Positions 1 to 64,000 of a stretch of 64,000 nucleotides of DNA are shown here, in pieces. The notes beneath the pieces were generated by a model. That model did no database searches and was not told where the DNA came from. It was given only the letters and a program-made list of their open reading frames with translations. This stretch comes from a virus (lineage: Duplodnaviria; Heunggongvirae; Uroviricota; Caudoviricetes): IMG/VR virus record IMGVR_UViG_3300010344_001272, positions 11,046 through 75,045 of that record; one strand, written 5' to 3'. Numbering within the stretch: position 1 is the stretch's first letter; every line of letters begins with the position of its first letter. A program made the translations under genes and the position numbers.

Positions 1-454
1 GCTAAGGGCATGAGAGTATTTGTGCTAAGTTAAGTCAGAATTTTATTAGGGCTTGTTTTCGGCAAATACTCAATAAGGCAGGAACTTAGGATGGCTGGCA
101 GAACGAACACATAAATTCTGTACCTAAGGAGTTTTGAAAAACTTAAAATTTCGGGAGATAGGAACTCCGAAAAACACGCAAATACAATTTTTCTCAGAAA
201 AAAGATTTTTATACCGTAGTAAAGTTAGGTGATACTTCGTAAATAAGAAAGCCGTGGCCCCGTGCCACAAAAATCAAATCAATTCTATGTAAACGAAGAT
301 TTCCTAAAATACTTTTGGAATTTCCTGCATGGTTCGACGAACTATATGTTCTCGGTGTTTAGGCGCCTATTTGCGTACTAACGGATTTCAAAAGTATGGA
401 GATCAATGGAGACAACCATTAAAAACGCACCTACTGGCATTCTCGGAAGATTTA

Positions 455-492
455 AAAGGGGCAAAATTAAAACTTTGTCCCTTTATTTTTTT
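455..492 (+). terminator. Rho-independent terminator closing the ORF-free first 455 nt
   Basis: stem aaGGGGCAAA / TTTGTCCCtt with one G-T wobble followed by T-run. Confidence 0.5.
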
Positions 493-506
493 ATAATAAA
501 ATAAAA

Positions 507-710
507 ATGGGTAATAAAGATTTTTTTAAAGATTTCAATATTCGCGGAGGATTTTCATCTAAATCTTTTTTAACTGATAAATTTACTGTCTGCGTACGAA
601 CAAAAGATGGAAAAGTTATCGAACATGAAAACATTACGGATCCATGGAAATACATTGCAAAGTTAAAAAAGGAAATGAATATTGATGCCGCATGGATAAA
701 AGAAGAATAA
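507..710 (+). CDS. hypothetical small protein
   Basis: 67-aa ORF, no recognisable motifs. Confidence 0.3.
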   Translation: MGNKDFFKDFNIRGGFSSKSFLTDKFTVCVRTKDGKVIEHENITDPWKYIAKLKKEMNIDAAWIKEE

Positions 711-785
711 AAGTGTTAAAAATTGTTAAAAAATTTTTTACTGTCATAGAAAAGTATTATATTTGCTATGTAAATATTAACTTAA

Positions 786-2474
786 ATGACACACACGATG
801 AAAAAATTGACATTTTTATTTATGATTGGTATCATTTTTCTCTTTTCGTGCGAGAAAATAGAAGATACCCCCACCCTGCCCCTTGAATTTACTGTTAGTA
901 TAACAAATGTTTCTATTTTTGGAGGAAGCGATGGAAAAATAGTTATAAATGTAACTTCCGGGGTACCTCCTTACTCTTATAAAATTGGAAGTTCTAATCA
1001 ATCATCCAATGAGTTTTGTAATCTTGTAAGCGGCATATATACTATTACCGTAACAGACAGTAAACAACAAGTTTTATCTAATAATGTTACTATTACAGAA
1101 CCACCTGAAACACCCAAAGTAACCGTTATAAAAAAGGATATAACTTGCAAAGGTTCTAATAATGGTATCATACATATCTATCCTGTTGAATCGTTTCAAT
1201 ATTCGATTAATGGAGGAAATTGGGGTCAATTAAATACTTTTAATAATCTTGCACCTGGTATTTATAACATTAAAGTAAAAGACGGCAGTTCTAATATAGT
1301 TTTCAATGAAAATATATCAATTATTGAACCAAATATTGTTAATGCCATTATTACTTCAACGAATATCACTTGCTTTGGCGCGAATGACGGAACAATTATA
1401 ATTTCTTCTCCAACAGGTGGGTACGGGACGTATCAATATTCTATTGATGGAGGAACTAATTGGTCATCAACAACACAATTTTATAATCTTACTCCAAATA
1501 CTTATAATGTATGGATTCGAGACGCCTCTATTCCGAATTATACATGCATTAGCGGATGTCAAGATATAGTTTTTCCTAATGAAAATCCACCAACTTATTG
1601 TCAATTAATTCTTGGCAGTATTAATATCACACAACCACAAGTTCTTAATGCTGTAGTTACATCTTCAATAATAACGAATGTAGGCGATAATAATGGTATT
1701 ATAAACATATTATCAGCAAGTGGGGGGTCAGGCGTTTATGAATATAGTATTAATGGCGGAACAACTTGGAAAACTTCAGGATATTTTAATAACCTAGTGC
1801 CAGGAAAATATGATGTGTATCTTAAAGATGCCGTTACAGGATGTGTTAAAATACTTAATTCTTGTGTAATAAAAGAACCGACTTACGTTAAAAATTTAAT
1901 TGATTTTACGTTGGCCAGTTATAATAAAGAAACTATTTCAACTGAAGTTTCAGCCTATGTAAATACAATTAACGGTACTAATAAATTTTCCATATCATTT
2001 TGGTATAACACACCCACTTCTACATTGAATAAAAACAATCCAACTTGGACATCTGCTAGATTATTGTCATCCGATCATACATCTAATCCTAGCAATGAAG
2101 CTACTACTTGGATAGAAATTAATAATACTGATTATCAAAATACCGACCCAGATGATCCTATCAAAGCCAAAATCGAATATGGTAGAATTAAAGCTAATCC
2201 ATTAACTACCGATAAGATTACTTTAAATAGTAGAACTGTATGGTCAGGATTACATCATATCGTGGTTATATTCGATGGTTTTAAAATAAAAATGTATATT
2301 GATAATGTTCTAATTAATGAAGTTTCATCTTCAATAAGTTTGAATATCAATAAAATTTATTTTGGCGGTCATGAAAGTAATACCAACTACGAGTACAATG
2401 GCATCATAAGTAAGATAAAAATTTACAACGACGCTATAACTCCAGTCGAAGTAGATTATCTGTTTAAAAATTAA
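786..2474 (+). CDS. SprB-repeat lipoprotein with C-terminal LamG/ConA-like lectin domain (adhesin or receptor-binding candidate)
   Basis: N-terminal MKKLTFLFMIGIIFLFSC lipobox; four repeats of the type (C/I)xGxxDGxI...GGxxPYxYSI(N/D)GG typical of SprB repeats; C-terminal block resembling concanavalin/LamG fold. Confidence 0.6.
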   Translation: MTHTMKKLTFLFMIGIIFLFSCEKIEDTPTLPLEFTVSITNVSIFGGSDGKIVINVTSGVPPYSYKIGSSNQSSNEFCNLVSGIYTITVTDSKQQVLSNNVTITEPPETPKVTVIKKDITCKGSNNGIIHIYPVESFQYSINGGNWGQLNTFNNLAPGIYNIKVKDGSSNIVFNENISIIEPNIVNAIITSTNITCFGANDGTIIISSPTGGYGTYQYSIDGGTNWSSTTQFYNLTPNTYNVWIRDASIPNYTCISGCQDIVFPNENPPTYCQLILGSINITQPQVLNAVVTSSIITNVGDNNGIINILSASGGSGVYEYSINGGTTWKTSGYFNNLVPGKYDVYLKDAVTGCVKILNSCVIKEPTYVKNLIDFTLASYNKETISTEVSAYVNTINGTNKFSISFWYNTPTSTLNKNNPTWTSARLLSSDHTSNPSNEATTWIEINNTDYQNTDPDDPIKAKIEYGRIKANPLTTDKITLNSRTVWSGLHHIVVIFDGFKIKMYIDNVLINEVSSSISLNINKIYFGGHESNTNYEYNGIISKIKIYNDAITPVEVDYLFKN

Positions 2475-2498
2475 TAATTTAAGTTATCAAATATCAAA

Positions 2499-2527
2499 TG
2501 GAGATCAAAAGGTCTCCATTTTTTTTG
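2499..2527 (+). terminator. Rho-independent terminator
   Basis: TGGAGATC aaaa GGTCTCCA followed by T8. Confidence 0.65.
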
Positions 2528-2787
2528 AAAAAAAGTGCTCAAAAATTTTTTTATTTCACGAATATGTATTATAATTGCAACATATTTATTGAAAAAAATT
2601 GCAATAACTTAAAACTTTTTTAAACGAGTTCATAATATATAGAAAAAATCAACAGATGCAGAAACAAGGCTTAAATATAGTCGTAGCGAATTGGGTGGCC
2701 AATGATGATAACAAAGGTCGTAGAGGAGTTATGCGTCCCGTTGAGGATATAATTGATTGGTGAAAAACAACAATTAAGAATAAATCA

Positions 2788-2822
2788 ACGGGAACTCCAA
2801 AAAGGTTCCCGTTTTTATTTTA
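2788..2822 (+). terminator. Rho-independent terminator after a 35-codon micro-ORF (2656-2763)
   Basis: CGGGAAC loop GGTTCCCG then TTTTTATTTT. Confidence 0.5.
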
Positions 2823-2848
2823 AGTTCTTTGACATATTGCTTTCTTTC

Positions 2849-2922
2849 GCGGGTGTAGCACAGTGGTAGTGCAGGAGCCTTCCAAGCTTCTGACGTGAGT
2901 TCGATTCTCATCACCCGCTCCA
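2849..2922 (+). tRNA. tRNA-Gly(TCC), CCA encoded
   Basis: hand fold: acceptor GCGGGTG/CACCCGC 7/7, D stem GCAC/GTGC, anticodon stem GGAGC/GCTTC, loop CTTCCAA, T loop TTCGATT. Confidence 0.85.
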
Positions 2923-2942
2923 ATTACTGTAGTGACTGGAAT

Positions 2943-3019
2943 GGGTTACTTCGTGCTAAATGGTTTAGCAATTGTCTCTTAAACAATGGTTGCGGTTCAA
3001 ATCCGCCTGTTACCCTCCA
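2943..3019 (+). tRNA. tRNA-like, degenerate; anticodon arm reads Lys(CTT)
   Basis: perfect anticodon arm ATTGT-CTCTTAA-ACAAT and D stem TGCT/AGCA, T loop TTCAAAT, CCA end, but acceptor GGGTTAC/GTTACCC has a T-T mismatch and spacing between arms is off by 1-3 nt. Confidence 0.3.
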
Positions 3020-3038
3020 AATTTTCTCAGTAATTAAT

Positions 3039-3126
3039 GGTCTCAGGAGCTGCTAGGTGTGGCTGCCGGCCTGTCACGCCGGAACGACTAATAATCGACA
3101 GGAGGGTTCGAACCCCTTTGGGACCG
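3039..3126 (+). tRNA. 88-nt type-II-like tRNA with 19-nt variable arm; anticodon loop CTGTCAC reads GTC (Asp)
   Basis: acceptor GGTCTCA/TGGGACC 7/7 with one wobble, D stem AGCT/GGCT, anticodon stem CCGGC/GCCGG, T arm GAGGG-TTCGAAC-CCCTT; long variable arm is unusual for GTC. Confidence 0.45.
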
Positions 3127-3156
3127 CTAACCGTAGTGATAGAACAGAGTTTCATC

Positions 3157-3229
3157 GTGAAAATAACTCAATAGATAGAGTGTATTGCTTCTAACAATAA
3201 GGTCGCTGGTTCGACTCCAGCTTTTTACT
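3157..3229 (+). tRNA. tRNA-Arg(TCT)
   Basis: acceptor GTGAAAA/TTTTTAC with one wobble, D stem ACTC/GAGT, anticodon stem TATTG/CAATA, loop CTTCTAA, T arm GCTGG-TTCGACT-CCAGC; D loop lacks GG. Confidence 0.7.
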
Positions 3230-3261
3230 AAAAAGGCTCTTTCTGGTTTTCTCGGTTAAAC

Positions 3262-3333
3262 AGGGGTATGGTGTAATGGTTAGCATGTTTCTCTCCAAAA
3301 GAAATGATCTGGGTTCGAGTCCTGGTACCCCTG
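3262..3333 (+). tRNA. tRNA-Trp(CCA)
   Basis: acceptor AGGGGTA/TACCCCT, anticodon stem TTTCT/AGAAA, loop CTCCAAA, T loop TTCGAGT. Confidence 0.8.
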
Positions 3334-3363
3334 CTAATCAAATCCAAAACTTTTAGTTCAAAT

Positions 3364-3382
3364 GGATATATAATATAAAAAT
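3364..3382 (+). promoter_or_regulatory. T4-late-like promoter motif GGATATATAATATAAAAAT
   Basis: one of at least seven similar ATATATAA(A/T)AAAA boxes 8-25 nt upstream of start codons. Confidence 0.4.
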
Positions 3383-3389
3383 ATCCTCT

Positions 3390-4052
3390 ATGAATTGCGA
3401 AAATTGCGGAAATAAACATGATGGAACTTATGGTTCTGGAAGATTTTGTTCATCTAAATGTGCTAGAGGTTTTAGTACAAAAACAAAAAGAAAGGAAATT
3501 AACCAAAAGGTAAGTAAAAAACTAAAGAAGAATTTTCTGGAAATAAAAACTTGCCCATGTGGAAAAACGTTTGAAACTTCAAATAAAAAAAGATATTGTT
3601 CTTCTTCTTGTGGAAGTCATTATTCTCAGTTAGGAAAAAATAAGAAAAAAGGGATAGAAAGAAAACAAGGATCGGGGGGATTAAGACCTGGTGGAGGTAA
3701 ATCAAAACAAATTCCATACACAAATTGGCTAGGTTTTAAAATGTTTCTTAACACAGAAGAAATAGAAGTAGCAAAAATACTTGATGAGAAAAAATTAAAT
3801 TGGGATAGAAACAGAAAAGGCTTTCCTTATTTAATGCGAAATGGAAAACAAAGAAAATATTATCCTGATTTTGTAGTAAATGGAAACAAATACATTGAAT
3901 ACAAAGGGTGGGTTACTGAAGAAATGGAATGGAAAATGAACGATGCAGTTAAAACTAATAATCTAAATTTGAATATTATAGTCGGAACAGACCCTCGATA
4001 CCAGAGATTCGGTATAACCTTAAAAGAATTAAAAAATGGAAAAAGCTTTTAA
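3390..4052 (+). CDS. putative homing-type endonuclease (N-terminal zinc ribbon, C-terminal YYPDF...IEYKGW PD-(D/E)xK-like motif); paralog of 17118-17750
   Basis: CxxC...CxxxC at N-terminus, basic middle, conserved C-terminal block shared with second copy; sits inside tRNA array. Confidence 0.4.
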   Translation: MNCENCGNKHDGTYGSGRFCSSKCARGFSTKTKRKEINQKVSKKLKKNFLEIKTCPCGKTFETSNKKRYCSSSCGSHYSQLGKNKKKGIERKQGSGGLRPGGGKSKQIPYTNWLGFKMFLNTEEIEVAKILDEKKLNWDRNRKGFPYLMRNGKQRKYYPDFVVNGNKYIEYKGWVTEEMEWKMNDAVKTNNLNLNIIVGTDPRYQRFGITLKELKNGKSF

Positions 4053-4236
4053 ATTTTTTCAAGAATTAATTAAAAGACCTGTTATTAAATCTAAAAAAAT
4101 TAATTTTGGTCCGTATTTCGAAACAAGACGGCGAATTGGGGAAAACAAAGTTACGAGAAATCAGGATCAATTAAAGGATTTTTTTGATGCGGTAATAATA
4201 GAACAAGATATTTTCGAAAAAGAGAAACGCGTATAA
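4036..4236 (+). CDS. hypothetical protein
   Basis: 66-aa ORF. Confidence 0.25.
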   Translation: MEKAFKFFQELIKRPVIKSKKINFGPYFETRRRIGENKVTRNQDQLKDFFDAVIIEQDIFEKEKRV

Positions 4237-4289
4237 TCTAACGAATAACTTGGTTAGTCTGGGGCATCGAGAACCTCTATACGCACCAC

Positions 4290-4363
4290 GGGCTGTTAGC
4301 TCAGATGGCTAGAGCGCCTGCCTTGCAAGCAGGAGGCCAAGGGTTCGACTCCCTTACGGTCCA
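4290..4363 (+). tRNA. tRNA-Ala(TGC)
   Basis: acceptor GGGCTGT/ACGGTCC with two wobbles, D arm GCTC-AGATGGCTA-GAGC, anticodon stem CCTGC/GCAGG, loop CTTGCAA. Confidence 0.85.
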
Positions 4364-4424
4364 CTACAGACAGACTGTTAAATTTTCATAGTAACCGTGA
4401 CGACGGGTTTCATAGAAAATTAAC

Positions 4425-4498
4425 GCCTTCGTGGCGCAATTGCGTAGCGCTACTCCCTCTTAAGGAGAAGGTTAAGGGTTCGAGTCCCTTCGGAGGCA
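4425..4498 (+). tRNA. tRNA-Lys(CTT)
   Basis: acceptor GCCTTCG/CGGAGGC, D arm GCGC-AATTGCGTA-GCGC, anticodon loop CTCTTAA, T arm AAGGG-TTCGAGT-CCCTT; A-A mismatch at 27-43. Confidence 0.7.
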
Positions 4499-4506
4499 CA
4501 AATGCC

Positions 4507-4613
4507 GGATGATACACTGTTTTATCACAGTGCCGGCTCCAAGGGCGATACGTGGTGGTTGGTTGCCGGCCCCACCCAGTTGGTTATCATGGGTTCGATC
4601 CCCATATCGTCCA
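4507..4613 (+). tRNA. atypical 107-nt tRNA-like gene
   Basis: perfect acceptor GGATGAT/ATCGTCC, D arm ACTG-TTTTATCA-CAGT, T arm ATGGG-TTCGATC-CCCAT, but the anticodon region is a GCCGGC...GCCGGC stem enclosing 27 nt plus a 19-nt variable region; packed in the tRNA array with 3-8 nt spacers. Confidence 0.3.
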
Positions 4614-4618
4614 CAAAT

Positions 4619-4695
4619 AGTGCGTTAGTTCAGTTGGTTAGAATATCAGACTGTCACTCTGAGGGTCGCGAGTTCGAGTCTCGTACGCACTGCCA
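4619..4695 (+). tRNA. tRNA-Asp(GTC), CCA encoded
   Basis: acceptor AGTGCGT/ACGCACT 7/7, D arm GTTC-AGTTGGTTA-GAAT, anticodon stem TCAGA/TCTGA, loop CTGTCAC. Confidence 0.85.
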
Positions 4696-4702
4696 TAGAA
4701 TC

Positions 4703-4759
4703 TGTAGTAAGAATAGAGTTTCATCGTGGTAAACATTGGTTCGAATCCAATACCGAGCG
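4703..4759 (+). other. conserved tRNA-junction motif followed by an isolated tRNA 3' fragment (T arm ATTGG-TTCGAAT-CCAAT plus acceptor strand ACCGAGC-G)
   Basis: motif TGTAGTAAGAATAGAGTTTCATCGTGG as in three other sites; no D or anticodon arm and no complementary 5' acceptor strand nearby. Confidence 0.3.
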
Positions 4760-4801
4760 CATTGCTTAGTAATTAAACTCTTTTCAACTTTCTCAGATTA
4801 C

Positions 4802-4877
4802 GGGGAGTTAGCTCAGCAGGTAGAGCGACGGACTGTTAATCCGCAGGTCATGGGTTCGATCCCCTTACTCCCCGCCA
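4802..4877 (+). tRNA. tRNA-Asn(GTT), CCA encoded
   Basis: acceptor GGGGAGT/ACTCCCC 7/7, D arm GCTC-AGCAGGTA-GAGC, anticodon loop CTGTTAA. Confidence 0.75.
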
Positions 4878-4888
4878 AATTTCAAACG

Positions 4889-5143
4889 ATGGATGAATTA
4901 TTAGAGATTATCGAAAGATTAAAAGAAGAGAATGAAGATTTGAAATCAAGATTGATTGATCTTACATTTGAAATGAATTACAATAAACAAACAGAATTGA
5001 TTGAGTTTGTTCGTTCAATTTATTCAAGTATCGAACAGGAAATGAATTTCAAAACAAGAAGTAAGTTATCCAAGAGCCAAATGCTCTATAGTTTGAAAAA
5101 GAACATTGAAGAATTTGCTAAAAACAATAAAATAGCATTATGA
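4889..5143 (+). CDS. hypothetical coiled-coil protein
   Basis: ORF-track frame 4736-5143 overlaps tRNA-Asn; first ATG after the tRNA is at 4889 (MDELLEIIERLKEENEDLK...). Confidence 0.4.
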   Translation: MDELLEIIERLKEENEDLKSRLIDLTFEMNYNKQTELIEFVRSIYSSIEQEMNFKTRSKLSKSQMLYSLKKNIEEFAKNNKIAL

Positions 5144-5571
5144 AACTTTATCGATACAGTGTTACATCTTCAAGACATGGTGCAATTCCACACGTTGAGT
5201 TACAATCGTATGATGTTAAAAAGGAAACAAATAAAGGATATTGGATTAGTTTGTATTGGGGAAGTGATAAGAAATGGGTTTCAAAAGATGGATTGCGAAG
5301 ATTTGCATTTCCAACAAAGTATCAAGCAATGCAGAATTTTATAAAGCGAACTGAGAAACGTGTAAAATATTTAGAAATAGATTTACAAGCATGCCAAGTT
5401 GGTTTGCAGTCTGCAAAAAGAATACAAGAAGATATTTCTGAAGATGATGATGTTGTAACATTATATCATATTTTAAAACTGCGGGGTAGAGCAGCGGTAG
5501 CTCGTGAGGCCCATAACCTCAAGGTCGAGGGTTCGAACCCCTTCCCCGCTACAAATGGCGAGAAAGTTTAG
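5140..5571 (+). CDS. hypothetical protein; 3' end reads through tRNA-Met
   Basis: 143-aa ORF; last 30 codons coincide with a well-folding tRNA so the true stop may be misplaced or the overlap is real. Confidence 0.35.
   Translation: MKLYRYSVTSSRHGAIPHVELQSYDVKKETNKGYWISLYWGSDKKWVSKDGLRRFAFPTKYQAMQNFIKRTEKRVKYLEIDLQACQVGLQSAKRIQEDISEDDDVVTLYHILKLRGRAAVAREAHNLKVEGSNPFPATNGEKV
5480..5551 (+). tRNA. tRNA-Met(CAT), possibly initiator (1-72 T-T mismatch)
   Basis: D arm GAGC-AGCGGTA-GCTC, anticodon stem TGAGG/CCTCA, loop CCCATAA, T arm GAGGG-TTCGAAC-CCCTT, acceptor TGCGGGG/CCCCGCT with 1-72 mismatch. Confidence 0.7.
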
Positions 5572-5682
5572 AAAAAGGCTCTTATTAGCTTTCTCATTTC
5601 GGTGTAGTAATTATGAGAGTTTCATCGGAAAAACGTCAAGCTCATAACTTGAAGATCGTTGGTTCAAATCCAGCTCTCGCCA
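5557..5682 (+). tRNA. tRNA-like Met/Ile2(CAT) gene with about 60-nt insertion in the D loop that contains the conserved junction motif
   Basis: acceptor GGCGAGA/TCTCGCC 7/7, D stem GTTT/AAAC, anticodon arm TCAAG-CTCATAA-CTTGA 5/5, T arm GTTGG-TTCAAAT-CCAGC; the canonical parts are interrupted only inside the D loop. Confidence 0.4.
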
Positions 5683-5706
5683 CACTCACTTTTTGTTCCT
5701 TGGCTA

Positions 5707-5722
5707 TGATATATAAATAAAA
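5707..5722 (+). promoter_or_regulatory. T4-late-like promoter motif GATATATAAATAAAAA
   Basis: immediately upstream of GIY-YIG gene. Confidence 0.4.
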
Positions 5723-5729
5723 ATGTATC

Positions 5730-6284
5730 ATGCCAAGGAAACCAAAAGTGTATCATGTTCTTTACAAAACAACTTGTTTAGTGACAAATCGATATTATAT
5801 TGGAATGCACTCAACAAATGATTTAAATGATGGATATTTAGGAAGTGGAACAAGATTAAGATATTCTATTAAGAAATACGGAATTGAAAATCATAAGTTT
5901 GAAATTTTAGAAAACCTTCCCGATAGAAGTTCTTTGAAATTAAGAGAAAAGGAAGTTGTTAATGAAGAATTAATTAAGGATGTTAATTGTATGAATTTAA
6001 AATGCGGGGGTGAAGGAGGAGGAAAATTTTGGAATAAAGAACACCAGAAAAAATGTTCTATTGCAGGAGCCCTTGCTGTGTTACCTATTAGAAGACAATA
6101 TCATCTTGATAAATTAAAAACAGATCCAGAATATAGAAAAAAATACAAACAATCACTAAGTAAAGCACTATCAGGTGAAAAAAATCCTTTTTATGGAAAA
6201 CATCATACAGAAGAAACAAAACAAAAAATGAGAAAACCTCATAAAACATATAAAAAACGAAAAGCAAAAATCATGACCTCGTAA
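5730..6284 (+). CDS. GIY-YIG homing endonuclease
   Basis: N-terminal KVYHVLYKTTCLVTNRYYIGMHST...GYLGSG GIY-YIG module; paralog at 18204. Confidence 0.75.
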   Translation: MPRKPKVYHVLYKTTCLVTNRYYIGMHSTNDLNDGYLGSGTRLRYSIKKYGIENHKFEILENLPDRSSLKLREKEVVNEELIKDVNCMNLKCGGEGGGKFWNKEHQKKCSIAGALAVLPIRRQYHLDKLKTDPEYRKKYKQSLSKALSGEKNPFYGKHHTEETKQKMRKPHKTYKKRKAKIMTS

Positions 6285-6347
6285 CTCAGTTGGTAGAGTA
6301 CCACACTTTTAATGTGGGAGTCGTGAGTTCGAGTCTCACCGGGGTCA
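6275..6347 (+). tRNA. tRNA-Lys(TTT)
   Basis: acceptor GACCTCG/CGGGGTC, D arm ACTC-AGTTGGTA-GAGT, anticodon stem CCACA/TGTGG, loop CTTTTAA, T arm GTGAG-TTCGAGT-CTCAC. Confidence 0.85.
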
Positions 6348-6363
6348 CAATGATTAGAGTATT

Positions 6364-6593
<230 letters not shown>

Positions 6594-6671
6594 CACTGGA
6601 TGCCGATTGCCGGGGGAGGTATGTTCCCTGATTTGACGGCTATTATCAAAGTGCGGGCATGAAATCCTTTC

Positions 6672-6749
6672 GGAAGATTAGCTCAGTTGGTTCAGAGCAC
6701 TTGCCTTACAAGCAAGGGGTCGTGGGTTCGAATCCCTCATCTTCCACCA
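6672..6749 (+). tRNA. tRNA-Val(TAC), CCA encoded
   Basis: acceptor GGAAGAT/ATCTTCC, D arm GCTC..GAGC, anticodon stem CTTGC/GCAAG, loop CTTACAA. Confidence 0.85.
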
Positions 6750-6760
6750 AATAATTTGAT

Positions 6761-7267
6761 ATGGATTTTAAAGAATTTCCAATCAGACAACAAATGAACA
6801 GACATGATTGTTCAGTATGTGTCATTTGGTGTATACTTAGATATGCTGGAATAGATATTACTTACAGAGATTTATATCGCTTCATTCATCCTCCAATAGG
6901 CCCTAATGATGGGGTTTCTGGAGAACAAGTAATGAAAATACTTAGAAGTTTTGGAATTAATGTTGTTTCAGAAACTAGTAATATTTCAAAATTAAGAATT
7001 GATACAAATAATTGGCCCGTAATAGTCAGTATACAACACAAGAAAAAAAGAAATGTTGATTGGAAAAACATAATCGAATTTGGACATTATGTAATTGTTT
7101 TAAAAGTTGATGATAAAAAAGTAAAATTCATGGATCCAAATTATGGAAAGATAAGGTCTTTAAATATTAAAGATTTTAAAGACAGATGGCATGATGGAGA
7201 TGAAAATGAACTTTGTAAATATCCAGCAATCATATGTATGGTAAATGAATCGAAATCTATACTTTAA
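6761..7267 (+). CDS. putative papain-like cysteine peptidase (C39-like)
   Basis: N-terminal HDCSVCVIWCILRYAGI and later GHYVIVLKV...DPNYG match Cys/His arrangement of C39 peptidase domains. Confidence 0.45.
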   Translation: MDFKEFPIRQQMNRHDCSVCVIWCILRYAGIDITYRDLYRFIHPPIGPNDGVSGEQVMKILRSFGINVVSETSNISKLRIDTNNWPVIVSIQHKKKRNVDWKNIIEFGHYVIVLKVDDKKVKFMDPNYGKIRSLNIKDFKDRWHDGDENELCKYPAIICMVNESKSIL

Positions 7268-7559
7268 GGATGGTGTTCTTTTTGCTAAGGGCTACGAAAG
7301 AGTGGTTCACGGAGGGCGAGGAGATTATATAGAGTTAACTAAAGATCAAATAGTTGTAGAACTTAGATCAAAATTTAAACAATCACTTCCGGAAGCCGTT
7401 TCTGACGAGCCCTTTTATTACTACTGGTTGGTTCCAATTGGAAGAGAAGAAAAAATTTACTGGCAGTGCAGAACTGTAAATTATGCAGATTACAAAATAG
7501 GATATTATTATATAAGTCCTAAGTTAATTATACCATTTGATAGTACAGAATTATTTTAA
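7245..7559 (+). CDS. hypothetical protein
   Basis: 104-aa ORF. Confidence 0.3.
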   Translation: MNRNLYFKDGVLFAKGYERVVHGGRGDYIELTKDQIVVELRSKFKQSLPEAVSDEPFYYYWLVPIGREEKIYWQCRTVNYADYKIGYYYISPKLIIPFDSTELF

Positions 7560-7571
7560 TAAATAAGATAT

Positions 7572-7931
7572 ATGGAAGACAAAGATTTAGATATTAGAAT
7601 CACTCGGGGATCAGGCCCAGGGGGACAACATAAAAACAAGGTGGAAACTTGTGTTATTATAACTCATATTCCAACTGGTTTACAAGAGAAGTGTCAAGAA
7701 ACTCGTAGTAAAATTCAGAATCTTGAACTTGCTAAAGAAAGAATTAAAGCGAAAGTAGAGAAACTACAAGAGCAAAAAATTCAAGAGGCAAAAAATGAAC
7801 GCAGACGTGAATTAATTAAAAACCAGAAAGTAGTTCGTACATATAACTTTGTAAGAAATGAAGTTTATGATCATCGGACAAAAACAAAACACGATCTGAA
7901 AAAGTTTATGAGAGGAGAAATTGATCTATGA
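7572..7931 (+). CDS. arfB: ArfB-like peptidyl-tRNA hydrolase / class I release factor GGQ domain protein
   Basis: ITRGSGPGGQHKNKVETCV GGQ motif block followed by basic C-terminal tail. Confidence 0.75.
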   Translation: MEDKDLDIRITRGSGPGGQHKNKVETCVIITHIPTGLQEKCQETRSKIQNLELAKERIKAKVEKLQEQKIQEAKNERRRELIKNQKVVRTYNFVRNEVYDHRTKTKHDLKKFMRGEIDL

Positions 7932-8119
7932 AACTTACACTCGAAAAAGATATAAAAGTAGCTGTTGAAGTAAATGGTGAAAAATTCATTGGATCCGAAG
8001 AGGGAATTTTATACCAAAGTATTACAGATACAGAAATTTTACTTTATATTAAAACAGAACCTGAAGGAAAAGAAATAAAAATTAAAATAGCAAAAGATGT
8101 TAATAATCAAGGTGCATGA
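7928..8119 (+). CDS. hypothetical small protein
   Basis: 63-aa ORF, overlaps start of bS21 gene in another frame. Confidence 0.25.
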   Translation: MKLTLEKDIKVAVEVNGEKFIGSEEGILYQSITDTEILLYIKTEPEGKEIKIKIAKDVNNQGA

Positions 8120-8297
8120 GGGTGAAAATATTGACAAAGCCCTTAAGAGATTCAAAAGAAAATTCAACATGATTGGAGTTGCTAGTGAATTACGTGAAAG
8201 AGAACAATTCACAAAGCCTTCTGTAAAAAAGAGGCAAATAAAACAGAAAGCTAAATACAGACAATACATGCAGAGAAAAGAAGAAATGGGCGAATAA
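8097..8297 (+). CDS. rpsU: ribosomal protein bS21
   Basis: MLIIKVHEGENIDKALKRFKRKFNMIGVASELREREQFTKPSVKKRQIK matches the S21 family pattern over its full length. Confidence 0.8.
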   Translation: MLIIKVHEGENIDKALKRFKRKFNMIGVASELREREQFTKPSVKKRQIKQKAKYRQYMQRKEEMGE

Positions 8298-8301
8298 CAA
8301 T

Positions 8302-8377
8302 GGTTCGGTAGCTCAATGGATAGAGCAACAGCCTTCTAAGCTGTCGGTTGAGCGTTCGAGTCGCTCCCGAATCACCA
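8302..8377 (+). tRNA. tRNA-Arg(TCT), CCA encoded (second copy of this anticodon)
   Basis: acceptor GGTTCGG/CCGAATC, D arm GCTC-AATGGATA-GAGC, anticodon stem ACAGC/GCTGT, loop CTTCTAA. Confidence 0.85.
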
Positions 8378-8393
8378 ATTTAAATTTTCATTT

Positions 8394-8876
8394 ATGACAG
8401 CACTTTATATTATAATGTTAACCATATTTGTTGGTTATATTTCATGGATATGGGCCAGATATGGTGTATTACCATCTATTTCCCATAGTTATTATTCACT
8501 TCCCGACAATCTTAAATTTATATTTACTTTATGGTCTTGGGGATATGCAATTCCAGCTATCATTGTAGCTTCAACACCATTAATGTTTTTTGCCGGGGCG
8601 GGAATTTGTTTTGTAGGTGCGGCAGCAGCGTATCGAGAAAAAATGACCGAGACTGTTCATATAATTGGAGCAGCATGCGCAATTATTTTTAGTCAATTAT
8701 CTATAATAATCGATTTTGATATGTGGTATGTTACGGTTGCTTTTGCTGCAATTGCTTTACCACTTGCCTTAACAAGATTTTCAAAGAAAGGAATATGTCC
8801 AAATAGAACTTGGTGGGTTGAAATTTTAGCATTTATAACAATAGCTTTAGTATTAGGAATAAAATTATGGTCGTAA
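8394..8876 (+). CDS. polytopic membrane protein
   Basis: about 5 hydrophobic helices. Confidence 0.4.
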   Translation: MTALYIIMLTIFVGYISWIWARYGVLPSISHSYYSLPDNLKFIFTLWSWGYAIPAIIVASTPLMFFAGAGICFVGAAAAYREKMTETVHIIGAACAIIFSQLSIIIDFDMWYVTVAFAAIALPLALTRFSKKGICPNRTWWVEILAFITIALVLGIKLWS

Positions 8877-9142
8877 AGTTGGTATCATATGATGGTTCAT
8901 ATCCAAACTTATGTAGTGGTAAGTTAATTCTTTCTGTTGATGAAAAGGAATGGGTTTTTCCATCATATTGTTTATCAAGTGGCGGCAGCGTATGGTTTGA
9001 CAATGACTGGAGTGAACATGTTGAAGATGGTCCTTGGGGTATAGGTGAATGGCCTGAAGGTTTTCCTGAAGAAGCTAAGGAAGAAGCTTTAAGTGTTATT
9101 AACGAAGAAATTTCCTGGGGTTGTTGCGGAGGATGTGTATGA
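8867..9142 (+). CDS. hypothetical protein
   Basis: 91-aa ORF with C-terminal CCGGC. Confidence 0.3.
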   Translation: MVVKLVSYDGSYPNLCSGKLILSVDEKEWVFPSYCLSSGGSVWFDNDWSEHVEDGPWGIGEWPEGFPEEAKEEALSVINEEISWGCCGGCV

Positions 9143-9384
9143 CAGCGCAAGAATACATAGATGCTTGGGATATAAGATGGGAAAATCATTTTAGATACTC
9201 TGTTTTAGTTGAAGAATTAAGTAATTTACAAGGAATTGATGTAGTTGCCCAGATGGAATCTGTTTTAATAGCCGAAATGACTAAGGAGGTTGACAAACAT
9301 ATACAAAACGATATACAGAGATTATTTAATATGAGTATACAACAATCAGAAAAAATTAACACAATAGTCGATGGAATCCTATAA
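9121..9384 (+). CDS. hypothetical protein
   Basis: 87-aa ORF. Confidence 0.3.
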   Translation: MLRRMCMTAQEYIDAWDIRWENHFRYSVLVEELSNLQGIDVVAQMESVLIAEMTKEVDKHIQNDIQRLFNMSIQQSEKINTIVDGIL

Positions 9385-10003
9385 TTCCATACCAAAATGG
9401 AGTGAAGATTATTTTGGCAAATATGTATTCGCATTTGACAAAATAGACGGTTCCAATTTCAGAGCTGAATGGAATCGAAAATTATCTAAAAAATCCCGCT
9501 TTACATATGGTTTTGGAAAATTTGGAACCAGACAAGACAGAATAAAATTTATTAAAGATCCATATTGTGAAGGTATTGAAATATTTAAAAACAAATTTTC
9601 GGAAAAATTAGATAAGATATTCTTAGAAAACAAAACGTTTAGAAACATTGATAATATCACAGTATTTGGAGAATTTTATGGATCTAAAAGCTTTGCTGGA
9701 ATGCATGATTGGAGTGAAAAACATGATGTCAAAATTTTTGATGTATTTTTAGATAGAAAAGGAATTTTGCCCCCATCTGATTTTATAAAAATATTTGAAG
9801 GATTAGATACATGCAAACTTATATTTGCGGGAATTTTTTCTCAAAGTTATTTAGAGTTAATTGAAAAAAATATATTAAATTTACAAGAAGGAGTTGTTTG
9901 TAAAGGGGTTGAAAACCAAGAGGTATTCATGTTCAAAATAAAAACACTGAAATGGCTTCAGAAGGTAAGAGATTTATATGGTAATGAAAGAACTGATTAT
10001 TAG
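9371..10003 (+). CDS. ATP-dependent RNA ligase, Rnl2-like nucleotidyltransferase domain only
   Basis: motif I KIDGSNFRAEW, motif III FGEFYG, motif IV EGVVCKG, motif V FKIK. Confidence 0.6.
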   Translation: MESYNSIPKWSEDYFGKYVFAFDKIDGSNFRAEWNRKLSKKSRFTYGFGKFGTRQDRIKFIKDPYCEGIEIFKNKFSEKLDKIFLENKTFRNIDNITVFGEFYGSKSFAGMHDWSEKHDVKIFDVFLDRKGILPPSDFIKIFEGLDTCKLIFAGIFSQSYLELIEKNILNLQEGVVCKGVENQEVFMFKIKTLKWLQKVRDLYGNERTDY

Positions 10004-10262
10004 ATCGGCAATTACAGTTGACGAACTTGTTCTTCAATGGGAAGCAAAACAAGAGTTACGATTTATTTTTGATGGATTTCCTCAATTAAATATACTTCGT
10101 CCAACTGCATCATTGATCGCAAATGATTTAGTTTCAGTACAACCCATGGCAGCTCCTACAGGAGTATTCCATTATATAGAATATGTTTATAATGGAACCC
10201 CAGATAGACCGTTTAATGAAATGCAACATGATTGCGGAATTGAAAAAACTTTAAGTGAATGA
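9978..10262 (+). CDS. 94-aa ORF homologous to the N-terminal conserved core of gp23-family major capsid proteins (fragment or mini-paralog)
   Basis: LVSVQPMAAPTGVFHYIEYVYNG aligns with VNVVPMPGPTGVISYLDYVYAGG of the full capsid gene at 39095 and with T4 gp23 ICGVQPMNSPTGQVFALRAVYG. Confidence 0.4.
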   Translation: MVMKELIIRSAITVDELVLQWEAKQELRFIFDGFPQLNILRPTASLIANDLVSVQPMAAPTGVFHYIEYVYNGTPDRPFNEMQHDCGIEKTLSE

Positions 10263-10444
10263 AGAACTATAAATCTAAAAGAAAAGATTTAAGAGATCGA
10301 AAAAGAGAGATAATGGAAGTTGGATTTGACTCTTCAAAAGATAGAAAAAGAGTTGTTGAATCCTTTAAAAGAGAATCTCGTTCATTGAAAAGAAGTGAAA
10401 AGAATTCTTTCAAGAATTCTTGGAGAAGTGAATACGGTATTTAA
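10259..10444 (+). CDS. hypothetical basic protein
   Basis: 61-aa K/R-rich ORF. Confidence 0.2.
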   Translation: MKNYKSKRKDLRDRKREIMEVGFDSSKDRKRVVESFKRESRSLKRSEKNSFKNSWRSEYGI

Positions 10445-10521
10445 GGCCTTATAGCTCAATTGGATAGAGCACCTGACTACGGATCAGGAGGTTATGGGTT
10501 CGACTCCCTTTAAGGTCACCA
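10445..10521 (+). tRNA. tRNA-Arg(ACG), CCA encoded
   Basis: acceptor GGCCTTA/TAAGGTC, D arm GCTC-AATTGGATA-GAGC, anticodon stem CCTGA/TCAGG, loop CTACGGA. Confidence 0.85.
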
Positions 10522-10523
10522 TC

Positions 10524-10597
10524 GCCTTCATAGCTCAATTGGATAGAGCATCTGACTTCGGATCAGATGGTTGAGGGTTCGAATCCTTCTGAGGGCG
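10524..10597 (+). tRNA. tRNA-Arg(TCG)
   Basis: acceptor GCCTTCA/TGAGGGC, same D arm, anticodon stem TCTGA/TCAGA, loop CTTCGGA. Confidence 0.85.
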
Positions 10598-10613
10598 CTT
10601 AATATATAATAAG

Positions 10614-10814
10614 ATGAGTGATAAACTTGAAAATTTGTTGGCTATTTTGTTCTGTGTCATATTTGCAATTAGTGTAGGAATATATTACTTTGTTAGTATG
10701 ACTATTGGGGGGATGGATGGCCGGTTTGACGATTTGTTTGGGGATTTCATACATGTTAGCTCAATCATTTCGTTATGCTTGGATAAGTATCAAGCAGCTA
10801 TCAGACCAAATTGA
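10614..10814 (+). CDS. small membrane protein
   Basis: 66 aa, one or two TM helices. Confidence 0.25.
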   Translation: MSDKLENLLAILFCVIFAISVGIYYFVSMTIGGMDGRFDDLFGDFIHVSSIISLCLDKYQAAIRPN

Positions 10815-10848
10815 TAGTTTAAAAAAATAAAGAGTATGGACGACGAGG

Positions 10849-11082
10849 GTGGTAGTCAAAAAAGAAAAATTATCAACTGTGTTTCTAATGTTAGGAACTT
10901 TCTTCAATCCATTAGGATACGATGCGCTATTGAAGGCTTTACTGGATTGGACAGGCAATTATTGGCTTTCAATTTCCATTTTTTACCTTGTCTCAGCTTG
11001 TTTCTTTACGCTATATTTTGTATTTTCTAAAACAAATCCATTGAATTTGTTTCGAAAAAATAAAAAAAATGCCCATTCATAA
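10849..11082 (+). CDS. small membrane protein
   Basis: 77 aa, hydrophobic. Confidence 0.25.
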   Translation: MVVKKEKLSTVFLMLGTFFNPLGYDALLKALLDWTGNYWLSISIFYLVSACFFTLYFVFSKTNPLNLFRKNKKNAHS

Positions 11083-11383
11083 AATATTCGTAAAAATTTT
11101 TTTAAAATTATTTTCTGGATTCAAATTTTGTTTTATATTCACGTCATATTTCTTACACAATATGACCCTTTTAAAGCCCACCTTTTACGGAGACACAATG
11201 GAACTTCTGGTTCCAGTTAAATCCAATGATTATTTTTTAGAACAGGTTGACGTCGATATGTTTACTGGAAAAAGACGGTACTATAATATTATTGACGGGC
11301 ACGCGAAGGTCTATGGTTATTTACCCGGAGAAGGCGAACGTATTCCTAATCCAAAAACAACAATTTGGTTCTTTCCAAACTAG
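11069..11383 (+). CDS. hypothetical protein
   Basis: 104-aa ORF. Confidence 0.3.
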   Translation: MPIHKIFVKIFLKLFSGFKFCFIFTSYFLHNMTLLKPTFYGDTMELLVPVKSNDYFLEQVDVDMFTGKRRYYNIIDGHAKVYGYLPGEGERIPNPKTTIWFFPN

Positions 11384-11404
11384 TAACATTTAAATTTATA
11401 CAAT

Positions 11405-11887
11405 ATGAAAAAAGTTTTGCTCTTCCTCGTAATGTTTGTTTCACTCAGTATGATAACAAACGCACAAACTCCTATGGCATTACGTGTCCAGGGAGGGTAT
11501 TCTTGGATTAATGGTGTCGTTGGTGGTGAACTTCAAATTGGAAAATTTGGAGTAAGCGGTGGATGGATGCCATGTAAAATGCCATTGAGTGGTGATAAAA
11601 TAAGCTCAATTGGTGGTGCTCTTACTTACTACACACTTCCTGCAGACGAAGAAGGATATTCTTATTATGCATCAGTGGGTGTTGCTTCTCAAGGCTACCG
11701 ATATGAATTAACAAGTTCATGGGGATATGGCGAAGAAGCAACTTTACCTATGACAATCATAATGGTTGGTTACAAATATGACAGTGGCGGAGTTAACTTT
11801 AAACTCGGCGGAGGTTATGGATGGTGTGAAGAAGCTGGCGCCTGGACATTTGAAGCAACATTGGGATTTACACTTTTCGGAAATTAA
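11405..11887 (+). CDS. secreted Gly/Tyr-rich protein, possible small beta-barrel
   Basis: signal peptide MKKVLLFLVMFVSLSMITNAQT, alternating G/Y/W-rich strands. Confidence 0.4.
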   Translation: MKKVLLFLVMFVSLSMITNAQTPMALRVQGGYSWINGVVGGELQIGKFGVSGGWMPCKMPLSGDKISSIGGALTYYTLPADEEGYSYYASVGVASQGYRYELTSSWGYGEEATLPMTIIMVGYKYDSGGVNFKLGGGYGWCEEAGAWTFEATLGFTLFGN

Positions 11888-11888
11888 C

Positions 11889-12554
11889 ATGAAAAAACTA
11901 ATCTTTTTGCCGATTTTGATATTATTGATGTTTTCGTGTGAAGAACCGAACACAGCACCTAATATCGTTAATTTGATAGCAAGTGCTCAAACGGTAGAAA
12001 GCGAAGGAACATTGATGTTATCATGTGAAGCCCAAGACCTAGATGGAGACCCTATAATGTACAGATGGTCTTGTGTTTCAGGAACTTTCTTATCTGGAAC
12101 GTCTTCTTCGACTGTAATGTGGAAGGCTCCTCGTACGAATTCTGAAACAATTTCTAAGATTACTGTGCAAATAGCTGATGCAGAACATCCATTCGATAGT
12201 CCATTCATGGATTCACGCGCCATAATAATAATGGTAGACCCCTCTGCGCCAAGTTGTGTTAAAGAAAATTATGGAACGATGATAATCAAGAACACTAATA
12301 CTTATGCTATACGAGTTTATTGTTCAAGAGAAGACCCAAGCTGCCCACAGTGTGTAACTATTGACCCAACTCCAGTGGTAGCATTGGCTCCTAATCAATC
12401 CACAACGTTTAATATCAAACCTGGAAATATTGTGGCATGGTGTATTTCAGAAGCTAATTGGCAATTGGGGTTGGGGGGTCCTTGGACTACAACTATACCA
12501 TTTCCATTAACTCAATGTGAAATAAGAACATTAAATTGGGGACCTGGCAAATAA
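11889..12554 (+). CDS. lipoprotein with Ig/PKD-like segment and C-terminal Cys-rich small beta domain
   Basis: start at internal ATG giving MKKLIFLPILILLMFSC lipobox (ORF-track N-terminal extension overlaps upstream gene); C-terminal CVKENYGTMIIKNTNTYAIRVYC shared with 13108 ORF. Confidence 0.45.
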   Translation: MKKLIFLPILILLMFSCEEPNTAPNIVNLIASAQTVESEGTLMLSCEAQDLDGDPIMYRWSCVSGTFLSGTSSSTVMWKAPRTNSETISKITVQIADAEHPFDSPFMDSRAIIIMVDPSAPSCVKENYGTMIIKNTNTYAIRVYCSREDPSCPQCVTIDPTPVVALAPNQSTTFNIKPGNIVAWCISEANWQLGLGGPWTTTIPFPLTQCEIRTLNWGPGK

Positions 12555-12565
12555 CAATAAAAAAT

Positions 12566-13090
12566 ATGAAAAATCTACTAATCATTTTCATCACAACATT
12601 GTTTCTTACCTCGTGTGGGTGGGGAACCTTCGTGCAGGATATGAATTCTGCAAACAATAATCCTAACCGAACTTCATTTGCTGCAGAAATGCAAGAAATT
12701 CGAGATGCTGGCGGTGATATAACGTATACTGCTTTTATGACACATAATGCCATATTTCATGGTGATAATGTACCAAAAACGTTGGAGCAGCACAATAGTT
12801 ATTTCTGTGAATATACTCTTAACGATCAAACATATTTCAAAATTGTTGCATATGAAGCCACAGATCACTTGACAGCACTTGTTTGTACGGATCTAAAACT
12901 TGAAGGTTATTATGAACAAGAAGGACCATTCAATTGGTTTGCTGGGTGTATTGATATGGCTGATGATCAGAAATGCAAATTGCTTTTTTCTGCAGAGTCT
13001 TCTACTTTTCTTGTTATTTATAAAAAGGGAGAATATGGAAGGGCCTTTAAAGGAAGCATATTAAGTGGAATAAATGTACCTCGTAATTAA
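12566..13090 (+). CDS. lipoprotein
   Basis: MKNLLIIFITTLFLTSC lipobox at first ATG; ORF-track start 12536 is a TTG upstream. Confidence 0.45.
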   Translation: MKNLLIIFITTLFLTSCGWGTFVQDMNSANNNPNRTSFAAEMQEIRDAGGDITYTAFMTHNAIFHGDNVPKTLEQHNSYFCEYTLNDQTYFKIVAYEATDHLTALVCTDLKLEGYYEQEGPFNWFAGCIDMADDQKCKLLFSAESSTFLVIYKKGEYGRAFKGSILSGINVPRN

Positions 13091-13107
13091 TTAATTAACA
13101 CAAATAA

Positions 13108-13356
13108 ATGAAAACAAGAGCTCTTTTAAAATTTTCAGCTATTATAGTAGCTGGATTGATGATCCTAGGATTAAATTCCTGTACTAAAAAACCTTGTGAA
13201 AAGGATAATTTTGGAACTGTAATTGTCACTAACCATACAGGTCAGGTGATTTATGTCGATTGTACACAGGCAGGCAGCGATTATAATGACGAACGAATGC
13301 TTGGTATCGGACAGTCAACTACATATCACATGACTCCCGGACAAATAACCGAATAG
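13108..13356 (+). CDS. small lipoprotein of the CxKDNFGTVIVTN family
   Basis: lipobox ILGLNSC; CEKDNFGTVIVTNHTGQVIYVDC parallels 11889 ORF C-terminus. Confidence 0.4.
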   Translation: MKTRALLKFSAIIVAGLMILGLNSCTKKPCEKDNFGTVIVTNHTGQVIYVDCTQAGSDYNDERMLGIGQSTTYHMTPGQITE

Positions 13357-13547
13357 GCAATTGAGGCCTGGGACTATCCGAACGGTTCATGGTATACTGA
13401 CAGCTATTATCTCGGTCAGTGCGAAACACATAACGATCCCTGGACAGACGGTAAAAAGAAAAGTACCAAAAACTTGGAAAAATTGGATGTGAAGGTAAAT
13501 TCCACTATAAAGATTACCCACGAATAATTTTTCAATTTCACATATAA

Positions 13548-13578
13548 AAAGAGCTCTAGTTTAGAGCTCTTTTTTTGT
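13548..13578 (+). terminator. Rho-independent terminator
   Basis: AGAGCTCTA gtt TAGAGCTCT followed by T7. Confidence 0.65.
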
Positions 13579-13580
13579 TT

Positions 13581-13598
13581 GGATATATAATAAAATTA
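13581..13598 (+). promoter_or_regulatory. T4-late-like promoter motif GGATATATAATAAAATTA
   Basis: 10 nt upstream of M23 peptidase ATG. Confidence 0.4.
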
Positions 13599-13607
13599 TT
13601 TCTATGG

Positions 13608-14558
13608 ATGAAGTTTTATACATATCAAAAAGATACTGTTTCGTATCAACGATATAAGTTTTTTAGACTAAAATTCATCATTCCCTTTTTACTTTTTCAA
13701 TCAGTTATAGCATTTATTGTTTTTATTTTAATTGCTACATTTTATACAACACCTAAAGAAAAAATATTAAAACAAGATGTTGCATATTTGTTATACGAAT
13801 TTGATAATGTAAATAAAAGGATGATTGAAACTGAAGCCACATTAGAACAAATTAAACAAAATGATAGTATCATTTATCAATCCTTGTTCGATGTTAATAC
13901 CATAGCAAAAAAGGAATTAAATGTTTATTATGAGGATTTAGAAGGAAATAAATACAGTCAAATGGTTGAATTAACAAATCAAAAACTATCTGAATTAAGC
14001 GCAAGATTAGCAAAAGAATTATATCGTTTAGATGGAATGGTTAAAACTGCTTATTCACATCAAGAAATGCTAACTCATTTGCCTGCTATTCAGCCTATTG
14101 ATAATAAAGATTTAAAAAGGACTGCGTCAGGATGGGGTATGAGAATTCATCCAGTTTATAACATTCAAAAATTCCACTATGGATTGGACTTTACAGCACC
14201 TACAGGAACTTCTATTTATTCAACTGGGGACGGGGTAGTTGAATATGCAATTCCTTATACTAGCAAAGATTCCCAAGGCTATGGAAATGTGATGATTATC
14301 AATCATGGATATGGATATAGAACCTTATATGCCCATATGAATAAATTTAAAGCAAAGATTGGACAGCAAGTTAAAAGAGGAGAAATAATTGGATATGTTG
14401 GAAATACAGGAATATCTACAGGTCCTCATTTACATTATGAAGTTATAAAGGATGGGCAAAAAGTAAATCCTATCTATTATCTATTTAATAGTTTGACTCC
14501 TGAAGAATATCAAAAAATAATCGAGATATCGAATTCAATAACTAAATCTTATGATTAA
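13608..14558 (+). CDS. M23 family metallopeptidase (LytM-like), membrane anchored
   Basis: HYGLDFTAPTGTSIYSTGDGVV ... NHGYGYRTLYAHM ... GNTGISTGPHLHYEV; N-terminal TM helix; start moved to first ATG after promoter box. Confidence 0.75.
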   Translation: MKFYTYQKDTVSYQRYKFFRLKFIIPFLLFQSVIAFIVFILIATFYTTPKEKILKQDVAYLLYEFDNVNKRMIETEATLEQIKQNDSIIYQSLFDVNTIAKKELNVYYEDLEGNKYSQMVELTNQKLSELSARLAKELYRLDGMVKTAYSHQEMLTHLPAIQPIDNKDLKRTASGWGMRIHPVYNIQKFHYGLDFTAPTGTSIYSTGDGVVEYAIPYTSKDSQGYGNVMIINHGYGYRTLYAHMNKFKAKIGQQVKRGEIIGYVGNTGISTGPHLHYEVIKDGQKVNPIYYLFNSLTPEEYQKIIEISNSITKSYD

Positions 14559-14584
14559 AATGGAAGATTAAAACTTTTGATGAA

Positions 14585-14974
14585 TTGAAGAATAAAATAA
14601 ATAAAATAACTATGGAAGATATTACGAAAGAACAATTTCTTGAGGTTTATAATCAGCATTTGCCAAATAAGTGGATAAAATTTATTTACAAATATTTTTC
14701 TCAAGGAACTACGGAAGAAAATTTGAAACCAAGTAAAATAATAACTGCTATCTTACTTATTTTATTTGTTTCAGGATTTTTTGCTACAGTTTTAGGATTA
14801 CCCAAGGCAGCCATTTTGCCTATAGTAATACTTTATGCTATCATATTAACAGCATTAGTTGGTTCAATGTTTTCAGCAGTAATATTGAATAATTTAAGAA
14901 TACGTAAAATACGAAAAAAATTAGGGTTAACAGTGTGGCAATATAATTTACTTGCAGACTTATACGTAGAATGA
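14585..14974 (+). CDS. membrane protein
   Basis: two TM helices. Confidence 0.35.
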   Translation: MKNKINKITMEDITKEQFLEVYNQHLPNKWIKFIYKYFSQGTTEENLKPSKIITAILLILFVSGFFATVLGLPKAAILPIVILYAIILTALVGSMFSAVILNNLRIRKIRKKLGLTVWQYNLLADLYVE

Positions 14975-15453
14975 AAAAACTTTTAATAATATTATCTCTC
15001 ATATTATTTTCATGTGGCCCTTCTCCAGAGCAAAAAATAATAAAATCTTTTGAAGATGGCAGACATCGTAATCATTTTAAAATAAATAATGTATCTATTT
15101 ATGACACTATTTATTATGTAGATATTATTGATTCACTTGAATTTTACGAAAATAAAGTTCGTTTAATTCGAACACAAATAGATGGTCTTAGGGGATTTAG
15201 AGATAGTGTTTTTAAATTAAATTACCCAGATTCTACTCGCAGATCAATTCTTCAAAAGAGATTTGATTTGGACAGGGAATTACAAAGAGATTTACATCAT
15301 GCTTCAAGCCAACAAATGAATAGATATACATTTTATAATATGAATGATAGTATTTGTGGTTATCTAGTCAAAATTTATACTCCTCGAGATACATTTGATT
15401 TTGTTGTTACATCAAAATATACAATAGTTTGTCCAACTTTTATGTTTTATTAA
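14971..15453 (+). CDS. lipoprotein
   Basis: MKKLLIILSLILFSCGPSPE lipobox. Confidence 0.4.
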   Translation: MKKLLIILSLILFSCGPSPEQKIIKSFEDGRHRNHFKINNVSIYDTIYYVDIIDSLEFYENKVRLIRTQIDGLRGFRDSVFKLNYPDSTRRSILQKRFDLDRELQRDLHHASSQQMNRYTFYNMNDSICGYLVKIYTPRDTFDFVVTSKYTIVCPTFMFY

Positions 15454-15454
15454 A

Positions 15455-16048
15455 ATGAATCCATTTATTGTTTATAAGGAAATATTAGATAAATATCTGC
15501 ATTCTGATTCTTCTTTAAAATTGCAACAAGCTTGGAGTGAACCTCATAGAAAATATCACACAACTGAGCATTTAATATCTGTCTTAAAATATTTAGACAA
15601 ATATAGATTTGGGCTGCCTAATGAATTTTATGATGCTTTAGTGTTAGCTGCTTTTTTTCATGATTGTTACTATGATCCTAAAAGTTCTAGAAATAATGAA
15701 GATGAATCAATACGTCGATTTCTTTCTGAATTTCGAACAAAGGGTGATAATTGGAATATACGGAATGCTGTGATGGCAATGATCGAAGCAACTAAATATC
15801 GCAAACGTCCATCACAATATTTAGTTCGTTTATTTTGGGAAGCGGACAATCATCAATTTTATGATGGATATGAAACACTTTTAAAGAATGAACATTTAAT
15901 TAGACAAGAATTTATTCATCTTCCTAAGTCTGTTTATAGAACTAATCGTATAAAATTTCTAAAAACTAACATCGGTCTTTTTAATTCTAATGTTGATAAT
16001 GATCTAAGAAAACTGATGAAATACGTCGAGGATATATATAAAAATTAA
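15455..16048 (+). CDS. HD-domain phosphohydrolase-like protein
   Basis: HRKYHTTEHL ... AAFFHDCYYDP resembles H..H...HD metal site. Confidence 0.4.
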   Translation: MNPFIVYKEILDKYLHSDSSLKLQQAWSEPHRKYHTTEHLISVLKYLDKYRFGLPNEFYDALVLAAFFHDCYYDPKSSRNNEDESIRRFLSEFRTKGDNWNIRNAVMAMIEATKYRKRPSQYLVRLFWEADNHQFYDGYETLLKNEHLIRQEFIHLPKSVYRTNRIKFLKTNIGLFNSNVDNDLRKLMKYVEDIYKN

Positions 16049-16056
16049 TTATTCAG

Positions 16057-16422
16057 ATGGAAGATGTTAAGTTAGTAGCGGAATCATTACAAGACTTTGA
16101 TAAAATTGATGAAGGAATAGGTGATTTCTTCGCTGGTGCCAAATCAGCAATTTCTTTAGCCCTTAAAAATCCTAATGATGAAGATAAAGTAAATTCAGCT
16201 GTAAAAACTGCTTTTGCTAGACAATTTGGAAAATATCCTAAAATTAAAGAGACTATACTAGGATGGGAATTACAAAAGAAAATAGAGCTATTAAAATTAG
16301 CAGCTAAGAGATTAGAAGATAAAAAGATTGGGTCTTTATCCGTTGTTAAAAAGGATGGAAAAATTTTAGTTGTTGGAGTTCCATTAGAAGGAGGAGCAAC
16401 AACTTCGACAGGAGTTAGATAA
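16057..16422 (+). CDS. hypothetical protein
   Basis: 121-aa ORF. Confidence 0.35.
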   Translation: MEDVKLVAESLQDFDKIDEGIGDFFAGAKSAISLALKNPNDEDKVNSAVKTAFARQFGKYPKIKETILGWELQKKIELLKLAAKRLEDKKIGSLSVVKKDGKILVVGVPLEGGATTSTGVR

Positions 16423-16469
16423 AAAAAGCTGCAAAAAATTTTTTAGATTCAAAAACTTTTTGTATTTTT

Positions 16470-16487
16470 GCGTATATATAATAAAAG
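16470..16487 (+). promoter_or_regulatory. T4-late-like promoter motif GCGTATATATAATAAAAG driving a 23-codon micro-ORF (16501-16572)
   Basis: motif, tiny ORF MKCHSIHISSISSTESCLWPSYVN, then terminator. Confidence 0.35.
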
Positions 16488-16596
16488 AAATTTTTATAGA
16501 ATGAAGTGTCATAGCATACATATTAGTTCGATTAGTTCAACTGAAAGTTGTCTGTGGCCTTCTTATGTAAATTGAAGTACTAACTTTAAAAATTAA

Positions 16597-16630
16597 GGGA
16601 AGGCCTAAAAAGACCTTCCCTTTTTTGTTT
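16597..16630 (+). terminator. Rho-independent terminator
   Basis: GGGAAGG ... CCTTCCC followed by TTTTTTGTTTT. Confidence 0.65.
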
Positions 16631-16635
16631 TATAT

Positions 16636-16711
16636 GCTCTTTTAGCTCAGACGGTAGAGTACTTCCTTGGTAAGGAAGAGGTCTTGGGTTCGATCCCCAA
16701 AAAGAGCTCCA
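16636..16711 (+). tRNA. tRNA-Thr(GGT), CCA encoded
   Basis: acceptor GCTCTTT/AAAGAGC, anticodon stem CTTCC/GGAAG, loop TTGGTAA, T arm TTGGG-TTCGATC-CCCAA. Confidence 0.85.
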
Positions 16712-16713
16712 AT

Positions 16714-16803
16714 GGATGGGTGGCCGAGTGGTCTATGGCGTTAGTCTTGAAAACTAATGATCGAGTGATTGGTCCGTGGGTTCGAATCCCACCTCATCCG
16801 CCA
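16714..16803 (+). tRNA. tRNA-Ser(TGA), type II, CCA encoded
   Basis: acceptor GGATGGG/CTCATCC, 3-bp D stem GCC/GGC, anticodon stem TTAGT/ACTAA, loop CTTGAAA, long variable arm, T arm GTGGG-TTCGAAT-CCCAC. Confidence 0.8.
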
Positions 16804-16805
16804 AA

Positions 16806-16895
16806 GGAGGTGTAAAGCGTAATTGCGTATCGCCCCGGTCCCGAAAACCGGTTCCGTCGTAAGATGGAGTGTAGGTTCGAGTCCTATCGCCTCCG
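16806..16895 (+). tRNA. tRNA-Ser(CGA), type II
   Basis: acceptor GGAGGTG/CGCCTCC, anticodon stem CCGGT/ACCGG, loop CCCGAAA, variable-arm stem TCCGTC/GATGGA, T arm GTAGG-TTCGAGT-CCTAT. Confidence 0.7.
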
Positions 16896-16901
16896 CAAAG
16901 A

Positions 16902-16974
16902 CCCGATGTGGCGCAACGGTTAGCGCAAGCGGCTTATATCCACGAGGTTGGGGGTTCGAATCCCTCCATCGGGA
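16902..16974 (+). tRNA. 73-nt tRNA with anticodon loop CTTATAT (TAT, Ile/AUA); weak anticodon stem
   Basis: acceptor CCCGATG/CATCGGG 7/7, D arm GCGC-AACGGTTA-GCGC, T arm GGGGG-TTCGAAT-CCCTC; anticodon stem AGCGG/CCACG has two mismatches. Confidence 0.5.
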
Positions 16975-16979
16975 CTATT

Positions 16980-17061
16980 CCGGATGTGGATGAATGGTTT
17001 AGTCACCAGTCTGATACACTGGGTTCTTTGAACAATGTAGGTTCGAGTCCTACCGTCCGGA
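16980..17061 (+). tRNA. 82-nt type-II-like tRNA with anticodon loop CTGATAC (GAT, Ile)
   Basis: acceptor CCGGATG/CGTCCGG, anticodon stem CCAGT/ACTGG 5/5, 14-nt variable arm with GTTC/GAAC stem, T arm GTAGG-TTCGAGT-CCTAC; long variable arm atypical for Ile. Confidence 0.5.
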
Positions 17062-17098
17062 CTAAGTATTTTCTTGAAATAATATGCTGTTGATTTTA

Positions 17099-17115
17099 GA
17101 TATATAAAATAAAAA
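17099..17115 (+). promoter_or_regulatory. T4-late-like promoter motif GATATATAAAATAAAAA
   Basis: 3 nt upstream region of endonuclease paralog. Confidence 0.4.
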
Positions 17116-17117
17116 GA

Positions 17118-17750
17118 ATGGCAAGAAAATCAAGAAAATTTATTTGTGAAAAATGTGGAAATGAATTTGAATCAAAAAGAAAAGATGTTAGATTTTGTTC
17201 TAATAGTTGCAGGGCTTCAATTATAAATATGGGTAGAAAACCATTTAATTTTGTTGAAGGAAAAATTAGATATTGTTTAACATGCGGAAAAAAACTTCAT
17301 CATCAAACTAAAACAGGATATTGTGTTGACCATTATGTAACAGATGATTTTAAAGACAAAATTAGCAAAGGCGTTAAAAAAATAGGTGGGGGCGGATATC
17401 GAAAAAACTCAGGAAGAGGTAAACATGGGTGGTATAAAGGATTTTGGTGTGACAGTAGTTGGGAATTAGCTTGGGTTATTTATAATTTAGATCACGGAAT
17501 AAAATTTGAACGTAATACTAAAGGATTTGAATATATTTTTGAGGAAAAAATTTATAAATATTATCCAGATTTTAAAATATTAAAAGACAATTTGTACATA
17601 GAAATAAAAGGATGGATAGATGAAAAAAACAAAGCAAAAATTTCTCAATTTAAAGGTTTTTTAAAGGTATTATTTAGAAATGACATGAAATATATTTTTG
17701 AATACGTTGAAAATAAATACGGAAAACAATTTATAAAAATGTATGAATAA
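17118..17750 (+). CDS. putative homing-type endonuclease, paralog of 3390-4052
   Basis: N-terminal CEKCGNEFESKRKDVRFCSNSC zinc ribbon and C-terminal YYPDFKILKDNLYIEIKGW block. Confidence 0.4.
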   Translation: MARKSRKFICEKCGNEFESKRKDVRFCSNSCRASIINMGRKPFNFVEGKIRYCLTCGKKLHHQTKTGYCVDHYVTDDFKDKISKGVKKIGGGGYRKNSGRGKHGWYKGFWCDSSWELAWVIYNLDHGIKFERNTKGFEYIFEEKIYKYYPDFKILKDNLYIEIKGWIDEKNKAKISQFKGFLKVLFRNDMKYIFEYVENKYGKQFIKMYE

Positions 17751-17834
17751 CATGGAGAGTTGCCAGAGTGGTCTATCGGGGCAGCCTGCTAAGCTGTTGA
17801 ACGCGATATGTGTTCCGTGAGTTCGAACCTCACA
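17744..17834 (+). tRNA. tRNA-Ser(GCT), type II, CCA encoded
   Basis: acceptor GGAGAGT/ACTCTCC, anticodon stem GCAGC/GCTGT, loop CTGCTAA, T arm GTGAG-TTCGAAC-CTCAC. Confidence 0.8.
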
Positions 17835-17895
17835 CTCTCCGCCACTGAAAACGATGCTAAAGTTATCCCTGTTTTAAGTAGCGGAAGTTTTAGGG

Positions 17896-17982
17896 ATGAC
17901 AAACTGGAGAGTTGGCAGAGTTGGTCTATTGCGGCAGCCTGGAAAGCTGTGATCGAGAGATTGGTCCGTGGGTTCGAATCCC
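17896..17982 (+). tRNA. tRNA-Ser(GGA), type II
   Basis: acceptor GGAGAGT/ACTCTCC, anticodon loop CTGGAAA, T arm GTGGG-TTCGAAT-CCCGC. Confidence 0.8.
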
Positions 17983-18075
17983 GCACTCTCCGCACTTGGT
18001 GTAATCACGGAACGAACCGTGTCTTTGGAAATGGCCACCAAAGAAGCATTTGATGTTGATGCAGCCTTGGTATAC

Positions 18076-18140
18076 GGTGGTATTAGTGTTAACGGTTAGC
18101 ACGCAAGTCTGTGGAACTTGTAGTGAAGGGTTCGAATCCC
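18076..18140 (+). tRNA. tRNA-His(GTG) with encoded G-1 opposite C73
   Basis: G-1 then acceptor GTGGTAT/ATACCAC 7/7, D arm GTGT-TAACGGTTA-GCAC, anticodon stem CAAGT/ACTTG, loop CTGTGGA; T stem only 3 clean pairs. Confidence 0.75.
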
Positions 18141-18178
18141 ACATACCACCAAATGGACAAAATTGTCCCTTCTAGACT

Positions 18179-18195
18179 GGATATATAAATAAACT
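18179..18195 (+). promoter_or_regulatory. T4-late-like promoter motif GGATATATAAATAAACT
   Basis: 8 nt upstream of GIY-YIG gene. Confidence 0.4.
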
Positions 18196-18203
18196 ATATA
18201 TCC

Positions 18204-18848
18204 ATGTCTAGAAGTAAAATAAAATTTCATTATATTTATAAAACAACCTGTTCTATAACAAATAGATATTATTATGGAATGCATTCTACTTATAATATTG
18301 ATGACGAATATTTAGGTTCAGGAAAAAGATTAAGATATTCCATAAGAAAATATGGAAAAGAAAATCATAAAAAAGAAATAATTGAATTTTGTAAAGATAA
18401 ATTAGAATTAAAGGAGAAAGAATTTAAAATAATAAATGAAGAATTATTGAATGATCCATTATGTATGAATTTACAGCCTGGTGGTGGAGGGGGATGGAGT
18501 AGTGAAATGCAAAGTCAAAATGGTATTAGAGGCAATGTCAGAATGAAATGGTTAAGGGAAAATGATGAAGATTGGAAAAATAAATTATCGATTAAACACT
18601 CTAATTATATGATAAATTCTTATAAAAATGGAACCAGAATTCCAAATCCCCCAAATTGGACAGGAAGAAAACATAAAGAAGAAACTAAACAAAAAATAGG
18701 TTTTTCAAATTCAATAAAACAACTTGGACAAAAAAATTCACAATATGGAACTCATTGGATAACAAACGGAGTTCAAAATAAAAAAATTAATAAAAATTGT
18801 GATATTCCTGATGAATGGTACTTAGGTAGAATTGTTAAAAAATGTTAA
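18204..18848 (+). CDS. GIY-YIG homing endonuclease (paralog of 5730)
   Basis: KIKFHYIYKTTCSITNRYYYGMHST...EYLGSGKRLRYSIRKYG. Confidence 0.75.
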   Translation: MSRSKIKFHYIYKTTCSITNRYYYGMHSTYNIDDEYLGSGKRLRYSIRKYGKENHKKEIIEFCKDKLELKEKEFKIINEELLNDPLCMNLQPGGGGGWSSEMQSQNGIRGNVRMKWLRENDEDWKNKLSIKHSNYMINSYKNGTRIPNPPNWTGRKHKEETKQKIGFSNSIKQLGQKNSQYGTHWITNGVQNKKINKNCDIPDEWYLGRIVKKC

Positions 18849-18925
18849 TTTAATGCTAAAACAGTAAAAAATATTTTTTAGTCTCATAAGTATTTATTAT
18901 ATTTGCTGTATAAACACACACTTAT

Positions 18926-19183
18926 ATGAGACAAATTATTTCAAATAGGTTAATAAAAGAAGAAATGGAGAAGCCCGTAAAATCATCTTATAAAGACGTT
19001 GGTACATGCCTCCGTTATAAAGGTAAACAATCAATTATGCGTTCCAAGTTCAAAACGGCTAAGGATGCCCAGAATTACTTTGAAAAACTTCTTTCCATTG
19101 GGGTAATAAATCCATCATATGTAGTATATAAGTGCCCTGAATGTCACATGTGGCATGTTGGCTTAAAAGAATGGTCTGAATAA
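18926..19183 (+). CDS. small zinc-ribbon protein
   Basis: VVYKCPECHMWH motif shared with 6364 ORF. Confidence 0.3.
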   Translation: MRQIISNRLIKEEMEKPVKSSYKDVGTCLRYKGKQSIMRSKFKTAKDAQNYFEKLLSIGVINPSYVVYKCPECHMWHVGLKEWSE

Positions 19184-19203
19184 TAATTTAATACACACAC
19201 GTC

Positions 19204-19389
19204 ATGAACAAACAGATGTTAAAGGAAGCTGGATTCGACAGAGAAGTAAAGCTTATTGAAGAAGGAAAATGCCCTTGTTGTGAAGAAGTTATCAACGAAG
19301 CTGATTTCAGAGATGAACTTTCCAAAAAGGAATTTCATGTAAGTGGAATGTGTCAGTCCTGCCAGGATTCAGTTTTCGGAAAAGAATAA
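19204..19389 (+). CDS. small zinc-ribbon protein
   Basis: CPCC ... CQSC pairs. Confidence 0.3.
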   Translation: MNKQMLKEAGFDREVKLIEEGKCPCCEEVINEADFRDELSKKEFHVSGMCQSCQDSVFGKE

Positions 19390-19393
19390 AATT

Positions 19394-19942
19394 ATGAGTT
19401 TTAAACTTGAGCCCAAAAAACCTGAAGAAATTGTTGATGGGTTAAGGGAATTACCTACCGATGACATATTTTCAAAAATCAGTAAGGACCCTAAATCACC
19501 ATTCAACATTTTTCTTTCTTTAGCTCTCAAGGATCGTTATGAACAACGACCAATTGAAGAGAAGCATTTGACTTTTGATCAGTGGCGGAATCTTTATATG
19601 CTACGTCAAGAAAAAGAAAAGGATGTAGAAAAAAAGAGAGATCGCATGAGAATGATTATGGACCGGTTAAACAGAACTACATCAGAAGTCAAAAAGAAAA
19701 ACAAAGCTCTTTATCAACATTTGCAAGACAGCATTCCTGAAATGTTCAAGCAAATGAGTACTAAGCAACTCTTAGATTTACGTTATAGGTATTATTATCC
19801 GGGATATTATGATGCCTCAGAAGTAAATAAAGATTTACTTTATGCTGAATTAGCAAATCGTCCTCATGTCAAAAATAAAAGTGACCGCAAGGAAGTGTTT
19901 ACAAAGAAAGAAAAGAAGAAGATGAAATTCAAAAATAAATGA
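19394..19942 (+). CDS. hypothetical basic protein
   Basis: first ATG after previous stop (MSFKLEPKKPEE...). Confidence 0.35.
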   Translation: MSFKLEPKKPEEIVDGLRELPTDDIFSKISKDPKSPFNIFLSLALKDRYEQRPIEEKHLTFDQWRNLYMLRQEKEKDVEKKRDRMRMIMDRLNRTTSEVKKKNKALYQHLQDSIPEMFKQMSTKQLLDLRYRYYYPGYYDASEVNKDLLYAELANRPHVKNKSDRKEVFTKKEKKKMKFKNK

Positions 19943-20157
19943 AAGCATTTGAAGCCAAAGCTGCTAAAACTATTTCGCTAATAAAAAACTCTAATCCTTT
20001 TGGTAGAAAAAATTTTCGCGTTAAAATAGGGGCTATTAAAAAAGGAGATACCATTACAGTAGCTCAATCAGGAGATGAGTATTTTCTTTGGCATGATGCG
20101 ATCTATACACTCGATAAAAAATACATTGGAGAAAAAATAAGAGATTTATCAAAATGA
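19939..20157 (+). CDS. hypothetical protein
   Basis: 72-aa ORF. Confidence 0.3.
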   Translation: MKAFEAKAAKTISLIKNSNPFGRKNFRVKIGAIKKGDTITVAQSGDEYFLWHDAIYTLDKKYIGEKIRDLSK

Positions 20158-20813
20158 TGGCTGAAACAGGAATAATTAAAGAAGTTGTTGAACAAGAAGA
20201 TGGTTTTAGTGTTGGTCTTCCTGGAAGTGGATTTTTCTTAAGTAAAGAATGGGGTGTTACTCCAAAAGTTGGAGATAAAATTACTCTACATACAACACAA
20301 GGTAGCTTAATTCGTGGTGTTTTTTTGAATGATAGAAAGGTGTTTTATAAATCAGATGAAGACCTTGACAATGACCATAAAAAATGGGTTGCTGAATATC
20401 ATCGAAAACAAGAAGAAGACTACAAAAAATATAAAGACAAATATGATGAACAATATCAAAGTCTTCCTCCTGAGTTTAAACAAAGAATTGATAACTTTCG
20501 AAAAAATAATGAAAGATTTTGTTATGAACTTGAACCTTATGAATTATTTTGTTGTACTCAAGCCGTTCTCATTGCTAACACTCTAAAAACGACTGACAAA
20601 ATTAAAGAATTTTCAGAAAGCAGTGACAGGTGGAATTATGTTCCGGACTTAGATAAAGGGCATTCAGGAAATACTTTAGGCGCTGCTACACAATTAGCAT
20701 ATTGGTACTTGCAACAGCCTGGAGCCATTGCAAGAATTCCAGGTTCTTTATCTCCATTAGTTGGAAGTAAAGCATATGAAGAAAAGAACAAACGTAAAAA
20801 ACTTTCCAAATGA
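20154..20813 (+). CDS. hypothetical protein
   Basis: 219-aa ORF. Confidence 0.35.
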   Translation: MMAETGIIKEVVEQEDGFSVGLPGSGFFLSKEWGVTPKVGDKITLHTTQGSLIRGVFLNDRKVFYKSDEDLDNDHKKWVAEYHRKQEEDYKKYKDKYDEQYQSLPPEFKQRIDNFRKNNERFCYELEPYELFCCTQAVLIANTLKTTDKIKEFSESSDRWNYVPDLDKGHSGNTLGAATQLAYWYLQQPGAIARIPGSLSPLVGSKAYEEKNKRKKLSK

Positions 20814-20910
20814 GTAAGCTTAAAGAATTCCGTGAATGGTGTAACAGATATTTAGAGAAACAGGCTATCATTGAAAGACGAGAAAATATAAAAAAAGAAA
20901 AAATTAAACA

Positions 20911-21318
20911 ATGGGAAAACAAACAAGAAAAAATAGCGCTCGCTTTATACTCAGATTACACTCAGTGATTGATGTCATAACAAATTCAAGTACTGAATTG
21001 TTTATCATTGATAAAGAAAAAGGACTTCAATATGTTCAAGAAATTGTTAATGAAGCTTTAAAGAAATTTCCGCCAAAATATGGAGAACATATTCCGTATG
21101 TATCTATTGAAAATCCAGAATATTATGATGGAAATTGTGGAATTTTTGATAGTCAAGATGCTATTAAACATCTTGAAAGCAGAGGGTATAAAGTAATACC
21201 CCCTGAAGTTCCGCAAGAACCTGAAGCTATTATTATATCATGGGAAAGGGGATATATGAGTGAAGGCTTCATAAATTATATTTCGAATGTATTTGGAGTA
21301 GAACCTACATATAATTAA
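20911..21318 (+). CDS. member of the IDVITNSSTE(L/I)F-motif family
   Basis: LHSVIDVITNSSTELFIIDKEKG near N-terminus; four more paralogs at 29.0-31.1 kb. Confidence 0.4.
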   Translation: MGKQTRKNSARFILRLHSVIDVITNSSTELFIIDKEKGLQYVQEIVNEALKKFPPKYGEHIPYVSIENPEYYDGNCGIFDSQDAIKHLESRGYKVIPPEVPQEPEAIIISWERGYMSEGFINYISNVFGVEPTYN

Positions 21319-21320
21319 TT

Positions 21321-21995
21321 ATGGGACTTGATATTTGCCTTTATAAGATTCAGCCATTAAATGGTCGCGATCCTGAAAAAATAAGGGAAGAAGAATATGC
21401 TAACACTACAAATTTACATGTTCATTACATTGACGAAGAGCTGAATAAAGATTTCGTAGAATTCTTTAAGGATTTTATTTTTGAATCGAAGGAATCTGTG
21501 TATGATCTTGAAGGATTATTGGCTGAACAGGGGTATACATGGGAAGCCATTGATCGAAGAGATGATGACTATTCTTATCGAGATGATGACTTTCACCCAG
21601 GTGATTTTCAATTTATTATGAAGGATGGCAAGGTTCTTACATTCAATAATGCTCGAACCATTATGCAACCATATAAAGGTTGTCTTTGCGAAGAAGTTGG
21701 TTATCAAAGAAAAGGTGCCAATCGGTCATTTTATGCCGATGGGATGTGGGACAGCGCCGATGTTTTTAAAATGGAAACTCTTTTAGAACATTGGGAAAAA
21801 TACTTTTCAGGAGAAGGAAATGTCAAAGGAGAGGGTGGAATAAAAATCCGGGAAGGAAAGGTATCTGTTGAAGAAGGAGTTCCATGGGGATTTGGTGTTG
21901 AATATGACAACACTGCTGAAGAAAATAAAGCGAGATTCAAAGAAAATATTATCGATAATTTTGTTCAAGGAGAAACCTTTGTAGTATATTGTTGA
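21321..21995 (+). CDS. hypothetical acidic protein
   Basis: 224-aa ORF. Confidence 0.35.
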   Translation: MGLDICLYKIQPLNGRDPEKIREEEYANTTNLHVHYIDEELNKDFVEFFKDFIFESKESVYDLEGLLAEQGYTWEAIDRRDDDYSYRDDDFHPGDFQFIMKDGKVLTFNNARTIMQPYKGCLCEEVGYQRKGANRSFYADGMWDSADVFKMETLLEHWEKYFSGEGNVKGEGGIKIREGKVSVEEGVPWGFGVEYDNTAEENKARFKENIIDNFVQGETFVVYC

Positions 21996-21996
21996 T

Positions 21997-22335
21997 ATGA
22001 GTGACGAACATGAAGATCAAATATTTGTAAGAAATCACTTTACAGACTTTGAAAAACTTCTTTTTGCACAAGATGAAATAAAACAATTAAAAAAGAACAA
22101 TTCAGAATTAAGTGTTGAAGTTGGAAAGTGTCAATCTTACATAACTGAACTTGAAGAAACTATTCGGCAATTAAATTCCAATCCAAGATCAGAAGAAGAA
22201 AAAAAGGAGTTAAGAAAGTTACAATATAACGAAGAACTTTTGAGACTAAATAAACAATTAATGGAAAAGTGCCGCAAATTAAAAAAGGACAACGACGAAT
22301 TAATTTATAAATTGTGTAAAAATGAAAACAGGTAA
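21997..22335 (+). CDS. hypothetical coiled-coil protein
   Basis: heptad-rich 112-aa ORF. Confidence 0.35.
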   Translation: MSDEHEDQIFVRNHFTDFEKLLFAQDEIKQLKKNNSELSVEVGKCQSYITELEETIRQLNSNPRSEEEKKELRKLQYNEELLRLNKQLMEKCRKLKKDNDELIYKLCKNENR

Positions 22336-22936
22336 TACGAGGGCAATTTGCAAAAAAGGCAAGCATGGCATGACCAAGCACGGAGTTTACTCATATAAAA
22401 ATGGAACGATTGTTTCCATTCGGTGTTTAGAATGTGCGAAAGAACAAAAAAATATTCGTCGGCAAAACAAAGAAAAATATGAACATGACAAAGCATATTC
22501 TAAACAATGGCATAAAGATAACAAAGATAAACTTCGCCAGAAACGTAGTGTTTTGAGAACCAAAGAACAAGAACAAAGAAAAAGAAGAGTTGAAAATTAT
22601 TTTAAGGAAATGAAACCTGAAATAATGAGACTATTAAAAACTCTCGAATCTACGTTGACCTTTAAGCAAATAAAAAGCCACTGTTATCGTTTTAACATCA
22701 CTTCTATTTATAAAATAAAAGAATTCATTATAAACAACAAAAGAAGTCAATTATTGGATCGTGAAGCATACATGCAATCATATGTTGTGAAATATGCATG
22801 GGGAATTGCCGGCAATGGATTTAATAATTATTCTTCATTGCCTGAACGAACAAAAGAAAAAATAAGAAAGGAATACAAGGATAAGGCCAAAAATATTGTA
22901 AATAAAAAAATGGTCGAACTTTGTGCTAATATTTAA
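22322..22936 (+). CDS. hypothetical K-rich protein with zinc-finger-like Cys pairs
   Basis: 204-aa ORF. Confidence 0.35.
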   Translation: MKTGNTRAICKKGKHGMTKHGVYSYKNGTIVSIRCLECAKEQKNIRRQNKEKYEHDKAYSKQWHKDNKDKLRQKRSVLRTKEQEQRKRRVENYFKEMKPEIMRLLKTLESTLTFKQIKSHCYRFNITSIYKIKEFIINNKRSQLLDREAYMQSYVVKYAWGIAGNGFNNYSSLPERTKEKIRKEYKDKAKNIVNKKMVELCANI

Positions 22937-22945
22937 AAAATTGTT

Positions 22946-22953
22946 TATATTTG
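22946..22953 (+). promoter_or_regulatory. Bacteroidetes-type -7 box TATATTTG upstream of GC-rich ncRNA candidate
   Basis: matches TAnnTTTG consensus. Confidence 0.3.
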
Positions 22954-22957
22954 TTCT

Positions 22958-23150
22958 TTAAATAACTAAGAGGACTTGTCGCTTCGCAAGAAGAGGAACT
23001 TCAGGACATCTCTGCTAAATGCGGGAGGGCTAAACCCCGATACTACCGCAGAGGATGCGAGCCAAACAGACCGAGGCGGAAAGCAGGCCAATGAGGTCGG
23101 GTTGGTGCTTAGAGAAATGACGAGATAAAACAGAATCCTGGGTACGCTCA
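22958..23150 (+). ncRNA. candidate structured ncRNA (unclassified): about 190-nt GC-rich ORF-free island
   Basis: roughly 50% GC versus about 30% background, no ORF on + strand, several short hairpins including CTTC-GCAA-GAAG tetraloop and GGG-CTAAA-CCC. Confidence 0.4.
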
Positions 23151-23172
23151 AGTTATTTTTAAAAATATTTTT

Positions 23173-23457
23173 ATGGCAGAAAATAGAGGTAATCGAAATC
23201 GAAGAACTTCCCTAGAACAATTAGAGAAGTTTCCATTGTCCGAAGAGGAAAAAATTAATTATTTTAGAATTGCTTTGGGACTTCAAAAAATTGGAGTTGA
23301 CAATGAAATGGCAGACCGCATCATACAAACATATGAAGCGGTAACTCATTTAGGAGGAAATTTCAGTATTCATGATGCCGTTGATATAGAATTATCTCTT
23401 GATCGAAAATATCGTAAAAAAGATGTTGTCGTAAGGGCTGAACCAGATGTACAATGA
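23173..23457 (+). CDS. hypothetical protein
   Basis: 94-aa ORF. Confidence 0.3.
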   Translation: MAENRGNRNRRTSLEQLEKFPLSEEEKINYFRIALGLQKIGVDNEMADRIIQTYEAVTHLGGNFSIHDAVDIELSLDRKYRKKDVVVRAEPDVQ

Positions 23458-23732
23458 GTGCATTTTCTAAACTAAAAGATTATATTAATTCTATACCAAT
23501 AGGAGAAACAGTTTATAGGAAAGAATTAATTAGATGTTTGAATTCATCAAGTTTAGATTTGTATCGTAGAAGATTGTCTTTATTAGGTTATATTTCTGAA
23601 GGAGAAGGAGATGGATCGTATAAAAAATTGAAACAAATTCCAGATGATTTAAAAACTTCTGACCTGGAATCAGCTTATAAGAATAAAAGATTTAAATTAA
23701 AGAAAAATGCCAGAATTAAGAAGAGTATCTGA
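23454..23732 (+). CDS. hypothetical protein
   Basis: 92-aa ORF. Confidence 0.3.
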   Translation: MSAFSKLKDYINSIPIGETVYRKELIRCLNSSSLDLYRRRLSLLGYISEGEGDGSYKKLKQIPDDLKTSDLESAYKNKRFKLKKNARIKKSI

Positions 23733-24030
23733 TGGGGCAGGAGATGCCGGTTCAATGGTTGATGCCATTGCATGGAATGAAGATGGAACATTTAAAGAAA
23801 TTGCCGGTCATAAACCAATGATCGGTTGTTCTCTTAAAGTTGGTAGTCCATTTGCAAGATCATATTCCAATCAAGATTGGTGGATGACTACTCCTATAAC
23901 CGAAATTATCGAGGATATTGAAAAGGAAGATGGACATTATGTTCGCTTTAAAACTCAAAATAGCGAATATGAATATTTTTCGGGAAATGCCTCTTTATGG
24001 GCAAAAACAAAGAAACGAATAAAGAAATGA
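23707..24030 (+). CDS. hypothetical protein
   Basis: 107-aa ORF. Confidence 0.3.
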   Translation: MPELRRVSDGAGDAGSMVDAIAWNEDGTFKEIAGHKPMIGCSLKVGSPFARSYSNQDWWMTTPITEIIEDIEKEDGHYVRFKTQNSEYEYFSGNASLWAKTKKRIKK

Positions 24031-24434
24031 AATATTGGGTATTGTCTGCATTACTATTATTTTCAATGAGTTTGTTTTCACAAACTTATGATAGTTTTGT
24101 AGCATATTCACCGACATATGAAAGTACTGTTGAATCCAAAGAAACTACTATTTCCATAAAAGAAGATAAAAATTCCATTACATTTTATAATGCAACATAT
24201 GATGGAGAGGTTACGAATCTTAGAATAGATTCCGTTAAAACGAAATATTGGACCTATGAATTGGGAGAAGTAAAAACTTTCTTCTGTACGGATTTAGATG
24301 AGGATATGATGATTATTGTATTAGATTTAATAAATCTGAAAAATACAATAAAACTTATTTATATTTGGGATGAAATATCTATAGAAGAATATTCATTTAT
24401 AGTTAAAAAAGATGAAAGCAGAATTACAAAATAA
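23997..24434 (+). CDS. secreted hypothetical protein
   Basis: signal peptide after N-terminal K-rich stretch. Confidence 0.35.
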   Translation: MGKNKETNKEMKYWVLSALLLFSMSLFSQTYDSFVAYSPTYESTVESKETTISIKEDKNSITFYNATYDGEVTNLRIDSVKTKYWTYELGEVKTFFCTDLDEDMMIIVLDLINLKNTIKLIYIWDEISIEEYSFIVKKDESRITK

Positions 24435-24894
24435 ACTCGTAAGTAAATATCCAGAATTTTTTGAATATTTGAAGGAGAATGAAACTCCTATGATTGATCC
24501 TTCACAACCCGTTATACACGAGGTTGAAAAATTATTAAATCAAGAGAAAATAGTTCTTCCAATGCAGTTTGGAATTGAATGCGGAAATGGCTGGTATTGG
24601 TTGTTAGATCAATTAATGGACACAATTTATTCTTATTGTAAAAACAATAATAAACCTATTCCGCATGTTTCTCAGATAAAGGAAAAATGGGGAGGTCTTT
24701 GTTTTTATGCAGGTGGAGATCAAATGATTCATGGCATGATATGGCTTGCAGAACACATGTCATATAGCATATGTGAAACCTGTGGAACAAACAAAAATGT
24801 GGGCCAAACCGAAGGGTGGGTTTACACTATCTGCAAAGATTGCTATGAAAAAAACGAAAGAGCAAAAAACTTAAACTTTAAACTTAGAACATAA
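24412..24894 (+). CDS. hypothetical Cys-rich protein
   Basis: 160-aa ORF. Confidence 0.35.
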   Translation: MKAELQNKLVSKYPEFFEYLKENETPMIDPSQPVIHEVEKLLNQEKIVLPMQFGIECGNGWYWLLDQLMDTIYSYCKNNNKPIPHVSQIKEKWGGLCFYAGGDQMIHGMIWLAEHMSYSICETCGTNKNVGQTEGWVYTICKDCYEKNERAKNLNFKLRT

Positions 24895-25103
24895 TGGCAG
24901 AATCAAAAGCAGCAGCTTCAGGTGGCGTATCATTAGCAACTGTATTAGTTGCTATATTTGTGGTTCTTAAATTAACCCATGTTATTGATTGGTCTTGGTG
25001 GTGGGTATTCTCACCTTGGTGGATTGGGCTTGCGATATTCATAGGAGTATTAGCAATAATCGGTCTAATTGCTGGAATAGTATTAATTTTTAAAAACTTG
25101 TGA
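24894..25103 (+). CDS. small two-helix membrane protein (holin-like topology)
   Basis: 69 aa, two hydrophobic helices, W-rich. Confidence 0.35.
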   Translation: MAESKAAASGGVSLATVLVAIFVVLKLTHVIDWSWWWVFSPWWIGLAIFIGVLAIIGLIAGIVLIFKNL

Positions 25104-25104
25104 A

Positions 25105-25332
25105 ATGAGTAAAGTAACTACCTATGAAAGACTTCCAGAAAGTCTTGGAGGATTTGAAGTTGAAGTATTTTGGGAACTCGGCGATCAATATGATGACGCT
25201 GGTGATGGTCATTGCTTCTTCTATCATGCAGATGGTTATTCTCCATCAGGATATAGATTCTCTGGATCAGCCAGTGTCGTTGATGAAGAATGGGACTCTG
25301 TTGAAGATGTTGAATTTGAAGGAGAAGAATGA
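25105..25332 (+). CDS. small highly acidic protein
   Basis: 75 aa, D/E-rich. Confidence 0.3.
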   Translation: MSKVTTYERLPESLGGFEVEVFWELGDQYDDAGDGHCFFYHADGYSPSGYRFSGSASVVDEEWDSVEDVEFEGEE

Positions 25333-25919
25333 AAACTTGGCTCCTTATTTTCATAATATTATTATTCTTTGCATTTTTATTAGGATGGATAGGATTTTTA
25401 ATATTAGGAGCATTTACTATAGCATTAATTATTAAACGTATGAAAAAACAAAATCGAATTATTTTAGTTGGACCCACTGCATCAGGAAAAAATTTCATTA
25501 GATCTAAATTTGCCGAAAGGGGATTTAGTTTTGATGTATCATATACAACTCGTGAACCCAGGGAAGGAGAAGAATTTGGAGTCGATTATAATTTTATCTC
25601 CAAGAACGAATTTGAAAAAATGATAAAGGACAATGCCTTTTATGAATGGGTTGAATATAATGGAAACTATTATGGTACTGGTTTATGGGAATTCAAACAT
25701 TCTGATGTATTCATAATGGAAACAGATGGAATTAAACATTTGAAACCAAAGCACAGAAAGAAATCATTAGTAATGTTTGTCAATACTCCTGAAAATGTTC
25801 GAATTGAACGAATGAAGGAAAGAGGATGGGATGATGACAAAATTGCCAATCGTATAAAAACCGACAAAGAAAAATTTGATAATTTTACAGATTTTGATTT
25901 GCAAATTCAATCGATATGA
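25329..25919 (+). CDS. gmk: guanylate kinase-like nucleoside monophosphate kinase with N-terminal membrane anchor
   Basis: P-loop GPTASGKN, SYTTREPREGEEFGVDYNFIS ... YYGT signature. Confidence 0.65.
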   Translation: MKTWLLIFIILLFFAFLLGWIGFLILGAFTIALIIKRMKKQNRIILVGPTASGKNFIRSKFAERGFSFDVSYTTREPREGEEFGVDYNFISKNEFEKMIKDNAFYEWVEYNGNYYGTGLWEFKHSDVFIMETDGIKHLKPKHRKKSLVMFVNTPENVRIERMKERGWDDDKIANRIKTDKEKFDNFTDFDLQIQSI

Positions 25920-26491
25920 ATGTTGCTATCTATGGTGGTGCATTTAATCCCATCACCTTAGCACATATACAAGTAATTCAGGCTGTTTTAAATCATGGGT
26001 TTGATGAAATTTGGATAACTCCAACATTTAAACACAGATTTAATAAGATGATGGAATCGTCTGATCACAGATTAAAAATGTGTGAAATTGTAGCTGAAAC
26101 AGATAAACGAATTCGTGTGTTTGACTATGAAATTAAACATCAGCTTTCAAATGGAACATATGATTTCATAAATCGATTAAAACAAGAAAAAGAATTAAAT
26201 CATAACTTTAGCATGGTTATTGGTTTAGATAATGCAAATATTTTTGATAAATGGGCCAATAGTGAATTACTTAAAAAAGCTATTCCGTTTGTTGTAATTT
26301 CTAGACCAGGATATGAAGTCATTCCTAATTCTTGGTATTTAAATGCACCACATATTTTTATACAAACGGATGTCATTAATGTTTCTTCAACAGTAGTTAG
26401 AGAATTAATAAAGAGAGATATAGATGCTTCTAAAAAATTCCTGTTATATGATGTTTGGGAGTATATATTAAATAATAATCTTTACTTATGA
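25916..26491 (+). CDS. nicotinate/nicotinamide mononucleotide adenylyltransferase
   Basis: IYGGAFNPITLAHIQ nucleotidyltransferase (H/T)xGH-type motif, length 191 aa. Confidence 0.6.
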   Translation: MNVAIYGGAFNPITLAHIQVIQAVLNHGFDEIWITPTFKHRFNKMMESSDHRLKMCEIVAETDKRIRVFDYEIKHQLSNGTYDFINRLKQEKELNHNFSMVIGLDNANIFDKWANSELLKKAIPFVVISRPGYEVIPNSWYLNAPHIFIQTDVINVSSTVVRELIKRDIDASKKFLLYDVWEYILNNNLYL

Positions 26492-27024
26492 TACATCCTA
26501 TAGTAACATATGGAAGTGATTTATTAACTCAGAAATCTGGAGAAATTCCAAGAAATTTTCCAAACATTCATGAGTTGATAGATGACATGTTTGAAACCAT
26601 GCATAAAGCTAATGGTGTAGGATTATCAGCTATTCAAATCGGAATTCCATTACGAATTTTTGTCATTGAAGTAACTCGTCAACGTGCCGATGATTTTGGT
26701 TTTAGAGGTATATTTATAAATCCATACATTCGAAAAGAATTTGGAGATAAAGTAAAATTTACCGAAGGATGCCTTTCCGTTCCCCTTATTACCGCTATGG
26801 TAGAAAGAAGTGCCGAAATAGAATTAGAATATTATGATGAATATTGGAAACATCATGTTCATAAATTTGATGGAATGGCAGCAAGAATAATTCAACATGA
26901 ATATGATCACTTAGAAGGCATAATTTATGTTGAAAGATTAAACTCCCTTTGGAAAGAGGCACTTAAAAATCCATTACAAGAAATTAAAGAAAAGAAGTTC
27001 GAAGTCAATTATTTAATAAAATAG
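26488..27024 (+). CDS. def: peptide deformylase
   Basis: GVGLSAIQIG, EGCLSVP, QHEYDHLEG motifs. Confidence 0.8.
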   Translation: MIHPIVTYGSDLLTQKSGEIPRNFPNIHELIDDMFETMHKANGVGLSAIQIGIPLRIFVIEVTRQRADDFGFRGIFINPYIRKEFGDKVKFTEGCLSVPLITAMVERSAEIELEYYDEYWKHHVHKFDGMAARIIQHEYDHLEGIIYVERLNSLWKEALKNPLQEIKEKKFEVNYLIK

Positions 27025-27096
27025 TTGGAAAAAATTTTTTGTTTTCGTTTTTTTGTTTATATTAGCAAAAATTATTAACGAACAAATCACACAATT

Positions 27097-27645
27097 ATGA
27101 AAGGAAAACTTATTGCTTTAGGTGTAGTTTTAATCCTCGGAATCGGAATTGCTATTTGGGCTATCGGAGTTTCGAATGATGAAAAACGCCTGGTTAACAA
27201 AATGGATGCACAGAAAGAAGTGATCGGCCTTTACTTCGACAAAATGTGGAAAATCCTGAAAGAGAAAGCTGGTGTTGCTGATGCAGCCAAAGAAGCTTTC
27301 AAAGAAATCTATGTACCCCTTATTGAAGGCCGATATTCCCAGGGTGATGGTACTCTTATGAAGTGGATTACCGAACAGAATCCAACATTTGATTTATCAC
27401 TTTATAAAGATGTCCAGAATTCCATTGAAACAGAACGTAATGGCTTTTTTGTCGAACAGGCAAAAATGACCGACATGAACCGGGAACATGAAAATATGCG
27501 CGATTTATTTCCTCGCAGCATTATCTGTGGAAAACGCCCGGCTTATGATTATACACCGATTACATCCGCTTTGACCAAAGAAGTTCAGCGCACGGGTGAA
27601 GAAAATGATATAGAGTTATTCCCCAAGAAAGATGGAAGCAAGTAA
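27097..27645 (+). CDS. LemA family membrane protein
   Basis: N-terminal TM, overall LemA layout, C-terminal FPRSIICG matching LemA FPGSIFAG. Confidence 0.5.
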   Translation: MKGKLIALGVVLILGIGIAIWAIGVSNDEKRLVNKMDAQKEVIGLYFDKMWKILKEKAGVADAAKEAFKEIYVPLIEGRYSQGDGTLMKWITEQNPTFDLSLYKDVQNSIETERNGFFVEQAKMTDMNREHENMRDLFPRSIICGKRPAYDYTPITSALTKEVQRTGEENDIELFPKKDGSK

Positions 27646-27841
27646 ATTTGTCTCAAAATACTGTCAGGGAGAAAAATGTGGTATGTGTTGGGGCCAGGAG
27701 CATAAACTGGTCCCAGCTACCCACAAAGTTCAAGAAACACTTTTCGATGATGACCCTCTCAAAGAAAGACATGAACTAACACAATATGTTTGTGACCGAC
27801 ATTTCAGAAGTATCTTTGGAACACCAAAACAAAACGCTTAA
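27632..27841 (+). CDS. small zinc-finger protein
   Basis: CQGEKCGMC ... C..H. Confidence 0.3.
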   Translation: MEASKFVSKYCQGEKCGMCWGQEHKLVPATHKVQETLFDDDPLKERHELTQYVCDRHFRSIFGTPKQNA

Positions 27842-29107
27842 ATGCTTATCTACCTAACACTCCTCATTCCAATATTTACCACATTTGGATTTTACATCTT
27901 CTTCAAACACAAGTTTAGATGGTGGGAATTCTTCATTCCAATTGCTTGTACTCTGATCGTTATCGTTATAACCAAATTAATTTTCGACACATCAAATCTA
28001 AAATTTGACGAGTGGTGGGGTTCTACTGTTGTAGAAGTATACGAAGAAGAACCATACAATGAATGGCATCATCAGACTTGTACACGTTCGGTTCCTTGTG
28101 GTACGGATAGTGATGGAAATACAGAATATTGTGATGAAACATATGATTGTTCTCATCAAGATGATTATGGTCCATCATGGTATATGGAAACTAACATTGG
28201 TGAACGAGTTTATATAACTGAGGCCGAATATGAACACATGAAGGCTTTATGGGGAACACCAAAGATAACCATTAAACAAATTAAAAATCATTCCCCAAGA
28301 GATTGGGCTGTTGGTTCTAAAGGAACTAAATTTGAAGGGCAGAGGGTTGGCCAGGTTTCTCATTTTTATAAATGCGAATGGAATAATGTTGATTTGACAA
28401 GGGTTCCATTTGTTTCTCGAAGAGTTTATGAAAACCGTGTAAAAGCTTCTGACTTATCAGTTTTCAATATTTCTATTGTAAAGGAAAAGGATGCTGACAG
28501 TTTAAAATTATTCAAATATCCTGAAAAGGGGCCAAGAGGAAACGATGGACTTTATTTTCCAACAATACTCGGGGGAAATGTTTCCGAAGATGTTCACCAA
28601 CGATTCCGTCAGCTAAATGGAAAATTTGGGGTGTCAGATTCCCTGCGTCTTTGGATTCTTATATTTCCAAGCGGCACTCCAGAAGTGAATGCCTCATATC
28701 AAGAAAACTACTGGGTCAAGGGAAATAAAAATGAAATAGTTGTATGTCTAAGTTTGAATAAGGATAATACCCTGCAATGGGTTCATACATTTTCATGGGG
28801 AATGCCTACAGGAATTGCCGAATCTTCAAAAATGCAAGCTATTTCTATTGATACACTTGATAACAAAGGGATGATGGAATATGCTGATTGGTTTGATAAA
28901 AACTTGCATATTTATAAACAAAGAGATTTTAATAAGGAATTTTCTTACATAAAATTAAAGCCAACGGTACCATCTATCATAACTATTATTATATTAGCAC
29001 TGTTAACCTCTATTGGAACCAACATATGGGCCATTAAAAATGAAATTGACGATGAAGAAACAGATCATAGCAATAAGCACTCATTCATTCATAGACGTTA
29101 TTACTAA
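27842..29107 (+). CDS. large membrane protein (two N-terminal and one C-terminal TM helices), LemA-partner-like
   Basis: topology typical of the membrane proteins encoded next to lemA genes. Confidence 0.4.
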   Translation: MLIYLTLLIPIFTTFGFYIFFKHKFRWWEFFIPIACTLIVIVITKLIFDTSNLKFDEWWGSTVVEVYEEEPYNEWHHQTCTRSVPCGTDSDGNTEYCDETYDCSHQDDYGPSWYMETNIGERVYITEAEYEHMKALWGTPKITIKQIKNHSPRDWAVGSKGTKFEGQRVGQVSHFYKCEWNNVDLTRVPFVSRRVYENRVKASDLSVFNISIVKEKDADSLKLFKYPEKGPRGNDGLYFPTILGGNVSEDVHQRFRQLNGKFGVSDSLRLWILIFPSGTPEVNASYQENYWVKGNKNEIVVCLSLNKDNTLQWVHTFSWGMPTGIAESSKMQAISIDTLDNKGMMEYADWFDKNLHIYKQRDFNKEFSYIKLKPTVPSIITIIILALLTSIGTNIWAIKNEIDDEETDHSNKHSFIHRRYY

Positions 29108-29543
29108 CAGTTCTTCCGAATTGTTCGTATTAGGTGACGCTAAGTCTATTGAGGCTGTAAAAGAATTACTTCAGGTAATGCTTGACCATTGGAATCAAAT
29201 GGCTGTTCAAGGTATTTTTGGTTCTCATTATGTCACTAATGAAAGGTATTCTTTAGCTTCGAACGAAAAAGCTGAATACAAACCTATCAAAAATTGGAAT
29301 GACACTTTTGGCAATGTTTACATTTATACTGAAGACAGGTACAATGCAGATATGGCTGAAATGGAAAGATTTAATAAACAATATCCTAATCGGGATTATG
29401 AACCTGGATGGGGATATGAAAAGAAAGAAAACATCGGCAAGATTTTTATTGAAAGCGAAAGTGATAATTCAATTCCACATGAAATGTTTGAATGGATTGA
29501 ATCTGCTTTCGGTTATCACACTCAAAGATACCACTTAGGATAA
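29052..29543 (+). CDS. IDVITNSSTE(L/I)F-motif family protein
   Basis: ISTHSFIDVITNSSSELFVLG; start chosen at MKKQ to limit overlap with upstream gene. Confidence 0.4.
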   Translation: MKKQIIAISTHSFIDVITNSSSELFVLGDAKSIEAVKELLQVMLDHWNQMAVQGIFGSHYVTNERYSLASNEKAEYKPIKNWNDTFGNVYIYTEDRYNADMAEMERFNKQYPNRDYEPGWGYEKKENIGKIFIESESDNSIPHEMFEWIESAFGYHTQRYHLG

Positions 29544-29824
29544 TGGCAACGCAATTAACAACTAAACAAGAATTCATCGATCTCCTTAGTAAGGAAATCA
29601 AAGATGATGAAGTAATTCTTTTTACCACTGAATTTGATGGCCAAGCATATGCAGCCTCAAGTAGAAATCCATACATACGACTTCCGTTTGCTTTTTCGGG
29701 AGATGCGTTAAAAGAATCTCAGGGATTAAATCATATTCTCAAAAATGCTATATTTGCTGCGATGATTGTCCCGAAAGAAAAACTGACTGATGCAGCAATT
29801 GAATTATTAAATTCTAAAAAATGA
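29543..29824 (+). CDS. hypothetical protein
   Basis: 93-aa ORF. Confidence 0.3.
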   Translation: MATQLTTKQEFIDLLSKEIKDDEVILFTTEFDGQAYAASSRNPYIRLPFAFSGDALKESQGLNHILKNAIFAAMIVPKEKLTDAAIELLNSKK

Positions 29825-30273
29825 AAATAAAAATTCCACTTCATTCCACAACGGATTTGATTACCAATTCATCCACTGTTATTTTTACATACAGTGAGAA
29901 TTCGGTAGGAGCTCTCAAAGAAATGATTGATGAGCTGTTTAAAACTTTCGGTATTGAAAAAACATGTGAAGATGTTTTTGATACTGTGATTACTTGTGAA
30001 GATTCTTGGCCTTATGAAGAATATGCCCGAGAAAATGAAATTGAAGGAGTAAACATTGATGAAATTGATCAATTGCTCAAAGATGTTACAGCCGGAAAAA
30101 CTCCAAAACCTGAATGGTTTAACGATGCTGAAAAAACAGAATCTTGTTGTGATTATTACACACCTACAACGATTTTGTCTCTTATTCCAAAATCGGCGGA
30201 GTATGAAAGACTTGGAAGCTTAGTCGAAAACTTTTTATATTCACCCAATCACGAAGCAACAAGAGATGGATAA
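29821..30273 (+). CDS. IDVITNSSTE(L/I)F-motif family protein
   Basis: IPLHSTTDLITNSSTVIFTYS. Confidence 0.4.
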   Translation: MKIKIPLHSTTDLITNSSTVIFTYSENSVGALKEMIDELFKTFGIEKTCEDVFDTVITCEDSWPYEEYARENEIEGVNIDEIDQLLKDVTAGKTPKPEWFNDAEKTESCCDYYTPTTILSLIPKSAEYERLGSLVENFLYSPNHEATRDG

Positions 30274-30751
30274 AGTTATCAAAATTCCCGTACATTCTCA
30301 GATTGATGTAATTACAAATTCATCAACAGAGATATTCGTTCATAGTGAAAATTCTATTGAACCGGCCCGCGAACTGTTGGCTGAACTTCTAAAAATGGAT
30401 GGTTCAGACAAGAAAGTTGATGATGTATTCGAAATATCTACCAGAATGGAAGAATGGAATCTGGAGCAGATGATCGAGTATGGAAGTGAAGATATCGATT
30501 CTGACGAACTTCAGGAAGAACTTGGTATCGATCCGAAATTGCCCTACAAAGAAAAGGAAAAGGAAATTAAAAGGGTTGTCAAAGAAATAATGGACGGAAC
30601 CCGCTCTGTACCTGAAGTACTTGAAGATTATGATTCAGGGATTCAGACATTTTTGGTGGTTAAATCAAAAGACCCCAAATATGATAAGTTCCTTGATCTC
30701 CTGGTTAAACTGGTTTATTCACCTGATTGGTATGAATACAGCAACAACTAA
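30266..30751 (+). CDS. IDVITNSSTE(L/I)F-motif family protein
   Basis: IPVHSQIDVITNSSTEIFVHS. Confidence 0.4.
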   Translation: MDKVIKIPVHSQIDVITNSSTEIFVHSENSIEPARELLAELLKMDGSDKKVDDVFEISTRMEEWNLEQMIEYGSEDIDSDELQEELGIDPKLPYKEKEKEIKRVVKEIMDGTRSVPEVLEDYDSGIQTFLVVKSKDPKYDKFLDLLVKLVYSPDWYEYSNN

Positions 30752-31073
30752 AATAAAACTCGGAACGATTCAAGTACATAGCGTCATAGACGTTATTACG
30801 AATTCTTCTACGGAAATCTTTTGCACTGTTGAAGGAAAAACCGAAGAAGCTATTCAAAAAGTCATAGACAAGATTTTAAAAGATTTTGACTGTGAGTGTT
30901 TGAAGAATGGAGATTTCGGAATGTATGTACAAGAACATTGGGATTATAAAGATGACCACGAAGTTCTCGTTAAAGGGAAATTCGATATCTATTATAATTA
31001 TGGATGTAAACCGTGCAAAATGATTTATGAAGAACTCAAAAAACGTTTCTCAGTCATTAATTTTAACGACTAA
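30732..31073 (+). CDS. IDVITNSSTE(L/I)F-motif family protein
   Basis: IQVHSVIDVITNSSTEIFCTV; internal ATG start. Confidence 0.4.
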   Translation: MNTATTKIKLGTIQVHSVIDVITNSSTEIFCTVEGKTEEAIQKVIDKILKDFDCECLKNGDFGMYVQEHWDYKDDHEVLVKGKFDIYYNYGCKPCKMIYEELKKRFSVINFND

Positions 31074-31085
31074 ATATACAGAAAT

Positions 31086-31361
31086 ATGTTGATACAACTA
31101 TGCATTGAACTGATCGTACTGTTAATAGCAATTTACTACATAACAGTTGTGATTCATTTCCTTGGATTTAACATCTTTAAGGGAAAGAAAATTGAATTTG
31201 GGAAAGCATTTATTCCCTTCTACGCGTGGATTACCAGAAATATAAATGAAGGAAATCCTGAGAACTTCGAAGACGACATTCCGGAAGAAAAACCTAAAGG
31301 GCCGGAAATTAAAACAACAACTAAAAAAACAACAAGTAAACGTAACATTAAAAACAAATAA
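31086..31361 (+). CDS. small membrane protein with K-rich tail
   Basis: 91 aa. Confidence 0.3.
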   Translation: MLIQLCIELIVLLIAIYYITVVIHFLGFNIFKGKKIEFGKAFIPFYAWITRNINEGNPENFEDDIPEEKPKGPEIKTTTKKTTSKRNIKNK

Positions 31362-31363
31362 AA

Positions 31364-32501
31364 ATGACAAACAGAAAAATTATTCTCGCGATTGCCTTTG
31401 GAGTATTGGCAGTAATTTTTATCTTCCTTGCAGGAGGAATTTTTGAAACTAACCAGGCTGGTTATTTCCAGGTGAAGCAGGCTGCTTTTACTGGAAAAAT
31501 GACCGTTCGTCTCAACCCAGGAACCTATTTCCAGTGGTTCACATCGCGGTGATGGAAGTGCTGACATCGATGCAGTTCCTGTAATATTTAATGACGGTTC
31601 GAAAGCCGTTATATCTGGACTTATTCGTGTTAAATTGCCTTCAACATCAGAAAGTGCTATTCATCTTAAAAACGAATATGCTGGTGGGTTTGACCATTTT
31701 ATTAATTCAGGCGTTGTTCCTATTGTAAATAACGCTATTAAACTTGCCGCTAACCTACGTTCAGCCCAGGATGCTTATACCACACTTGCTCTATTCCAAC
31801 AGGCGGTTGAAGACCAGCTTAAAAATGGTATATATGTAACCAAATCTGATAAAGTAACTATTACCAGAAGTACAGGTGATACAGAAGAACAGCGTATTAC
31901 AGCTATTGTTTATGGACCAGACGGTAATCCTCTTCGAATGGAGAACCGACTTCAGCAGTTAGGATGTGAAGTTCTTGAATGTGTTATAGATGTTCCATCA
32001 TTTGATGCAAAAGTTGAAGAAATGATTGCCAAACGTAAAGATGAAGCTATGAAAACAGAACTTGCAAAGCAGGAAGCTATTCGCGCACAACAGGATGCTC
32101 TTACTGCAGAACAGCAGGGTCTTGCTAACGTTGCCAAAGCTAAATACGAAAAAGAAGTTGAAAAGGTTCAGGCTGTTACTCAGGCACAGAAAGAATTTGA
32201 GGTTGCTCAGCTTCAGGCCAAAAGGGAAGAGCAGAATAAACTCGCTAAAATCTATGAAGGTCAGGGTATTGCTGAATTCAACCGTTTGAAAGTCCAGGCC
32301 GGTCTTACTCCTCAGGAAAAAATGGAATGGGAATATAAGACCAAAGTTGGTGTTGCAGCTGAATTAGCTAAAGCACAGCCAGGAGCATTCGTTCCAAGTG
32401 TTATGGTTGCCAGCGGCAGTGGAAATGGTGTCAATGCCATGGATGCTGTTGGTATCAACATGCTTTTGGACGTCATGAACAAAATGGACACTAAGAAGTA
32501 A
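31364..32501 (+). pseudogene. SPFH/band-7 (HflK/C-like) gene split by a frameshift near 31540
   Basis: TM plus NPGTYFQWF in frame A; frame B continues IDAVPVIFNDGSKAVISGLIRVKL and a long coiled-coil tail. Confidence 0.5.
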
Positions 32502-32512
32502 TTATTACCATT

Positions 32513-32791
32513 ATGTATAGAGAAAACGAAATTTACAAGATCGTACGGAACGAGTCGGAATCTGAAACTCAAAGAGGGAGGAAACCATCATCGTTCAGAA
32601 CAAAAGTTGACAAGACTTTAGGTTCAATGAACAGAAATGAATCCTTTACGGTTTGGAACAAGGTTGGAATGACCAATGTTGAACTCCAGAAAGTGCTTAG
32701 CAGCTATGCTTGCATGTATGGAAATAAAACAGGAAGACGGTTTACTACCAAGAAGTACAAACACGGAGTAAAAGTTTCGCGGGTCTGGTAA
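32513..32791 (+). CDS. hypothetical protein
   Basis: 92-aa ORF. Confidence 0.3.
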   Translation: MYRENEIYKIVRNESESETQRGRKPSSFRTKVDKTLGSMNRNESFTVWNKVGMTNVELQKVLSSYACMYGNKTGRRFTTKKYKHGVKVSRVW

Positions 32792-32808
32792 GATTCTTGT
32801 GAAAATAA

Positions 32809-32846
32809 ATCCCTCTAGATTTTTTATTTAGAGGGTTTTTTTTTAT
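32809..32846 (+). terminator. Rho-independent terminator
   Basis: CCCTCTA ... TAGAGGG followed by T9. Confidence 0.6.
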
Positions 32847-32848
32847 AT

Positions 32849-33103
32849 TTGTATTCTATGGACGAAGTTGAAAAAATATACGATCAGTCATTTGACAAAT
32901 ACTATAGCCGTTACGGTACTATTTGGGAAACATGGAGTTGGGAACATTGGCCATTTGGACCAGGACGATCACAAAAAGTTAAAGACCGCATTAAGGAATT
33001 ATTGGAACAGGGATATAGAGTGAAATGCGGATATGCTGCTACAAAGATAAGAAACGTACATGATAGATTTATATTCTATAAACCAAAAACCAAACTTAAA
33101 TGA
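32849..33103 (+). CDS. hypothetical protein
   Basis: 84-aa ORF. Confidence 0.3.
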   Translation: MYSMDEVEKIYDQSFDKYYSRYGTIWETWSWEHWPFGPGRSQKVKDRIKELLEQGYRVKCGYAATKIRNVHDRFIFYKPKTKLK

Positions 33104-33996
33104 TAAAAACACGCGTTTTTCCTGAACACAACTACAAAGCCATTCATATTAATGGCAAAACAATTCGTATTGCTCTTAACCCTAAGATGCCTATTGATGA
33201 ACTAAGTTATCCTGAATTCTATGATGTAAAGGTAACACCATATTGCGAAGGAAACTGTCCCTATTGTTACCAGAATAGCCTGGATTCTAACGATCATCCT
33301 AAGGATATTATCAAAAGGTTTCTTGCTTTCTTCAGTCCTATGAATGAGAATCAAAAGCCTTTTCAAATTGCTTTCGGGGGTGGCGAACCAACAACTCATC
33401 CTGATTTTGCCGAACTTATGAAAGTTTGTTTTGATATGGGCATCATGCCTAATTATACTACAAACGGAATGTGGGTAAATTTCGATGAAAATCACAAAAA
33501 CAAACTAATTTCATATACCAAAGAATATTGTGGTGGTGTGGCAGTTTCAACACATCCTCATCTACACAGGTTTTGGGAAGAAGCAACCAATATTTACATC
33601 AAAGAAAACATCTTCACAAATCTCCATATAATAATTGGAGACAGATATTCTATTGATGAATTTTCAAGAGTTTACAAATTGTACAAAGGATTCGTCAAAT
33701 ATTTTGTTTTGCTTCCACTTACAGCACAAGGAAGAGCAACCGAATCATTTGTCGATTGGGAATATTTCAAGGATAAAATTGATGGAAGCCCAGCTGATAT
33801 AGCATTTGGCGCTAATTTTTATCCTTATCTTTGTAAGGACCCTCATAGATTTACTGTTTCACTTTATGAACCAGAAATCATGTCTGCTTATCTTGATTTG
33901 GAAGATATGAAAGTTTACAAATCAAGTTTTAGTTCATGCGAGAAGAAAGTTGGAGATTCAAAATTTCAGGAGGTAGTATGTCAATCGGTCAAATAA
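33100..33996 (+). CDS. radical SAM enzyme
   Basis: CEGNCPYC CxxxCxxC cluster and GGGEP motif. Confidence 0.6.
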   Translation: MIKTRVFPEHNYKAIHINGKTIRIALNPKMPIDELSYPEFYDVKVTPYCEGNCPYCYQNSLDSNDHPKDIIKRFLAFFSPMNENQKPFQIAFGGGEPTTHPDFAELMKVCFDMGIMPNYTTNGMWVNFDENHKNKLISYTKEYCGGVAVSTHPHLHRFWEEATNIYIKENIFTNLHIIIGDRYSIDEFSRVYKLYKGFVKYFVLLPLTAQGRATESFVDWEYFKDKIDGSPADIAFGANFYPYLCKDPHRFTVSLYEPEIMSAYLDLEDMKVYKSSFSSCEKKVGDSKFQEVVCQSVK

Positions 33997-34253
33997 TTTA
34001 TGGCATTGGAACATCTGCACTAATATCATTTCCTATAGCACTGGCATGTTGGAAATTTTTTAAATGGAAATTAGATACATGCACAACTATCGGAGCTGCA
34101 GCTTTTGGCGGAACTATTAGCTTTTTTGGATTTAACATCATAGCTAAATGGCCATTATGGCTTCTTACACTAGCAGCAATAATGATATATGTTATTGTTC
34201 AAAGAATTGCACTTGATCATATAGATAAAATTTATGGCAAAAAAGAAAGTTAA
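33978..34253 (+). CDS. small membrane protein
   Basis: RBS AGGAGG then MSIGQIIYGIG..., three hydrophobic helices. Confidence 0.35.
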   Translation: MSIGQIIYGIGTSALISFPIALACWKFFKWKLDTCTTIGAAAFGGTISFFGFNIIAKWPLWLLTLAAIMIYVIVQRIALDHIDKIYGKKES

Positions 34254-34710
34254 AACTTGTCAGGAATTAGTTGATTCTTGGGAAGAAAAGATGGAGAAAG
34301 GTCTAACGAATAGACCACGCATCGTATTAAACAGGATTAAAACTCCTGATGGAACAATAATAACTTCTTATCATGTTCATGATTATGTTACCCATTTGGA
34401 CAAAAATGGTAAAGAATACATGGTTGATGGAGGTTTAGATTATCTTCGTAGAAATGTTCATGAGGATGCTCCTTATGAAGAAATGTCAGTCACAACCGAA
34501 GCTCCATTTGAACAGGTTCGTGAATCAATGCATTGGGGGACTTTTGGTAAAAAAGGAGATCAACCATTGAGATATGTTACAGTCAGCCAAATGACTGATG
34601 GACATATCAACGCTATTCTTGATCAGGAAATGGGTGCAGCTTGGGTTCGTGATATTCTTTCTGAAGAATTGAAATACCGAAGAAAAAAAGGAATAACCAT
34701 AACAGATTAA
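34234..34710 (+). CDS. hypothetical protein
   Basis: 158-aa ORF. Confidence 0.35.
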   Translation: MAKKKVKTCQELVDSWEEKMEKGLTNRPRIVLNRIKTPDGTIITSYHVHDYVTHLDKNGKEYMVDGGLDYLRRNVHEDAPYEEMSVTTEAPFEQVRESMHWGTFGKKGDQPLRYVTVSQMTDGHINAILDQEMGAAWVRDILSEELKYRRKKGITITD

Positions 34711-34713
34711 AAT

Positions 34714-34965
34714 ATGAAAAAAAGTAATGTTGTTGAATTCAGCGAGTTACTGGAACATGCTGAAACATTAGGATATAAATGGAATGACGCTTGTGGTTTT
34801 CTTGATGGTGTTCGCCCTCAATATGAGGTCCACACAACCGAATTAAGATTAAGTGAGGAGAATGAATGGAGAGAAGAATTTGAGTGGGATGAAAAGGCTA
34901 TTGAGGTTATTAAATCATTCATGAAGAAAAATAAAGTGAATGAAATAACAGTTGTTGATGATTAA
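34714..34965 (+). CDS. hypothetical protein
   Basis: 83-aa ORF. Confidence 0.3.
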   Translation: MKKSNVVEFSELLEHAETLGYKWNDACGFLDGVRPQYEVHTTELRLSEENEWREEFEWDEKAIEVIKSFMKKNKVNEITVVDD

Positions 34966-35413
34966 GGACATCTTAAAACCGAAGCCAATTGATAATATAA
35001 TCGATGATTTATTAAGGCCTTCGTATGTCAAAAATGATGCAAACACTATCCTATCATTAATTGATAAAAAGGAAATTCTAATTCCAATTATCGAACACGA
35101 GTCCTTTAAGTCTAGAATTATTTTAGAACAACTTTTTTCTAAATGTTGTACTGATGATAGGCACATTGAGTTGACTAAAATAATTATGAAAAAACAACTC
35201 ATTGATTTGTCCGATAATAATAACAGATTTCTAAGAGTCGCATATCATCATAATAGTTTTGACACAATTAGATTGTTATTGAACCAAGAAAGTGTCAAAT
35301 CTAAATTAACTGTAATTCAAAAAAGAGCTTTGCGTGCCTATATTTTAATAGGACAAGAACCATTAATTGATAAACCAACTGCAACTAGATTGATATTTGA
35401 ATCCGATATATAG
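34952..35413 (+). CDS. hypothetical protein
   Basis: 153-aa ORF. Confidence 0.3.
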   Translation: MLMIKDILKPKPIDNIIDDLLRPSYVKNDANTILSLIDKKEILIPIIEHESFKSRIILEQLFSKCCTDDRHIELTKIIMKKQLIDLSDNNNRFLRVAYHHNSFDTIRLLLNQESVKSKLTVIQKRALRAYILIGQEPLIDKPTATRLIFESDI

Positions 35414-35426
35414 ATAAAACGGATTT

Positions 35427-36488
35427 ATGAAAATCATACTATCTATGGACGGCGGCGGAATACGAGGAATCGTTCCTGCCGCCGTCCTTGCTTATCTTGA
35501 GAATAGAATTCAAGAAATGATGAATGATAACAGAATTCGACTAGTTAATTTAGTTGATTTTGTTGCAGGCACGTCAACGGGTTCCATCATCGGCGGATTA
35601 ATGTTAATTCCTGGCACAGTAAAAAATCAATATGTTGTTCCTATGTACACGATGTGGGAAATTGTACAAATGTATTTTGAATTTGGTGGTGCTGTATTTA
35701 AGAAAAATGATTTATGGTATTATATAAGAACTATGTGGGGATTATTAGGCCCCAAATTTCCTGAGAGAAACATAGAGACACCTTTGCTACAATATATGGA
35801 TCACTATAAATTAAAGGATTTATTAAAACCTTGCATGTTTAGTGGTTATGATATAGATAAAAGAAAAGCAATATTTTATACAAACTCAGATGAACGTCAA
35901 GAATATGCTGATTATTATTTAAAAGATGTTGTTAGAGGTTCTACTTCTATTCCATCTATATTTTCTCCAGCTTATTTTAATGAAGGAATTAATATTAATA
36001 CTATTGTTGATGGCGGTACTTTTGCAAATAATCCTTCATTAGCAGCATATATTGAAGTTTCAAAAACAATATTTAAAGGAGAAAATAAACCTAAAAAACA
36101 TAGTGTAAAAGATGTGTTAGTAATTTCTTTAGGAACAGGAAGTTATTCTAAAAAACCATATACCTTCAGCAAAACTAAAAGATGGGGAAAAGCCCAATGG
36201 ATTGTTCCCGCTTTAGATGTTATGACTTCTTCACATTCTGAAGTTACAAATTATGAGATGGAAAAAATATTTGCTGCAAATGATTCTTCTCAAAATTATA
36301 TAAGATTAAACCCACCAATAGTATTAGGTTCTACTAATGCGCTAGACGCGTCTAAAGAAAACTTATCTAAACTGTTAAAAGACGCTCAAAACTATACAAA
36401 AGAAAATAAGGAGATGCTAGATGATTTGGCACAAAAAATTTGTCGAATAAAATGTCTGCATAATTGGAAAGAAGAAGACCTCGATTGA
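35427..36488 (+). CDS. patatin-like phospholipase
   Basis: DGGGIRG oxyanion motif, GTSTGS nucleophile elbow, DGG catalytic Asp motif. Confidence 0.75.
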   Translation: MKIILSMDGGGIRGIVPAAVLAYLENRIQEMMNDNRIRLVNLVDFVAGTSTGSIIGGLMLIPGTVKNQYVVPMYTMWEIVQMYFEFGGAVFKKNDLWYYIRTMWGLLGPKFPERNIETPLLQYMDHYKLKDLLKPCMFSGYDIDKRKAIFYTNSDERQEYADYYLKDVVRGSTSIPSIFSPAYFNEGININTIVDGGTFANNPSLAAYIEVSKTIFKGENKPKKHSVKDVLVISLGTGSYSKKPYTFSKTKRWGKAQWIVPALDVMTSSHSEVTNYEMEKIFAANDSSQNYIRLNPPIVLGSTNALDASKENLSKLLKDAQNYTKENKEMLDDLAQKICRIKCLHNWKEEDLD

Positions 36489-36503
36489 GGTCTTTTTTAT
36501 TTT
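36475..36503 (+). terminator. Rho-independent terminator
   Basis: AGACCTC gatt GAGGTCT followed by TTTTTTATTTTT. Confidence 0.6.
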
Positions 36504-36635
36504 TAACAATCTCTTAACATTCATACATTAATTAAATGTTTATATATCAATTAGATATATAACCTATTTATTATCAATTCTTTCAAAATCCAATTTTTAC
36601 TGCAATATGTTCATTTTTCACTGCCGAAGGAGCTC

Positions 36636-36654
36636 TATATATAATAAAAAACTC
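36636..36654 (+). promoter_or_regulatory. T4-late-like promoter motif CTATATATAATAAAAAACT
   Basis: 8 nt upstream of protease-scaffold gene. Confidence 0.4.
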
Positions 36655-36662
36655 TAAAAGGC

Positions 36663-39014
36663 ATGAAAAATGTATTAATACTTGAGAGATCAAGTGAAAA
36701 TCTTAAAAAGGTCAGCCAGAAAGGAAAGACTGTCCTTGAGGGAGTATTTGCCGAGTTTGGAGTTGAAAACAGAAATGGACGCGTATATGAGGAAAAAGAA
36801 TATCTTCCTCATTTAGAGTACTTAAAAAAGGACATTCAAGGCGGAAGTCTTTTAGGTGAACTTGACCACCCAGAAAGATTTGAAGTTGCGCTTGGTAATG
36901 TTTCACATAGAGTAACAGATTTATGGTATGATCAACAAAATCGTCAGGTTAAAGGTCGTATCGAAATTCTTGAAGGAACGCCTAAGGGACAGATTGCAAA
37001 ATCTCTTCTCGATTCTGGAGTTCCTCTTTCTATTTCTTCACGTGCTGCGGGTACAGTAAATGAAGACAAAACTGTTTCTATTCAGCAGATTTATACCTAT
37101 GACTTAGTTGCTAAGCCAGGTTTCGAAAAAGCTCAATTGGAAACTGTTAACGAAAGTGCAAGAGCAAGAATTGAAAATCAAATAAGACAATTAAACGAGT
37201 CCTATAGTAAGTTTGAAAAAGATCACAACGATCTTAAGCCCGAACTAGGTATCATGAATGAACACGTTTCTATCTATGACTTAACAGACAAGTACCCAGC
37301 TGTGAAACTTAGAGAAGAAGCAAAAGAACTTGTTAAAAATAAAAGCGAGAAAACGATGAATGAAAAAGTAAATGAAGAAAATGTTCAGCAATGGACTGTT
37401 TACTTTAAAAACGAACTTAGCAAAGCACAAGACAGATTAACCGCTATTGAAAATGCTATTCTTGAAGGTGGATCAGTAAAAGAATTAAAAGCTCTTAGAG
37501 AGTATGTTGATGAATTACGTAAGCTTCAGGAAAAACATCAGAAGTGGACTGGCGATATTGCTAAAAACGTTAACAAAGTTGCCACACATTCGCAGAGTTT
37601 AGCCGAAAAGAGTAACCAACATTATAAATTGACTAAGAAGATTTCTGAAACAGTTGATTTCAATGCACAGGTTCTCAACCACACCCAGGATTGGGTTGGA
37701 AATAACGCTAAAGTTACGAATGCAATTGCTGAAACTGTTGACCACAATGCTGAAATGCTTAATGGCATCAACGAATGGAACACTCAATTAGCTAAGGGTG
37801 TTAATGCTCTCCACGAATGGGGAACTGAAAAAGCAAAAGCTATTAACGAAATGCACGAGTGGACAAGCACTATTGCTAAAGGCTTGAATACCACTGCAAG
37901 TTGGTCTGAAGACATGTTCGGAAGAGCAATGTCAAAAGCTGACGCCAAGAAACTTGTTGAGTATATTGAGTTAGTTTCTGAATCTAAAGCAGATCCTAAA
38001 CTCAGAGAAAAACTCGACGAAATTCTTTCAACTCATGGAATCACTGAAAAACCTCTATCAGAATCTATGTTAACTAGCATTGCAGGTGTAAAAGGACTTG
38101 GTGTTATCACCGATGTTAAAACAACTGGTAATGAAAAAGTTGATACTGAAGCTGGAAAAGACAAGAATGTAAAATTCGATGGAAAAATCATTGTTGCTAA
38201 AACCGGTAAAGGTTCAAAAGTAGGTGGTCAGAAACCGAAAGAATTAAATACTAAAGAAACAGCAATTCCTGTTCAAAATACTACTGGACAGAAATTAGGT
38301 GCTACTGGTAAAACCAAAGGTGTTATGGTACTTGATACTACTAAAACCGCTGGAGCCAGACCTACTGTTAAGATAACTGGAGATGGTCCTTCTCCTGCAA
38401 TTGTAAAGGGCCAGAATTTAAAATTAGACACTAAGCCAGTTGGTAAACTTAAGGAGTCCTTCAGCGGATCTTCGGAAGTTTCAACTAGACGTTCTAAATT
38501 AGATGAAAAGCTAGGTGCAATCATCGCTGATCTTGAAAAAGAGAAGAAGGCTGATGACGATTCAGTTAAGCTTTTTCCATTCTTAGGACTTCTTAGCGAA
38601 AGCGAAAGAAAAGAATTTAGAGCTCTAGACTCAGCTAATAAAGAAAAAGTTGCGCAAGAAGTAGCGAAAAATCCTACCACTGATAGCGGTGTTATTCGTA
38701 AGTTATGGGAATCAGCTTTAGCAAATCCTACAAGCACTGAGCCTTTATGGAAGAAAGCAGCTCCTGCGAAATTCAAAGAACTTTATGAAAGTGCTTCTGA
38801 CGTTCAAAAGGCTGCAATAGATGCTAGAGCAGAATTCTATACTCTCGATACACAATATCAAATTAATAACTTCTGGGAAACTTCAGGATTAGTAACCAGA
38901 CCTACACTATCTCTTAATGAGGTTGTAACTGCTAAAACTCCTGAGGAATCAGACAAGAAGTTAGACACCTTTGTTGCATCCGTTGGTGAAGCAATGAAGA
39001 GATACAACAAATAA
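36663..39014 (+). CDS. T4 gp21-like prohead core protease fused to scaffolding protein (gp22-like) with internal 14-aa tandem repeats
   Basis: N-terminal LGELDHPERFE block as in gp21 proteases; long coiled-coil; repeats such as INEWNTQLAKGVNA / LHEWGTEKAKAINE / MHEWTSTIAKGLNT; gene order protease-scaffold-capsid. Confidence 0.6.
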   Translation: MKNVLILERSSENLKKVSQKGKTVLEGVFAEFGVENRNGRVYEEKEYLPHLEYLKKDIQGGSLLGELDHPERFEVALGNVSHRVTDLWYDQQNRQVKGRIEILEGTPKGQIAKSLLDSGVPLSISSRAAGTVNEDKTVSIQQIYTYDLVAKPGFEKAQLETVNESARARIENQIRQLNESYSKFEKDHNDLKPELGIMNEHVSIYDLTDKYPAVKLREEAKELVKNKSEKTMNEKVNEENVQQWTVYFKNELSKAQDRLTAIENAILEGGSVKELKALREYVDELRKLQEKHQKWTGDIAKNVNKVATHSQSLAEKSNQHYKLTKKISETVDFNAQVLNHTQDWVGNNAKVTNAIAETVDHNAEMLNGINEWNTQLAKGVNALHEWGTEKAKAINEMHEWTSTIAKGLNTTASWSEDMFGRAMSKADAKKLVEYIELVSESKADPKLREKLDEILSTHGITEKPLSESMLTSIAGVKGLGVITDVKTTGNEKVDTEAGKDKNVKFDGKIIVAKTGKGSKVGGQKPKELNTKETAIPVQNTTGQKLGATGKTKGVMVLDTTKTAGARPTVKITGDGPSPAIVKGQNLKLDTKPVGKLKESFSGSSEVSTRRSKLDEKLGAIIADLEKEKKADDDSVKLFPFLGLLSESERKEFRALDSANKEKVAQEVAKNPTTDSGVIRKLWESALANPTSTEPLWKKAAPAKFKELYESASDVQKAAIDARAEFYTLDTQYQINNFWETSGLVTRPTLSLNEVVTAKTPEESDKKLDTFVASVGEAMKRYNK

Positions 39015-39094
39015 TTTTCTGCACTACGTTATAAAAGTGCCGAAATGGTAAAAAATAAATAGATAAAATAAAAATTAAAATTAATTAAAAGATC

Positions 39095-40852
39095 ATGAAT
39101 CATCTTAATGAACAACAAATTGAGCAAAAATGGTCTCCAATGGTAGAACAAGTTACAGGGATCAAAGATAAATCAAAACTATCTTGGATTTCTAAATACG
39201 CACACTTTCACGCATTAAACGAAGCTGCTATGGGTGGTGTTTACACTCCTTATGCAACTCTTTATAATGTTCCAGGTGTTGGTAACGCAGTTCCAGCTTC
39301 TCAAGCTGCAACAACTGGTAACCAGTTCTATCAAGCCGCAACCAAAGGTTCCGGAGACAAATGGCCTGCACTTCTTCCTATGTCACTTCAGGTGGCTGCA
39401 AGAACGATAGGTTTCGACATTGTGAACGTAGTTCCTATGCCAGGTCCAACAGGAGTTATCTCTTATTTGGATTATGTTTATGCTGGTGGCAAGCAGCCTT
39501 ATGGCGCACAGCCTGCAAATAGCCCAGCTAATGCTAACCCACCTCACAATGGTGCTTATGATCCAGCTTGGAAGGCTTACGAAGCTCCTCATGCTTTCAA
39601 ACTTCAGATAGCTGACGCATCACTCAAGGCTGTTTTAACAAATGGCGCTGCTATCACCTTTACTGGTGGTCTTGGTAGTGTAGATGCTACTTACATTGGC
39701 AAATCACGTATTGATGGTTTTGCAATGTTTAAAACCGGAAAATTCACCGGTGCTACAAACTTAGGAGAAGTATTTGATGGTGTAGCTCCTGTACAAGCTG
39801 ATACATCTCTTGGAATAGTTGATGTAGAAATACTTACCTTCCCATCACTTATCTCTACTCTTGAAGATCAGGTTCAAGGATTTACTGGTGCTGGTGAATA
39901 CGACCAGGCTAATTGGGATGGTACTTTCGTAGATGGTACTAAACTTTATGAGCCTATGGAACGTGGTGTTGGTGAAATGAAATACCCAAGAGCCCTTGGT
40001 TTACAGGTATTCACCAAATTCGTTCAGGTTGGAACTTACCAAGTATCTGTTTCTGTAACTCAGGAACAAATTCAAGACCTTAACAAACAGTGGGGTATTG
40101 ATGTTATCGCAATGGTTGAAAACGCTGGTATCAACGAAATTAGCCAGAGCATTAACAAGCACATCCTCTCAAGAGCATTTGGTCTTGGTTGGAAAAACCA
40201 CATCAGAGCTAACGAAGTTGAAGGTATGAACTTCAACCTTAGAACTGACAACGCAGCTGACGGTGTAACTCCTGCATTCGCTTATCCAGATGCAGCTGGT
40301 ACTTCAACCGCTCCTGTAACCGCTACAATGTTACTTCCTGGCTTCAAAGCTGTTCCAGTTGCCGCTACTACTACCTTCGAAAACGAAGATACAGCTATCA
40401 AGAGAATTATGGCTCGTATAATGGCAGCAGGTAACGCAGTTGCACAAAGAGGTCGTAGAGGTCCTGCTAACTTTATTGTTACCAACATTAAAATAGCTAC
40501 CGCTCTCCAGGTAAATGCACAGTACGCATTCTCACCATTAGCAAACACTTTCAATCAAACTAACGGTTCACTTTATCCACTCGGAACCATCGGCGGAATG
40601 ACATTATATGTTGATCCTAACATGATTTACGAAGATACTAGAGTTCTTGTTGGACGTAAAGGTGCTGCTGATGAACCAGGTATCGTATTCTGCCCATACT
40701 TAATGGCTGAATCAGTTAAGCTTATCACTGAAGGTACAGGTGCTCCTAAAGTTATCATCAAATCAAGATACGCTCTTGTTGATGCTGGCTGGCATCCTGA
40801 AACGCAATATTTGACCTTGTATATTCGCACAAGTCCAGGTGCTCTTATTTAA
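39095..40852 (+). CDS. major capsid protein, T4 gp23 family
   Basis: VNVVPMPGPTGVISYLDYVYAGG aligns with T4 gp23 core; follows protease-scaffold gene; 585 aa. Confidence 0.75.
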   Translation: MNHLNEQQIEQKWSPMVEQVTGIKDKSKLSWISKYAHFHALNEAAMGGVYTPYATLYNVPGVGNAVPASQAATTGNQFYQAATKGSGDKWPALLPMSLQVAARTIGFDIVNVVPMPGPTGVISYLDYVYAGGKQPYGAQPANSPANANPPHNGAYDPAWKAYEAPHAFKLQIADASLKAVLTNGAAITFTGGLGSVDATYIGKSRIDGFAMFKTGKFTGATNLGEVFDGVAPVQADTSLGIVDVEILTFPSLISTLEDQVQGFTGAGEYDQANWDGTFVDGTKLYEPMERGVGEMKYPRALGLQVFTKFVQVGTYQVSVSVTQEQIQDLNKQWGIDVIAMVENAGINEISQSINKHILSRAFGLGWKNHIRANEVEGMNFNLRTDNAADGVTPAFAYPDAAGTSTAPVTATMLLPGFKAVPVAATTTFENEDTAIKRIMARIMAAGNAVAQRGRRGPANFIVTNIKIATALQVNAQYAFSPLANTFNQTNGSLYPLGTIGGMTLYVDPNMIYEDTRVLVGRKGAADEPGIVFCPYLMAESVKLITEGTGAPKVIIKSRYALVDAGWHPETQYLTLYIRTSPGALI

Positions 40853-40868
40853 TGTCAAATTAAAAAAT

Positions 40869-40898
40869 AAAGAGGGGTAATCTTACCCCTCTTTTTGT
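40869..40898. terminator. bidirectional Rho-independent terminator between convergent capsid and endonuclease genes
   Basis: AGAGGGGTA atct TACCCCTCT flanked by A-run and T-run. Confidence 0.6.
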
Positions 40899-41692
40899 TT
40901 GTAATGGTTTTTAAGTCCTTGAGATATTTTTAGTTTAGTTTCTTCAGAATGATTATACCCTTTTCTTGAAATTTTCCATTTTTCGATAGTTTCTTTAGAA
41001 ATATTTTTTCCTCGATGGGCATTTCCAATTTTTTCTTTATGTTCCTTTGTAAAAACTCGATTTTTAAGTTTTTCTTTAAATTCTTTCGATCTTTTTATAC
41101 CCCTTCCTTTTTTACTTATTTTTATTTTAGTTTCTTCCGGCGTGATTTTTCCTAATCTACTTACTCGAAGCTTTTTAATAAATTCATCATATCTTTTTTG
41201 TCCTTCTTCTTCACCATATTTTTGCACTAATAATTCTAATCTTGTTTTGCCTTTTCTCTCTTTTAACTTATTAATATAATCTTCATATCTATTCTTTCCT
41301 TCTATTTCTCCATATCTATTAATATAATGATCCAAATTACTTTTTCCTTTCATTACATTTTTTAAATGCTCTTTAGTTTCTAGAGTATGATGATAACCTC
41401 GAATAGTTCCCCCACCAGAAGTCATATTATATCCACTTTTTAAGGTGTCATAAAAATCTATCCAAAAAATTTCTCGATTATCTAAATAATCAACCGCCAC
41501 GTTATTTTCAATAATTTCCCATTTAAAATTTCTTTTTCCGTATTTTCTTAAAGCTTCATGAAATCTAGATTGAGAATTAAATTTAAAGGCAGCAGAAAAA
41601 TGTTTTGCTTTACGATAATTCAATTGAGTAATGCATTGCCCAATATATTTTTTACCATTAATTTTATTTTCAACTAAATATATAAGTCCCAT
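40883..41692 (-). CDS. GIY-YIG homing endonuclease with repeated NUMOD-like DNA-binding modules
   Basis: GLIYLVENKINGKKYIGQ ... KWEIIE GIY-YIG core then several repeats of the E(E/T)KxKIS...KG type. Confidence 0.7.
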   Translation of the reverse strand: MGLIYLVENKINGKKYIGQCITQLNYRKAKHFSAAFKFNSQSRFHEALRKYGKRNFKWEIIENNVAVDYLDNREIFWIDFYDTLKSGYNMTSGGGTIRGYHHTLETKEHLKNVMKGKSNLDHYINRYGEIEGKNRYEDYINKLKERKGKTRLELLVQKYGEEEGQKRYDEFIKKLRVSRLGKITPEETKIKISKKGRGIKRSKEFKEKLKNRVFTKEHKEKIGNAHRGKNISKETIEKWKISRKGYNHSEETKLKISQGLKNHYKQKEG

Positions 41693-41695
41693 TAT

Positions 41696-42040
41696 TCAAT
41701 TTTGAGTCCCTTTTTTATTAAGATAATTTCGAATATTTAGTTCTCGTAATTCTAGAATTTCCGATGATATTGAGTTCATTATATCATTTGTACCACTCCA
41801 CCATTTGGTATAAAGCATATAACGATGGTGTTCATTATCTAATTCTAAATAAGGAATAGCTATGCATTTTTTAGAAGTTGTTGTTTTCTCTTTTAACAAT
41901 TCATTTCGAACATCTCTTTTTATTTCTTGAATTGAATAGCAGGACGCTAATTCTCCATATCCATATCTATACTCATTATCTATAAGATATTTAAACAAAA
42001 AATCTACATTCTGTAAATTTAAAATAAAATATGTTTTCAT
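41696..42040 (-). CDS. hypothetical protein
   Basis: 114-aa ORF. Confidence 0.3.
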   Translation of the reverse strand: MKTYFILNLQNVDFLFKYLIDNEYRYGYGELASCYSIQEIKRDVRNELLKEKTTTSKKCIAIPYLELDNEHHRYMLYTKWWSGTNDIMNSISSEILELRELNIRNYLNKKGTQN

Positions 42041-42044
42041 TTTT

Positions 42045-43001
42045 TCAATTTAAAGCGTTTATTCCAAGCTTAAGTTTTTGGTAAAAAGGAGGGGGGGTTT
42101 TTTCCCAACGATTGTGCCAATGATACGCATAAATTTCTTTTGGTAAATTTAATTCTTCTTGTTGAAAAAATTCATCCCAGTTTTGAAAAGAAACAAATTC
42201 ATTTGGCCCTTGCCAATGAATATCAAAAAATGTTGATGGAATTATAGTCAAATCAATATCATTTTCTAATTTAAAGGATGATGTAGGATAAAATGTTTTA
42301 GGATAATTTTTAAATTTTTGAATTAAATCATGCCCCTTTTCTAATTTTAAGATAGCTGCATTTCCACAAGGATCTGTTCCCCACTGAGAAACAAACCTTT
42401 TCATCTTAATAGAATCAAAATTTCTTAAAAACAAAATATCCATATCAAACCATACTCCGCCATAAAGATATAATGTAACAAATCTAATAATATCTGAGGC
42501 ATATGCTAGATCGGCTTTATAATTTTTTTCATTTTCTTGAATTATTAAATAAGCTAATTCATCATCTGATTTATTAGGGTATATTTTTTTATATTCTTCA
42601 AATTGATATATGTTTACAGATTTAAAGTTAACTTGCATAGAATAAATAGAATAGAACAATGAAGCACCAGCTTCTTTAAAATGTTCATATGTCACTTCTT
42701 GTAATTTAATCCTATCTTTAAATAGTCTCTTTATCTTTATCCATGAATATGATCCCTGAACCTCCAGAAGGTTGGGGGTCCAAAATAAAACTGTACAATT
42801 GGGATGTGTTTCATTTAAAGATTCTAGACACATTAAATGAAGATCTGAAACTGATCCTTTCCAAAAACAATGAAAATATTGTATTGGTTCTACATCTTCA
42901 TTTCCTATTTGTGGATTGTTTCGAAGATATTCTAAAATAAATGGAACATCATTGTATTTTTCAAACGATATATCTGGGAGTAATTTCATTTTTCTTAGCA
43001 A
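42045..43001 (-). CDS. glycosyltransferase, GT32-like (DxD sugar transferase)
   Basis: YASDIIRFVTLYLYGGVWFDMD resembles GT32 family core. Confidence 0.5.
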   Translation of the reverse strand: MLRKMKLLPDISFEKYNDVPFILEYLRNNPQIGNEDVEPIQYFHCFWKGSVSDLHLMCLESLNETHPNCTVLFWTPNLLEVQGSYSWIKIKRLFKDRIKLQEVTYEHFKEAGASLFYSIYSMQVNFKSVNIYQFEEYKKIYPNKSDDELAYLIIQENEKNYKADLAYASDIIRFVTLYLYGGVWFDMDILFLRNFDSIKMKRFVSQWGTDPCGNAAILKLEKGHDLIQKFKNYPKTFYPTSSFKLENDIDLTIIPSTFFDIHWQGPNEFVSFQNWDEFFQQEELNLPKEIYAYHWHNRWEKTPPPFYQKLKLGINALN

Positions 43002-43569
43002 TTATACATTGTGTTTTTTGATTTTTATTTGTGTCATACTGATTTACAACATTCAAATATTGACCGATATATTCTCTTAATTCTGATGATGACCACTCTC
43101 TTGCGTGTGCGTCATTTTTTGGTGGTCCATTTTGAGATAACTCTAGATTATCTCTATTAGGTGTTGAAATAATTAAATATTCAAAATTAATTTTTTCAAT
43201 ATATTTCATCATTTCATCTGGGTCATTTAGATGTTCTAGTACATCCGCTAAAATAACTACTCCAAATTTTTCTTTCGGAGGAATATTTGTTTTAATTTCC
43301 CATTTCTTCTCCGGATATTTTTCTATCAAAAACTTATAAGTTTCCTCTAATTCAATTCCTAAAGTATCAAATTCTTTAAAAATATTGACTAATTTATATC
43401 CTGACCCACAACCAATATCAAGGACTGGCAATTTAGGAATAATAAGAGCGATTGTATGCGCTAACTCATAAACTTCGTATTGCCATTTATCAGTATTTGG
43501 AGTATCATCAAATGGTCTTGGATTGTCTCGATGAATATAATTCGATTTTATTTTATATAAACTTACCAT
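42961..43569 (-). CDS. class I SAM-dependent methyltransferase
   Basis: VLDIGCGSGYKL motif I. Confidence 0.55.
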   Translation of the reverse strand: MVSLYKIKSNYIHRDNPRPFDDTPNTDKWQYEVYELAHTIALIIPKLPVLDIGCGSGYKLVNIFKEFDTLGIELEETYKFLIEKYPEKKWEIKTNIPPKEKFGVVILADVLEHLNDPDEMMKYIEKINFEYLIISTPNRDNLELSQNGPPKNDAHAREWSSSELREYIGQYLNVVNQYDTNKNQKTQCIIAKKNEITPRYIV

Positions 43570-44219
43570 ATTTCTTTTCCTATTTTTTCCTGTTCTGGTT
43601 TATTTCTATATTGTTTATCAAAAACGACTACACTATCATATATGTGAATGCCCGTTGTGCTTTTTGTAAAATCAGTTATTACTAAATCATCAGATTGGCT
43701 AAAAAATGCGTGTAATTCATCTATTAAATTTTTAGTTAGTTCTATAAATGTATTTTTTGATTTATATCCTCCTCCGTAATGCGTCCAATAATTAGTATGT
43801 AAATCCTCACATAAATAAATTCCGCCGTTATTTACAAATGGATATAAAGTTTTAAAACTAGTTATTTGCTGATTCATTAAATGACCACCATCATCAATAA
43901 TAATATCAAAATTTTTTTCTTCATCAATAAGTTTATTTAAAAATTCAATATTTGCTTGATCGCCGATGTATATTTTTATTTGTTCATCTTCAATTTGTTT
44001 GCATTTTGAATTAATATCAACACTGATTATTTGTGCATTTTTACCAAAATATTCTTTCCACATTTTTAAAGAACCCCCTTGCCACACTCCAATTTCTAGA
44101 ATTTTGACGTTTTTACCAATAAATTTATTAAAATGTTTCTCATATATTTCAAAATAGTGAAGCCATTTGGTCATGGCATTTCTATCCTGATTGCTTTCAA
44201 AATATTCTAATAATTTCAT
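43563..44219 (-). CDS. SAM-dependent O-methyltransferase, CmcI/TylF-like
   Basis: ILEIGVWQGGSLKMW ... IIIDDGGH pattern. Confidence 0.5.
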   Translation of the reverse strand: MKLLEYFESNQDRNAMTKWLHYFEIYEKHFNKFIGKNVKILEIGVWQGGSLKMWKEYFGKNAQIISVDINSKCKQIEDEQIKIYIGDQANIEFLNKLIDEEKNFDIIIDDGGHLMNQQITSFKTLYPFVNNGGIYLCEDLHTNYWTHYGGGYKSKNTFIELTKNLIDELHAFFSQSDDLVITDFTKSTTGIHIYDSVVVFDKQYRNKPEQEKIGKEIW

Positions 44220-45106
44220 ATTGATGTTTCTATTATATTAAACCACTGTTCTATTCGATTTTTCCATAAATGCTTTTGATGTATGACATTTAAAATATGT
44301 GAAGTATCTATATGTATAAAATTTAAATTTTGTAAATTATTCATATTAAAGAATATCCCTAAATTATCGTTTTTGAGTATTTCTCTTTCTCCAATAGAAT
44401 CTTCATATAAAACAGGAAGCCCATATGATAAATAATCAAATACTTTGCCACAAGGGGAAGGTGTTCCTTCAAAACATAATCCGTAACTATGATTGTTTAT
44501 TGCTTTATATAAATCCGCATATTTTAATTGTCCTTTAAATTTAATATATTGTTCGTTGGGAACATCATCAACATCAAATGTATATAAATCAATATTTCTT
44601 TTTATTGCCTTAGAAAATTTTATAAGTTTATTAGTTTTCCCCTTTATTCTACCTATATATAGTAAGCTTCCATTATTATCAATTTTTGGCAAATTTTCTT
44701 GATAAACACATGCATTATGAATTAGATATTTATTAGTATGTTTTATCTTTTCAAATGATGGCGGATGAGCAATTCCAACCGCAACAAATTTATTCATTAT
44801 GTTCCAATCATGTGTAAAGGGCCAAATAGCACAATCTAATTGAATAAAAACAGGTTTTGTAAATAATGAAATGTCATTTTTTAATAATCTATGATATGTT
44901 TCTTCATGAAATATAAAGATGAAATCATAATTAAAGTTTGTAATGGAAGGAATTATATTGCTTTCTTTATCTACAACATGAAAATCTACATCATATCTGT
45001 CATTTAGTAATGTATAATATTCTTTTATTCTTGCAGAGTCAACATGCATGAATATATTATAATCTTTAACTAAATTAGAAAATGATAAGAATAATACTTT
45101 TTTCAT
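44216..45106 (-). CDS. glycosyltransferase, GT4-like C-terminal domain
   Basis: CFEGTPSPCGKVFDYLSYGLPVLYEDSIGEREIL resembles E...G...E...G.P GT-B donor-binding motif. Confidence 0.5.
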   Translation of the reverse strand: MKKVLFLSFSNLVKDYNIFMHVDSARIKEYYTLLNDRYDVDFHVVDKESNIIPSITNFNYDFIFIFHEETYHRLLKNDISLFTKPVFIQLDCAIWPFTHDWNIMNKFVAVGIAHPPSFEKIKHTNKYLIHNACVYQENLPKIDNNGSLLYIGRIKGKTNKLIKFSKAIKRNIDLYTFDVDDVPNEQYIKFKGQLKYADLYKAINNHSYGLCFEGTPSPCGKVFDYLSYGLPVLYEDSIGEREILKNDNLGIFFNMNNLQNLNFIHIDTSHILNVIHQKHLWKNRIEQWFNIIETSI

Positions 45107-47553
45107 CTATATTTTGCTAAATTCCATCTCATTTTAACTCTATGCGTTTCATTATCTCTGGATTTTCTAATATCTGAATCACCAACATCAGAAATTATTA
45201 AATTTGGAAATGATGTAAAACATTTATTAAAGTTTTTTTCTTGAATATCATGTAACATGTTATCTATAGGACGATTTTTAAAATCATTTGTATTTAATAT
45301 TTGATCATAAATTGAATGATCTACTGCATAGGCAAAAGTTCCATCACAATTTTTACTCAAATAATAGCCTCTGCTAACATTAATTCCATTCCATTCATGC
45401 TGAGAGGCACCCAGATATAGCAATTTCCAATCACTTTTTATTTGTGAAATAAACTTTGTGAAATTATCATTAAAATTTTCGATGAATAAAACGTCATCTT
45501 CAAGAATTAAGATGCGATTATATTTATTATTTTTTGCATCCTCAATTATTTTATAATGACTTAGTATACAACCTACTGCATATTTATTTATTTTTTCATA
45601 CTGTTGTAGTACGTAATCTGGTATTAAATTTCCATCAACCGCCGAAAATCTTTCAACATTTATTTTTAATTCTAAAAATCTTTGATTCACGGTTTCCCAT
45701 TTATCAGATCTTCTATCTAAATTTAAACAGTACACGTGATCAAAATAATCATTTAATGGCGAAGATTGTTTAATTTTAGTACCATTCATTCTAGTTGGAA
45801 TTTCATTATAAGCAACATAAAATCTTGATTTACGAAGTAATTGTTTTTTATTTTTTAATTGATCTTCAGTGTTCCATAATCTTCGAAATTCATTATGGCT
45901 GATATAATTATCTTTGTTTAATTGAATAAATTCGTTGCTGTCTTTGGCATCAAATGGATAGTTTAAATCATTATATCCAGATCGACAACATCTCAATGAG
46001 AAATCAACATGACCCAGACCGCATAGTCCAAAATTTTGAACATCAATAAATCCGACACTCTTTATTAAATCTTTTGTAAATGTCCAAAATGCTCCCTGTA
46101 AATTTACATTATCTACATAATTTTGCAATATATCATCTTTAAAAATTGGATTACGAACTTCATTTCTTCGAACACCCCAATTTCTGTCATAAAAAATCAA
46201 ATGAGAATACCCAGATTGTTCAATGGCATTAATATACAAATCATCCCAGCCAGATTTAATAAACACTAAATCATCATCAGATTTAAACCCGATGTCAAAT
46301 TCTTTAGATATTGAGATTTTTAATAGTTGATTTGTTTGATGGTGAACACCTCTTCTGTCATTTAATATTATTATTATTTCAATTCCATCTAATTTTAAAT
46401 TACGTAAATATTCAACAGTTCCGTCATCAGAATTATCATCAGCAACAATTAAAGTCCATTTATGTTTTTTATTAATGGTGTTATACCATGTTTCGATGGT
46501 TTTTTTAAGAAATGATAAGCGATTATATGTGGTTACAGAGTATATTAAAGATAAAGATTTAGACAAATCCTTGGGTTCATCTTTAACATGATTTTTTATT
46601 TTTCCTATAAAATTTTTAAGAGGAAAAGTTTTTTTTTCTTCTTTATGTTCAATAGGCTTCTCTTGTATTTCTTCTTTTGGTTTAGGTGTAAAGACAGAAG
46701 AAATTCCTGAAATCATTTTTTGTACATATTCTTTATCTAAATAGGGAAGTTCTTCAAATAAATCAAATGGGCATCTTGTAACTTGCGTCCCGTCAAATCT
46801 TCCTGGCCCAACAAACGGATTTCCATAAAATCCCTTTTTATTTAAAACATTAAATTTAGCTTCAGAAAATTCTTCCCATTCTTTTATATACTTAACACTC
46901 ACAAATCCTGTCACTGGATTGTCTTTATAATATGAAAACTTTTCTCTTACTCGTTTTTCTCCTACCCAAGACAGATGATAAAGAGCATTCTTTGTTGTTA
47001 AGTTTATAGGTCGGTATTTAGCCCCATCGCAGTGCCCATATTTATTTCCCTTTTGATGACGTATTATTCTAACTGAGGAATTTGGTGTTGGATTTACATA
47101 TAATTCTTTGTTATTTGTCAAAAGAAATTCAGGGGTTTTATAGAAATTATAAAATTTTGTTCCTATTGAATTTACAGATCTTTTAAAAATGGTTTCAACT
47201 TCTGCAATTAAATCTTCTTTAAAAAATTCATCCATATCAGTACACCAGAAAACATCTATGTCATCATGAACAAAATTGCTTCCATAGGAAAACATTTTAC
47301 ATTTTATTTCGTTTCCTGCACCCAATGGAGTTACTCCAGATAAATCCGTTTCTTCAATTAAAGTGATCTTGTTGTCAGGATCTGGATAATTTTTTATAAA
47401 CTCGTGACTTCCATCATCTGAAAATTTTCTTTCCTTTCCAAATACATATAAATCATAAAAAATAAGTTGGTCAAAATGCTCATATAAAAATGGCATCTTG
47501 AGCCGTAAAAAATCTATTTCATTATACAGAATTGTAAAATGGCAGTGCTTCAT
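45103..47553 (-). CDS. multidomain glycosyltransferase (GT2 domain plus GT25-like C-terminal domain)
   Basis: LIVADDNSDDGTVEYL GT2 DxD block; C-terminal FDHVYCLNLDRRSDKWETV ... ILEDDVLF GT25-like. Confidence 0.55.
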   Translation of the reverse strand: MKHCHFTILYNEIDFLRLKMPFLYEHFDQLIFYDLYVFGKERKFSDDGSHEFIKNYPDPDNKITLIEETDLSGVTPLGAGNEIKCKMFSYGSNFVHDDIDVFWCTDMDEFFKEDLIAEVETIFKRSVNSIGTKFYNFYKTPEFLLTNNKELYVNPTPNSSVRIIRHQKGNKYGHCDGAKYRPINLTTKNALYHLSWVGEKRVREKFSYYKDNPVTGFVSVKYIKEWEEFSEAKFNVLNKKGFYGNPFVGPGRFDGTQVTRCPFDLFEELPYLDKEYVQKMISGISSVFTPKPKEEIQEKPIEHKEEKKTFPLKNFIGKIKNHVKDEPKDLSKSLSLIYSVTTYNRLSFLKKTIETWYNTINKKHKWTLIVADDNSDDGTVEYLRNLKLDGIEIIIILNDRRGVHHQTNQLLKISISKEFDIGFKSDDDLVFIKSGWDDLYINAIEQSGYSHLIFYDRNWGVRRNEVRNPIFKDDILQNYVDNVNLQGAFWTFTKDLIKSVGFIDVQNFGLCGLGHVDFSLRCCRSGYNDLNYPFDAKDSNEFIQLNKDNYISHNEFRRLWNTEDQLKNKKQLLRKSRFYVAYNEIPTRMNGTKIKQSSPLNDYFDHVYCLNLDRRSDKWETVNQRFLELKINVERFSAVDGNLIPDYVLQQYEKINKYAVGCILSHYKIIEDAKNNKYNRILILEDDVLFIENFNDNFTKFISQIKSDWKLLYLGASQHEWNGINVSRGYYLSKNCDGTFAYAVDHSIYDQILNTNDFKNRPIDNMLHDIQEKNFNKCFTSFPNLIISDVGDSDIRKSRDNETHRVKMRWNLAKYR

Positions 47554-47555
47554 GA

Positions 47556-48269
47556 TTATTTATAGTCCTTGTAAGATTTAACTTCAACAATATTAGAACC
47601 ATACTTCTCATTAATTTTCTTTTTAAGGAGACTACGTTCATCATTTGTTATATATACCGCTCTTGCAAGTTTAACGAATATTTCATCATATTGTTTACGA
47701 TCTTCTTTTATTCGAATATTGTCTTCTATTCCCCACAATGCCTCATTTTTCTTTTTTAGTTGAAAATAAAGTTTATCATCTATTGGAAATTTACTAGATA
47801 TTTCATTCAATAAGAGCAATTCTTTTTGAATTAATTTCAATTTTTCTTCATCTTTAATTCTTTCCATCTTTATTTCTAAAATAGAAATTTTATCATAAAG
47901 TTCTCCTAATGAAATTGGTGCTAATATTTCCATATTTTTGGTTGTTAATTGATTCCTATAATTTACTTTTACTTGATCTCCTTCGAAGTATTTTTCTGGA
48001 TGATTGAACAAGTTTTCAATTGGTGCCCAAGAAACTACTTCGAAATCTCCTGGTTCAACCCGCTCGTCTTTAAATAATCTATCATATGTATATCGATAAT
48101 TGCCAGGATGACCTCTAAGAGCCTCAAATGAATATGTTTTAAAGTCATTATTTAAAAGTAACATTGCCCCATCGCTAGTTCTACGAATCGCAAATGGGAT
48201 ATGTTGATCTACGTAAAGTTTTTTATAATACTCTTTTAGATCATTTAAGTTTTTTAAAGAATTTTCCAC
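47556..48269 (-). CDS. hypothetical protein
   Basis: 237-aa ORF. Confidence 0.35.
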   Translation of the reverse strand: MENSLKNLNDLKEYYKKLYVDQHIPFAIRRTSDGAMLLLNNDFKTYSFEALRGHPGNYRYTYDRLFKDERVEPGDFEVVSWAPIENLFNHPEKYFEGDQVKVNYRNQLTTKNMEILAPISLGELYDKISILEIKMERIKDEEKLKLIQKELLLLNEISSKFPIDDKLYFQLKKKNEALWGIEDNIRIKEDRKQYDEIFVKLARAVYITNDERSLLKKKINEKYGSNIVEVKSYKDYK

Positions 48270-48955
48270 GGTAATTTTGTTGTTGGTGTTCCGCCTTCTC
48301 CGACTAAATGTATTTTAACATATTTATGAAAATATAAATTTTCATCTTGTCTAAGTTGCATACAATCAATAAGATTGAAAAATGAGGAATCTATGCAATG
48401 TACTTCTTTAGCCTTTTCAATAGTATATAAAAAATGAAATATTGAAATATCTTTTCGATCTGGTCTAATTATCCGAATATCTGTTGGAAGTTTATCTGGT
48501 AACATAGGACGTTCAAAGTCATCATGAACAAAAATAAATTTACTATCATCTTTTAAACCAAGTTTATTATAGTAAACATTCTTTTCTTCTTCTAATTGTC
48601 GCTTAATGTAAAATCTTTTCCATTTATCTTCAAACGGAACATTAGCCATTTTATAAAATATTTGATCAAATCTACCCTTTGGATCCTCACGGAGTTCTTC
48701 GTGTAATTTTTGATGTCCTACAATTAAATAATTATTTTGAGGGCTAATAGAAATAAATTGTTGAACTTGATCTTCTTCCATTGGCATTATGTAAATTTTA
48801 GGATTGTCCCTAAACATCCACATAACATTTTTAGTATTTTTTGGTTTAGAAAAAACATAAATACGATCATATTTTTCTGCATAAAATCTCACCAATCCAT
48901 TGCAAGCAATTTGATCGCCGAGTCCTAAATGTTCATATATGTAAATAGTTTTCAC
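48254..48955 (-). CDS. hypothetical protein, possible GT9-like transferase
   Basis: N-terminal HLGLGDQIACNGLVR weakly resembles heptosyltransferase N-terminus. Confidence 0.3.
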   Translation of the reverse strand: MKTIYIYEHLGLGDQIACNGLVRFYAEKYDRIYVFSKPKNTKNVMWMFRDNPKIYIMPMEEDQVQQFISISPQNNYLIVGHQKLHEELREDPKGRFDQIFYKMANVPFEDKWKRFYIKRQLEEEKNVYYNKLGLKDDSKFIFVHDDFERPMLPDKLPTDIRIIRPDRKDISIFHFLYTIEKAKEVHCIDSSFFNLIDCMQLRQDENLYFHKYVKIHLVGEGGTPTTKLPWKIL

Positions 48956-49608
48956 AACGATTCATTCTTTAATAAAACATCATAGTCATATTTTTCCACA
49001 ACACTCCACTTTCCTGGAAGTTTCTTCAAAATTTCATCTAATCCTATTTCTCCTTCATACATTTCTTGTTCATATACTTCTGTATATAAGTATTTTGTAT
49101 TGGATAAAGCTTTTTGACCATGTTCTATTAAATCAATTTCAGCACCTTGAATATCTGCCCAAATAAAATCAATAATTCCTGGCTGAACTTTATCATAATA
49201 AGTATCGAATCTTATTGATGGAATTATGCAAGGTTGAAATTGCATATCTGGAAATTCTGATAAGGTTTCTTTTGGTTTTCGAATAGATGAAGAACCATAA
49301 AACTCCTGTTTTATTTTATCGGGTCTTGATTCTTGGCCACTAGAAAGATAAAATTTTACATTTCCATCTTTATTCCCTACTGCTGCTTGAACGAATGTTA
49401 TTTCGGGATGAATTTGATTATTTATTTTAAACTGAGGAACTATTCGCGGATCTGCTTCAAATGCGTAATATTTGAAATTCTTCTTGTGCTTTTTAAGAAT
49501 GTTGCACATCTGTTTTGTTTGAAGACCCTCACAAGTTCCAAATTCAAATATAACAGGAGCATCACTATTTTTAATGATACTCTGAAAATGATCCATAATC
49601 TCGATCAT
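48952..49608 (-). CDS. FkbM-family methyltransferase
   Basis: VIFEFGTCEGLQT ... YAFEADPR pattern. Confidence 0.5.
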   Translation of the reverse strand: MIEIMDHFQSIIKNSDAPVIFEFGTCEGLQTKQMCNILKKHKKNFKYYAFEADPRIVPQFKINNQIHPEITFVQAAVGNKDGNVKFYLSSGQESRPDKIKQEFYGSSSIRKPKETLSEFPDMQFQPCIIPSIRFDTYYDKVQPGIIDFIWADIQGAEIDLIEHGQKALSNTKYLYTEVYEQEMYEGEIGLDEILKKLPGKWSVVEKYDYDVLLKNESL

Positions 49609-49618
49609 ATTATCTTAT

Positions 49619-50422
49619 TTATAGTTTATAAAACTCTTCTTTAATTAAGTTTTGCCACCAACTCATTTTTAACTGATCAAATGATTGTTTATCTTTCCAT
49701 TTTAAAAAATGTTCATCCAATAATTCATATGTAATGTCAGACCATTTTTTTACTTGTAAGATTGGTAGATCATAATATTTGTATATGCGGCTCTCCAGGG
49801 TGATGGGATAACACCCTAGATAAAGAGCTTCCCATAATCTATGAGTGTCTACCCCATTACCAGGCGGGCATACAATAAATTTATGGTGAGCCATGTGTTC
49901 GCAATATTCTTCATAAGAAATATTGCTATGAAAAACTATTTGTAAATCATTTTTTTGTAATGTTTCTATGATATTACCTCGTATTTCCCTATTAGTATTT
50001 ATGTTCCAATTACAATAGAGAGCACAATCTTTAGGAACTTTTTTTAATTCATCAACATTATCAGTAAACCATTTGTGATCAGTAAATTTTCCCTTTGACC
50101 GGCCGGCATGATTTTCTAAACCCAATGGAATAGGAACTAGATTAGGATGATCATAAATAGCATTTTCAGCATACCATTTTACAATAGATTTAGGTGCAGA
50201 TTTAAATCTAGTTTCATTTATCGGATAATCAGACATATGAGAAATAAGAATATATTTTCGACCTGACCATCTCATATAATCAAATAACTGATTTAAAAAA
50301 TCAGTTTTACAGTAAATAATTGCATTTTGTTTAAATAGTTCTAATCCCACATTGTTGTGATCAAAATCGATAGCAAAATCAGCTATTTCTAAAAACTTAT
50401 TTCCGTTAATGTAATCTAACAT
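49619..50422 (-). CDS. hypothetical protein in glycan locus
   Basis: 267-aa ORF. Confidence 0.35.
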   Translation of the reverse strand: MLDYINGNKFLEIADFAIDFDHNNVGLELFKQNAIIYCKTDFLNQLFDYMRWSGRKYILISHMSDYPINETRFKSAPKSIVKWYAENAIYDHPNLVPIPLGLENHAGRSKGKFTDHKWFTDNVDELKKVPKDCALYCNWNINTNREIRGNIIETLQKNDLQIVFHSNISYEEYCEHMAHHKFIVCPPGNGVDTHRLWEALYLGCYPITLESRIYKYYDLPILQVKKWSDITYELLDEHFLKWKDKQSFDQLKMSWWQNLIKEEFYKL

Positions 50423-51108
50423 TAGTAAAATATTTTTTGTAAAAGTTCCATTTTTTTTAAATCTAATGATCTATCAAGAGATTTACATCTAAAACACCAT
50501 ATATTATCATTTTTTGTTTTAAAAAGAGGATCCTCAAGCTGTGATAAATTAGAACCACCTATATCTTTTCTGTCAAAATGAATATAAATATCAAAATAAT
50601 TAGGATATATTTTTTTTAATAACATTCCTATTCCCACATCATCTTCAGAAGGGTTTTTATCAGCAGGCCACAAATCCTTATTTTTGATTATTTTTTCTAC
50701 TACATCTCTAGATAATAGCATTGACATTCCGTTTGGATAATTCTTATTAAAACCTGGTAAAGACGCAGATCCAAAAAAATCCTTTAAATCATATGTTGAT
50801 ATAATTTTTTCAAATATATCTAACCTAAAATAAGCATTTAAACTAGTTTTTAAAATTATATCAAAATCTAAATTATTATAAGCTACTTCAAGTACAGACA
50901 ATAATTTTTTATACGTATTTTTAGCTCCATAATCTTCATCAACAACATTTATTATTTTTCCATCAAACGAATTAGTATTAGATCCTCCAAAGGAATAGAT
51001 AATATTTATATTACTATTTGTTGATGTACCCCAAGTTTTTTCTATTGTTTTTATATAATTATAACAGATTTCATGATGATACCCTAATATTAGTACAATT
51101 ATTTTCAT
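50422..51108 (-). CDS. putative GT31-like glycosyltransferase, paralog of 52951-53646
   Basis: DEDYGAKNTYKKLL and GMSMLLSRDVVEKI blocks resemble Fringe/GT31 family; conserved C-terminus with paralog. Confidence 0.4.
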   Translation of the reverse strand: MKIIVLILGYHHEICYNYIKTIEKTWGTSTNSNINIIYSFGGSNTNSFDGKIINVVDEDYGAKNTYKKLLSVLEVAYNNLDFDIILKTSLNAYFRLDIFEKIISTYDLKDFFGSASLPGFNKNYPNGMSMLLSRDVVEKIIKNKDLWPADKNPSEDDVGIGMLLKKIYPNYFDIYIHFDRKDIGGSNLSQLEDPLFKTKNDNIWCFRCKSLDRSLDLKKMELLQKIFY

Positions 51109-51131
51109 ATTACTATATAATTATTTTCATA

Positions 51132-51791
51132 TTACTCTATAACGATTCCTTGTCCTACAAACATTTTATTTTCATTCTCAACTTTAAATTGTCTCTTATC
51201 ACCCGACCATTGGCTCTGCACACTTTCATGAGCAATATGCTTATTTATTATTCTTGGCCAAATAGTTTCTTGTAAAAATGATTGATCAACATAAAAATAT
51301 TTTCCTCTTGGATGGCTTAAAACCCTATGTTGATTCTTTGATAACCAATCAGATAATAATCTTTGATAATTTGGTTTAAATTCTTTTGTAGCCCCCCACA
51401 TTCCACCACAAATAGGAACAACATTATGCCATTTATTGTCTCGCATAATGTGAAATATTTTTCCTGATTCTTCCCATTCTCTAACGGCATCAGCTTCTCT
51501 AGGATTTAATCTGCAATCAGTATCTCGAACTATAAATCGTTCTATTGAATCATCGTCTAATGGTTGAAATCTCCAAAACATTCCAAAATTTCCATCAGAT
51601 TTAGGCATAATAATAGTTTCAGCACCTAAATCTTGAAGTTGTTTTATTGAATCTTCTGGAACCGTTTCATCATAATAAAAACGACAAGTCCAACCCGGAT
51701 AAATTGCGGGTTGGAGTTTAGCATTCTCAATAGCTCCTTGAGAATAAAATGGATTTTTACCCCAAAGAGAAAAACTAATTATTTTATTCAT
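51132..51791 (-). CDS. putative DxD glycosyltransferase
   Basis: FIVRDTDCRL DxD-like motif. Confidence 0.3.
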   Translation of the reverse strand: MNKIISFSLWGKNPFYSQGAIENAKLQPAIYPGWTCRFYYDETVPEDSIKQLQDLGAETIIMPKSDGNFGMFWRFQPLDDDSIERFIVRDTDCRLNPREADAVREWEESGKIFHIMRDNKWHNVVPICGGMWGATKEFKPNYQRLLSDWLSKNQHRVLSHPRGKYFYVDQSFLQETIWPRIINKHIAHESVQSQWSGDKRQFKVENENKMFVGQGIVIE

Positions 51792-52006
51792 TCATCAACA
51801 TTAAATTCCAATGATTGTAAAGTACCCACATTTGATTTATTTTCACTCATGCCTCTTATGTAATTTCCATAATTTGTCATTACATTTATTGTTTGGCCAT
51901 GTATTGTTTTTCCATTAAAAATATAAGTGGCTTTAACTGTTCCCCTTTTATTTTGGATTTCTTTCATGACCTCACTCATGTTTTCACGAGTAGCAATTAT
52001 TTTCAT
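51788..52006 (-). CDS. hypothetical small protein
   Basis: 72 aa. Confidence 0.3.
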   Translation of the reverse strand: MKIIATRENMSEVMKEIQNKRGTVKATYIFNGKTIHGQTINVMTNYGNYIRGMSENKSNVGTLQSLEFNVDE

Positions 52007-52007
52007 A

Positions 52008-52286
52008 TTATAAAATTTTTACAACTATATCTTCATCGTAACTAAAATTTGCTTCTTCTTCTCCTACGAAGTCCCAATATTCTTCTTCATGTAATCGTTT
52101 CAAGCGATTTTTAAAATATTTTTTTATAACTTTTTGAACTACTTCATCCAAACCATTCATACCCTCTTCTGTATAAGGCCACAAGTCAAAGGTAATACAT
52201 TTTTTATCATGATGAACAGTCATGGTTTGTAAGTCTGGAAATTCTTTCCTAACTTTTTCTTCGAATTTTTCAATTAAATCTTTCAT
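52008..52286 (-). CDS. hypothetical small protein
   Basis: 92 aa. Confidence 0.3.
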   Translation of the reverse strand: MKDLIEKFEEKVRKEFPDLQTMTVHHDKKCITFDLWPYTEEGMNGLDEVVQKVIKKYFKNRLKRLHEEEYWDFVGEEEANFSYDEDIVVKIL

Positions 52287-52951
52287 AATGTTTCTTTATA
52301 ATGTTGCATAGTATCTTGTCTAACTGCAAATTTTCCATCAACATCTGAAAAATCAGCAATTTGATAAGCTGATAATGGTAATAACGTATATGATTTAAGT
52401 GTTCCATTTAATATAATATCATTTATAGCGTCATCTGCTGTTGTGTTAAATCTATACATTTCTTCATAAACCTTTTTAATACCAAGTCCTTTCACAATAT
52501 ATGCATGCGTACAATCTGTAAATGAAGATGTCCAAACATGATCTTTAATTTGTCTCATTTGATTAAATCTTCGTATGGCCCCACCTATAAATAAATGTTC
52601 CCATTCTATTCCTTCAAGTTCTTTTTCATATATGCCCATTCTTTCATTAAAGTCTTTTGAAAGAACGACATCATCCTCAAGCATTAAAGGCTGATTATAA
52701 CCAAGAGCTTTAGCCATTTTTAATGCACCGATATGAGATAAAGAACATGATGCAGCATTCATATTTATACTAGTCCATGAAAAATATGGTCTTCTTGGAG
52801 GAATTATTGTTACATTTTTTATTATTTTTCCATCAAATGCTGGATATACTAAAAGATTTTGAACACCTCTTTTTTTAAGATGTTCAATGACTCTTTTAGT
52901 TCTATCTTCTCGTCTTTCAAGATTAATTAATATAGCTACATCGTAAATCAT
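52283..52951 (-). CDS. glycosyltransferase family 25
   Basis: IYDVAILINLERREDRTKRV ... MLEDDVVL. Confidence 0.55.
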   Translation of the reverse strand: MIYDVAILINLERREDRTKRVIEHLKKRGVQNLLVYPAFDGKIIKNVTIIPPRRPYFSWTSINMNAASCSLSHIGALKMAKALGYNQPLMLEDDVVLSKDFNERMGIYEKELEGIEWEHLFIGGAIRRFNQMRQIKDHVWTSSFTDCTHAYIVKGLGIKKVYEEMYRFNTTADDAINDIILNGTLKSYTLLPLSAYQIADFSDVDGKFAVRQDTMQHYKETL

Positions 52952-53646
52952 TATGAATATATTTTATGTAATAATTCTATTTTTTTAATATCTAAATCCC
53001 TATTTACAATTCCATTCTGACTTGTTTTACATCGAAATGCCCAAATGTCATCATATTTTAATTTAAATAAAGGGTCACATAATCTAAATAGATTATTTTC
53101 AGAAATATCCAATCTTTTAAAATCTTTATAATTTTGTATGTAATTAGGATAAATTTGTTTTAATAGATATTCAATGCCAGTATCATCCCATTTAGTATAT
53201 GGATTATCTATATGCTTAATATCTAATATTTTCTTTACCACGTCTTTAGATAACAACATTGAAACCCCATGAAAACATCCTTTATCTAAATGACTGTCAT
53301 GAGATGATCCATAGAAATTATGCAATTCATAGGATTTTAATATTTTATATGTTAAATCTAATCTAAAATATGAGTTATTACTAGTTTTAAGAATTACATC
53401 AAAATCTAAATTTTTATATACAACGTCAAACACATTCAATAATTTATCATAAGTATTTTCTTCGCCAAAATCTTTAGATGTAACATAAACAGTGTCATCA
53501 ATTAATTCATTAGTATGATGACCTCCATAAGAATAAATTATTTGAATATTTTCATTTTTAAAATCCCCCCAAGTTTTTTTAACTACTTCAATATATTTTT
53601 CATATATGGGATTATGATACCCTAATATAACTACAATTAATTTCAT
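52951..53646 (-). CDS. putative GT31-like glycosyltransferase, paralog of 50422-51108
   Basis: SKDFGEENTYDKLL and GVSMLLSKDVVKKI. Confidence 0.4.
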   Translation of the reverse strand: MKLIVVILGYHNPIYEKYIEVVKKTWGDFKNENIQIIYSYGGHHTNELIDDTVYVTSKDFGEENTYDKLLNVFDVVYKNLDFDVILKTSNNSYFRLDLTYKILKSYELHNFYGSSHDSHLDKGCFHGVSMLLSKDVVKKILDIKHIDNPYTKWDDTGIEYLLKQIYPNYIQNYKDFKRLDISENNLFRLCDPLFKLKYDDIWAFRCKTSQNGIVNRDLDIKKIELLHKIYS

Positions 53647-54539
53647 TTTGATATATAATTTTTACCAAAATTTTGCATGTATTCTGAAAGACATTCTTTC
53701 CAATTTCTCATATTATTTAATCCTCTCGATTCAAGTTTTAGATTTATTAATTTTTCTGAGTATGGTCTTGGAGCCCAGTATTCTTTTTTAAAAAAATCAG
53801 AATCTACTAAATTTACAGGAATATTTAAATTTAAAAGCTTTATAATTTCGACAGCAACTTCATATCTAGAACAATCACCCGTACATACTTGATTATATAA
53901 ACCATAATGTTCATGTTCAATTATAGGAATCATATTTTTTATAAAATCATAAGTATAAGTCGGGGTTCCTAATTTATCACCTACTACATTTAATTCTAAT
54001 ATTCCATTTTTTATTTGGTCAAGTATTTTTTTAACAAATTTTTTATCTTTTTCTTCTCCTCCCATCATCCATCCAGCTCTAAAAACAAAATGTTTAGGAA
54101 CTAATTGTACAATTTTTTCTCCATAATATTTACTTTTTCCATAAATACTTTTAGGAGTAGGGATGTCAAAATCAGTAAATTTTTCTTGATCAACAGTATC
54201 AAATATTCCTGCTGTACTAATATAAACAATTTTGCAGTCATATTTTTTTGCAATTAGTGCAGCATTTTCGGCACCTAATGCATTAGTTTTCCACGAATTT
54301 TCTAAATTTTGTTCGCAATATTCCAAGTCAGTTAATGCTGCTAAATGAAATATTATATCAAAATTATGATCTCTAAAATAATTTTCAAAATGATTTAATT
54401 CTCTAACATCTAAATAAGATAACCAAGGTTCATTTAAATTTATGTCAGTAGCAATTACATCATATTTTTCAGATAGTATTTTATATGCTGCTTTTCCAAG
54501 CATACCACCACATCCAGTGATTAAGGCCTTATTTTTCAT
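53643..54539 (-). CDS. NAD(P)-dependent sugar-nucleotide reductase/epimerase (RmlD-like)
   Basis: ITGCGGMLG Rossmann motif, 298 aa. Confidence 0.55.
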   Translation of the reverse strand: MKNKALITGCGGMLGKAAYKILSEKYDVIATDINLNEPWLSYLDVRELNHFENYFRDHNFDIIFHLAALTDLEYCEQNLENSWKTNALGAENAALIAKKYDCKIVYISTAGIFDTVDQEKFTDFDIPTPKSIYGKSKYYGEKIVQLVPKHFVFRAGWMMGGEEKDKKFVKKILDQIKNGILELNVVGDKLGTPTYTYDFIKNMIPIIEHEHYGLYNQVCTGDCSRYEVAVEIIKLLNLNIPVNLVDSDFFKKEYWAPRPYSEKLINLKLESRGLNNMRNWKECLSEYMQNFGKNYISK

Positions 54540-55615
54540 TAAAAATTCTTAATTAATTCAAATGCTCTTTCAATAGTTTGATCCATATTTAAATACTTAT
54601 ATGAACCTAATCTTCCTCCAAAAAGGTATTTTTTATCTATATTTTTTAAATATTTTTCATAAATTTCTTGATTTTTTAAATCATTTACAGGATAATATGC
54701 AGGCAAGCCAATTTTCCAATCTTGAGGATATTCTCTAGTAATTATAGTAAATTCTTGTTGTCCAAATTCAAAATGTTTGTGTTCAATAATTCTAGTAAAG
54801 GAATATTTTGTTTCCGGATAAGAAATCATAAAAACTCCTTGAAAATCTTTAATTGGTAATAATTCTTCTTCAAATCTCAAAGATCTATAATCTAATGAAC
54901 CAAATTCATAATTATAAAATTCGTCAATAGCTCCAGTATATATTATTTTTTCATATTTTGAATCAAAATATTGTCGGTCATTCAAATAATCAATATTTAA
55001 TGTTATTGGAATATTATGTAATAATGTATCAAATAGCTTGGTATAATCGGGAATGCCTTGATAAGTATCATAATAATAACTATCATTATAATTTAAACGC
55101 ATTACCTGTCGAATCATTATTTCTGCTGGAATTTGCTTTGGATCTTTATTCCATTGTTTAATTAAATATCCTTTGTAAAATATTTCATAAATTTCTTTTC
55201 CTACATTTCCTAAAGCATATTCTTCAGCGTTAAGATATTTTTCTTTTTTGTATTCTTTTGTAATTTGTTTTATCTTTTCTTCAGCTTCAATAGGAGTAGT
55301 AATTCCCCATAATTGATTAAAAGTCATTAAATTAATAGGAAAAGAATACACATTCTCTCCATATTTTAATTTAGGTCTGCAAGAAAATTGATTTATAGTT
55401 GTATGTTTTGAAATATAAGACCATATGTTTTTATTTGATGTATGAAATATGTGGGGGCCATATTTGTGTACATTTATTCCATTGATATTTTCAGTATAAC
55501 AATTTCCTCCCACATGATTTCTTTTATCCACTACATGACATTTAAATCCCATATCTGTTAATTCTCTCGCTATAACAGATCCAAATAATCCCGCACCTAC
55601 TATAAGAAATTTCAT
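54539..55615 (-). CDS. glf: UDP-galactopyranose mutase
   Basis: FLIVGAGLFGSV FAD motif, NGINVHKYGPHIFHT, C-terminal LFGGRLGSYKYLNMDQ. Confidence 0.8.
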   Translation of the reverse strand: MKFLIVGAGLFGSVIARELTDMGFKCHVVDKRNHVGGNCYTENINGINVHKYGPHIFHTSNKNIWSYISKHTTINQFSCRPKLKYGENVYSFPINLMTFNQLWGITTPIEAEEKIKQITKEYKKEKYLNAEEYALGNVGKEIYEIFYKGYLIKQWNKDPKQIPAEIMIRQVMRLNYNDSYYYDTYQGIPDYTKLFDTLLHNIPITLNIDYLNDRQYFDSKYEKIIYTGAIDEFYNYEFGSLDYRSLRFEEELLPIKDFQGVFMISYPETKYSFTRIIEHKHFEFGQQEFTIITREYPQDWKIGLPAYYPVNDLKNQEIYEKYLKNIDKKYLFGGRLGSYKYLNMDQTIERAFELIKNF

Positions 55616-56217
55616 GAATTTTTTGCTTTTTCAAAAAATAATAAATTTATTAAATGACCACTATGTGAAAAACCTTGAAAATCTCTCATCGCAATTGCTA
55701 TTTTTCTCAGTTGCTTAGAGTATTCATCACCACATTTAAATCCGATTGAATTTAATTTTTCAATCCAATATTCAGCTGATTTAACATTGACTCTATAATG
55801 AGGAGATTCTGTTCCATCATAAGTCATTGCAATATATTTTGCATGTTTGAAATCATGTAAAAAATTATCTATAAATTTTTCTTCAACATGTTGAACAAAC
55901 TCACAGCACCAAATTAAATCAAATTCTTCATCTTCCAATGCCGAAGAAACAGTGTAATCATTTTTAATTAAATAACCCTCAAATAAACTATTATTAATAG
56001 CGTTTGACCCGCCTTCAATACCGACAGTATATAATCCCTTTTTGGCAAAATAGGCTGTTGATGCTCCTAATCCACATCCCATATCTACAACACTTTCAAT
56101 ATCATAATCTTTTATGATTTTATTCCATATTTCAGGCCCCCAAGTTCCTGGATCTCCCCAAGGAACTTTAGCACTCCACCACCCTCCTAAATGTTTTTCT
56201 TTTTCGTATCCGTACAT
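55612..56217 (-). CDS. SAM-dependent methyltransferase
   Basis: VVDMGCGLGAST motif I. Confidence 0.5.
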   Translation of the reverse strand: MYGYEKEKHLGGWWSAKVPWGDPGTWGPEIWNKIIKDYDIESVVDMGCGLGASTAYFAKKGLYTVGIEGGSNAINNSLFEGYLIKNDYTVSSALEDEEFDLIWCCEFVQHVEEKFIDNFLHDFKHAKYIAMTYDGTESPHYRVNVKSAEYWIEKLNSIGFKCGDEYSKQLRKIAIAMRDFQGFSHSGHLINLLFFEKAKNS

Positions 56218-56218
56218 A

Positions 56219-56734
56219 TTAAATACATTTAATATTAAATTTTAGTATTAAAACTGGGGCATTTGTTCCTTCAGCAATTAACGAAATATTTCTAATTAGA
56301 TTATTTACATAGATGGTTTTTCCTTCATCTATTAATCGATTTATTTCATTACCAGCTTCGATTAATGATTGGTTTATAGCCATTTCCATAGCATCAATGT
56401 TCCATTCTCGTAGCATTTCAATTTGTTCTCTTGACTCAAAGCAAACTTTAACCTGTTTGTCTTCACATTCTTCTTTGGTAAAAATAATTTTTGATAGATC
56501 TTTTACTTTAGAAAGAAGATATAAACTTCCTGAAACTAATTCCATTTCTCCATCTGTCAACAGCCGATCATAACCATTAGATATTTTCTTAGAAAACTCA
56601 TTCATATAACATGAAATTCTCATAAGATCATAATCATTTAAATTAGGAATGGATTTATTGACTAAATCTTCCCACAATGTGACAGCTTCAGTTTTGTCTT
56701 CCCAAAGTTTTATGATACTATCTCTATTAACCAT
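56219..56734 (-). CDS. hypothetical protein
   Basis: 171-aa ORF. Confidence 0.3.
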   Translation of the reverse strand: MVNRDSIIKLWEDKTEAVTLWEDLVNKSIPNLNDYDLMRISCYMNEFSKKISNGYDRLLTDGEMELVSGSLYLLSKVKDLSKIIFTKEECEDKQVKVCFESREQIEMLREWNIDAMEMAINQSLIEAGNEINRLIDEGKTIYVNNLIRNISLIAEGTNAPVLILKFNIKCI

Positions 56735-57561
56735 TTTTCAAAATTAATCAAATTTTCAATATGTTTGTTCTTTTGTTCCTCTGTAAATACAGGTTCTTCA
56801 TACATTTCTTCCCAAAAACTTTGATTTTCATCAGCTGTTTTAATCCAATCTAACCAATCAGGGTGTTTCATTACATTGATAAAAGCTTTTGGATTCCAAT
56901 CTTGTTCGATTTTTGGATCACCCCAATATATTGGCATTGAACCAACTAAAAAGGCATCCATTAATTTTTCAGTTGAATAATATGGATATGAAGTATTCTC
57001 ATAAGTCATCATGAACTTATGAGGGTGTTTTAAAAAGAATTCATCCTTAGCATCTCTCCAATATTTTCCTTCTGTAGCATTTTTTAATTCGAACGTATTC
57101 ATTCTAACTTTACCATAAGAATGGACCTTTTTATATGATGATATAAGGTCAAAATGATTATTCCTCAACATGTTAGATGGATTAGAAACTGTAAAAGCAC
57201 AAAATCTTTCAAAGTTGTCCAATCGTTTACGTTCAAATAATCGATCTTTAAGTTCTGGTTTCATTAACCAGTATATTTGCCATAAAGGCAAACGAAAGTT
57301 TGTTTTTGAATGAGGATCAAATGAAATAGAATAGTTTGAACCAAATTGATGAGGTCTCCAGTTCTCAGCTAATATCAGAACTTTTTTGCATTTGTATTTC
57401 GGCGTCTCCACCATTCTATTAAAAATAGAATGAAAAAGAACGTCAGGATTGCTTTTAGAAAGAGTAACGCTAAAGTGTCCATTCAATATCGGGGTTATAA
57501 AATCTTCGACATTCCATTCGGGCCAAAAATCTGTAAACCATATTTTTAATTCGGGTTTCAT
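56710..57561 (-). CDS. alpha-1,3-fucosyltransferase (GT10)
   Basis: TYENTSYPYYSTEKLMDAFLVGSMPIYWGDPKIEQDWNPKAFINV aligns with GT10 block ENSQGYGYVTEKIIDAYFSHTIPIYWGSPSVAKDFNPKSFVNV. Confidence 0.7.
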   Translation of the reverse strand: MKPELKIWFTDFWPEWNVEDFITPILNGHFSVTLSKSNPDVLFHSIFNRMVETPKYKCKKVLILAENWRPHQFGSNYSISFDPHSKTNFRLPLWQIYWLMKPELKDRLFERKRLDNFERFCAFTVSNPSNMLRNNHFDLISSYKKVHSYGKVRMNTFELKNATEGKYWRDAKDEFFLKHPHKFMMTYENTSYPYYSTEKLMDAFLVGSMPIYWGDPKIEQDWNPKAFINVMKHPDWLDWIKTADENQSFWEEMYEEPVFTEEQKNKHIENLINFEKWLIEIVS

Positions 57562-57569
57562 TATATATT

Positions 57570-58352
57570 TTATTCGTAATCATTCTCATTTAAACCAAGC
57601 ATAAAAACATTTCCTCCGAGGAATTGTACTTGATCATAGTTTTTGTTTTTACCTCTTATATCCGAACTCAACATTTTAGTTGGAATTACAAGAGGAGGAG
57701 TCGCTATATAAAAATTAAATTTATCATGAGTCATCATATGAAGTGTAATTGTATCAGCTATCATAGGTTGTGTATCGGCAATTTGAATATATCTTTCCAT
57801 TGCTCTTCTGTTCATTCCATATGCTAATATTGACCAGCTTGCAAATCCTTTTGTCCAACGTGGCTTTACTCGAATGTTTTGTGGTTCAAGCTTTGCCATA
57901 TATGAATATAATAAAATTCCATCTGCATCTTCAGGAACACTATCTAAATATTTTTTAATAAGTGTATCAAAATCTTTATGAAAGGCACAATCATCTTCAA
58001 AAATAAACAAACTTTGGACTCCTTCTAATAATGCAGTTTTAATTACGTGATAATGTGATTGCATTGCCCCTAATTCGTTTGGAAATTGAGGATTAAAAAG
58101 AACTTTTCTATTTACAATATTATGTTTTTGGCAATAAGGTTCTAACAATCTTGCTGCATATCCTGGAATAACAGGCCTAAACCATTCTACTTCAATATCA
58201 TGTTTTATGAACTGCGACAGCATATATTTGTACTTGTCATCACGTTCTTTCAAACAAATACATACAACTTTGTTATATTTCTCGTTAATTAGACTCATAT
58301 ATCTTTTATGAAGATGTTCATTGATAGTTTTAACCACATAATTGATATTCAA
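57570..58352 (-). CDS. putative GT25-like glycosyltransferase
   Basis: KVVCICLKERDDKYKYM ... IFEDD. Confidence 0.4.
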   Translation of the reverse strand: MNINYVVKTINEHLHKRYMSLINEKYNKVVCICLKERDDKYKYMLSQFIKHDIEVEWFRPVIPGYAARLLEPYCQKHNIVNRKVLFNPQFPNELGAMQSHYHVIKTALLEGVQSLFIFEDDCAFHKDFDTLIKKYLDSVPEDADGILLYSYMAKLEPQNIRVKPRWTKGFASWSILAYGMNRRAMERYIQIADTQPMIADTITLHMMTHDKFNFYIATPPLVIPTKMLSSDIRGKNKNYDQVQFLGGNVFMLGLNENDYE

Positions 58353-58629
58353 GCCATAAAGTATAATCAGAAGTTAATCTTTCTGGCGAATTTCTTTTTG
58401 TTGGATATGTAGCGTAGCAAGCAGTATCACAATGATAAATGTCCCGAATTTCTCGTATACCTAATTGTTCTTCCATCCAAAGTCCATAAATGGATTTAGG
58501 TGTACCTCTGATAACATGTCTATCTTTAATAATCCAGCCATCCCATGGATGCCATTCATTTTCATCGCACCAAACAGGATATTCTCCTGTTTCCATAATA
58601 AATTTTACTCTAAGATCTATTGGTGTCAT
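58330..58629 (-). CDS. hypothetical small protein
   Basis: 99 aa. Confidence 0.3.
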   Translation of the reverse strand: MTPIDLRVKFIMETGEYPVWCDENEWHPWDGWIIKDRHVIRGTPKSIYGLWMEEQLGIREIRDIYHCDTACYATYPTKRNSPERLTSDYTLWLEYQLCG

Positions 58630-59435
58630 ACGTCTAATATTATTTTTTTAAATTTTGGTTCGTAATCTATTGATTTAATTGTATGATATAAATTTAAACA
58701 CATTTTCTTTTGTAAAGAATAACCAGAATCTGCATATTCAAAAAATGGGTGTTCGGATTTATAATAAAACAAAGTATTGCCGTGGTCAAATCTCTTAGTT
58801 GTTCCAAATATCATTGTATTTTGATTCATACGAGGATCTACAAAAATTGTCATATTTTTAAATTTCCCAAATGGATGAATAAATACAGGATCAACATTAG
58901 TTGTATCTACATTAAATGTACTAAAAGCTACTGGGTAAACTGTATTATGACCTATAAAATTAGCTATTTCGGGTGAAACAATTGCATAAAATAAATCATC
59001 TTGATAATAATTGTAAATTTCTATTTGACATTGTTCTATGATCCCAAGTATATTTTCATAACGATTAACATCTAATTTTTTAGAAGTTAAATGAAATCGA
59101 GTATTAACTTTTAAATATTTTATTGGGGGTTTATAAATGTTATTTTTATAAAATGAAATTCGTTCTGTGATACAATGATTTTCAACAAATTCTTTAAATT
59201 TGTCTTCAAGATTTAATAGAAATTTTTTTGAAGCAATATCTAATGAAGGTTCTGCTTGGCCTTGATTATATGGAATGATCATATCTTCTCTATAATTTTG
59301 TAATGAAATTTCTTGAGTTTCTACTAATGTAGAATATTTGAACACAGGAGCAGGAGCTTGCACCATTTTTACAAAATTATTCAAAGAAGAACTTTTATAG
59401 ATCCAATCAATAAACTTATCTATTTGAGCATCCAT
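58626..59435 (-). CDS. hypothetical protein
   Basis: 269-aa ORF. Confidence 0.35.
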   Translation of the reverse strand: MDAQIDKFIDWIYKSSSLNNFVKMVQAPAPVFKYSTLVETQEISLQNYREDMIIPYNQGQAEPSLDIASKKFLLNLEDKFKEFVENHCITERISFYKNNIYKPPIKYLKVNTRFHLTSKKLDVNRYENILGIIEQCQIEIYNYYQDDLFYAIVSPEIANFIGHNTVYPVAFSTFNVDTTNVDPVFIHPFGKFKNMTIFVDPRMNQNTMIFGTTKRFDHGNTLFYYKSEHPFFEYADSGYSLQKKMCLNLYHTIKSIDYEPKFKKIILDV

Positions 59436-60622
59436 TAGAATAAGGCCTTTGGCTTCAATGATTTAACATCAACAATTTCTATATTATTTATCGTCCTAGT
59501 TTTTTCTGCATTCTCTAAATATAAATCTTCTATTAACTTACAAAATTGTTTGCTTAAATCTTCTTTTGAAATATAAGAATCTTCATACTGAGCCTTTAAA
59601 ACCTCGATCATAAAATCAGGGTCAGCTTTAAGCTGTCTTAATTTTTCAACTAGTTCTTTTTGATTTTTAACATACAAAAAATCTTGTAAGAACTTATCTG
59701 AGAATGCTCTCTTTTGTGGATCATATTCTAAATCCATAAATGAAACTACATTTGCTAAAACTGTTTCATAGATTCTTGGATTTAATTGTCTACCTTCATT
59801 AAATGTATCGCTTATGTTTATAGTAGCAATTGCGCTATTCATTTTCTGAAGATTTTCCTTAAATTGAATTGGACCTTCAAATTTTGGAAGTATTTTACCT
59901 GCAACTAACGAAGGTTTAAAATCTTCAAGTTTCATTTTTCCATAAAATACACCACTTATATCTGATGGAAGATCAAAGTAATATTTGACCATTTTCTTTT
60001 CTCTCTTATTTCTAAAGCTATTTGCTCCATAAATAAGATCAATAGTTTTAGTTCCAATAAAATTTAATCGTTCACTAAAAAATGGATATTTTTCAAATGG
60101 AAAGTAAACAATCTTTTTAGGATTTATTCCTGTCTTTTCAGTTATTTGAAATACTGCTTCAGTATCATAGCACATCGTAATGTAAATAATATCATCACGA
60201 GTTATGTTCATGTTCTTCTCTTCATATTTTTTACTCCAGGGCTTAGCTTTGATGCTCTCCCATACATTCTTTAGTGGAAGTAATGTGTCTATGAATACAT
60301 AGAAGACAGGGCCTTGGAAGTTATTAATCACATGTAGATTCATCAATTGTTCTGGTGTCTCAGCACCTCCATAAAAATTGATGTTTCCGTTAATAACTAT
60401 CAAAGCATCATAATTTCCAGAAATTGAATTATAATGTTTGGTAATATCAAAAATGTTTAATTCAGGTATTGGAAGATCTTTATCAGAAATTTTTGTATAA
60501 CAATCAGCATGATGAAGGCCACCAATACTTAGCATTTTGCTGATTGAAACAGCTTCAAATGATGTAATTCCGTGTCCTTCATTAGCAATTCTTCCACCTA
60601 ATTTTATTACAGCTACTTTCAT
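59435..60622 (-). CDS. hypothetical protein in glycan locus
   Basis: 395-aa ORF. Confidence 0.35.
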   Translation of the reverse strand: MKVAVIKLGGRIANEGHGITSFEAVSISKMLSIGGLHHADCYTKISDKDLPIPELNIFDITKHYNSISGNYDALIVINGNINFYGGAETPEQLMNLHVINNFQGPVFYVFIDTLLPLKNVWESIKAKPWSKKYEEKNMNITRDDIIYITMCYDTEAVFQITEKTGINPKKIVYFPFEKYPFFSERLNFIGTKTIDLIYGANSFRNKREKKMVKYYFDLPSDISGVFYGKMKLEDFKPSLVAGKILPKFEGPIQFKENLQKMNSAIATINISDTFNEGRQLNPRIYETVLANVVSFMDLEYDPQKRAFSDKFLQDFLYVKNQKELVEKLRQLKADPDFMIEVLKAQYEDSYISKEDLSKQFCKLIEDLYLENAEKTRTINNIEIVDVKSLKPKALF

Positions 60623-61071
60623 ATATTAAAATCTTCTATTTTTAATTTAAAAAACTTCATAAAATTTTCATGATTTAGGTGATATTCCATATTGTCAAGC
60701 AAATCGGAAACTTGATCGTAAGCTTCTTTTCCAACAACATTACCACTGTGTAAAAAATAAACTATTGCGCTGCCCTTATAAAGAGTATCACTTATAATTA
60801 ATTCTAATTTCCATTTATCTCCATGCATCCAATATCTTTGGTCAACACAGCGAGTCAAAAATCCAATACCCTTTTTATTTGTAGCTCGTAGAAAAAGCAT
60901 ATAAGGTTTATTTGGACCAATGTCACAAGAACAAGATATTTTAATTCCAGGTAAAGATTTTATGGCTTCTTCTAAATCTCTTTTTGCAGCAAGCCACTTA
61001 CCTTCTTCATCAGTAATTAATTCTCTATCTATTTTTTTAGGAAACTGAATCATTTCAATTGATTTTTCCAA
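60619..61071 (-). CDS. hypothetical protein
   Basis: 150-aa ORF. Confidence 0.3.
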   Translation of the reverse strand: MEKSIEMIQFPKKIDRELITDEEGKWLAAKRDLEEAIKSLPGIKISCSCDIGPNKPYMLFLRATNKKGIGFLTRCVDQRYWMHGDKWKLELIISDTLYKGSAIVYFLHSGNVVGKEAYDQVSDLLDNMEYHLNHENFMKFFKLKIEDFNI

Positions 61072-61736
61072 GAGTTAAATTTATTCTCGTCATATCCTCT
61101 AGCTAAAAAACCAGGATGCCATATAGAATGAAAATTTAATTTCATATGAAACTTTTGAAACACTGGATGATTAAGTAAATACTCTTTAAATAGTGGGTAT
61201 TCTTCGTAATTACCCATAAAAACAAGGTTCATTTCAGATATACCGTATACTATTTTATATATGTAGAAGATAACTATAAGTTCTTTGAAAATGAAATTAA
61301 AATCCTTATTAAAAGGTTTGTTTGGTTCATTATAAATATTCGTAAAATAAGGGTATATGTTTAAGGAAATTAAAAGCTTATGTAATAATACACTGCTAGG
61401 ACCAAACAGCCATGCAGTGTCTGCTTTACTTAAATGTGCATATACGTGACCAGGACGAATTCCAATAAAAATATAGTTATTGCTTTTTGAAAGATTTCCT
61501 CTTGAAGGAGTGTAGATATTATTGTCTACAAAGTCTTTGTAAATTTTTAGATAGTTTGTTTGGGCTTCTAAATTCGAAAAAACAAAACCAGGAAATCTTA
61601 AATAACGAATATCACTTGTATCTGAAAGAAAAAATGAATGTTTTTGTTGTGCAATTATTTCCCATTCATTATCTTGTATCTCTGTTAAATTTTGTGAAGA
61701 AGCAAAATGAACATTATTTACCTCGATTCGTACCAT
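61050..61736 (-). CDS. hypothetical protein
   Basis: 228-aa ORF. Confidence 0.35.
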   Translation of the reverse strand: MVRIEVNNVHFASSQNLTEIQDNEWEIIAQQKHSFFLSDTSDIRYLRFPGFVFSNLEAQTNYLKIYKDFVDNNIYTPSRGNLSKSNNYIFIGIRPGHVYAHLSKADTAWLFGPSSVLLHKLLISLNIYPYFTNIYNEPNKPFNKDFNFIFKELIVIFYIYKIVYGISEMNLVFMGNYEEYPLFKEYLLNHPVFQKFHMKLNFHSIWHPGFLARGYDENKFNSWKNQLK

Positions 61737-61945
61737 TTATAATTGTGTTTTTCAAATTCTTCTTGTGTTACTAAGCCAAAAGTATCTAATTGATCTAAAA
61801 TATCTTTTTCTCTATCTCTGCAAGCTGCTGCGCGTTCAAAATGTTGTTCATTAATGGCTTGTATTTTTTTCTCCATTATATCTTCAAGAGCTAATCGTAG
61901 CTCTTGAATTTTTTCCCAAGTTTCTATATGTTGTTTTGAATCCAT
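61718..61945 (-). CDS. hypothetical small protein
   Basis: 75 aa. Confidence 0.3.
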   Translation of the reverse strand: MDSKQHIETWEKIQELRLALEDIMEKKIQAINEQHFERAAACRDREKDILDQLDTFGLVTQEEFEKHNYKWYESR

Positions 61946-62295
61946 TAAAAACCTAAACGATGGATAAATCTTTGAAATGGATTACGCATATCATGTTCAA
62001 TCATTTCTTCAGTTATTACAGCATGCACCGGCATTGTTTGCCAGTCATCAGGCTGAGGATTTGGTACTGCTTGTACTCCTTGAATACCTTGTATTGCGTG
62101 TTGAAATCCCCCTACATTAATCATAGCAGTTGCTCCTCCGCCAACCCAAGTTGTAGCTGATGATCCTCCACCAACATAAGAGCGACCCATAGAAATGGTT
62201 CGCTTACTTAAGCTAATTCGAAAATTTTGCTGAATATATTGAATATCAAATCTGATCTTTTCTGGCTTCAATCCAGAATCCGCCATAGTAGCCAT
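61945..62295 (-). CDS. hypothetical Gly-rich protein
   Basis: 116 aa. Confidence 0.3.
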   Translation of the reverse strand: MATMADSGLKPEKIRFDIQYIQQNFRISLSKRTISMGRSYVGGGSSATTWVGGGATAMINVGGFQHAIQGIQGVQAVPNPQPDDWQTMPVHAVITEEMIEHDMRNPFQRFIHRLGF

Positions 62296-62671
62296 TGTGT
62301 TCGTTGTGATTTGACATTGTAAAAATTCCCTTGTCGGTTTTTACATCCAGAAATTGTACTTCGTGGACTTCACCCCATTCATCCTCCATATCTGGAGCAT
62401 CTTTTATTTCAAAATCTTCAAGAATTGCTCCACAATATTCATTAAGATCATCATCAGTTCTCATGTAACGATGTTCACAGCAGCTTTGTCCGCCATCCCA
62501 CATTACTAATTGAGTTCCATCTTCTAGGTTAAATCGAAGTTTGTCATTTTCTTCATCAAGCCAAACTTTTTCAATTCGTTTACCTACTGATTCCTTTATA
62601 GAATTTACGGTTTCTTCGTTTCCACCCATCATACAAAGCATGACTCCCATTCCTAATCTGTCTGATTTCAT
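62246..62671 (-). CDS. hypothetical protein
   Basis: 141 aa. Confidence 0.3.
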   Translation of the reverse strand: MKSDRLGMGVMLCMMGGNEETVNSIKESVGKRIEKVWLDEENDKLRFNLEDGTQLVMWDGGQSCCEHRYMRTDDDLNEYCGAILEDFEIKDAPDMEDEWGEVHEVQFLDVKTDKGIFTMSNHNEHNGYYGGFWIEARKDQI

Positions 62672-63033
62672 TTTAATTTGTCTTTAGCGTTAATATCTAT
62701 ATCGTAATAATTACAAGTTATTTCTTCTCCTTTTTTAATATCTCTTAGAGCAATCATTCTGCCATCATTAAGAGGACCTGTATTTGGATCGTCAGAATGA
62801 TTTGTGTATTTGTCATTATCTAATGAAACTATCCACTGTTCTGTTTGTTTATCTCGAAATGAATATTTTTTTAAATATTTTTTATCAATTCCTGCTAATT
62901 TCAATCCATCTAAAACTATATCAAATCCTCTAAAAAATTCCCAAGTTATTGTTCCTTTAGGAATATCTTCATCAGCAAACAAACCTTCTCCATTTATAGA
63001 ACTATCTTTAACTATAGTTTTAACTTTTAACAT
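62668..63033 (-). CDS. SET-domain protein lysine methyltransferase-like
   Basis: NHSDDPN and GEEITCNYY match NHSCDPN and ELTxDY SET motifs; N-terminal GEGLFA. Confidence 0.55.
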   Translation of the reverse strand: MLKVKTIVKDSSINGEGLFADEDIPKGTITWEFFRGFDIVLDGLKLAGIDKKYLKKYSFRDKQTEQWIVSLDNDKYTNHSDDPNTGPLNDGRMIALRDIKKGEEITCNYYDIDINAKDKLK

Positions 63034-63401
63034 TATCTTTCCACTTCTTTAAAGATGAAAGGAACTGTACCAAGTATTTCTTCAAAATCTTTTCCAACAT
63101 CAATCATATCTTGATCTTTTAATTCATGACACCAAGTAACTGTTGTAGGAAAATTTTTGAATTTATACATCATAGCCATTAATTCTTTAGCTGTTGCAGT
63201 ATTAAAATATTCAAGATTAATTGTAACATCTAAATTTTTACTAGGTGTTTCTCCATAAATATCTAATTGTTTTTGAAGCTCTTTAAAAAATTGTTTAGCA
63301 TCTTCAGGAACACAACGGCCTTCTATATCAAGAATTCCTTTATCCCCATCAAAAAATACGTATGGAGTTCTATCTTCAGCAGAATATCTTATGACTTCCA
63401 T
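63033..63401 (-). CDS. hypothetical protein
   Basis: 122 aa. Confidence 0.3.
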   Translation of the reverse strand: MEVIRYSAEDRTPYVFFDGDKGILDIEGRCVPEDAKQFFKELQKQLDIYGETPSKNLDVTINLEYFNTATAKELMAMMYKFKNFPTTVTWCHELKDQDMIDVGKDFEEILGTVPFIFKEVER

Positions 63402-63415
63402 AATTTTTAATTATT

Positions 63416-64000
63416 TTATTTCCAGAATGAATACATTCCTTTTTCTACTTCATAAGGAATTGTTTTCACGGTCCTTTCAGGTTGCATCATTCCCCATGTA
63501 AACATATCGTGCATAACCTTTTCAAGATCAGTTCCATCAACAAAGCTTAAAAGTTTTTTAGCCTTGGAATGATCACAAAAAGCATCTTTCACTTCATGCC
63601 TTGGTTCAAGATGTTTTATTTCACTTTTAAATCCATGCTTTTGAGCAACACCATTTAATAAATTAGCTGCATCTATGATGTGATATTCTTTATCAGCACC
63701 AATATTAAATGTTTCACCATTATATTCTTCCATTAATCTAGTAAATGGTTCCATATAAAATGAAATATCAGAAAATGCTCTCTTTTGTAAACCATCACCA
63801 AAAATGGTGATAGGCTGTTTATTTAAAATTTGTCTAATCCAAATTCCTATAACGTTTCTATAACGATCCCAAATATTTTGGTACATACCTACAACGTTAT
63901 GAGGTCTTACAATTGTAAAGTTTAATCCAAACTGATTGTTTGCTTGTTTAATATCTTGTTCAACAGTAAACTTAGCGATTCCATAAGGATCAATAGGTGA
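63416..64000 (-). CDS. NAD-dependent sugar-nucleotide epimerase/dehydratase, N-terminus beyond window
   Basis: frame stays open upstream of the ORF-track Met; SPIDPYGIAK (YxxxK catalytic motif) and IFGDGLQKRAFSDISF; partial. Confidence 0.55.
   Translation of the reverse strand, partial: SPIDPYGIAKFTVEQDIKQANNQFGLNFTIVRPHNVVGMYQNIWDRYRNVIGIWIRQILNKQPITIFGDGLQKRAFSDISFYMEPFTRLMEEYNGETFNIGADKEYHIIDAANLLNGVAQKHGFKSEIKHLEPRHEVKDAFCDHSKAKKLLSFVDGTDLEKVMHDMFTWGMMQPERTVKTIPYEVEKGMYSFWK

What the first reader, a model, noticed from the sequence alone, without database searches (positions are those of the whole stretch)
3131..5632. Conserved 30-nt motif at four tRNA junctions, twice associated with 5'-disrupted tRNA genes
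The sequence GTAGT(A/G)A-N(5-7)-AGAGTTTCATCG occurs at 3131-3156, 4703-4734 and 5600-5632, with a diverged copy at 4388-4420 (GGGTTTCATAG). At 3131 it runs directly into the 5' acceptor strand of tRNA-Arg. At 4388 it lies 5 nt upstream of tRNA-Lys(CTT). At 4703 it is followed only by a T arm plus 3' acceptor strand, a tRNA remnant with no 5' half. At 5600 it sits inside the D loop of an otherwise perfect tRNA(CAT). This pattern fits a promoter/processing signal, a small mobile insertion that targets tRNA genes, or leaders of split tRNA halves.
Basis: seen in the sequence. Interest (0 to 1): 0.7.

Follow-up and report, generated by a model that had tools for sequence, protein, structure and literature searches.

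The report
Phage Y-RNA-like module fused to tRNAs
The repeated 25-nt motif is the 5' half of a conserved folded RNA module that phages encode next to their Ro60 (RNA quality-control) gene and inside tRNA gene arrays, here fused to tRNAs and tRNA fragments; it looks like a new type of Ro60-associated 'Y RNA', not a promoter or a split-tRNA leader.

Summary
The motif is real. GTAGTRA-N4-6-AGAGTTTCATCG occurs exactly at 3133-3157, 4704-4726 and 5604-5627 (0 expected). A missed diverged copy lies at 2929-2953. The 4388 copy is doubtful.

The motif is half of a bipartite element. Each copy has a partner, CUCU-N-RAUUUUCUC, at 3013-3028, 3237-3253, 4778-4794 and 5579-5595. The halves pair (P2/P3, with an AGAG:CUCU core), the outer flanks pair (P1), and GUAGURA and AUUUUCUC form a conserved internal loop. 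All 12 modelled pairs covary across 106 distinct copies.

A variable cargo sits between the halves: nothing, a T-arm minihelix (4727-4777), a tRNA-like body (2954-3012) or a whole tRNA-Arg (3157-3229). In tRNA(CAU) 5557-5682 the module is circularly permuted and sits in the D loop.

A covariance model finds more than 150 copies in phage contigs, always on the tRNA strand. It finds essentially none in cellular genomes, and no Rfam family matches.

In the reciprocal test, 78 phage loci chosen only for a Ro60/TROVE gene gave 56 hits. All were on the Ro60 strand, and most lay 80-600 nt upstream.

Best reading: a new family of phage Y-RNA-like, Ro60-associated RNAs, some built as tRNA chimeras. Ro60 binding is inferred, not shown.

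The parts
2921..3036 (+). Module unit 1 (diverged). P1 5' AATTACT 2922-2928. 5' half (motif A) 2929-2953. tRNA-like cargo 2954-3012 with D, anticodon (CUU) and T arms and no canonical acceptor. 3' half (motif B) CCCT-CCA-AAT-TTTTCTC 3013-3028. P1 3' AGTAATT 3029-3035.
   Evidence: CM R1 hit, 39.8 bits, full model, not in the training set. Rfam tRNA model matches only positions 10-63 at 2955-3006 (34.8 bits). The MFE fold gives P1/P2/P3 enclosing a cloverleaf body, z = -2.8.
3125..3261 (+). Module unit 2. P1 5' TAACC 3128-3132. Motif A 3133-3157. Complete tRNA-Arg(TCT) 3157-3229 as cargo. A-rich linker 3230-3236. Motif B CTCTTTCTGGTTTTCTC 3237-3253. P1 3' GGTTA 3254-3258.
   Evidence: Exact motif. 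CM hit 42.8 bits. tRNA called by ARAGORN and Rfam. B motif.
4696..4802 (+). Module unit 3. P1 5' AATCT 4699-4703. Motif A 4704-4726. Cargo 4727-4777 is a T-arm minihelix (UGGU/ACCG plus T arm 4735-4751). Motif B CTCTTTTCAACTTTCTC 4778-4794. P1 3' AGATT 4795-4799.
   Evidence: Exact motif. CM hit 51.0 bits. The MFE fold recovers P1 and P2/P3. The same cargo class occurs in L005, L008, L014, L017, L021, L073 and L129.
5557..5682 (+). tRNA(CAU)-module chimera. tRNA 5' part 5557-5571 (acceptor GGCGAGA, D-stem GUUU, A14 G15). A-rich linker 5572-5578. Motif B 5579-5595. 8-nt cap AU-UUCG-GU 5596-5603, which replaces P1. Motif A 5604-5627. tRNA 3' part 5627-5682 (G18 G19 .. AAAC, anticodon loop CUCAUAA 5641-5647, T arm, acceptor UCUCGCC, A).
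   Evidence: Sequence. B-8nt-A arrangement. In-silico deletion restores an ARAGORN tRNA-Met(CAT). Conserved in L001, L014, L075, L129, L420 and L481, with covarying P2 and tetraloop caps UUCG, GUAA and UUAG.
4388..4415 (+). Doubtful motif-like sequence ATAGTAA-N10-GGGTTTCATAG in the 60-nt spacer between tRNA-Ala and tRNA-Lys. Probably not a family member.
   Evidence: No CM hit at E<=10. No B partner. Folds as its own hairpin, stem 4381-4387 with 4415-4421, z = -1.5.

Best explanation
The motif is the 5' strand of a roughly 60-nt structured RNA module. Its layout is: P1 (5-7 bp, any sequence), then GUAGURA, then P2/P3 5' strand (NNN-AGAG), then UUWCWUCG, then a variable cargo, then an A-rich linker, then P3/P2 3' strand (CUCU-YYY), then RAUUUUCUC, then P1'. 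The two conserved single-stranded boxes face each other as a large internal loop between two covarying helices.

The module belongs to a phage-specific family of small RNAs that are encoded beside, and on the strand of, a phage Ro60/TROVE gene, and also as extra copies in tRNA-gene slots. I read these as Y-RNA-like RNAs. The stem plus internal loop would be the handle bound by the phage Ro60 ring. The apical cargo would be the second, effector-facing part, as in bacterial YrlA RNAs, whose second domain mimics tRNA.

In this window the cargo is a T-arm minihelix, an acceptor-less tRNA body and a complete tRNA-Arg. In a fourth copy the module is circularly permuted and grafted into the variable pocket (positions 16-17) of the D loop of a tRNA(CAU), leaving G18, G19 and A21 in place.

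Shown here: the bipartite motif, its fold (covariation), its phage restriction, its synteny with Ro60 genes, and the fusion topologies. Inferred: that Ro60 binds it. Also inferred: that the tRNA-like parts act as tethers or decoys for tRNA-binding factors, or put phage tRNAs under Ro60 control.
For: (1) Bipartite motif and pairing. There are 0 chance matches, and a B partner lies at every good copy.
(2) P1. 77% of 60 units picked without regard to P1 have at least 4 contiguous pairs, against 11% in a permuted control.
(3) Covariation on the 39-sequence alignment: 90% of cells paired, covariation 0.49 against 0.14 shuffled, 0 of 500 shuffles.
(4) Covariation on 106 distinct CM-aligned copies: 12 of 12 pairs show compensatory changes, 91.8% paired against 64% shuffled, score 0.73 against at most 0.17 for slid controls.
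(5) CM R1 finds an untrained window copy, 111 copies in 54 viral loci and 97 in the first 100 loci.
(6) Among 120 pattern matches in GTDB genomes, only one 15-kb contig has true units.
(7) Invariant loop nucleotides in 106 of 106 copies.
(8) The second most common neighbouring gene is a 540-570-aa TROVE protein. Its profile matches the solved Ro60s: Thermus phage phiLo Ro60 at E = 3e-41 over full length, plus Xenopus and human Ro60 and Deinococcus Rsr.
(9) Reciprocal test. In 78 loci fetched only by TROVE homology there were 56 CM hits in 42 loci. All 56 were on the TROVE strand. 46 were upstream, 26 of them 83-576 nt from the start codon.
(10) 14 of the 32 modules within 700 nt of TROVE have no tRNA within 1 kb, so the Ro60 link does not depend on tRNA arrays.
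(11) The published 635-kb phage LR745206.1 has a module 390 nt upstream of its TROVE gene.
(12) The window's close relative (contig 3300044580_000329, 78-92% identical over window 1889-10507) encodes this Ro60 with two modules just upstream.
(13) Precedent. Y RNAs lie within 4 kb of Ro60 on the same strand, and YrlA has a tRNA-like domain (PMC4201824). phiLo Ro60 binds two RNAs encoded upstream of its gene (PMC12135203).
Against: No Ro60/TROVE gene lies in the 64-kb window itself (tblastn). By comparison with the relative it should lie more than 4 kb upstream of the window start, but that is an extrapolation.

The known bacterial and phage Ro-binding signature (GNCGAAN0-1G, or CGAA near the 5' end) is absent. 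The module has an invariant UCG, followed by AA in only about a third of copies.

Rfam's YrlA model does not hit any copy, even at E<=5.

Binding has not been tested. Synteny would also fit a cis-regulatory element of the Ro60 mRNA for the proximal copies.

The CM-based alignments lean towards the modelled structure.

G-U and A-C counts in P1 are equal (5 and 5), so P1 alone does not prove the RNA strand. Strand assignment rests on P2/P3 G-U pairs, on constant co-orientation with tRNAs and on the Ro60 strand.
Confidence: 0.68

Rival explanations
1. Pre-tRNA leader/trailer processing cassette. The paired flanks clamp the ends of weak, AU-rich phage tRNAs and direct RNase P, RNase E, RNase III or a phage nuclease. 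Copies without a tRNA are decayed tRNA slots. The Ro60 link is indirect.
For: Units sit exactly in tRNA slots, 0-3 nt from neighbouring tRNAs. The G ending CWUCG is nucleotide +1 of the enclosed tRNA in the window (3157), in L120 and in L063. The enclosed acceptor stems are weak (GUGAAAA/UUUUUAC).
Against: 55 of 106 distinct copies have cargos under 45 nt with no T loop, yet they keep every invariant loop nucleotide. 14 Ro60-proximal copies have no tRNA within 1 kb. In the D-loop chimera and the closed-acceptor forms the module is not a leader or trailer at all.
Confidence: 0.13
2. A phage tRNA intron and permuted-gene splicing motif, analogous to the archaeal and red-algal bulge-helix-bulge system. 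Cuts at the cargo/module junctions followed by ligation would remove the D-loop insert and circularise permuted cargos.
For: The same motif occurs as A-cargo-B and as B-A inside a tRNA. In-silico removal restores a canonical tRNA-Met(CAT) with G18 and G19. Rotated long cargos are recognised as tRNAs by ARAGORN. An RNA ligase gene (PF09414) lies in the array at 9371-10003.
Against: There is no bulge-helix-bulge geometry. No splicing endonuclease candidate was found. The permuted tRNA-like cargos close their acceptor stem with a UUCG tetraloop or a short loop, leaving no free 3' end, and some keep an intact anticodon arm, so ligation would not yield a usable tRNA (read directly). Half the copies enclose no tRNA parts. 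The RNA ligase family neighbours only 3 of 54 loci.
Confidence: 0.08
3. A new small self-cleaving ribozyme that trims tRNA array transcripts, by analogy with HDV-like theta ribozymes next to phage tRNAs.
For: It has highly conserved internal-loop nucleotides between covarying helices, sits beside tRNAs, and shows a weak resemblance to RAGATH-30 in one copy (19.4 bits). Theta ribozymes show that phage tRNA arrays do use ribozymes (PMC10879173).
Against: No Rfam ribozyme family matches. RAGATH-30 is far below threshold and absent from other copies. The fold is a simple nested stem, not an HDV-like double pseudoknot. The Ro60 synteny is left unexplained.
Confidence: 0.05
4. A DNA-level signal: a phage promoter, a homing-endonuclease target, or the inverted-repeat ends of a small mobile element that inserts into tRNA genes.
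For: Homing endonuclease genes are interspersed in the array (3390-4052, 5730-6284). P1 is an inverted repeat with equal G-T and A-C counts.
Against: No promoter-like site lies at the motif. P2/P3 keep pairing through G-U (AGAG to GGGG in L014). The strand is always that of the tRNAs and of Ro60 (56 of 56). There is no uninterrupted target orthologue. P1 is replaced by RNA tetraloops in the permuted form.
Confidence: 0.03

Closest known systems
Bacterial/phage Y RNAs of the YrlA type (Chen et al. 2014, PMC4201824; Rfam RF02553)
   Same: Small RNAs encoded within a few hundred nt to a few kb of a Ro60/TROVE gene, on the same strand. The 5' and 3' ends form a stem with an internal loop. The second domain is often a tRNA mimic with D and T arms. 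Some copies (e.g. L062:793, L087:7779) have a closed acceptor stem and exit near the anticodon/D junction, as YrlA does.
   Different: The conserved sequences differ: GUAGURA / AGAG-UUWCWUCG / CUCU / RAUUUUCUC instead of GNCGAAN0-1G. The Rfam YrlA model does not detect them. There are many copies per genome, placed in tRNA slots. The cargo ranges from nothing to a complete tRNA. The module can flank a real tRNA or be grafted, permuted, into a tRNA D loop.
Thermus phage phiLo Yrl1/Yrl2 with phiRo60 (PMC12135203; PDB 9KOP, 9L5Y)
   Same: The neighbouring protein family here is most similar to phiRo60 among solved structures (E = 3e-41). One or two small structured RNAs lie directly upstream of the phage Ro60 gene, the same layout as L277, L266 and L261.
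   Different: The phiLo RNAs were defined by a CGAA motif in a stem-bulge. Binding was shown there and not here. No tRNA fusions were reported.
Permuted and intron-containing tRNA genes processed through a bulge-helix-bulge motif (archaea, Cyanidioschyzon)
   Same: One flanking motif is used both around permuted tRNA-like cargos and inside a tRNA at a non-canonical position (the D loop).
   Different: There is no BHB geometry and no known endonuclease in bacteria or phages. The permuted cargos have capped acceptor stems. Most copies carry no tRNA parts.
T4 stable RNAs C and D (rnaC/rnaD) at the end of the T4 tRNA cluster
   Same: Small stable non-tRNA RNAs that occupy slots in the tRNA array of a T4-like phage. 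rnaC ends in a T arm plus acceptor-like stem.
   Different: No sequence motif is shared, and CM R1 finds nothing in the T4 tRNA region. T4 has no Ro60.

Membership tests
Y RNA (Ro60-associated ncRNA, functional class) | Encoded close to, and on the same strand as, a Ro60/TROVE gene | tested here: met
   Family level: 56 of 56 CM hits are on the TROVE strand in 78 TROVE-anchored loci, and 32 lie within 700 nt. 29 motif-anchored loci carry TROVE. Window level: no TROVE within the 64 kb, but the 78-92%-identical relative contig carries it.
Y RNA (Ro60-associated ncRNA, functional class) | 5' and 3' ends pair into a stem interrupted by a conserved bulge or internal loop; size about 70-130 nt | tested here: met
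   P1 and P2/P3 covary. Units are 63-149 nt long. MFE folds of Ro60-proximal copies give the same architecture.
Y RNA (Ro60-associated ncRNA, functional class) | Physically bound by Ro60 | not testable with these tools
   Needs EMSA, RIP or a structure determined with the phage Ro60.
YrlA (Rfam RF02553) | Scores at or above the family's gathering threshold with the Rfam covariance model | tested here: not met
   No YrlA hit on any module, at gathering or at E<=5. The only YrlA row in the window is a 27-bit match across two adjacent tRNA-Arg genes.
YrlA (Rfam RF02553) | GNCGAAN0-1G motif near the 5' end | tested here: not met
   The 5' conserved box is GUAGURA. The nearest analogue is CWUCG, with an invariant UCG. 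The base after the G is A in 27 and U in 49 of the 76 copies aligned at that column. CGAA occurs in 7 of 20 Ro60-proximal copies.
YrlA (Rfam RF02553) | tRNA-like domain with D and T arms and a closed acceptor, entered through the anticodon-stem equivalent | tested here: inconclusive
   True of a subset only (L062:793, L075:9298, L087:7779, L092:3187). It is not true of the window copies, and 55 of 106 copies have no tRNA-like part.
tRNA intron / permuted tRNA gene with bulge-helix-bulge splicing motif | Bulge-helix-bulge (3-4-3) structure at the exon-intron junctions | tested here: not met
   The junctions are flanked by UUWCWUCG and an A-rich linker next to a 7-8-bp helix. The only internal loop is about 7 x 9 nt and is distal.
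tRNA intron / permuted tRNA gene with bulge-helix-bulge splicing motif | Removal of the insert yields a canonical tRNA; spliced product exists | tested here: inconclusive
   In-silico removal gives an ARAGORN tRNA-Met(CAT). Whether splicing happens cannot be tested here. No uninterrupted orthologue exists in IMG/VR.
Known self-cleaving ribozymes (hammerhead, HDV-like/theta, twister, twister-sister, hatchet, pistol) and RAGATH-30 | Match to the family covariance model or core | tested here: not met
   No ribozyme family at E<=1-10. RAGATH-30 scores 19.4 bits against a gathering score of 59.5 in one copy only.
Sigma-70-type promoter | -35/-10 hexamers with proper spacing at the motif, on the tRNA strand | tested here: not met
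   None of the 19 promoter-like sites in 2300-6800 coincides with a motif copy on the + strand.

The most novel reading that the evidence does not exclude
The module is a portable Ro60-binding handle that phages graft onto tRNAs. On this reading the tRNA(CAU), tRNA(AAC) and 8-nt-loop chimeras (module in D-loop positions 16-17, all tertiary nucleotides kept, CCA encoded in L075) and the module-flanked tRNA-Arg are working tRNA-Y RNA hybrids. They would bring a Ro60 RNP to tRNA-binding machinery or to host anticodon nucleases, or place phage tRNAs under Ro60 surveillance or protection. That would be a kind of RNA not described before. A still more radical variant is that the same motif directs a protein-independent or phage-specific cut-and-ligate reaction, that is, tRNA splicing and permuted tRNA genes in bacteriophages.
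Probability: 0.25. Interest if true: 0.85.

Novelty: new variant of a known kind. Interest (0 to 1): 0.62.

Why it matters
Ro60 and its Y RNAs are conserved from bacteria to humans, but their job in phages is nearly unknown. Only one phage Ro60-RNA pair has been studied biochemically. One screen noted a Ro60-like anti-defence gene sitting upstream of 'tRNA' genes and guessed that some of them might be Y RNAs.

This element gives that guess a concrete, searchable form. It has a defined sequence and structure signature, more than 150 examples, a covariance model, and a clear prediction: the phage Ro60 binds the GUAGURA/AUUUUCUC loop.

It also shows that many unannotated gaps, 'pseudo-tRNAs' and 'disrupted tRNAs' in phage tRNA arrays are one family of structured RNAs. 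Natural fusions of that module with tRNA bodies, including an insertion into the D loop, exist and are conserved.

This bears on three areas: how phages counter tRNA-targeting defences, genome annotation, and RNA engineering (a natural tRNA scaffold with a protein handle).

Tried and rejected
- Hammerhead, hairpin, k-turn/C-D box and sarcin-ricin readings of GUAGURA and AGAGUUUCAUCG were compared by eye with the known cores. None fits, and none is supported by Rfam.
- RAGATH-30 was a lead from one sub-threshold hit. It was not reproduced on seven other loci. No text on it could be found.
- An early P2 model (GAGAA:UUCUC) was dropped because most copies read GUAGUAAC. Covariation instead supports NNN-AGAG:CUCU-NNN.
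- A GUAA:UUAC local hairpin or pseudoknot, and the reading of UAG-URA as tandem stop codons, were noted. No covariation or context supports either.
- ARAGORN on rotated long cargos confirms tRNA shape. Because many junctions are accepted, it cannot define a splice junction.
- The T4 tRNA region (rnaC/rnaD) was fetched and searched: no motif.
- No close relative of the window exists among 50,697 GenBank phage records; only tRNA-level matches were found. The Ro60 family has no close homologue among cultured phages either (best 34.7%, in an uncultured 635-kb phage).
- A search for an uninterrupted version of the chimeric tRNA scaffold gave 47 matches, none of them a tRNA.
- The loose pattern for B-8nt-A is mostly noise: 111 of 117 matches lack the rest of motif A.
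- The metagenome-contig scan, structure prediction and the large protein searches were not used, because they would not have changed the conclusion.

Full report
**1. The observation**

The window's first 18 kb is a phage tRNA array: ARAGORN tRNAs, all on the + strand. Homing-endonuclease genes are interspersed.

The pattern GTAGTRA-N(3-9)-AGAGTTTCATCG matches exactly at 3133-3157, 4704-4726 and 5604-5627. It never matches in 100 dinucleotide shuffles.

- G3157 is both the last motif base and base 1 of tRNA-Arg(TCT) 3157-3229.
- 4727-4777 contains only a T arm and an acceptor-like stub.
- The 5604 copy lies in the D loop of a tRNA(CAT) at 5557-5682. ARAGORN misses this tRNA, but calls a canonical 73-nt tRNA-Met(CAT) after 5572-5626 is deleted in silico.

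The 4388 'diverged copy' is not supported. There is no covariance-model hit at E<=10 and no partner motif. The sequence folds into its own insignificant hairpin.

**2. The motif is half of a bipartite folded element**

An exact-pattern scan of IMG/VR returned the motif in about 17 viral contigs. Printing the flanks showed a second conserved box downstream of a variable 'cargo': CTCT-N(4-10)-TTTTCTC. In the window this box lies at 3013-3028, 3237-3253, 4778-4794 and 5579-5595.

The two boxes pair.
- AGAG pairs with CUCU (P3).
- This helix is extended outward by 3-4 variable pairs (P2), often across a 1-nt bulge or mismatch.
- The sequences just outside GUAGURA and UUUCUC form a third helix (P1), whose sequence differs from copy to copy. 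Examples: AAUCU:AGAUU at 4699/4795, UAACC:GGUUA at 3128/3254, AAUUACU:AGUAAUU at 2922/3029.

The evidence for these helices is as follows.
- 60 units were picked by the two boxes alone, without regard to P1. Of these, 77% have at least 4 contiguous P1 pairs, against 11% when downstream flanks are permuted among units.
- On a 39-sequence cargo-deleted alignment the 12 modelled pairs are 90% paired. Nine pairs show double changes, and covariation is 0.49 against 0.14 for shuffles (0 of 500).
- On 106 distinct copies aligned by the model, all 12 pairs show compensatory changes. Pairing is 91.8% against 64% shuffled. Covariation is 0.73 against at most 0.17 for slid registers. That alignment is fitted to the model, so it leans towards the structure.
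- Independent RNAfold runs on copies found through a protein anchor give the same architecture.

The consensus is: P1, G-U-A-G-U-R-A, NNN(N)-AGAG, U-U-W-C-W-U-C-G, cargo, A-rich linker, CUCU-YYY(C), R-A-U-U-U-U-C-U-C, P1'. Eight loop positions are invariant in 106 of 106 copies.

**3. A covariance model and the distribution**

Model R1 recovers window units at 4696-4802 (51 bits), 3125-3261 (42.8 bits) and 2921-3036 (39.8 bits). The last was not in the training set.

- R1 finds 97 hits in the first 100 viral loci.
- It finds 26 more in the remaining loci.
- It finds 111 hits (106 distinct) in a 54-locus set.

Every locus checked is a tRNA array, and every unit is on the tRNA strand.

The same DNA pattern hit 120 stretches of GTDB bacterial and archaeal genomes. 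Only one of them, a 15-kb contig of a 'Peribacteria' MAG that is probably a phage, has real units. This also serves as a specificity control.

The T4 tRNA region has none.

No Rfam 15 family matches. A 19-bit resemblance to RAGATH-30 in one copy was not reproduced.

**4. What sits between the halves**

Cargo length runs from 4 to 95 nt among model hits, and up to 123-141 nt among units paired by the motif (regex) search.

- 55 of 106 cargos are under 45 nt with no T loop. These are often a small D-arm-like hairpin followed by an A-rich run.
- 37 are 45-70 nt, and 35 of those carry a T loop.

The observed cargo classes are:
- T-arm minihelices (window 4727-4777);
- tRNA bodies with D, anticodon and T arms but no canonical acceptor (window 2954-3012), with varied anticodons on nearly constant stems;
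- complete tRNAs whose nucleotide +1 is the G of CWUCG (window tRNA-Arg; L120; L063);
- circularly permuted type-II tRNA mimics whose acceptor stem is capped by a UUCG or other loop (L062:793, L075:9298, L087:7779, L092:3187).

**5. The D-loop chimera**

At 5557-5682 the order is reversed, and P1 is replaced by an 8-nt cap. The layout is: tRNA 5' part, A-rich linker, motif B, AU-UUCG-GU, motif A, tRNA 3' part.

The same tRNA scaffold (GGSGAGA-AA-GUUU...) with the same insertion occurs in at least 6 distinct contigs.
- The caps are AU-UUCG-GU/AU, AU-GUAA-AU and AU-UUAG-GU.
- P2 covaries: AUG/UAU, AAC/GUU, AUA/UGU.
- AGAG changes to GGGG, with pairing kept by G-U.
- The anticodon loops are CUCAUAA, AUAACAA or the 8-nt UUUGAAAU.
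- One version encodes CCA.

The module enters between positions 15 and 18. After it the sequence always resumes G-G-N-A plus the D-stem 3' strand, so the tertiary G18, G19 and A21 are kept.

No uninterrupted version of this scaffold exists in IMG/VR. This is a dedicated chimeric gene, not a recently disrupted tRNA.

**6. The Ro60 link**

I clustered all ORFs in the 54 module-positive loci. The second most frequent neighbour family is a 540-570-aa protein found in 19 loci by clustering and in 29 loci by tblastn.

- It has a Pfam TROVE domain scoring 34.7 bits, above the cut-off of 23.
- It matches phrog_850 'RNA-binding protein' at E = 1.5e-30.
- It has a C-terminal DxSGSM vWA motif.
- Its profile matches the solved Ro60 structures. 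Thermus phage phiLo Ro60 (9KOP/9L5Y) scores E = 3e-41 over the full length. Human and Xenopus Ro60 and Deinococcus Rsr also match.

I then ran the reciprocal test. 431 viral contigs encode a relative, and the best 80 loci were fetched by protein homology alone.
- R1 gave 56 hits (E<=1e-3) in 42 of the 78 loci searched, and all 56 were on the Ro60 strand.
- 46 were upstream, 26 of them 83-576 nt from the start codon.
- 10 were downstream, mostly next to the divergent Ro60 clade.
- 32 hits lie within 700 nt of the gene. Of these, 14 have no tRNA within 1 kb, and five loci have no tRNA at all.

The link to Ro60 therefore does not follow merely from both features living in tRNA arrays.

The copies next to Ro60 are mostly the short, cargo-poor form.

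The published 635-kb phage LR745206.1 has a unit 390 nt upstream of its TROVE gene.

The window has no TROVE gene. Contig IMGVR_UViG_3300044580_000329 is 78-92% identical to window 1889-10507 and carries the same chimera and T-arm unit. It encodes this Ro60 with two short units just upstream. By that synteny the window's own Ro60 gene should lie more than 4 kb before the window start.

**7. Interpretation**

Y RNAs are defined by Ro60 binding. They are found next to Ro60 on the same strand, and they consist of a terminal stem with a conserved bulge or loop plus a second module. In bacterial YrlA that second module mimics tRNA (PMC4201824).

A phage Ro60 binds two such RNAs encoded upstream of its gene and with them engages host PNPase (PMC12135203).

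A Ro60-like anti-defence protein of phage Bas63 sits upstream of 'tRNA' genes, which its authors suspected might be Y RNAs (bioRxiv 10.1101/2024.10.10.617714).

The present family fits the class by position, strand, size and architecture. It differs in three ways.
- Its conserved sequences differ.
- It fails the Rfam YrlA model and lacks the GNCGAA motif.
- Its cargo is modular, including fusions to real tRNAs.

I therefore file it as a new variant of the Y-RNA kind, not as a YrlA member. Ro60 binding is inferred. What the tRNA parts do (tether, decoy, or client) is open.

**8. Rivals**

- A leader/trailer processing cassette (0.13) explains the +1 coincidence and the slot packing. It does not explain the cargo-less copies or the Ro60 synteny.
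- A BHB-like splicing or permutation system (0.08) is attractive topologically. It lacks the defining geometry and an enzyme, and the capped acceptors argue against it.
- A new ribozyme (0.05) and DNA-level signals (0.03) have little support.

**9. Verdict**

The proposed mechanisms are not the best fit. The element is a real, widespread, previously uncatalogued structured RNA family of phages, most likely Ro60-associated.

Noticed in passing
window 3039-3127: An 89-nt tRNA-like gene with anticodon GUC and a long variable arm. ARAGORN calls it tRNA-Asp. Rfam gives only a 27-bit tRNA-Sec-like match and no tRNA hit. A type-II tRNA with an Asp anticodon is unusual. The same gene precedes module unit 2 in L002, L007 and L022.
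   Followed up: no
window 4500-4618: Two uncalled structured elements lie between tRNA-Lys and tRNA-Asp. The first is a hairpin, GCCGG...CCGGC, followed by UCCA (4504-4541). The second is a tRNA-shaped sequence, GGGCGAU...AUCGUCC-A, with a G3:U70 pair and a T arm (4543-4613) that neither ARAGORN nor Rfam reports. The MFE fold supports both.
   Followed up: partly
window 16806-16894: A sub-threshold tRNA-Sec-like match (37.1 bits, gathering 47) inside the second tRNA cluster, between tRNA-Ser and tRNA-Ile.
   Followed up: no
window 9371-10003: A 210-aa RNA ligase (Pfam PF09414, 43.6 bits; phrog_548) is encoded inside the tRNA array. It may be relevant to tRNA repair. It neighbours the module in only 3 of 54 loci.
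   Followed up: partly
window 3390-4052 and 17118-17750: The commonest neighbour family of the module (28 of 54 loci, often several copies) is a roughly 210-aa protein with Cys-rich zinc-finger repeats and a C-terminal YPDF...EYKG (PD-(D/E)xK-like) endonuclease domain (phrog_945, phrog_1271). It is probably a homing endonuclease that colonises tRNA arrays. 5730-6284 is a second homing endonuclease (NUMOD3, phrog_314).
   Followed up: partly
L096:1925-2100 and L062:464-639: A tRNA matched by Rfam over 176 nt (34.3 bits), with an insertion of about 100 nt after the anticodon stem that lacks the A/B motif. It may be a different tRNA intron in a module-bearing phage.
   Followed up: no
L082:2427-2793 and L083:6780-7120: Phage-encoded tmRNA genes (Rfam RF00023, 60.6 and 29.2 bits) lie in the same tRNA/Ro60 neighbourhoods as the module.
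   Followed up: no
window 5705-5715, 36663-40852 and 786-2474: A T4-type late-promoter-like TATAAATA lies upstream of the homing endonuclease ORF. The window encodes a gp23-like major capsid protein and a gp21-like prohead protease, so it comes from a T4-like phage. An SprB-repeat protein at 786-2474 hints at a Bacteroidota host.
   Followed up: partly
window 4762-4770; L008, L017, L073, L129 cargos: T-arm-only cargos share a further conserved stretch, (A)UUGCUUAGUA, between the T arm and the CUCU box. It resembles the T4 MotA-box consensus, but the spacing to any -10 element does not fit. Its role is unknown.
   Followed up: no

What the first reader, a model, noticed from the sequence alone, without database searches (positions are those of the whole stretch)
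5557..5682. tRNA(CAT) gene with about 60-nt insertion confined to the D loop
All canonical elements fold without mismatch: acceptor GGCGAGA/TCTCGCC, D stem GTTT/AAAC, anticodon arm TCAAG-CTCATAA-CTTGA, T arm GTTGG-TTCAAAT-CCAGC. About 60 nt, including a hairpin and the conserved junction motif, are inserted between the D-stem strands. Chance occurrence of a perfect 7-mer acceptor partner plus matching D stem at the right spacing is low. This could be an intron-like or mobile insertion, or a precursor processed into a functional tRNA or tRNA half.
Basis: seen in the sequence. Interest (0 to 1): 0.65.

Follow-up and report, generated by a model that had tools for sequence, protein, structure and literature searches.

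The report
Phage tRNA interrupted by conserved hairpin
A phage tRNA(CAU) gene really is interrupted in its D loop by a ~50-base hairpin, and that hairpin is a closed-up copy of a conserved, apparently undescribed RNA stalk that brackets tRNAs in many phage tRNA arrays, which suggests an unknown way of processing phage tRNAs.

Summary
Acceptor, D, anticodon (CAU) and T helices are all present. GGCGAGA and its complement each occur once in the 64 kb window. ARAGORN calls a tRNA-Met only after the insert is deleted in silico.

The insert is not anonymous. Bases 5576-5622 form a hairpin that is a loop-closed, circularly permuted copy of a conserved stalk: helix H3, a GUAGURA/UUUCUC core, then helices H2 and H1. 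In this window and in many phage contigs the open form of the stalk pairs the 5' leader with the 3' trailer around tRNAs or tRNA-like RNAs.

A covariance model trained only on open stalks hits 5573-5627 at E=4e-7; the next best hit has E=0.2. At least 20 viral contigs carry tRNA genes with the closed stalk at the same site. These include four further lineages of the same tRNA(CAU). Compensatory changes occur in every helix, including the D stem that spans the insert.

No Rfam family, GenBank phage record or paper matched. What the stalk does was not tested. My preferred reading is an intron-like processing stalk that is cut out. A permanently retained fifth arm is nearly as likely.

The parts
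5557..5563 (+). Acceptor stem, 5' strand (GGCGAGA). It starts 4 nt after the preceding tRNA-Met, following the usual CAAAT spacer.
   Evidence: The helix is 7/7 Watson-Crick and 100% paired across 8 relatives, with double changes at 3 positions. Five different acceptor sequences occur in the wider family, all 7/7.
5564..5565 (+). Positions 8-9 (AA). This is unusual because U8 is almost universal in tRNAs.
   Evidence: AA is conserved in 10 of 13 family members.
5566..5569 (+). D stem, 5' strand (GUUU).
   Evidence: It pairs with 5631-5634. The L285 orthologue has ATTC/GAAT, a compensatory change.
5570..5575 (+). 5' part of the D loop: A14, G15, then a 4-nt AAAA linker.
   Evidence: G15 with C48 (5657) changes to A15 with U48 in L269 and L232 (my own reading of the sequences).
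5576..5622 (+). Inserted stalk hairpin. Helix H1 is 5576-5582/5616-5622. Helix H2 is 5583-5587/5611-5615. The core is UUUCUC 5590-5595 opposite GUAGUAA 5604-5610. Helix H3 is 5596-5597/5602-5603, closed by a UUCG loop at 5598-5601.
   Evidence: Model R1, built without this sequence, hits 5573-5627 at 36.2 bits, E=3.8e-7. The MFE fold of the insert alone gives the same architecture. H1 covaries: CUCU/AGAG becomes CUAA/UUAG in L269 and UUCU/AGAA in L285. RNAalifold predicts H1, the core and H3 independently.
5623..5630 (+). 3' part of the D loop (CAUCGGAA), holding G18, G19 and A21. CAUCG is the invariant tail of the stalk's 5' module.
   Evidence: CAUCGG or CUUCGG is present in 11 of 13 stalk-bearing tRNAs.
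5631..5634 (+). D stem, 3' strand (AAAC).
5636..5652 (+). Anticodon arm UCAAG-CUCAUAA-CUUGA. The anticodon CAU is at 5643-5645.
   Evidence: The helix covaries.
5653..5657 (+). Variable loop AGAUC.
5658..5674 (+). T arm GUUGG-UUCAAAU-CCAGC.
   Evidence: L003 has AUAGG/CCUAU, L256 has GUAGG/CCUGC and L269 has GGAGG/CCUUC. The helix is 100% paired with 3 doubly changed pairs.
5675..5682 (+). Acceptor stem, 3' strand (UCUCGCC), plus discriminator A5682. CCA is not encoded in the window. It is encoded after the discriminator in L003, L256 and L285.
3128..3258 (+). Open (standard) stalk unit. H3 is UAACC/GGUUA. The order is GUAGUGA, GAGUUUCAUC, tRNA-Arg(UCU) at 3157-3229, AAAAAGGCUCUU, UUUUCUC. The leader pairs with the trailer around a complete tRNA.
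   Evidence: (the MFE fold shows the stalk enclosing a cloverleaf).
4700..4798 (+). Open stalk unit around a T-arm minihelix plus a variable hairpin. There is no anticodon arm.
2927..3030 (+). Open stalk unit in which helix H1 is the acceptor stem of an uncalled tRNA-Lys(CUU)-like RNA: GGGUUAC/GUUACCC, then U-CCA, then UUUUCUC.
   Evidence: (partial Rfam tRNA hit 2955-3006, 34.8 bits).
9371..10003 (+). RNA ligase gene (context only). It is a candidate joining enzyme if the stalk is excised.
   Evidence: Pfam PF09414 at E=4.5e-11. PHROG 548 'RNA ligase'. Homologues lie near the arrays in L256 and L007.

Best explanation
This is a genuine, evolutionarily maintained tRNA(CAU) gene. Its transcript folds into a normal cloverleaf, except that the D loop carries an insertion between nt 15 and 18, in the naturally variable 16/17 pocket. 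The insertion is a 47-nt irregular hairpin (5576-5622) with 4-nt linkers on each side.

Shown: the hairpin is a loop-closed, circularly permuted copy of a conserved RNA stalk. The stalk consists of a covarying helix H3, a core of GUAGURA opposite UUUCUC, helix H2, and helix H1 (AGAGUUU opposite AAGCUCU), followed by CAUCG. In its open form the stalk pairs the 5' leader with the 3' trailer around tRNAs, tRNA-like bodies or minihelices, both in this phage's arrays and in many other phages.

Inferred: the stalk is an RNA-level recognition and cleavage element used to process the polycistronic tRNA transcript. In this gene it therefore behaves as an intron-like element. A roughly 22-bp helix at the tRNA elbow should not fit on the ribosome, so it must be cut out. 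An endonuclease specific for the stalk would do this, either a host RNase III-type enzyme or an unidentified phage enzyme. The two pieces would then be rejoined, perhaps by the RNA ligase encoded 3.7 kb downstream, or held together by the acceptor, D and H1 helices. The product would be a 71-72-nt tRNA-Met.
For: Structure and homology (shown):
- The 7-mer partner is unique in the window.
- ARAGORN calls tRNA-Met after in-silico deletion of the insert.
- Open stalks: the H3 flanks of true partners form 5.3 contiguous pairs on average, against 1.3 for mismatched partners. On alignment A3, 88.7% of cells are paired against 43-53% when the partner is slid, and the covariation score is 0.365 against 0.163 shuffled, 0/500.
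- Model R1, trained on open stalks only, finds 5573-5627 as the single significant hit in 64 kb: 36.2 bits, E=3.8e-7, with the next hit at 14.3 bits.
- The same closed stalk sits at the same site in tRNA genes of at least 20 IMG/VR contigs. Five different acceptor sequences occur, all 7/7 Watson-Crick.
- On 8 relatives, 91.6% of cells are paired against 42-50% slid, 22 pairs changed on both sides, and the score is 0.368 against 0.188, 0/500. RNAalifold agrees.
- G-U pairs are frequent and the motif always lies on the tRNA strand, so the structure is at the RNA level.

For excision (indirect only):
- The open form must be removed from tRNA-Arg 3157-3229 for that tRNA to mature.
- An uninterrupted tRNA-Met with the same acceptor exists in L287.
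- An RNA ligase gene is syntenic with the arrays.
Against: - There are no expression or cleavage data.
- No stalk-specific endonuclease gene was identified. About 30 neighbouring ORFs were scanned and gave only homing endonucleases, an RNA ligase, S21 and an RF-1 domain protein.
- Bacteria are not known to splice tRNAs with protein enzymes.
- RNase III products would leave a stub rather than a clean junction.
- The splice points cannot be deduced, because many deletion end points give a valid tRNA.
- A8 instead of U8 is conserved, so the tRNA core may be non-standard.
- Many family members have 8-9-nt 'anticodon' loops (CUUGAAAC and similar), which hints at a non-decoding role.
- RNA ligase genes in phages are also explained by repair of nuclease-cut tRNA.
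Confidence: 0.42

Rival explanations
1. Retained fifth arm. The stalk is never removed. The mature RNA is a five-armed tRNA or tRNA-like RNA, and the stalk acts as a handle for a phage or host protein, for example in modification, protection from anticodon nucleases, or selective use or sequestration.
For: The insert sits exactly in the solvent-exposed 16/17 pocket, with A14, G15-C48, G18, G19 and A21 preserved on either side, so the L-shape can form with the arm projecting outward. Conserved unpaired core nucleotides (GUAGURA/UUUCUC) look like a binding site. In the open form the stalk is attached to bodies that have no free acceptor end and so cannot be ordinary tRNAs. This means the stalk also functions on RNAs that are not decoders. 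Several closed-stalk members have non-canonical 8-9-nt anticodon loops.
Against: A roughly 22-bp helix at the elbow should clash with neighbouring tRNAs and with the L1 stalk and central protuberance on the ribosome (established structural knowledge, not tested here). The target and several relatives keep perfectly canonical 7-nt anticodon loops (CAU, GUC, GCA, GAA), intact acceptor stems and sometimes an encoded CCA. That pattern argues for decoding.
Confidence: 0.3
2. Small ribozyme. The stalk itself catalyses cleavage, and possibly ligation. The closed form would then be self-excising, and the open form (3' half, payload, 5' half) would be a natural permuted intron-exon that could circularise its payload.
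For: The strongly conserved unpaired nucleotides flanked by covarying helices, and the occurrence of the stalk in two circular permutations, are typical of small self-cleaving ribozymes.
Against: No Rfam ribozyme family matched, even at E<=10. No cleavage site can be inferred. A 47-nt hairpin with one internal loop is very small for a cleavage-plus-ligation activity.
Confidence: 0.1
3. Recombination scar or pseudogene. Recombination driven by homing endonucleases between repeated stalks placed a trailer-leader junction inside a tRNA gene, and the gene is now dead or neutral.
For: The arrays are full of homing-endonuclease genes (3390-4052, 5730-6284, 17118-17750, 18204-18848), and these are variably present between relatives. 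The insert has the order trailer module then leader module, as at the junction between two tandem units. A direct repeat, GAGA(AA)GTTT, flanks it. This is a plausible origin.
Against: As a statement about the present state of the gene, it is contradicted by compensatory substitutions in the acceptor, D, anticodon, T and stalk helices across lineages that are only about 60-90% identical. It is also contradicted by retention of the gene in at least 20 contigs.
Confidence: 0.06
4. Truncated tRNA with a local 4-bp acceptor. As in Rfam's alignment (5615-5679, GAGA/UCUC), the upstream GGCGAGA would be unrelated spacer.
For: Rfam scores 40.9 bits, above the gathering threshold of 29. A local GUUU (5619-5622) can also pair with AAAC.
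Against: The upstream 7-mer covaries with the 3' strand in five sequence variants. In L256 the local GUUU is GAUA, while the upstream GUUU is kept. In L285 the upstream strand and the 3' strand changed together.
Confidence: 0.04

Closest known systems
Archaeal and algal disrupted tRNA genes: non-canonical introns, split tRNAs and circularly permuted tRNAs processed at a bulge-helix-bulge (BHB) motif
   Same: One RNA motif is used in two topologies. It closes an intron inside a tRNA, including at D-loop positions, and it pairs leader with trailer around tRNA sequence. The two forms are related by circular permutation (PMC3978253). This is the closest analogy in how the system would work.
   Different: Here the motif is a roughly 22-bp irregular stalk with a GUAGURA/UUUCUC core, not two 3-nt bulges separated by a 4-bp helix. 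The host is a bacteriophage, and neither EndA/Sen endonuclease nor RtcB-type splicing is known in such systems. No processing has been demonstrated.
Group I introns in bacterial and phage tRNA genes
   Same: They interrupt tRNA genes of bacteria and phages, including tRNA(CAU) genes, and homing endonucleases are nearby.
   Different: Group I introns are longer than about 200 nt, have a P1-P9 core, and sit in the anticodon loop. This insert is about 55 nt, forms a single hairpin and lies in the D loop. Rfam gave no Intron_gpI hit.
RNase III processing stalks (rRNA operon leader-spacer stems; phage T7 R1.1-type sites)
   Same: They are long irregular leader-trailer helices with internal loops that bracket a stable RNA within a polycistronic transcript. 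A hairpin version also occurs between genes. Compare the payload-less unit in L026.
   Different: The core sequence here is conserved across distant phages, the stalk is placed inside a tRNA, and cleavage by RNase III has not been tested.
Class II tRNAs (long variable arm) and bacterial YrlA tRNA-like Y RNAs
   Same: Both show that an extra helix can project from an otherwise canonical tRNA fold. YrlA joins a tRNA-like module to a protein-binding stem and has no free CCA end, as do the open-stalk tRNA-like units.
   Different: The extra arm here is in the D loop, not the variable region. Rfam's YrlA model gives only sub-threshold hits elsewhere (27-31 bits against a gathering score of 69). In YrlA the ends sit where the anticodon stem would be, whereas these RNAs keep an anticodon arm.

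Membership tests
tRNA (Rfam RF00005 / canonical cloverleaf) | A 7-bp acceptor stem, a D arm, an anticodon arm with a 7-nt loop, and a T arm with a UUCRANY loop, at canonical spacing | tested here: inconclusive
   All helices are present and covary. The spacing is canonical only after the insert is removed: ARAGORN then calls tRNA-Met. On the native sequence ARAGORN is negative, and Rfam matches only 5615-5679 with a 4-bp acceptor.
tRNA (Rfam RF00005 / canonical cloverleaf) | Conserved tertiary nucleotides: U8, A14, R15-Y48, G18, G19, A21, T54-A58 | tested here: inconclusive
   A14, G15-C48, G18, G19, A21 and the UUCAAAU T loop are present. Position 8 is A rather than U, and this is conserved in relatives.
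BHB-type tRNA intron / permuted tRNA | Two 3-nt bulges separated by a 4-bp helix at the exon-intron or leader-trailer junction | tested here: not met
   The definition is taken from PMC3978253. The junctions here are 4-nt single-stranded linkers followed by a 7-bp helix H1. No 3-4-3 bulge-helix-bulge can be drawn at either junction.
BHB-type tRNA intron / permuted tRNA | Presence of a splicing endonuclease (EndA/Sen) and removal of the insert followed by ligation | not testable with these tools
   No such gene was found among about 30 neighbouring ORFs scanned. The rest of the genome is unknown, and there are no RNA data.
Group I intron | A P1-P9 catalytic core, more than about 200 nt long, matching Rfam Intron_gpI | tested here: not met
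   The insert is 55-61 nt and forms one hairpin. No Intron_gpI match appeared at E<=10.
Known small self-cleaving ribozymes (hammerhead, twister, twister-sister, pistol, hatchet, hairpin, HDV-like) | A match to the family covariance model | tested here: not met
   No such family appeared among hits at E<=10 in 5300-5900, at E<=0.1 in 1-20000, or at E<=1 in L025, L026 and L029.
RNase III processing stalk | About two turns of mostly double-stranded RNA flanking a stable RNA | tested here: met
   H3, core, H2 and H1 together make about 20-25 bp with internal loops, in both the open and closed forms.
RNase III processing stalk | Staggered cleavage by RNase III | not testable with these tools
   This needs an enzyme assay or mapping of RNA ends.
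The stalk motif defined here (open and loop-closed forms) | The motif order is: H1 3' strand (A)AGCUCU, UUUCUC, helix H3, GUAGURA, purine-rich H2 strand, AGAGUUU-CAUCG. H3 and H1 must be base-paired. | tested here: met
   R1 scores 36.2 bits, E=3.8e-7, at 5573-5627, with all model positions matched. The substitutions between the window and L003 keep every pair.

The most novel reading that the evidence does not exclude
Bacteriophages with large tRNA arrays possess a tRNA splicing and permutation system that does not depend on a BHB motif or a group I intron. One conserved ~45-nt stalk would act as an intron when loop-closed inside a tRNA, as here. When open it would act as a natural permuted intron-exon, so that the same cut-and-join reaction releases or circularises the enclosed tRNA or tRNA-like RNA. 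The reaction would be carried out by an unidentified endonuclease plus the syntenic RNA ligase, or by the RNA itself.
Probability: 0.25. Interest if true: 0.95.

Novelty: new variant of a known kind. Interest (0 to 1): 0.8.

Why it matters
In bacteria and their viruses, the only tRNA-gene interruptions known to me are self-splicing group I introns and, rarely, group II introns. This finding is different in four ways.

- A short, sequence-conserved, covarying hairpin is inserted at one fixed D-loop site in many different phage tRNAs.
- The same element also brackets tRNAs in a circularly permuted arrangement. That arrangement parallels the archaeal and algal logic in which intron, split and permuted tRNA genes are interconvertible, but it uses a different motif in a different domain of life.
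- If the stalk is excised, phages have a tRNA maturation pathway that has not been described.
- If the stalk is retained, these are five-armed tRNAs of a kind that has not been described.

There is also a practical consequence. tRNA finders miss these genes: ARAGORN missed this one, and Rfam called only a truncated 3' part. Phage tRNA repertoires, and codon-usage or recoding inferences built on them, are therefore incomplete. The element is compact and easy to test experimentally.

Tried and rejected
- **GenBank phages (blastn).** Only the neighbouring ordinary tRNAs and the GIY-YIG gene matched. Nothing matched the target.
- **Rfam.** No family covers the stalk. The YrlA and archaeal RNase P hits were far below threshold.
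- **Literature.** Four full-text searches found no description of phage tRNA D-loop insertions or of this motif. The huge-phage paper does not mention tRNA introns.
- **Metagenome scan for the closed arrangement.** The 69 hits were mostly chance matches in coding sequence. Only L056, L060 and L093 were real, and L060 and L093 are tandem open units.
- **GTDB genome scan for the 5' module.** The matches I checked (L123, L144, L190, L194) are chance matches: they lack a credible 3' module or H3 pairing. No host was identified.
- **Local D stem (5619-5622) as the true one.** Rejected for this lineage, because L256 and L285 keep or co-vary the upstream strand. It may still apply in the L030/L037 subgroup.
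- **Alternative helix.** The tRNA 5' end (GAGAAAG) can pair with the UUUCUC tract (CUUUCUC). Own-sequence complementarity was 8.3 against 7.1 for cross-sequence pairs, so this is mostly a purine/pyrimidine composition effect.
- **Triple helix.** The mirror-repeat pyrimidine tracts suggested one, but the strand polarity is wrong and there is no covariation to test it. I dropped the idea (reasoning only).
- **BoxA resemblance.** The GCUCUUU resemblance to the rRNA boxA antitermination element rests on memory only and was not pursued.
- **Promoter or terminator inside the insert.** None was found on the + strand.
- **Search for an endonuclease.** Pfam and PHROGs scans of about 30 ORFs were uninformative apart from the RNA ligase and homing endonucleases.

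Full report
**Context.** The window is a phage genome segment. Four IMG/VR contigs are 99% identical over the region, and one (L003) is about 90% identical. It carries two tRNA arrays with 22 ARAGORN calls, interspersed with homing-endonuclease genes. Nearby genes are translation-related: ribosomal protein S21, an RF-1-domain protein, peptide deformylase and an RNA ligase. GenBank phages share only ordinary tRNAs with it.

**The observation.** The ruler gives the following layout.
- Acceptor GGCGAGA 5557-5563 / TCTCGCC 5675-5681, discriminator A5682.
- AA at 5564-5565.
- D stem GTTT 5566-5569 / AAAC 5631-5634.
- Anticodon arm 5636-5652, with CAT at 5643-5645.
- Variable loop 5653-5657.
- T arm 5658-5674.

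GGCGAGA occurs once per strand in the whole window, and the two copies are these two. ARAGORN does not call the gene. Rfam's tRNA model matches only 5615-5679, using a local GAGA/UCUC pseudo-acceptor (40.9 bits). Deleting the insert in silico yields a tRNA-Met(CAT) call starting at 5557, for many deletion end points.

**What the insert is.** Its two halves recur elsewhere in the array, but in the opposite order.
- The 5' module, GTAGTRA-N6-8-GAGTTTCATCG, occurs at 3133 and 4704. A variant, GTAGTGA-N7-GGGTTACTTCG, occurs at 2929.
- The 3' module, (A)AGCTCTT..TTTCTC, occurs downstream of each.

In those 'open' units the order is 5' module, payload, 3' module. The payload varies:
- a complete tRNA (tRNA-Arg 3157-3229);
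- a tRNA-like body with no free acceptor end;
- a T-arm minihelix;
- almost nothing, in one unit of L026.

Folding shows a long irregular leader-trailer helix enclosing the payload.

**Evidence that the open stalk is a real RNA structure.** Pattern scans recovered the unit in many unrelated phage contigs.
- The bases just outside GTAGTRA and TTTCTC, which were not part of any search pattern, are complementary within a unit. They form a mean of 5.3 contiguous pairs, against 1.3 for mismatched partners, with 13 different innermost 4-mers.
- On a fixed-register alignment, 88.7% of cells are paired against 43-53% when the partner is slid. The covariation score is 0.365 against 0.163 after shuffling, 0/500.
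- G-U pairs are frequent and the motif always lies on the tRNA strand, so the structure is at the RNA level.

One caveat applies. Sequence conservation of the core is partly by construction, because I collected members with sequence patterns.

**The target's insert is the same stalk, closed by a loop.**
- Folded alone, 5570-5627 adopts the architecture of artificially permuted open stalks.
- I built covariance model R1 only from 24 permuted open stalks. The target and its orthologous copies were left out, although two of the 24 came from the window's own open units. R1 finds 5573-5627 as the only significant hit in the window: 36.2 bits, E=3.8e-7, with the next hit at 14.3 bits.

The hairpin spans 5576-5622:
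- H1 5576-5582 / 5616-5622;
- H2 5583-5587 / 5611-5615;
- core UUUCUC 5590-5595 opposite GUAGUAA 5604-5610;
- H3 5596-5597 / 5602-5603, closed by UUCG.

**It is not a one-off.** R1 and two further pattern scans found the closed stalk at the same site in tRNA genes of at least 20 viral contigs.
- Orthologous tRNA(CAU) genes with the same acceptor occur in L256/L299, L285 and L269. L235 has the same gene with anticodon AAC.
- Other members have acceptors GGGGAGA, GGGGAAG, GGGGGAA or GAGGGAG. Each is 7/7 complementary to the 7 nt that follow the T stem, and several are followed by an encoded CCA.
- On 8 relatives, 91.6% of cells are paired against 42-50% slid. Twenty-two pairs changed on both sides, and the score is 0.368 against 0.188, 0/500.
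- RNAalifold independently predicts the acceptor, H1, core plus H3, anticodon and T helices.
- The D stem across the insert changes from GTTT/AAAC to ATTC/GAAT in L285. H1 changes from CUCU/AGAG to CUAA/UUAG in L269 and to UUCU/AGAA in L285. G15-C48 becomes A15-U48 in L269 and L232.

The gene is therefore under selection to fold as a tRNA with a hairpin in the 16/17 pocket of the D loop. L287 carries an uninterrupted tRNA-Met with the same acceptor.

**Mechanism (inferred, not shown).** A roughly 22-bp helix at the elbow should be incompatible with ribosomal tRNA sites. The open form must also be removed for the enclosed tRNA-Arg to mature. I therefore favour the reading that the stalk is a processing element and that here it behaves as an intron, cut by an RNase III-type or phage endonuclease. 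The pieces would then be rejoined, or held together by the remaining helices. An RNA ligase gene (9371-10003) is syntenic with the arrays, also in the more distant relatives L256 and L007. My confidence is about 0.4.

A permanently retained, protein-binding fifth arm is nearly as likely, at about 0.3. Three facts support it: the open stalks sit on bodies that cannot be decoders, many family members have 8-9-nt anticodon loops, and A8 is conserved. A self-cleaving or self-ligating ribozyme (about 0.1) cannot be excluded. A dead recombination scar is contradicted by the covariation, although recombination between tandem units is the likely origin of the arrangement.

**Comparison with known systems.** The closest analogy is the archaeal and algal BHB system, in which one motif serves introns, split tRNAs and permuted tRNAs (PMC3978253). 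The BHB motif itself is absent here. The insert is not a group I intron and does not match any Rfam ribozyme or other family. Four literature searches found no description.

**Verdict.** The structural interpretation is supported and extended. The function is unresolved. I rate this a new variant of the disrupted-tRNA-gene theme, with a realistic chance that a new processing pathway lies behind it.

Noticed in passing
window 2927-3030: An uncalled tRNA-Lys(CUU)-like gene with acceptor GGGTTAC/GTTACCC (one U-U mismatch), then T-CCA. It has five extra nucleotides between the acceptor and D stems and is embedded directly in an open stalk. Rfam matches only model positions 10-63, at 34.8 bits.
   Followed up: partly
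window 4543-4614 and 4503-4543: Two further uncalled structured RNAs lie between tRNA-Lys and tRNA-Asp. One is tRNA-like, with acceptor GGGCGAT/ATCGTCC and a good T arm but an aberrant centre. The other is a stable hairpin, GCCGG...CCGGC, followed by TCCA (z = -3.45).
   Followed up: partly
window 16806-16894: A class II tRNA-like gene with acceptor GGAGGUG/CGCCUCC, a long variable arm and anticodon loop CCCGAAA (CGA, with C at position 33). ARAGORN misses it. Rfam's best match is tRNA-Sec, below threshold (37 against 47 bits). The fold z-score is -3.4.
   Followed up: partly
window 5480-5552: The neighbouring tRNA-Met has anticodon loop CCCAUAA, with C33 in place of the near-universal U33, and a U1-U72 mismatch. 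The L003 orthologue has the normal CUCAUAA.
   Followed up: no
window 3039-3127 compared with L001 and L008: tRNA-Asp(GTC) is 89 nt long because of an 11-nt hairpin-forming insertion (TAATAATCGAC) in the variable region. L001 lacks the insertion and L008 has a variant of it. tRNA-Trp is 12 nt longer in L003. Short indels inside tRNAs are common in this phage group.
   Followed up: no
window 3157-3229 compared with L008: The stalk-enclosed tRNA has anticodon TCT (Arg) in the window and GTT (Asn) in L008, in an otherwise nearly identical tRNA. This looks like an anticodon shift. Similarly, L235's orthologue of the target has AAC where the target has CAT.
   Followed up: no
L025 12722-12832; L268 (about 137-nt tRNA): These are other phage tRNA genes with short insertions of about 40-60 nt in the anticodon loop or arm. 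The inserts are too short for group I introns. The L025 insert shares GCTTTCT..TCGGTGTA with the target's stalk.
   Followed up: partly
window 5730-6284 (also 3390-4052, 17118-17750, 18204-18848): Homing-endonuclease genes (GIY-YIG/NUMOD3 and HNH-like) sit between the tRNAs. The gene at 5730-6284 is absent from L003, where the target is followed directly by tRNA-Lys(UUU). L001, L002 and L004 have an extra insertion of about 1 kb upstream of tRNA-Met.
   Followed up: partly
L030, L037, L232, L233, L240 (stalk-bearing tRNA-like genes): Many members have 8-9-nt 'anticodon' loops containing UUGAAA, for example CUUGAAAC. These could be quadruplet or frameshift decoders, or non-decoding RNAs.
   Followed up: no
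window 5560-5566 compared with 5589-5595: The tRNA 5' end (GAGAAAG) is perfectly complementary to the stalk's CUUUCUC tract. In the L030 group the equivalent pairing reaches 10 bp (GAAGAAAUUC/GAAUUUCUUC). This could be an alternative fold that sequesters the acceptor strand, but it is only weakly above the composition background (8.3 against 7.1).
   Followed up: partly

Follow-up and report, generated by a model that had tools for sequence, protein, structure and literature searches.

A release factor reduced to its C-terminal third, encoded beside bS21 and an RNA ligase in a phage, probably belongs to a new module for ribosome rescue and RNA repair

Huge phages encode S21, RF1/2, peptide deformylase and tRNAs, and the standard reading for them is support or redirection of translation and of nucleotide and cofactor pools (PMC7162821). 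The tRNAs, RNA ligases and PTH2 of jumbo phages have been interpreted as ribosome-rescue kits (PMC7824862), and Bacteroidetes phages with bS21 exist (PMC9723584). Ribosomal protein bS21 contacts the 3' tail of 16S rRNA (PMC7797042); its Tyr54 participates in sequestration of the anti-Shine-Dalgarno sequence, and rpsU is autoregulated (PMC7797042, PMC9976891). Among small peptidyl-tRNA hydrolases, the ArfB type is recognized by its linker and by a basic helix at the C-terminus, which inserts into the mRNA channel when this is empty, and release-factor homologues paired with an RNA ligase have been proposed to link the release of the peptide to the repair of RNA attacked by nucleases in biological conflicts (PMC6514570). 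Phage translation kits as such are thus already known from huge phages. Here we describe a mini release factor (mini-RF) and its fixed association with S21 and with an RNA ligase, for which we found no matching class in the catalogues and literature searched, and which probably represents a new module for ribosome rescue and RNA repair.

We analyzed a stretch of 64,000 nucleotides, referred to as the window. Its source is a phage, because it encodes a head maturation (prohead) protease and a Lak-like capsid protein: the major head protein shares 48% sequence identity with that of Lak megaphages (Prevotella Lak phages) and 29–41% with capsid proteins of other huge phages and of Tenacibaculum phage pT24. 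The window contains SprB repeats (786–2474), a NUMOD3 protein (homing endonuclease, 5730–6284) and 22 tRNAs located by ARAGORN between 2849 and 18151; a tRNA-Val lies at 6672–6749. Gene leaders are A-rich, and only 3 of 109 genes are preceded by a Shine-Dalgarno core, compared with 6.4% at control positions within genes. The window derives from a large relative of Lak-like megaphages that most likely infects Bacteroidota; the host assignment is indirect, being drawn from the scarcity of Shine-Dalgarno motifs and from a Bacteroidota-type S21 with Tyr54. The family-level gene identities given below and this phage/Bacteroidota setting, taken jointly, are very probably correct.

All five ORFs named in a preliminary description of the window are located where it had placed them, and each passes its Pfam gathering threshold (Ribosomal_S21, RF-1, Pep_deformylase, CTP_transf_like and Guanylate_kin). 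Three also score above their own NCBIfam cut-offs, namely S21 (TIGR00030), NadD/NMNAT (TIGR00482) and Def (NF001159). The description had treated them as one toolkit. We find two unrelated clusters instead, each conserved separately in related phages and with nadD variable; the 17 kb between them hold mostly unannotatable ORFs, 10 tRNAs, the RNA ligase and an M23 peptidase, so that the span from 7.5 to 27 kb is not one functional unit. The suggested remodelling of translation and nucleotide pools stands with regard to the gene families and tRNA arrays, its role being the one usually assigned in huge phages, but not as the work of a single unit.

The mini-RF (7572..7931, + strand, 119 aa) comprises the complete GGQ catalytic domain (release factor domain 3) and, of domain 4, a remnant of three strands. 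It scores 88.9 bits with Pfam RF-1 (cut-off 35) and 100.7 bits with the NCBIfam RF1 model (model positions 212–332 of 347), and aligns with residues 220–339 of Escherichia coli RF1. Its best PHROG match is a full-length release-factor family (positions 216–336 of 355), and phrog_3122 matches the GGQ core only (E 4.7e-9). The protein equals the C-terminal third of an RF1-type factor and lacks domains 1 and 2. It has neither a codon-reading nor a GTPase-interacting domain, nor an ArfB tail, and a stop codon lies in frame three codons upstream of the ATG. An AlphaFold2 (AF2) model (pLDDT 86.7) predicts three β-strands in residues 86–119, which align to RF1 domain 4 (RTYNF, DHR). Searched with Foldseek, this model matches class-I release factors over 110–125 columns. 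The 45 PDB sequence matches are all RF1, RF2, mitochondrial RF1-type, PrfH or C12orf65 proteins, and the 50 Foldseek matches listed of 385 (E ≤ 10) fall into the same classes with one exception (2rsm, a C12orf65 structure).

The mini-RF belongs to a family of at least 120 clusters with lengths of 92–141 aa, nearly all 117–141. GGQ, Tyr91, Asp100 and Arg102 are invariant, and the other residues of the RTYN and DHR motifs show conservation of 90% or more. With a dN/dS of 0.054 (range 0.05–0.17), the family is, as judged from its sequences, real, conserved in length and under purifying selection. Among genomes of 185,579 species we found no cellular relative with more than 41% identity. Related phage contigs carry longer RF1-like genes, which are either full-length or encode about 180–230 aa that include a PPT motif.

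The mini-RF is the second gene of cluster 1 (7245–10003, all on the + strand). It is preceded by u104 (7245..7559), a 104-aa protein with a β-tent fold that is very strongly conserved and usually located directly upstream of the mini-RF, and that also occurs far from any mini-RF. It is followed by u63 (7928..8119), a small acidic 63-aa ORF whose start overlaps the mini-RF stop (ATGA) and whose end overlaps the S21 start by 23 nucleotides. The dN/dS of u63 is 0.146, and our searches gave no family match for it. The preliminary description had placed the S21 and GGQ genes next to each other between tRNAs; they do lie in a tRNA array, as near neighbours separated by u63. The bS21 gene (8097..8297) encodes a full-length, Bacteroidota-type protein of 66 aa without N-terminal extension (Pfam Ribosomal_S21, 67.5 bits, cut-off 27; TIGR00030, 65.7 bits, cut-off 28.95; phrog_21469). 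Its best PDB matches, 9i5v and Flavobacterium johnsoniae 7jil, align from residue 1 with Tyr54 kept, and there is no Shine-Dalgarno motif upstream of the gene. A tRNA-Arg(UCU) predicted by ARAGORN (8302..8377) starts 4 nucleotides past the S21 stop. The RNA ligase (9371..10003, 210 aa) is a minimal, ATP-type enzyme consisting of the nucleotidyltransferase domain only (Pfam RNA_ligase PF09414, 43.6 bits, cut-off 27; phrog_548), with the motifs KIDGSN (KxDG), FGEFYG and EGVVCKG...KIK. The ATGA overlaps and the absence of terminator-like sites between 6 and 11 kb define an operon-like structure.

The order u104, mini-RF, (u63), S21 is found in the window and in the related contigs L006-8, L002-4/L011, L009-10, L177, L178, L179 and L180, and is thus shared by at least seven lineages of phages. 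The RNA ligase follows 1–3 kb downstream of S21 in five of these (L006-8, L177–L180). Homologues of u63 occupy the same position in L006–L010 and L177–L179. The tRNA-Arg(UCU) also follows S21 in L006, L007 and L002, and mini-RFs lie within tRNA arrays in the window, L001, L002, L006, L007 and L009. Release-factor homologues adjoin the same ligase family in other phage contigs as well (L044, L054, L071–73). Near the more distant mini-RFs (L001, L005, L012–L020) we detect neither S21 nor ligase within 3–10 kb, depending on the contig ends, and the linkage is therefore limited to a clade.

Cluster 2 (25105–27024, + strand) is a chain of genes joined by 4-nucleotide ATGA overlaps and adjoined by virion genes; the order previously given as def, NMNAT, gmk is in fact gmk, nadD, def at 25.3–27.0 kb. 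The chain starts with up75 (25105..25332), a 75-aa ORF that overlaps gmk (ATGA) and is kept upstream of it in the two closest relatives (L086 and L087, 92–94% identical). gmk (25329..25919) encodes a guanylate-kinase-family kinase (Pfam Guanylate_kin, 82.7 bits, cut-off 25.2, residues 41–194; phrog_1815). Its substrate assignment is putative, as the protein scores below the NCBIfam equivalog cut-off (TIGR03263, 103 bits versus 160) and Asn replaces the Ser/Thr of the P-loop (GPTASGKN; GK-N or GK-T across this phage group). The kinase had been called membrane-anchored, and a hydrophobic N-terminal segment is indeed present in the ORF. The conserved core, however, starts at Met38 (25440), and residues 1–37 represent a small membrane ORF whose in-frame fusion to gmk is confined to this genome: L086 and L087 encode the segment in an ORF of its own (45 aa) with an ATGA overlap to the gmk start, and the 160–161-aa kinases of six further relatives (L088–L093) do not contain it. 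nadD (25916..26491) encodes a nicotinate/nicotinamide-mononucleotide adenylyltransferase of the NadD/NMNAT family (TIGR00482, 116.1 bits, cut-off 112.45; Pfam CTP_transf_like, 64.6 bits, cut-off 21) with the motifs GGAFNPITLAH and SSTVVRE. The peptide deformylase gene def (26488..27024) is matched by Pfam Pep_deformylase (164.2 bits, cut-off 22.8), NF001159 (161.5 bits, cut-off 125), TIGR00079 (133.8 bits, above cut-off) and phrog_2890, and the GVGLSAIQ, EGCLS and HEYDH motifs are intact. Synteny in L086–L093 runs gmk, (nadD), def and then a virion protein, with def following gmk in seven of eight related loci. nadD is located between them in two (L089 and L093) of the seven loci with a readable downstream flank, and is absent in L086, L087 and L090–92.

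We envisage that these two operon-like clusters, which are separate from each other, serve the synthesis of phage proteins, an explanation that as a whole has slightly better than even chances. The phage bS21 would load onto host 30S subunits and keep the anti-Shine-Dalgarno tail sequestered, which would suit the A-rich phage leaders devoid of Shine-Dalgarno sequences. Its gene could escape the autoregulation acting on host rpsU because it has no Shine-Dalgarno sequence itself. The mini-RF may act on ribosome-bound peptidyl-tRNA, hydrolyzing it without stop-codon recognition, and could so free ribosomes that stall during infection because an mRNA is broken or a tRNA is cut or lacking. From its domain content, we put such codon-independent rescue at roughly even odds. 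Damage on the RNA side would be made good by the phage tRNAs together with the RNA ligase, following the logic proposed for PrfH plus RtcB; the ATP-type ligase needs 3'-OH and 5'-phosphate ends, and no end-healing kinase or phosphatase was found near it. In cluster 2, the deformylase would process the burst of formyl-Met phage proteins, the Gmk-family kinase may feed the GDP/GTP or dGTP pool, and NadD/NMNAT could top up NAD+.

The mini-RF carries none of the elements known to target a GGQ domain to the stalled ribosome, that is the ArfB tail, domain 2 of PrfH or the ArfA-binding domain 2 of RF2. The strictly conserved domain-4 remnant is likely the docking element for stalled ribosomes. Against the rescue view, u63 is unlikely to probe the mRNA channel because it is acidic (pI 4.85). 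The mini-RF could alternatively be one half of a two-part factor, in which u63, u104 or a host protein completes the domain-4 sheet for recognition, much as ArfA, BrfA and ArfT recruit RF2 or RF1. In favor of this, the domain-4 strands are invariant despite the loss of domain 2, their usual partner; u63 is coupled to the mini-RF in translation and occupies the same place in several lineages; and u104 is both conserved and close by. Yet the β-tent fold of u104 is unrelated to release factor domain 2 and its gene also occurs away from mini-RFs, while u63, besides being acidic, is poorly conserved (22% identity to the 63-aa ORF in its position in L002) and absent in L180; we consider a two-part factor rather unlikely.

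It is distinctly improbable that the module is a ribosome-repair kit for damage close to the 3' end of 16S rRNA, for example by cleavage of the colicin E3 kind. In such a kit, peptide release would fall to the mini-RF and resealing of 16S rRNA to the ligase, and bS21 would hold in place or substitute for the platform element binding the 3' tail. The linkage of release-factor homologue, ligase and bS21 in five lineages, the contact of bS21 with that tail and the precedent of PrfH with RtcB (PDB 9mor is among both the sequence and the Foldseek matches) speak for it. However, the mini-RF has no domain 2 of the PrfH type, with which the damaged decoding center is read (TIGR03072, 72 bits, cut-off 167), the ligase is not of the RtcB type, and the location in a tRNA array suits tRNA repair better. 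Less probable again is the original label 'ArfB-type', that is, a rescue factor with a basic C-terminal tail sensing the empty mRNA channel. The protein is short, stand-alone, basic (pI 9.7) and without codon-reading domains, and its function must be codon-independent as in ArfB, but the NCBIfam ArfB model reaches 30.7 bits (cut-off 100) and matches the GGQ part alone, no ArfB or ICT1 chain occurs in the PDB sequence matches or among the Foldseek matches listed, and domain-4 strands stand where ArfB has its linker and basic helix. That the mini-RF is a decaying, functionless fragment of a phage RF1 gene, a process that can produce truncation series such as the longer RF1-like genes of related contigs, is effectively refuted by the narrow length range, the invariant or nearly invariant catalytic and structural residues, the low dN/dS, the confident AF2 model and synteny over at least seven lineages.

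Returning to the module as a putative ribosome-rescue and RNA-repair system, the huge phages of Al-Shayeb et al. 2020 (PMC7162821) likewise encode bS21, release factors, peptide deformylase and large tRNA sets, and Mizuno et al. 2019, as cited there, also reports such repertoires. The window S21 shares 51–62% identity with copies in LR756504, LR756502 and LR745206, and the capsid protein 30–48% with huge phages. These reports list RF1 and RF2, however: in Lak-B4 the homologue is an RF2 of full length that carries an SPY motif, and that of LR756504 retains part of domain 2 with PPT, whereas the window factor is made up of domain 3 and the domain-4 remnant only and shares a module with S21. Cyanophage and huge-phage peptide deformylases, the NAD+ synthesis genes of jumbo phages (PMC11662467) and phage guanylate kinases (phrog_1815) represent the same enzyme families with intact motifs as in cluster 2, which differs in being a short overlapping gene chain beside virion genes, and in having nadD without NAMPT, NadE or NadR in the window.

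The freshwater Bacteroidetes phages with bS21 (Chen et al. 2022, PMC9723584) are similar, with large genomes of low GC (31–34%), 5–25 tRNAs, standard genetic code, Bacteroidetes hosts and a Flavobacteriia-like bS21. Their bS21 lies on the reverse strand in the terminase/capsid/portal block beside a hypothetical gene, unlike the window gene, which is found in a tRNA array beside a mini release factor and an RNA ligase. Small RF-1-domain genes are also located in mycobacterial and mycobacteriophage tRNA arrays (PMC5966550; phrog_3122), often close to a homing endonuclease, the counterpart of which is our NUMOD3 protein; there, only the GGQ core corresponds to the mini-RF. ArfB/YaeJ, ICT1 and C12orf65 are alike as small GGQ hydrolases that have no codon-reading domains and are thus codon-independent, but the phage protein has RF1 domain-4 strands in place of the ArfB-type linker and helix and fails the ArfB model. 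PrfH (RF-H) with RtcB likewise links a truncated release-factor homologue genetically to an RNA ligase. PrfH keeps a domain-2-like module and misses domain 1 only, and RtcB seals 3'-phosphate and 5'-OH ends, whereas the window module combines a factor that has lost both domains 1 and 2 with a minimal ATP-type PF09414 ligase and includes bS21 in the set.

All five ORFs singled out in the preliminary description as a phage translation toolkit exist, coding for the GGQ protein mini-RF (7572–7931), ribosomal protein bS21 (8097–8297), a guanylate-kinase-family kinase (gmk, 25329–25919), NadD/NMNAT (nadD, 25916–26491) and peptide deformylase (def, 26488–27024). The five corresponding Pfam profiles (RF-1, Ribosomal_S21, Guanylate_kin, CTP_transf_like and Pep_deformylase) all match above their gathering thresholds, and S21, NadD/NMNAT and Def also exceed curated NCBIfam cut-offs. 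The genes do form a phage kit of a known kind that supports translation and metabolism, but their span resolves into two clusters rather than one system: cluster 1 (u104, mini-RF, u63, bS21, tRNA-Arg and RNA ligase; 7245–10003) and cluster 2 (up75, gmk, nadD and def; 25105–27024). Because phage-encoded translation genes are already known, the gene list alone adds little, and the part worth following up is the mini-RF and its conserved module with bS21, a beta-tent protein and an RNA ligase.

The mini-RF comprises 119 amino acids with the GGQ motif at residues 17–19 and matches Pfam RF-1 at 88.9 bits. NCBIfam RF1 models match at ∼100 bits over model positions 212–332 of 347 (prfA models, 96–101 bits versus cut-offs of 400–423). 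In a search of PDB sequences the entire protein aligns with RF1, RF2 and mtRF1a (residues 220–339 of Escherichia coli RF1, residues 196–314 of Thermotoga maritima RF1); C12orf65 and PrfH align over the GGQ core only. Domain 3 with its GGQ motif and the C-terminal domain-4 strands (RTYNF, DHR) of class-I release factors are present. An AlphaFold model (pLDDT 86.7) contains the GGQ beta-sheet and a long helix alpha7 (residues 47–83), followed by three short strands that carry RTYNF and DHR. Among the 50 Foldseek matches listed, class-I release factors superimpose over 110–125 columns, with a better fit to ribosome-bound than to free conformations (query-normalised TM-score is 0.50–0.65 for ribosome-bound RF1/RF2). 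The switch-loop segment is 2 residues shorter in the PDB alignment and does not contain the G-x-G-D-R-S-E signature. No Pfam match to the PCRF domain was found in the mini-RF, and a hidden N-terminal domain is impossible, since an in-frame stop lies three codons upstream of the ATG and an unrelated gene is located just upstream. The mini-RF is a release factor cut to domain 3 and a domain-4 stub, without domain 1, domain 2 or the PxT/SPF motif.

The PrfH model TIGR03072 scores 72.1 bits against a cut-off of 166.65, and only the GGQ part of the mini-RF is matched. PrfH has a domain-2-like N-terminal module and is linked to RtcB, whereas no RtcB accompanies the mini-RF, whose linked ligase belongs to PF09414, and we rejected this class. 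The label "ArfB-type" used in the preliminary description does not hold either: the ArfB model NF006718, with a cut-off of 100 bits, scores just 30.7 and is confined to residues 2–86. ArfB has a flexible linker and a basic C-terminal helix that fills the empty mRNA channel; residues 86–119 of the mini-RF align instead to RF1 domain 4 and are predicted to form three beta strands. No ArfB or ICT1 chain is found in the PDB sequence matches or among the 50 Foldseek matches listed. A split release factor in which u104, the 104-residue protein encoded immediately upstream, supplies the missing domain 2 was rejected because the confident AF2 model of u104 is a beta-tent fold, and profile searches of Pfam, PHROG, NCBIfam and the PDB were empty. 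Three long proteins among the top HMMER matches (P0244, P0254 and P0246), considered as Rosetta-stone fusions, are ordinary RF1 with duplicated segments, that is, assembly artefacts.

Clusters of mini-RF sequences at 90% identity (120 best) encode 92–141 residues, nearly all of them 117–141, and are metagenome-only. In 27 diverse members GGQ, Tyr-91, Asp-100 and Arg-102 are invariant, and conservation is 90% or higher in what remains of the RTYN and DHR motifs. Against relatives, dN/dS is 0.05–0.17. The mini-RF was found in phage or metagenome sequence only, and no cellular homologue with >41% identity was found in one genome for each of 185,579 prokaryotic species. An exhaustive HMMER search ranks about a dozen short representatives (112–153 residues) at the top, below which a continuum extends to proteins of 180–235 residues and full-length factors. 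Distant IMG/VR relatives (31–43% identical) are mostly stop-to-stop frames of ∼180–230 codons; RF1-like ORFs of this size lack domain 1 and retain domain 2 with PPT, sometimes PPN, in HRWQRVPPTEKRGRVHTST. Given this continuum and the domain-2-keeping relatives, the mini-RF seems to mark the last stage in a stepwise shortening of RF1-like genes in phages. The PPT-type ORFs of ∼180–230 codons make up another class of shortened release factors in phages, and a larger one. They are found on many phage contigs (IMG/VR loci L020–L085, e.g. L021 9725–10378, L029 and L065), and several either adjoin an RNA ligase or are embedded in tRNA arrays. The homologue in Lak-B4 is a full-length RF2.

Seven lineages retain the order u104, mini-RF, small ORF, S21 (the window, L006–L008, L002–L004/L011, L009–L010, L177, L178, L179 and L180), with mini-RF identities of 64–100% among them. 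The mini-RF stop codon overlaps the start of u63 (7928–8119) in an ATGA, u63 and S21 overlap by 23 nt, and tRNA-Arg begins 4 nt past S21; no terminator-like site was found in the 6–11-kb interval. Cluster 1 is genetically linked to tRNAs and to an RNA ligase of 210 residues (9371–10003; PF09414, with KIDGSN, FGEFYG and EGVVCKG..KIK motifs), which lies 1–3 kb downstream of the S21 module in five lineages, the window included. No end-healing enzyme (PNK or phosphatase) was detected near the ligase. The more distant mini-RFs (L001, L005 and L012–L020) have neither S21 nor ligase nearby, the one in L001 being located inside an array of 18 tRNAs. In L005 (2942–3349 and 6644–7228), a mini-RF of 55% identity and a PTH2-type peptidyl-tRNA hydrolase are separated by 2.6 kb, with a DHFR gene 0.3 kb downstream and no S21 in the vicinity. 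Release factor homologues adjoining ligases of the same family recur in phage contigs L044, L054 and L071–L073. Within the tRNA array of the window, the stretch directly before the module encodes a NUMOD3 homing-endonuclease-like protein (5730–6284) and a stand-alone Peptidase_C39 domain (a cysteine protease of the bacteriocin-processing type; 6761–7267), the latter conserved in L006–L008.

u104 (7245–7559) is unusually conserved for a phage gene (63–96% identity in the 120 clusters listed of 214), its family occurs on contigs of up to 669 kb, and it is also found away from any mini-RF. The protein has no family match in Pfam, PHROG, NCBIfam and PDB profile searches. Its confidently predicted fold is a beta-tent like that of Yippee/Mis18, the cereblon CULT domain, MsrB, TCTP/Mss4 and the RIG-I C-terminal domain, but u104 lacks the zinc-binding cysteines. 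Its invariant motifs are RVVHGGRGDYVEL, EKIYWQ and YADYK. The u63 protein evolves faster. Being acidic, it is unlikely to represent an ArfA-like basic adaptor.

The bS21 profiles match over their full length and above curated cut-offs (PF01165, 67.5 versus 27 bits; TIGR00030, 65.7 versus 28.95 bits), and PHROGs families are matched as well. The best S21 matches are bS21 of the Flavobacterium johnsoniae ribosome (PDB ID 7jil) and chain 9i5v, both aligned from residue 1. Tyr-54 of the phage protein aligns with Tyr-54 of F. johnsoniae bS21 (7jil_z), and the Bacteroidia-type residue is thus kept. Tyr-54, the signature of Bacteroidia-type bS21, stacks on A1534 of 16 S rRNA (PMC7797042). In Bacteroidia the anti-Shine-Dalgarno tail is sequestered by bS21, via this tyrosine, together with bS18 and bS6. 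When bS21 is missing, ribosomes recognize Shine-Dalgarno sequences again, and host rpsU controls its own expression by means of the Shine-Dalgarno sequence that it carries (PMC7797042, PMC9976891). The phage rpsU gene has no Shine-Dalgarno sequence.

The S21 match, an SprB-repeat protein (786–2474) and the scarcity of Shine-Dalgarno sequences point to a Bacteroidota host. Shine-Dalgarno cores are located upstream of 3 of 109 genes, compared with 6.4% at control positions, and A is enriched in the leaders at −13 to −10 and at −3; few cores and A-rich leaders are typical of how translation starts in Bacteroidia (PMC7797042, PMC13000457). A sigma-70 promoter scan did not rise above the level expected from shuffled sequence and, for a host in the Bacteroidota, is not informative. 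In an 18.8-kb contig (L182, 4882–7815) a u104 homologue adjoins genes with Por_Secre_tail and PorP_SprF domains, Bacteroidota-specific features of type IX secretion that give one more clue to which hosts this group of phages infects. A bacterial origin of the region was rejected given its structural genes, its IMG/VR relatives and the lack of a cellular mini-RF homologue above 41% identity. The head maturation (prohead) protease is encoded at 36663–39014 and the major head protein at 39095–40852. Over 98% of its length the capsid protein has 48% identity to that of the Prevotella Lak megaphages (∼540–550 kb); its identity is 30–41% to the capsid proteins of the 460–640-kb phages described by Al-Shayeb et al. 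and 29% to that of Tenacibaculum phage pT24. Near-identical DNA was not found in the GenBank phage collection, where matches are tRNA-sized only; the IMG/VR contigs L006–L008 are ∼92% DNA-identical to the window.

The plus strand from ∼0.8 to 40.9 kb is densely coding in the standard code. A Lak-type alternative code was rejected: recoding TAG, a rare stop (7 of 99), improves neither coding density nor the longest ORF, and ARAGORN found no suppressor tRNA in the window. The program reports 22 tRNAs, all on the plus strand between 2849 and 18151; one of its calls, at 3039–3127, is an over-long (89-nt) tRNA-Asp. A tRNA-Ile with anticodon UAU (16902–16975), also present in L002 and L007, is unusual for bacteria, which normally read AUA by a lysidine-modified CAU tRNA. 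The gene directly before the prohead protease encodes a patatin-like phospholipase (35427–36488); a radical-SAM protein (33100–33996) is encoded 1.4 kb further upstream. Directly after the capsid gene the minus strand carries a block of ∼20 genes (40883–62000; 26–30% GC) with several glycosyltransferases, among them a protein with two GT domains (45103–47553), and a beta-glucosyltransferase-like protein (59435–60622). The block looks like a phage polysaccharide or glycan-modification cluster.

In cluster 2, up75, gmk, nadD and def are joined by ATGA overlaps in this physical order, the reverse of the def, NMNAT, gmk order described previously; the next gene downstream encodes a virion structural protein (phrog_1383). 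Def scores 164.2 bits with Pfam, 161.5 versus 125 with NF001159 and 133.8 versus 103.95 with TIGR00079, matches PHROGs families and has all three catalytic motifs intact (GVGLSAIQ, EGCLS and HEYDH). NadD (Pfam, 64.6 bits) passes TIGR00482 narrowly (116.1 versus 112.45) and retains the (H/T)xxH nucleotidyltransferase motif (GGAFNPITLAH) and SxxxxR (SSTVVRE). Gmk matches Pfam at 82.7 versus 25.2 bits as well as PHROGs families and falls below the TIGR03263 equivalog cut-off (103.1 versus 160.45 bits). Its GMP-site residues (TTRxPRxGE, DYxF) are present, and in its P-loop, GPTASGKN, asparagine replaces the Ser/Thr of the canonical GxxGxGK[ST]; guanylate-kinase-like proteins of this phage group (window 25365–25919 and the related loci L086–L093) often end Walker A in Asn (GPTASGKN, GPAAAGKN and similar), others having GPTCSGKT. 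The gmk gene is conserved in all eight of these IMG/VR loci, nadD is inserted in only two, and def follows gmk in seven; the eighth, L088, ends ∼0.9 kb past gmk, and def was not found there. The preliminary description of the kinase as membrane-anchored is wrong. In the two closest relatives (L086 and L087), the hydrophobic residues 1–37 correspond to a separate 45-residue ORF that ends in an ATGA overlap with a 159-residue gmk starting MKKQKRIILVGP, and the other six (L088–L093) encode kinases of 160–161 residues in which the segment is absent. The "membrane anchor" is thus a lineage-specific in-frame fusion, or else translation restarts at Met-38. Deformylases, NAD+ enzymes and nucleotide kinases are well documented in large phages (PMC7162821, PMC11662467; PHROGs).

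What could cluster 1 do? A GGQ domain placed in the peptidyl-transferase center hydrolyzes peptidyl-tRNA. In the favored reading, the mini-RF would probably release growing peptides where mRNA decay or tRNA cleavage has brought ribosomes to a halt, and the tRNA supply would be made good by the phage tRNA genes together with the ligase. Phage bS21, made without an autoregulatory Shine-Dalgarno sequence, would prevent a shortage of bS21 on ribosomes and so keep them suited to phage messages that lack Shine-Dalgarno sequences. For targeting of the mini-RF the invariant domain-4 stub is the obvious candidate, alone or completed by a partner. It is conceivable, if rather unlikely, that u104, mini-RF, u63, bS21 and the RNA ligase in the tRNA array constitute a phage ribosome rescue-and-repair system of a new type, in which an adaptor-delivered mini-RF releases the peptide on jammed ribosomes and the ligase reseals cut tRNA or rRNA. 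The new adaptor could be u104 with its beta-tent fold, the small acidic u63 or ribosomes marked by phage bS21. An active mini-RF would mean that neither a codon reader nor an mRNA-channel tail is needed to bring a GGQ domain to ribosomes, which bears on substrate recognition by rescue factors, and would tie phage bS21, in a putative role, to ribosome rescue beyond initiation bias alone. With F. johnsoniae ribosomes and bS21 genetics already established, a phage system in Bacteroidota lends itself to experiments.

The open-access full texts consulted give no account of the mini-RF architecture, which is absent from the survey of release factor homologues by Burroughs and Aravind (PMC6514570), from the jumbo-phage survey of Iyer et al. 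(PMC7824862) and from Al-Shayeb et al. (PMC7162821). The 2019 survey distinguishes RF1, RF2, ArfB, PrfH, ICT1, C12orf65 and MRPS35 (PMC6514570); the mini-RF belongs to none of these classes and is a distinct stand-alone architecture, and its stable linkage to bS21 and RNA ligase is new here. Both the pairing of PrfH and RtcB and that of phage tRNAs and ligases have been interpreted as responses to nucleases that attack the translation machinery (PMC6514570, PMC7824862). Should the proposed rescue-and-repair function be correct, cluster 1 would represent a viral counterpart of PrfH–RtcB with a new way of targeting the GGQ domain.
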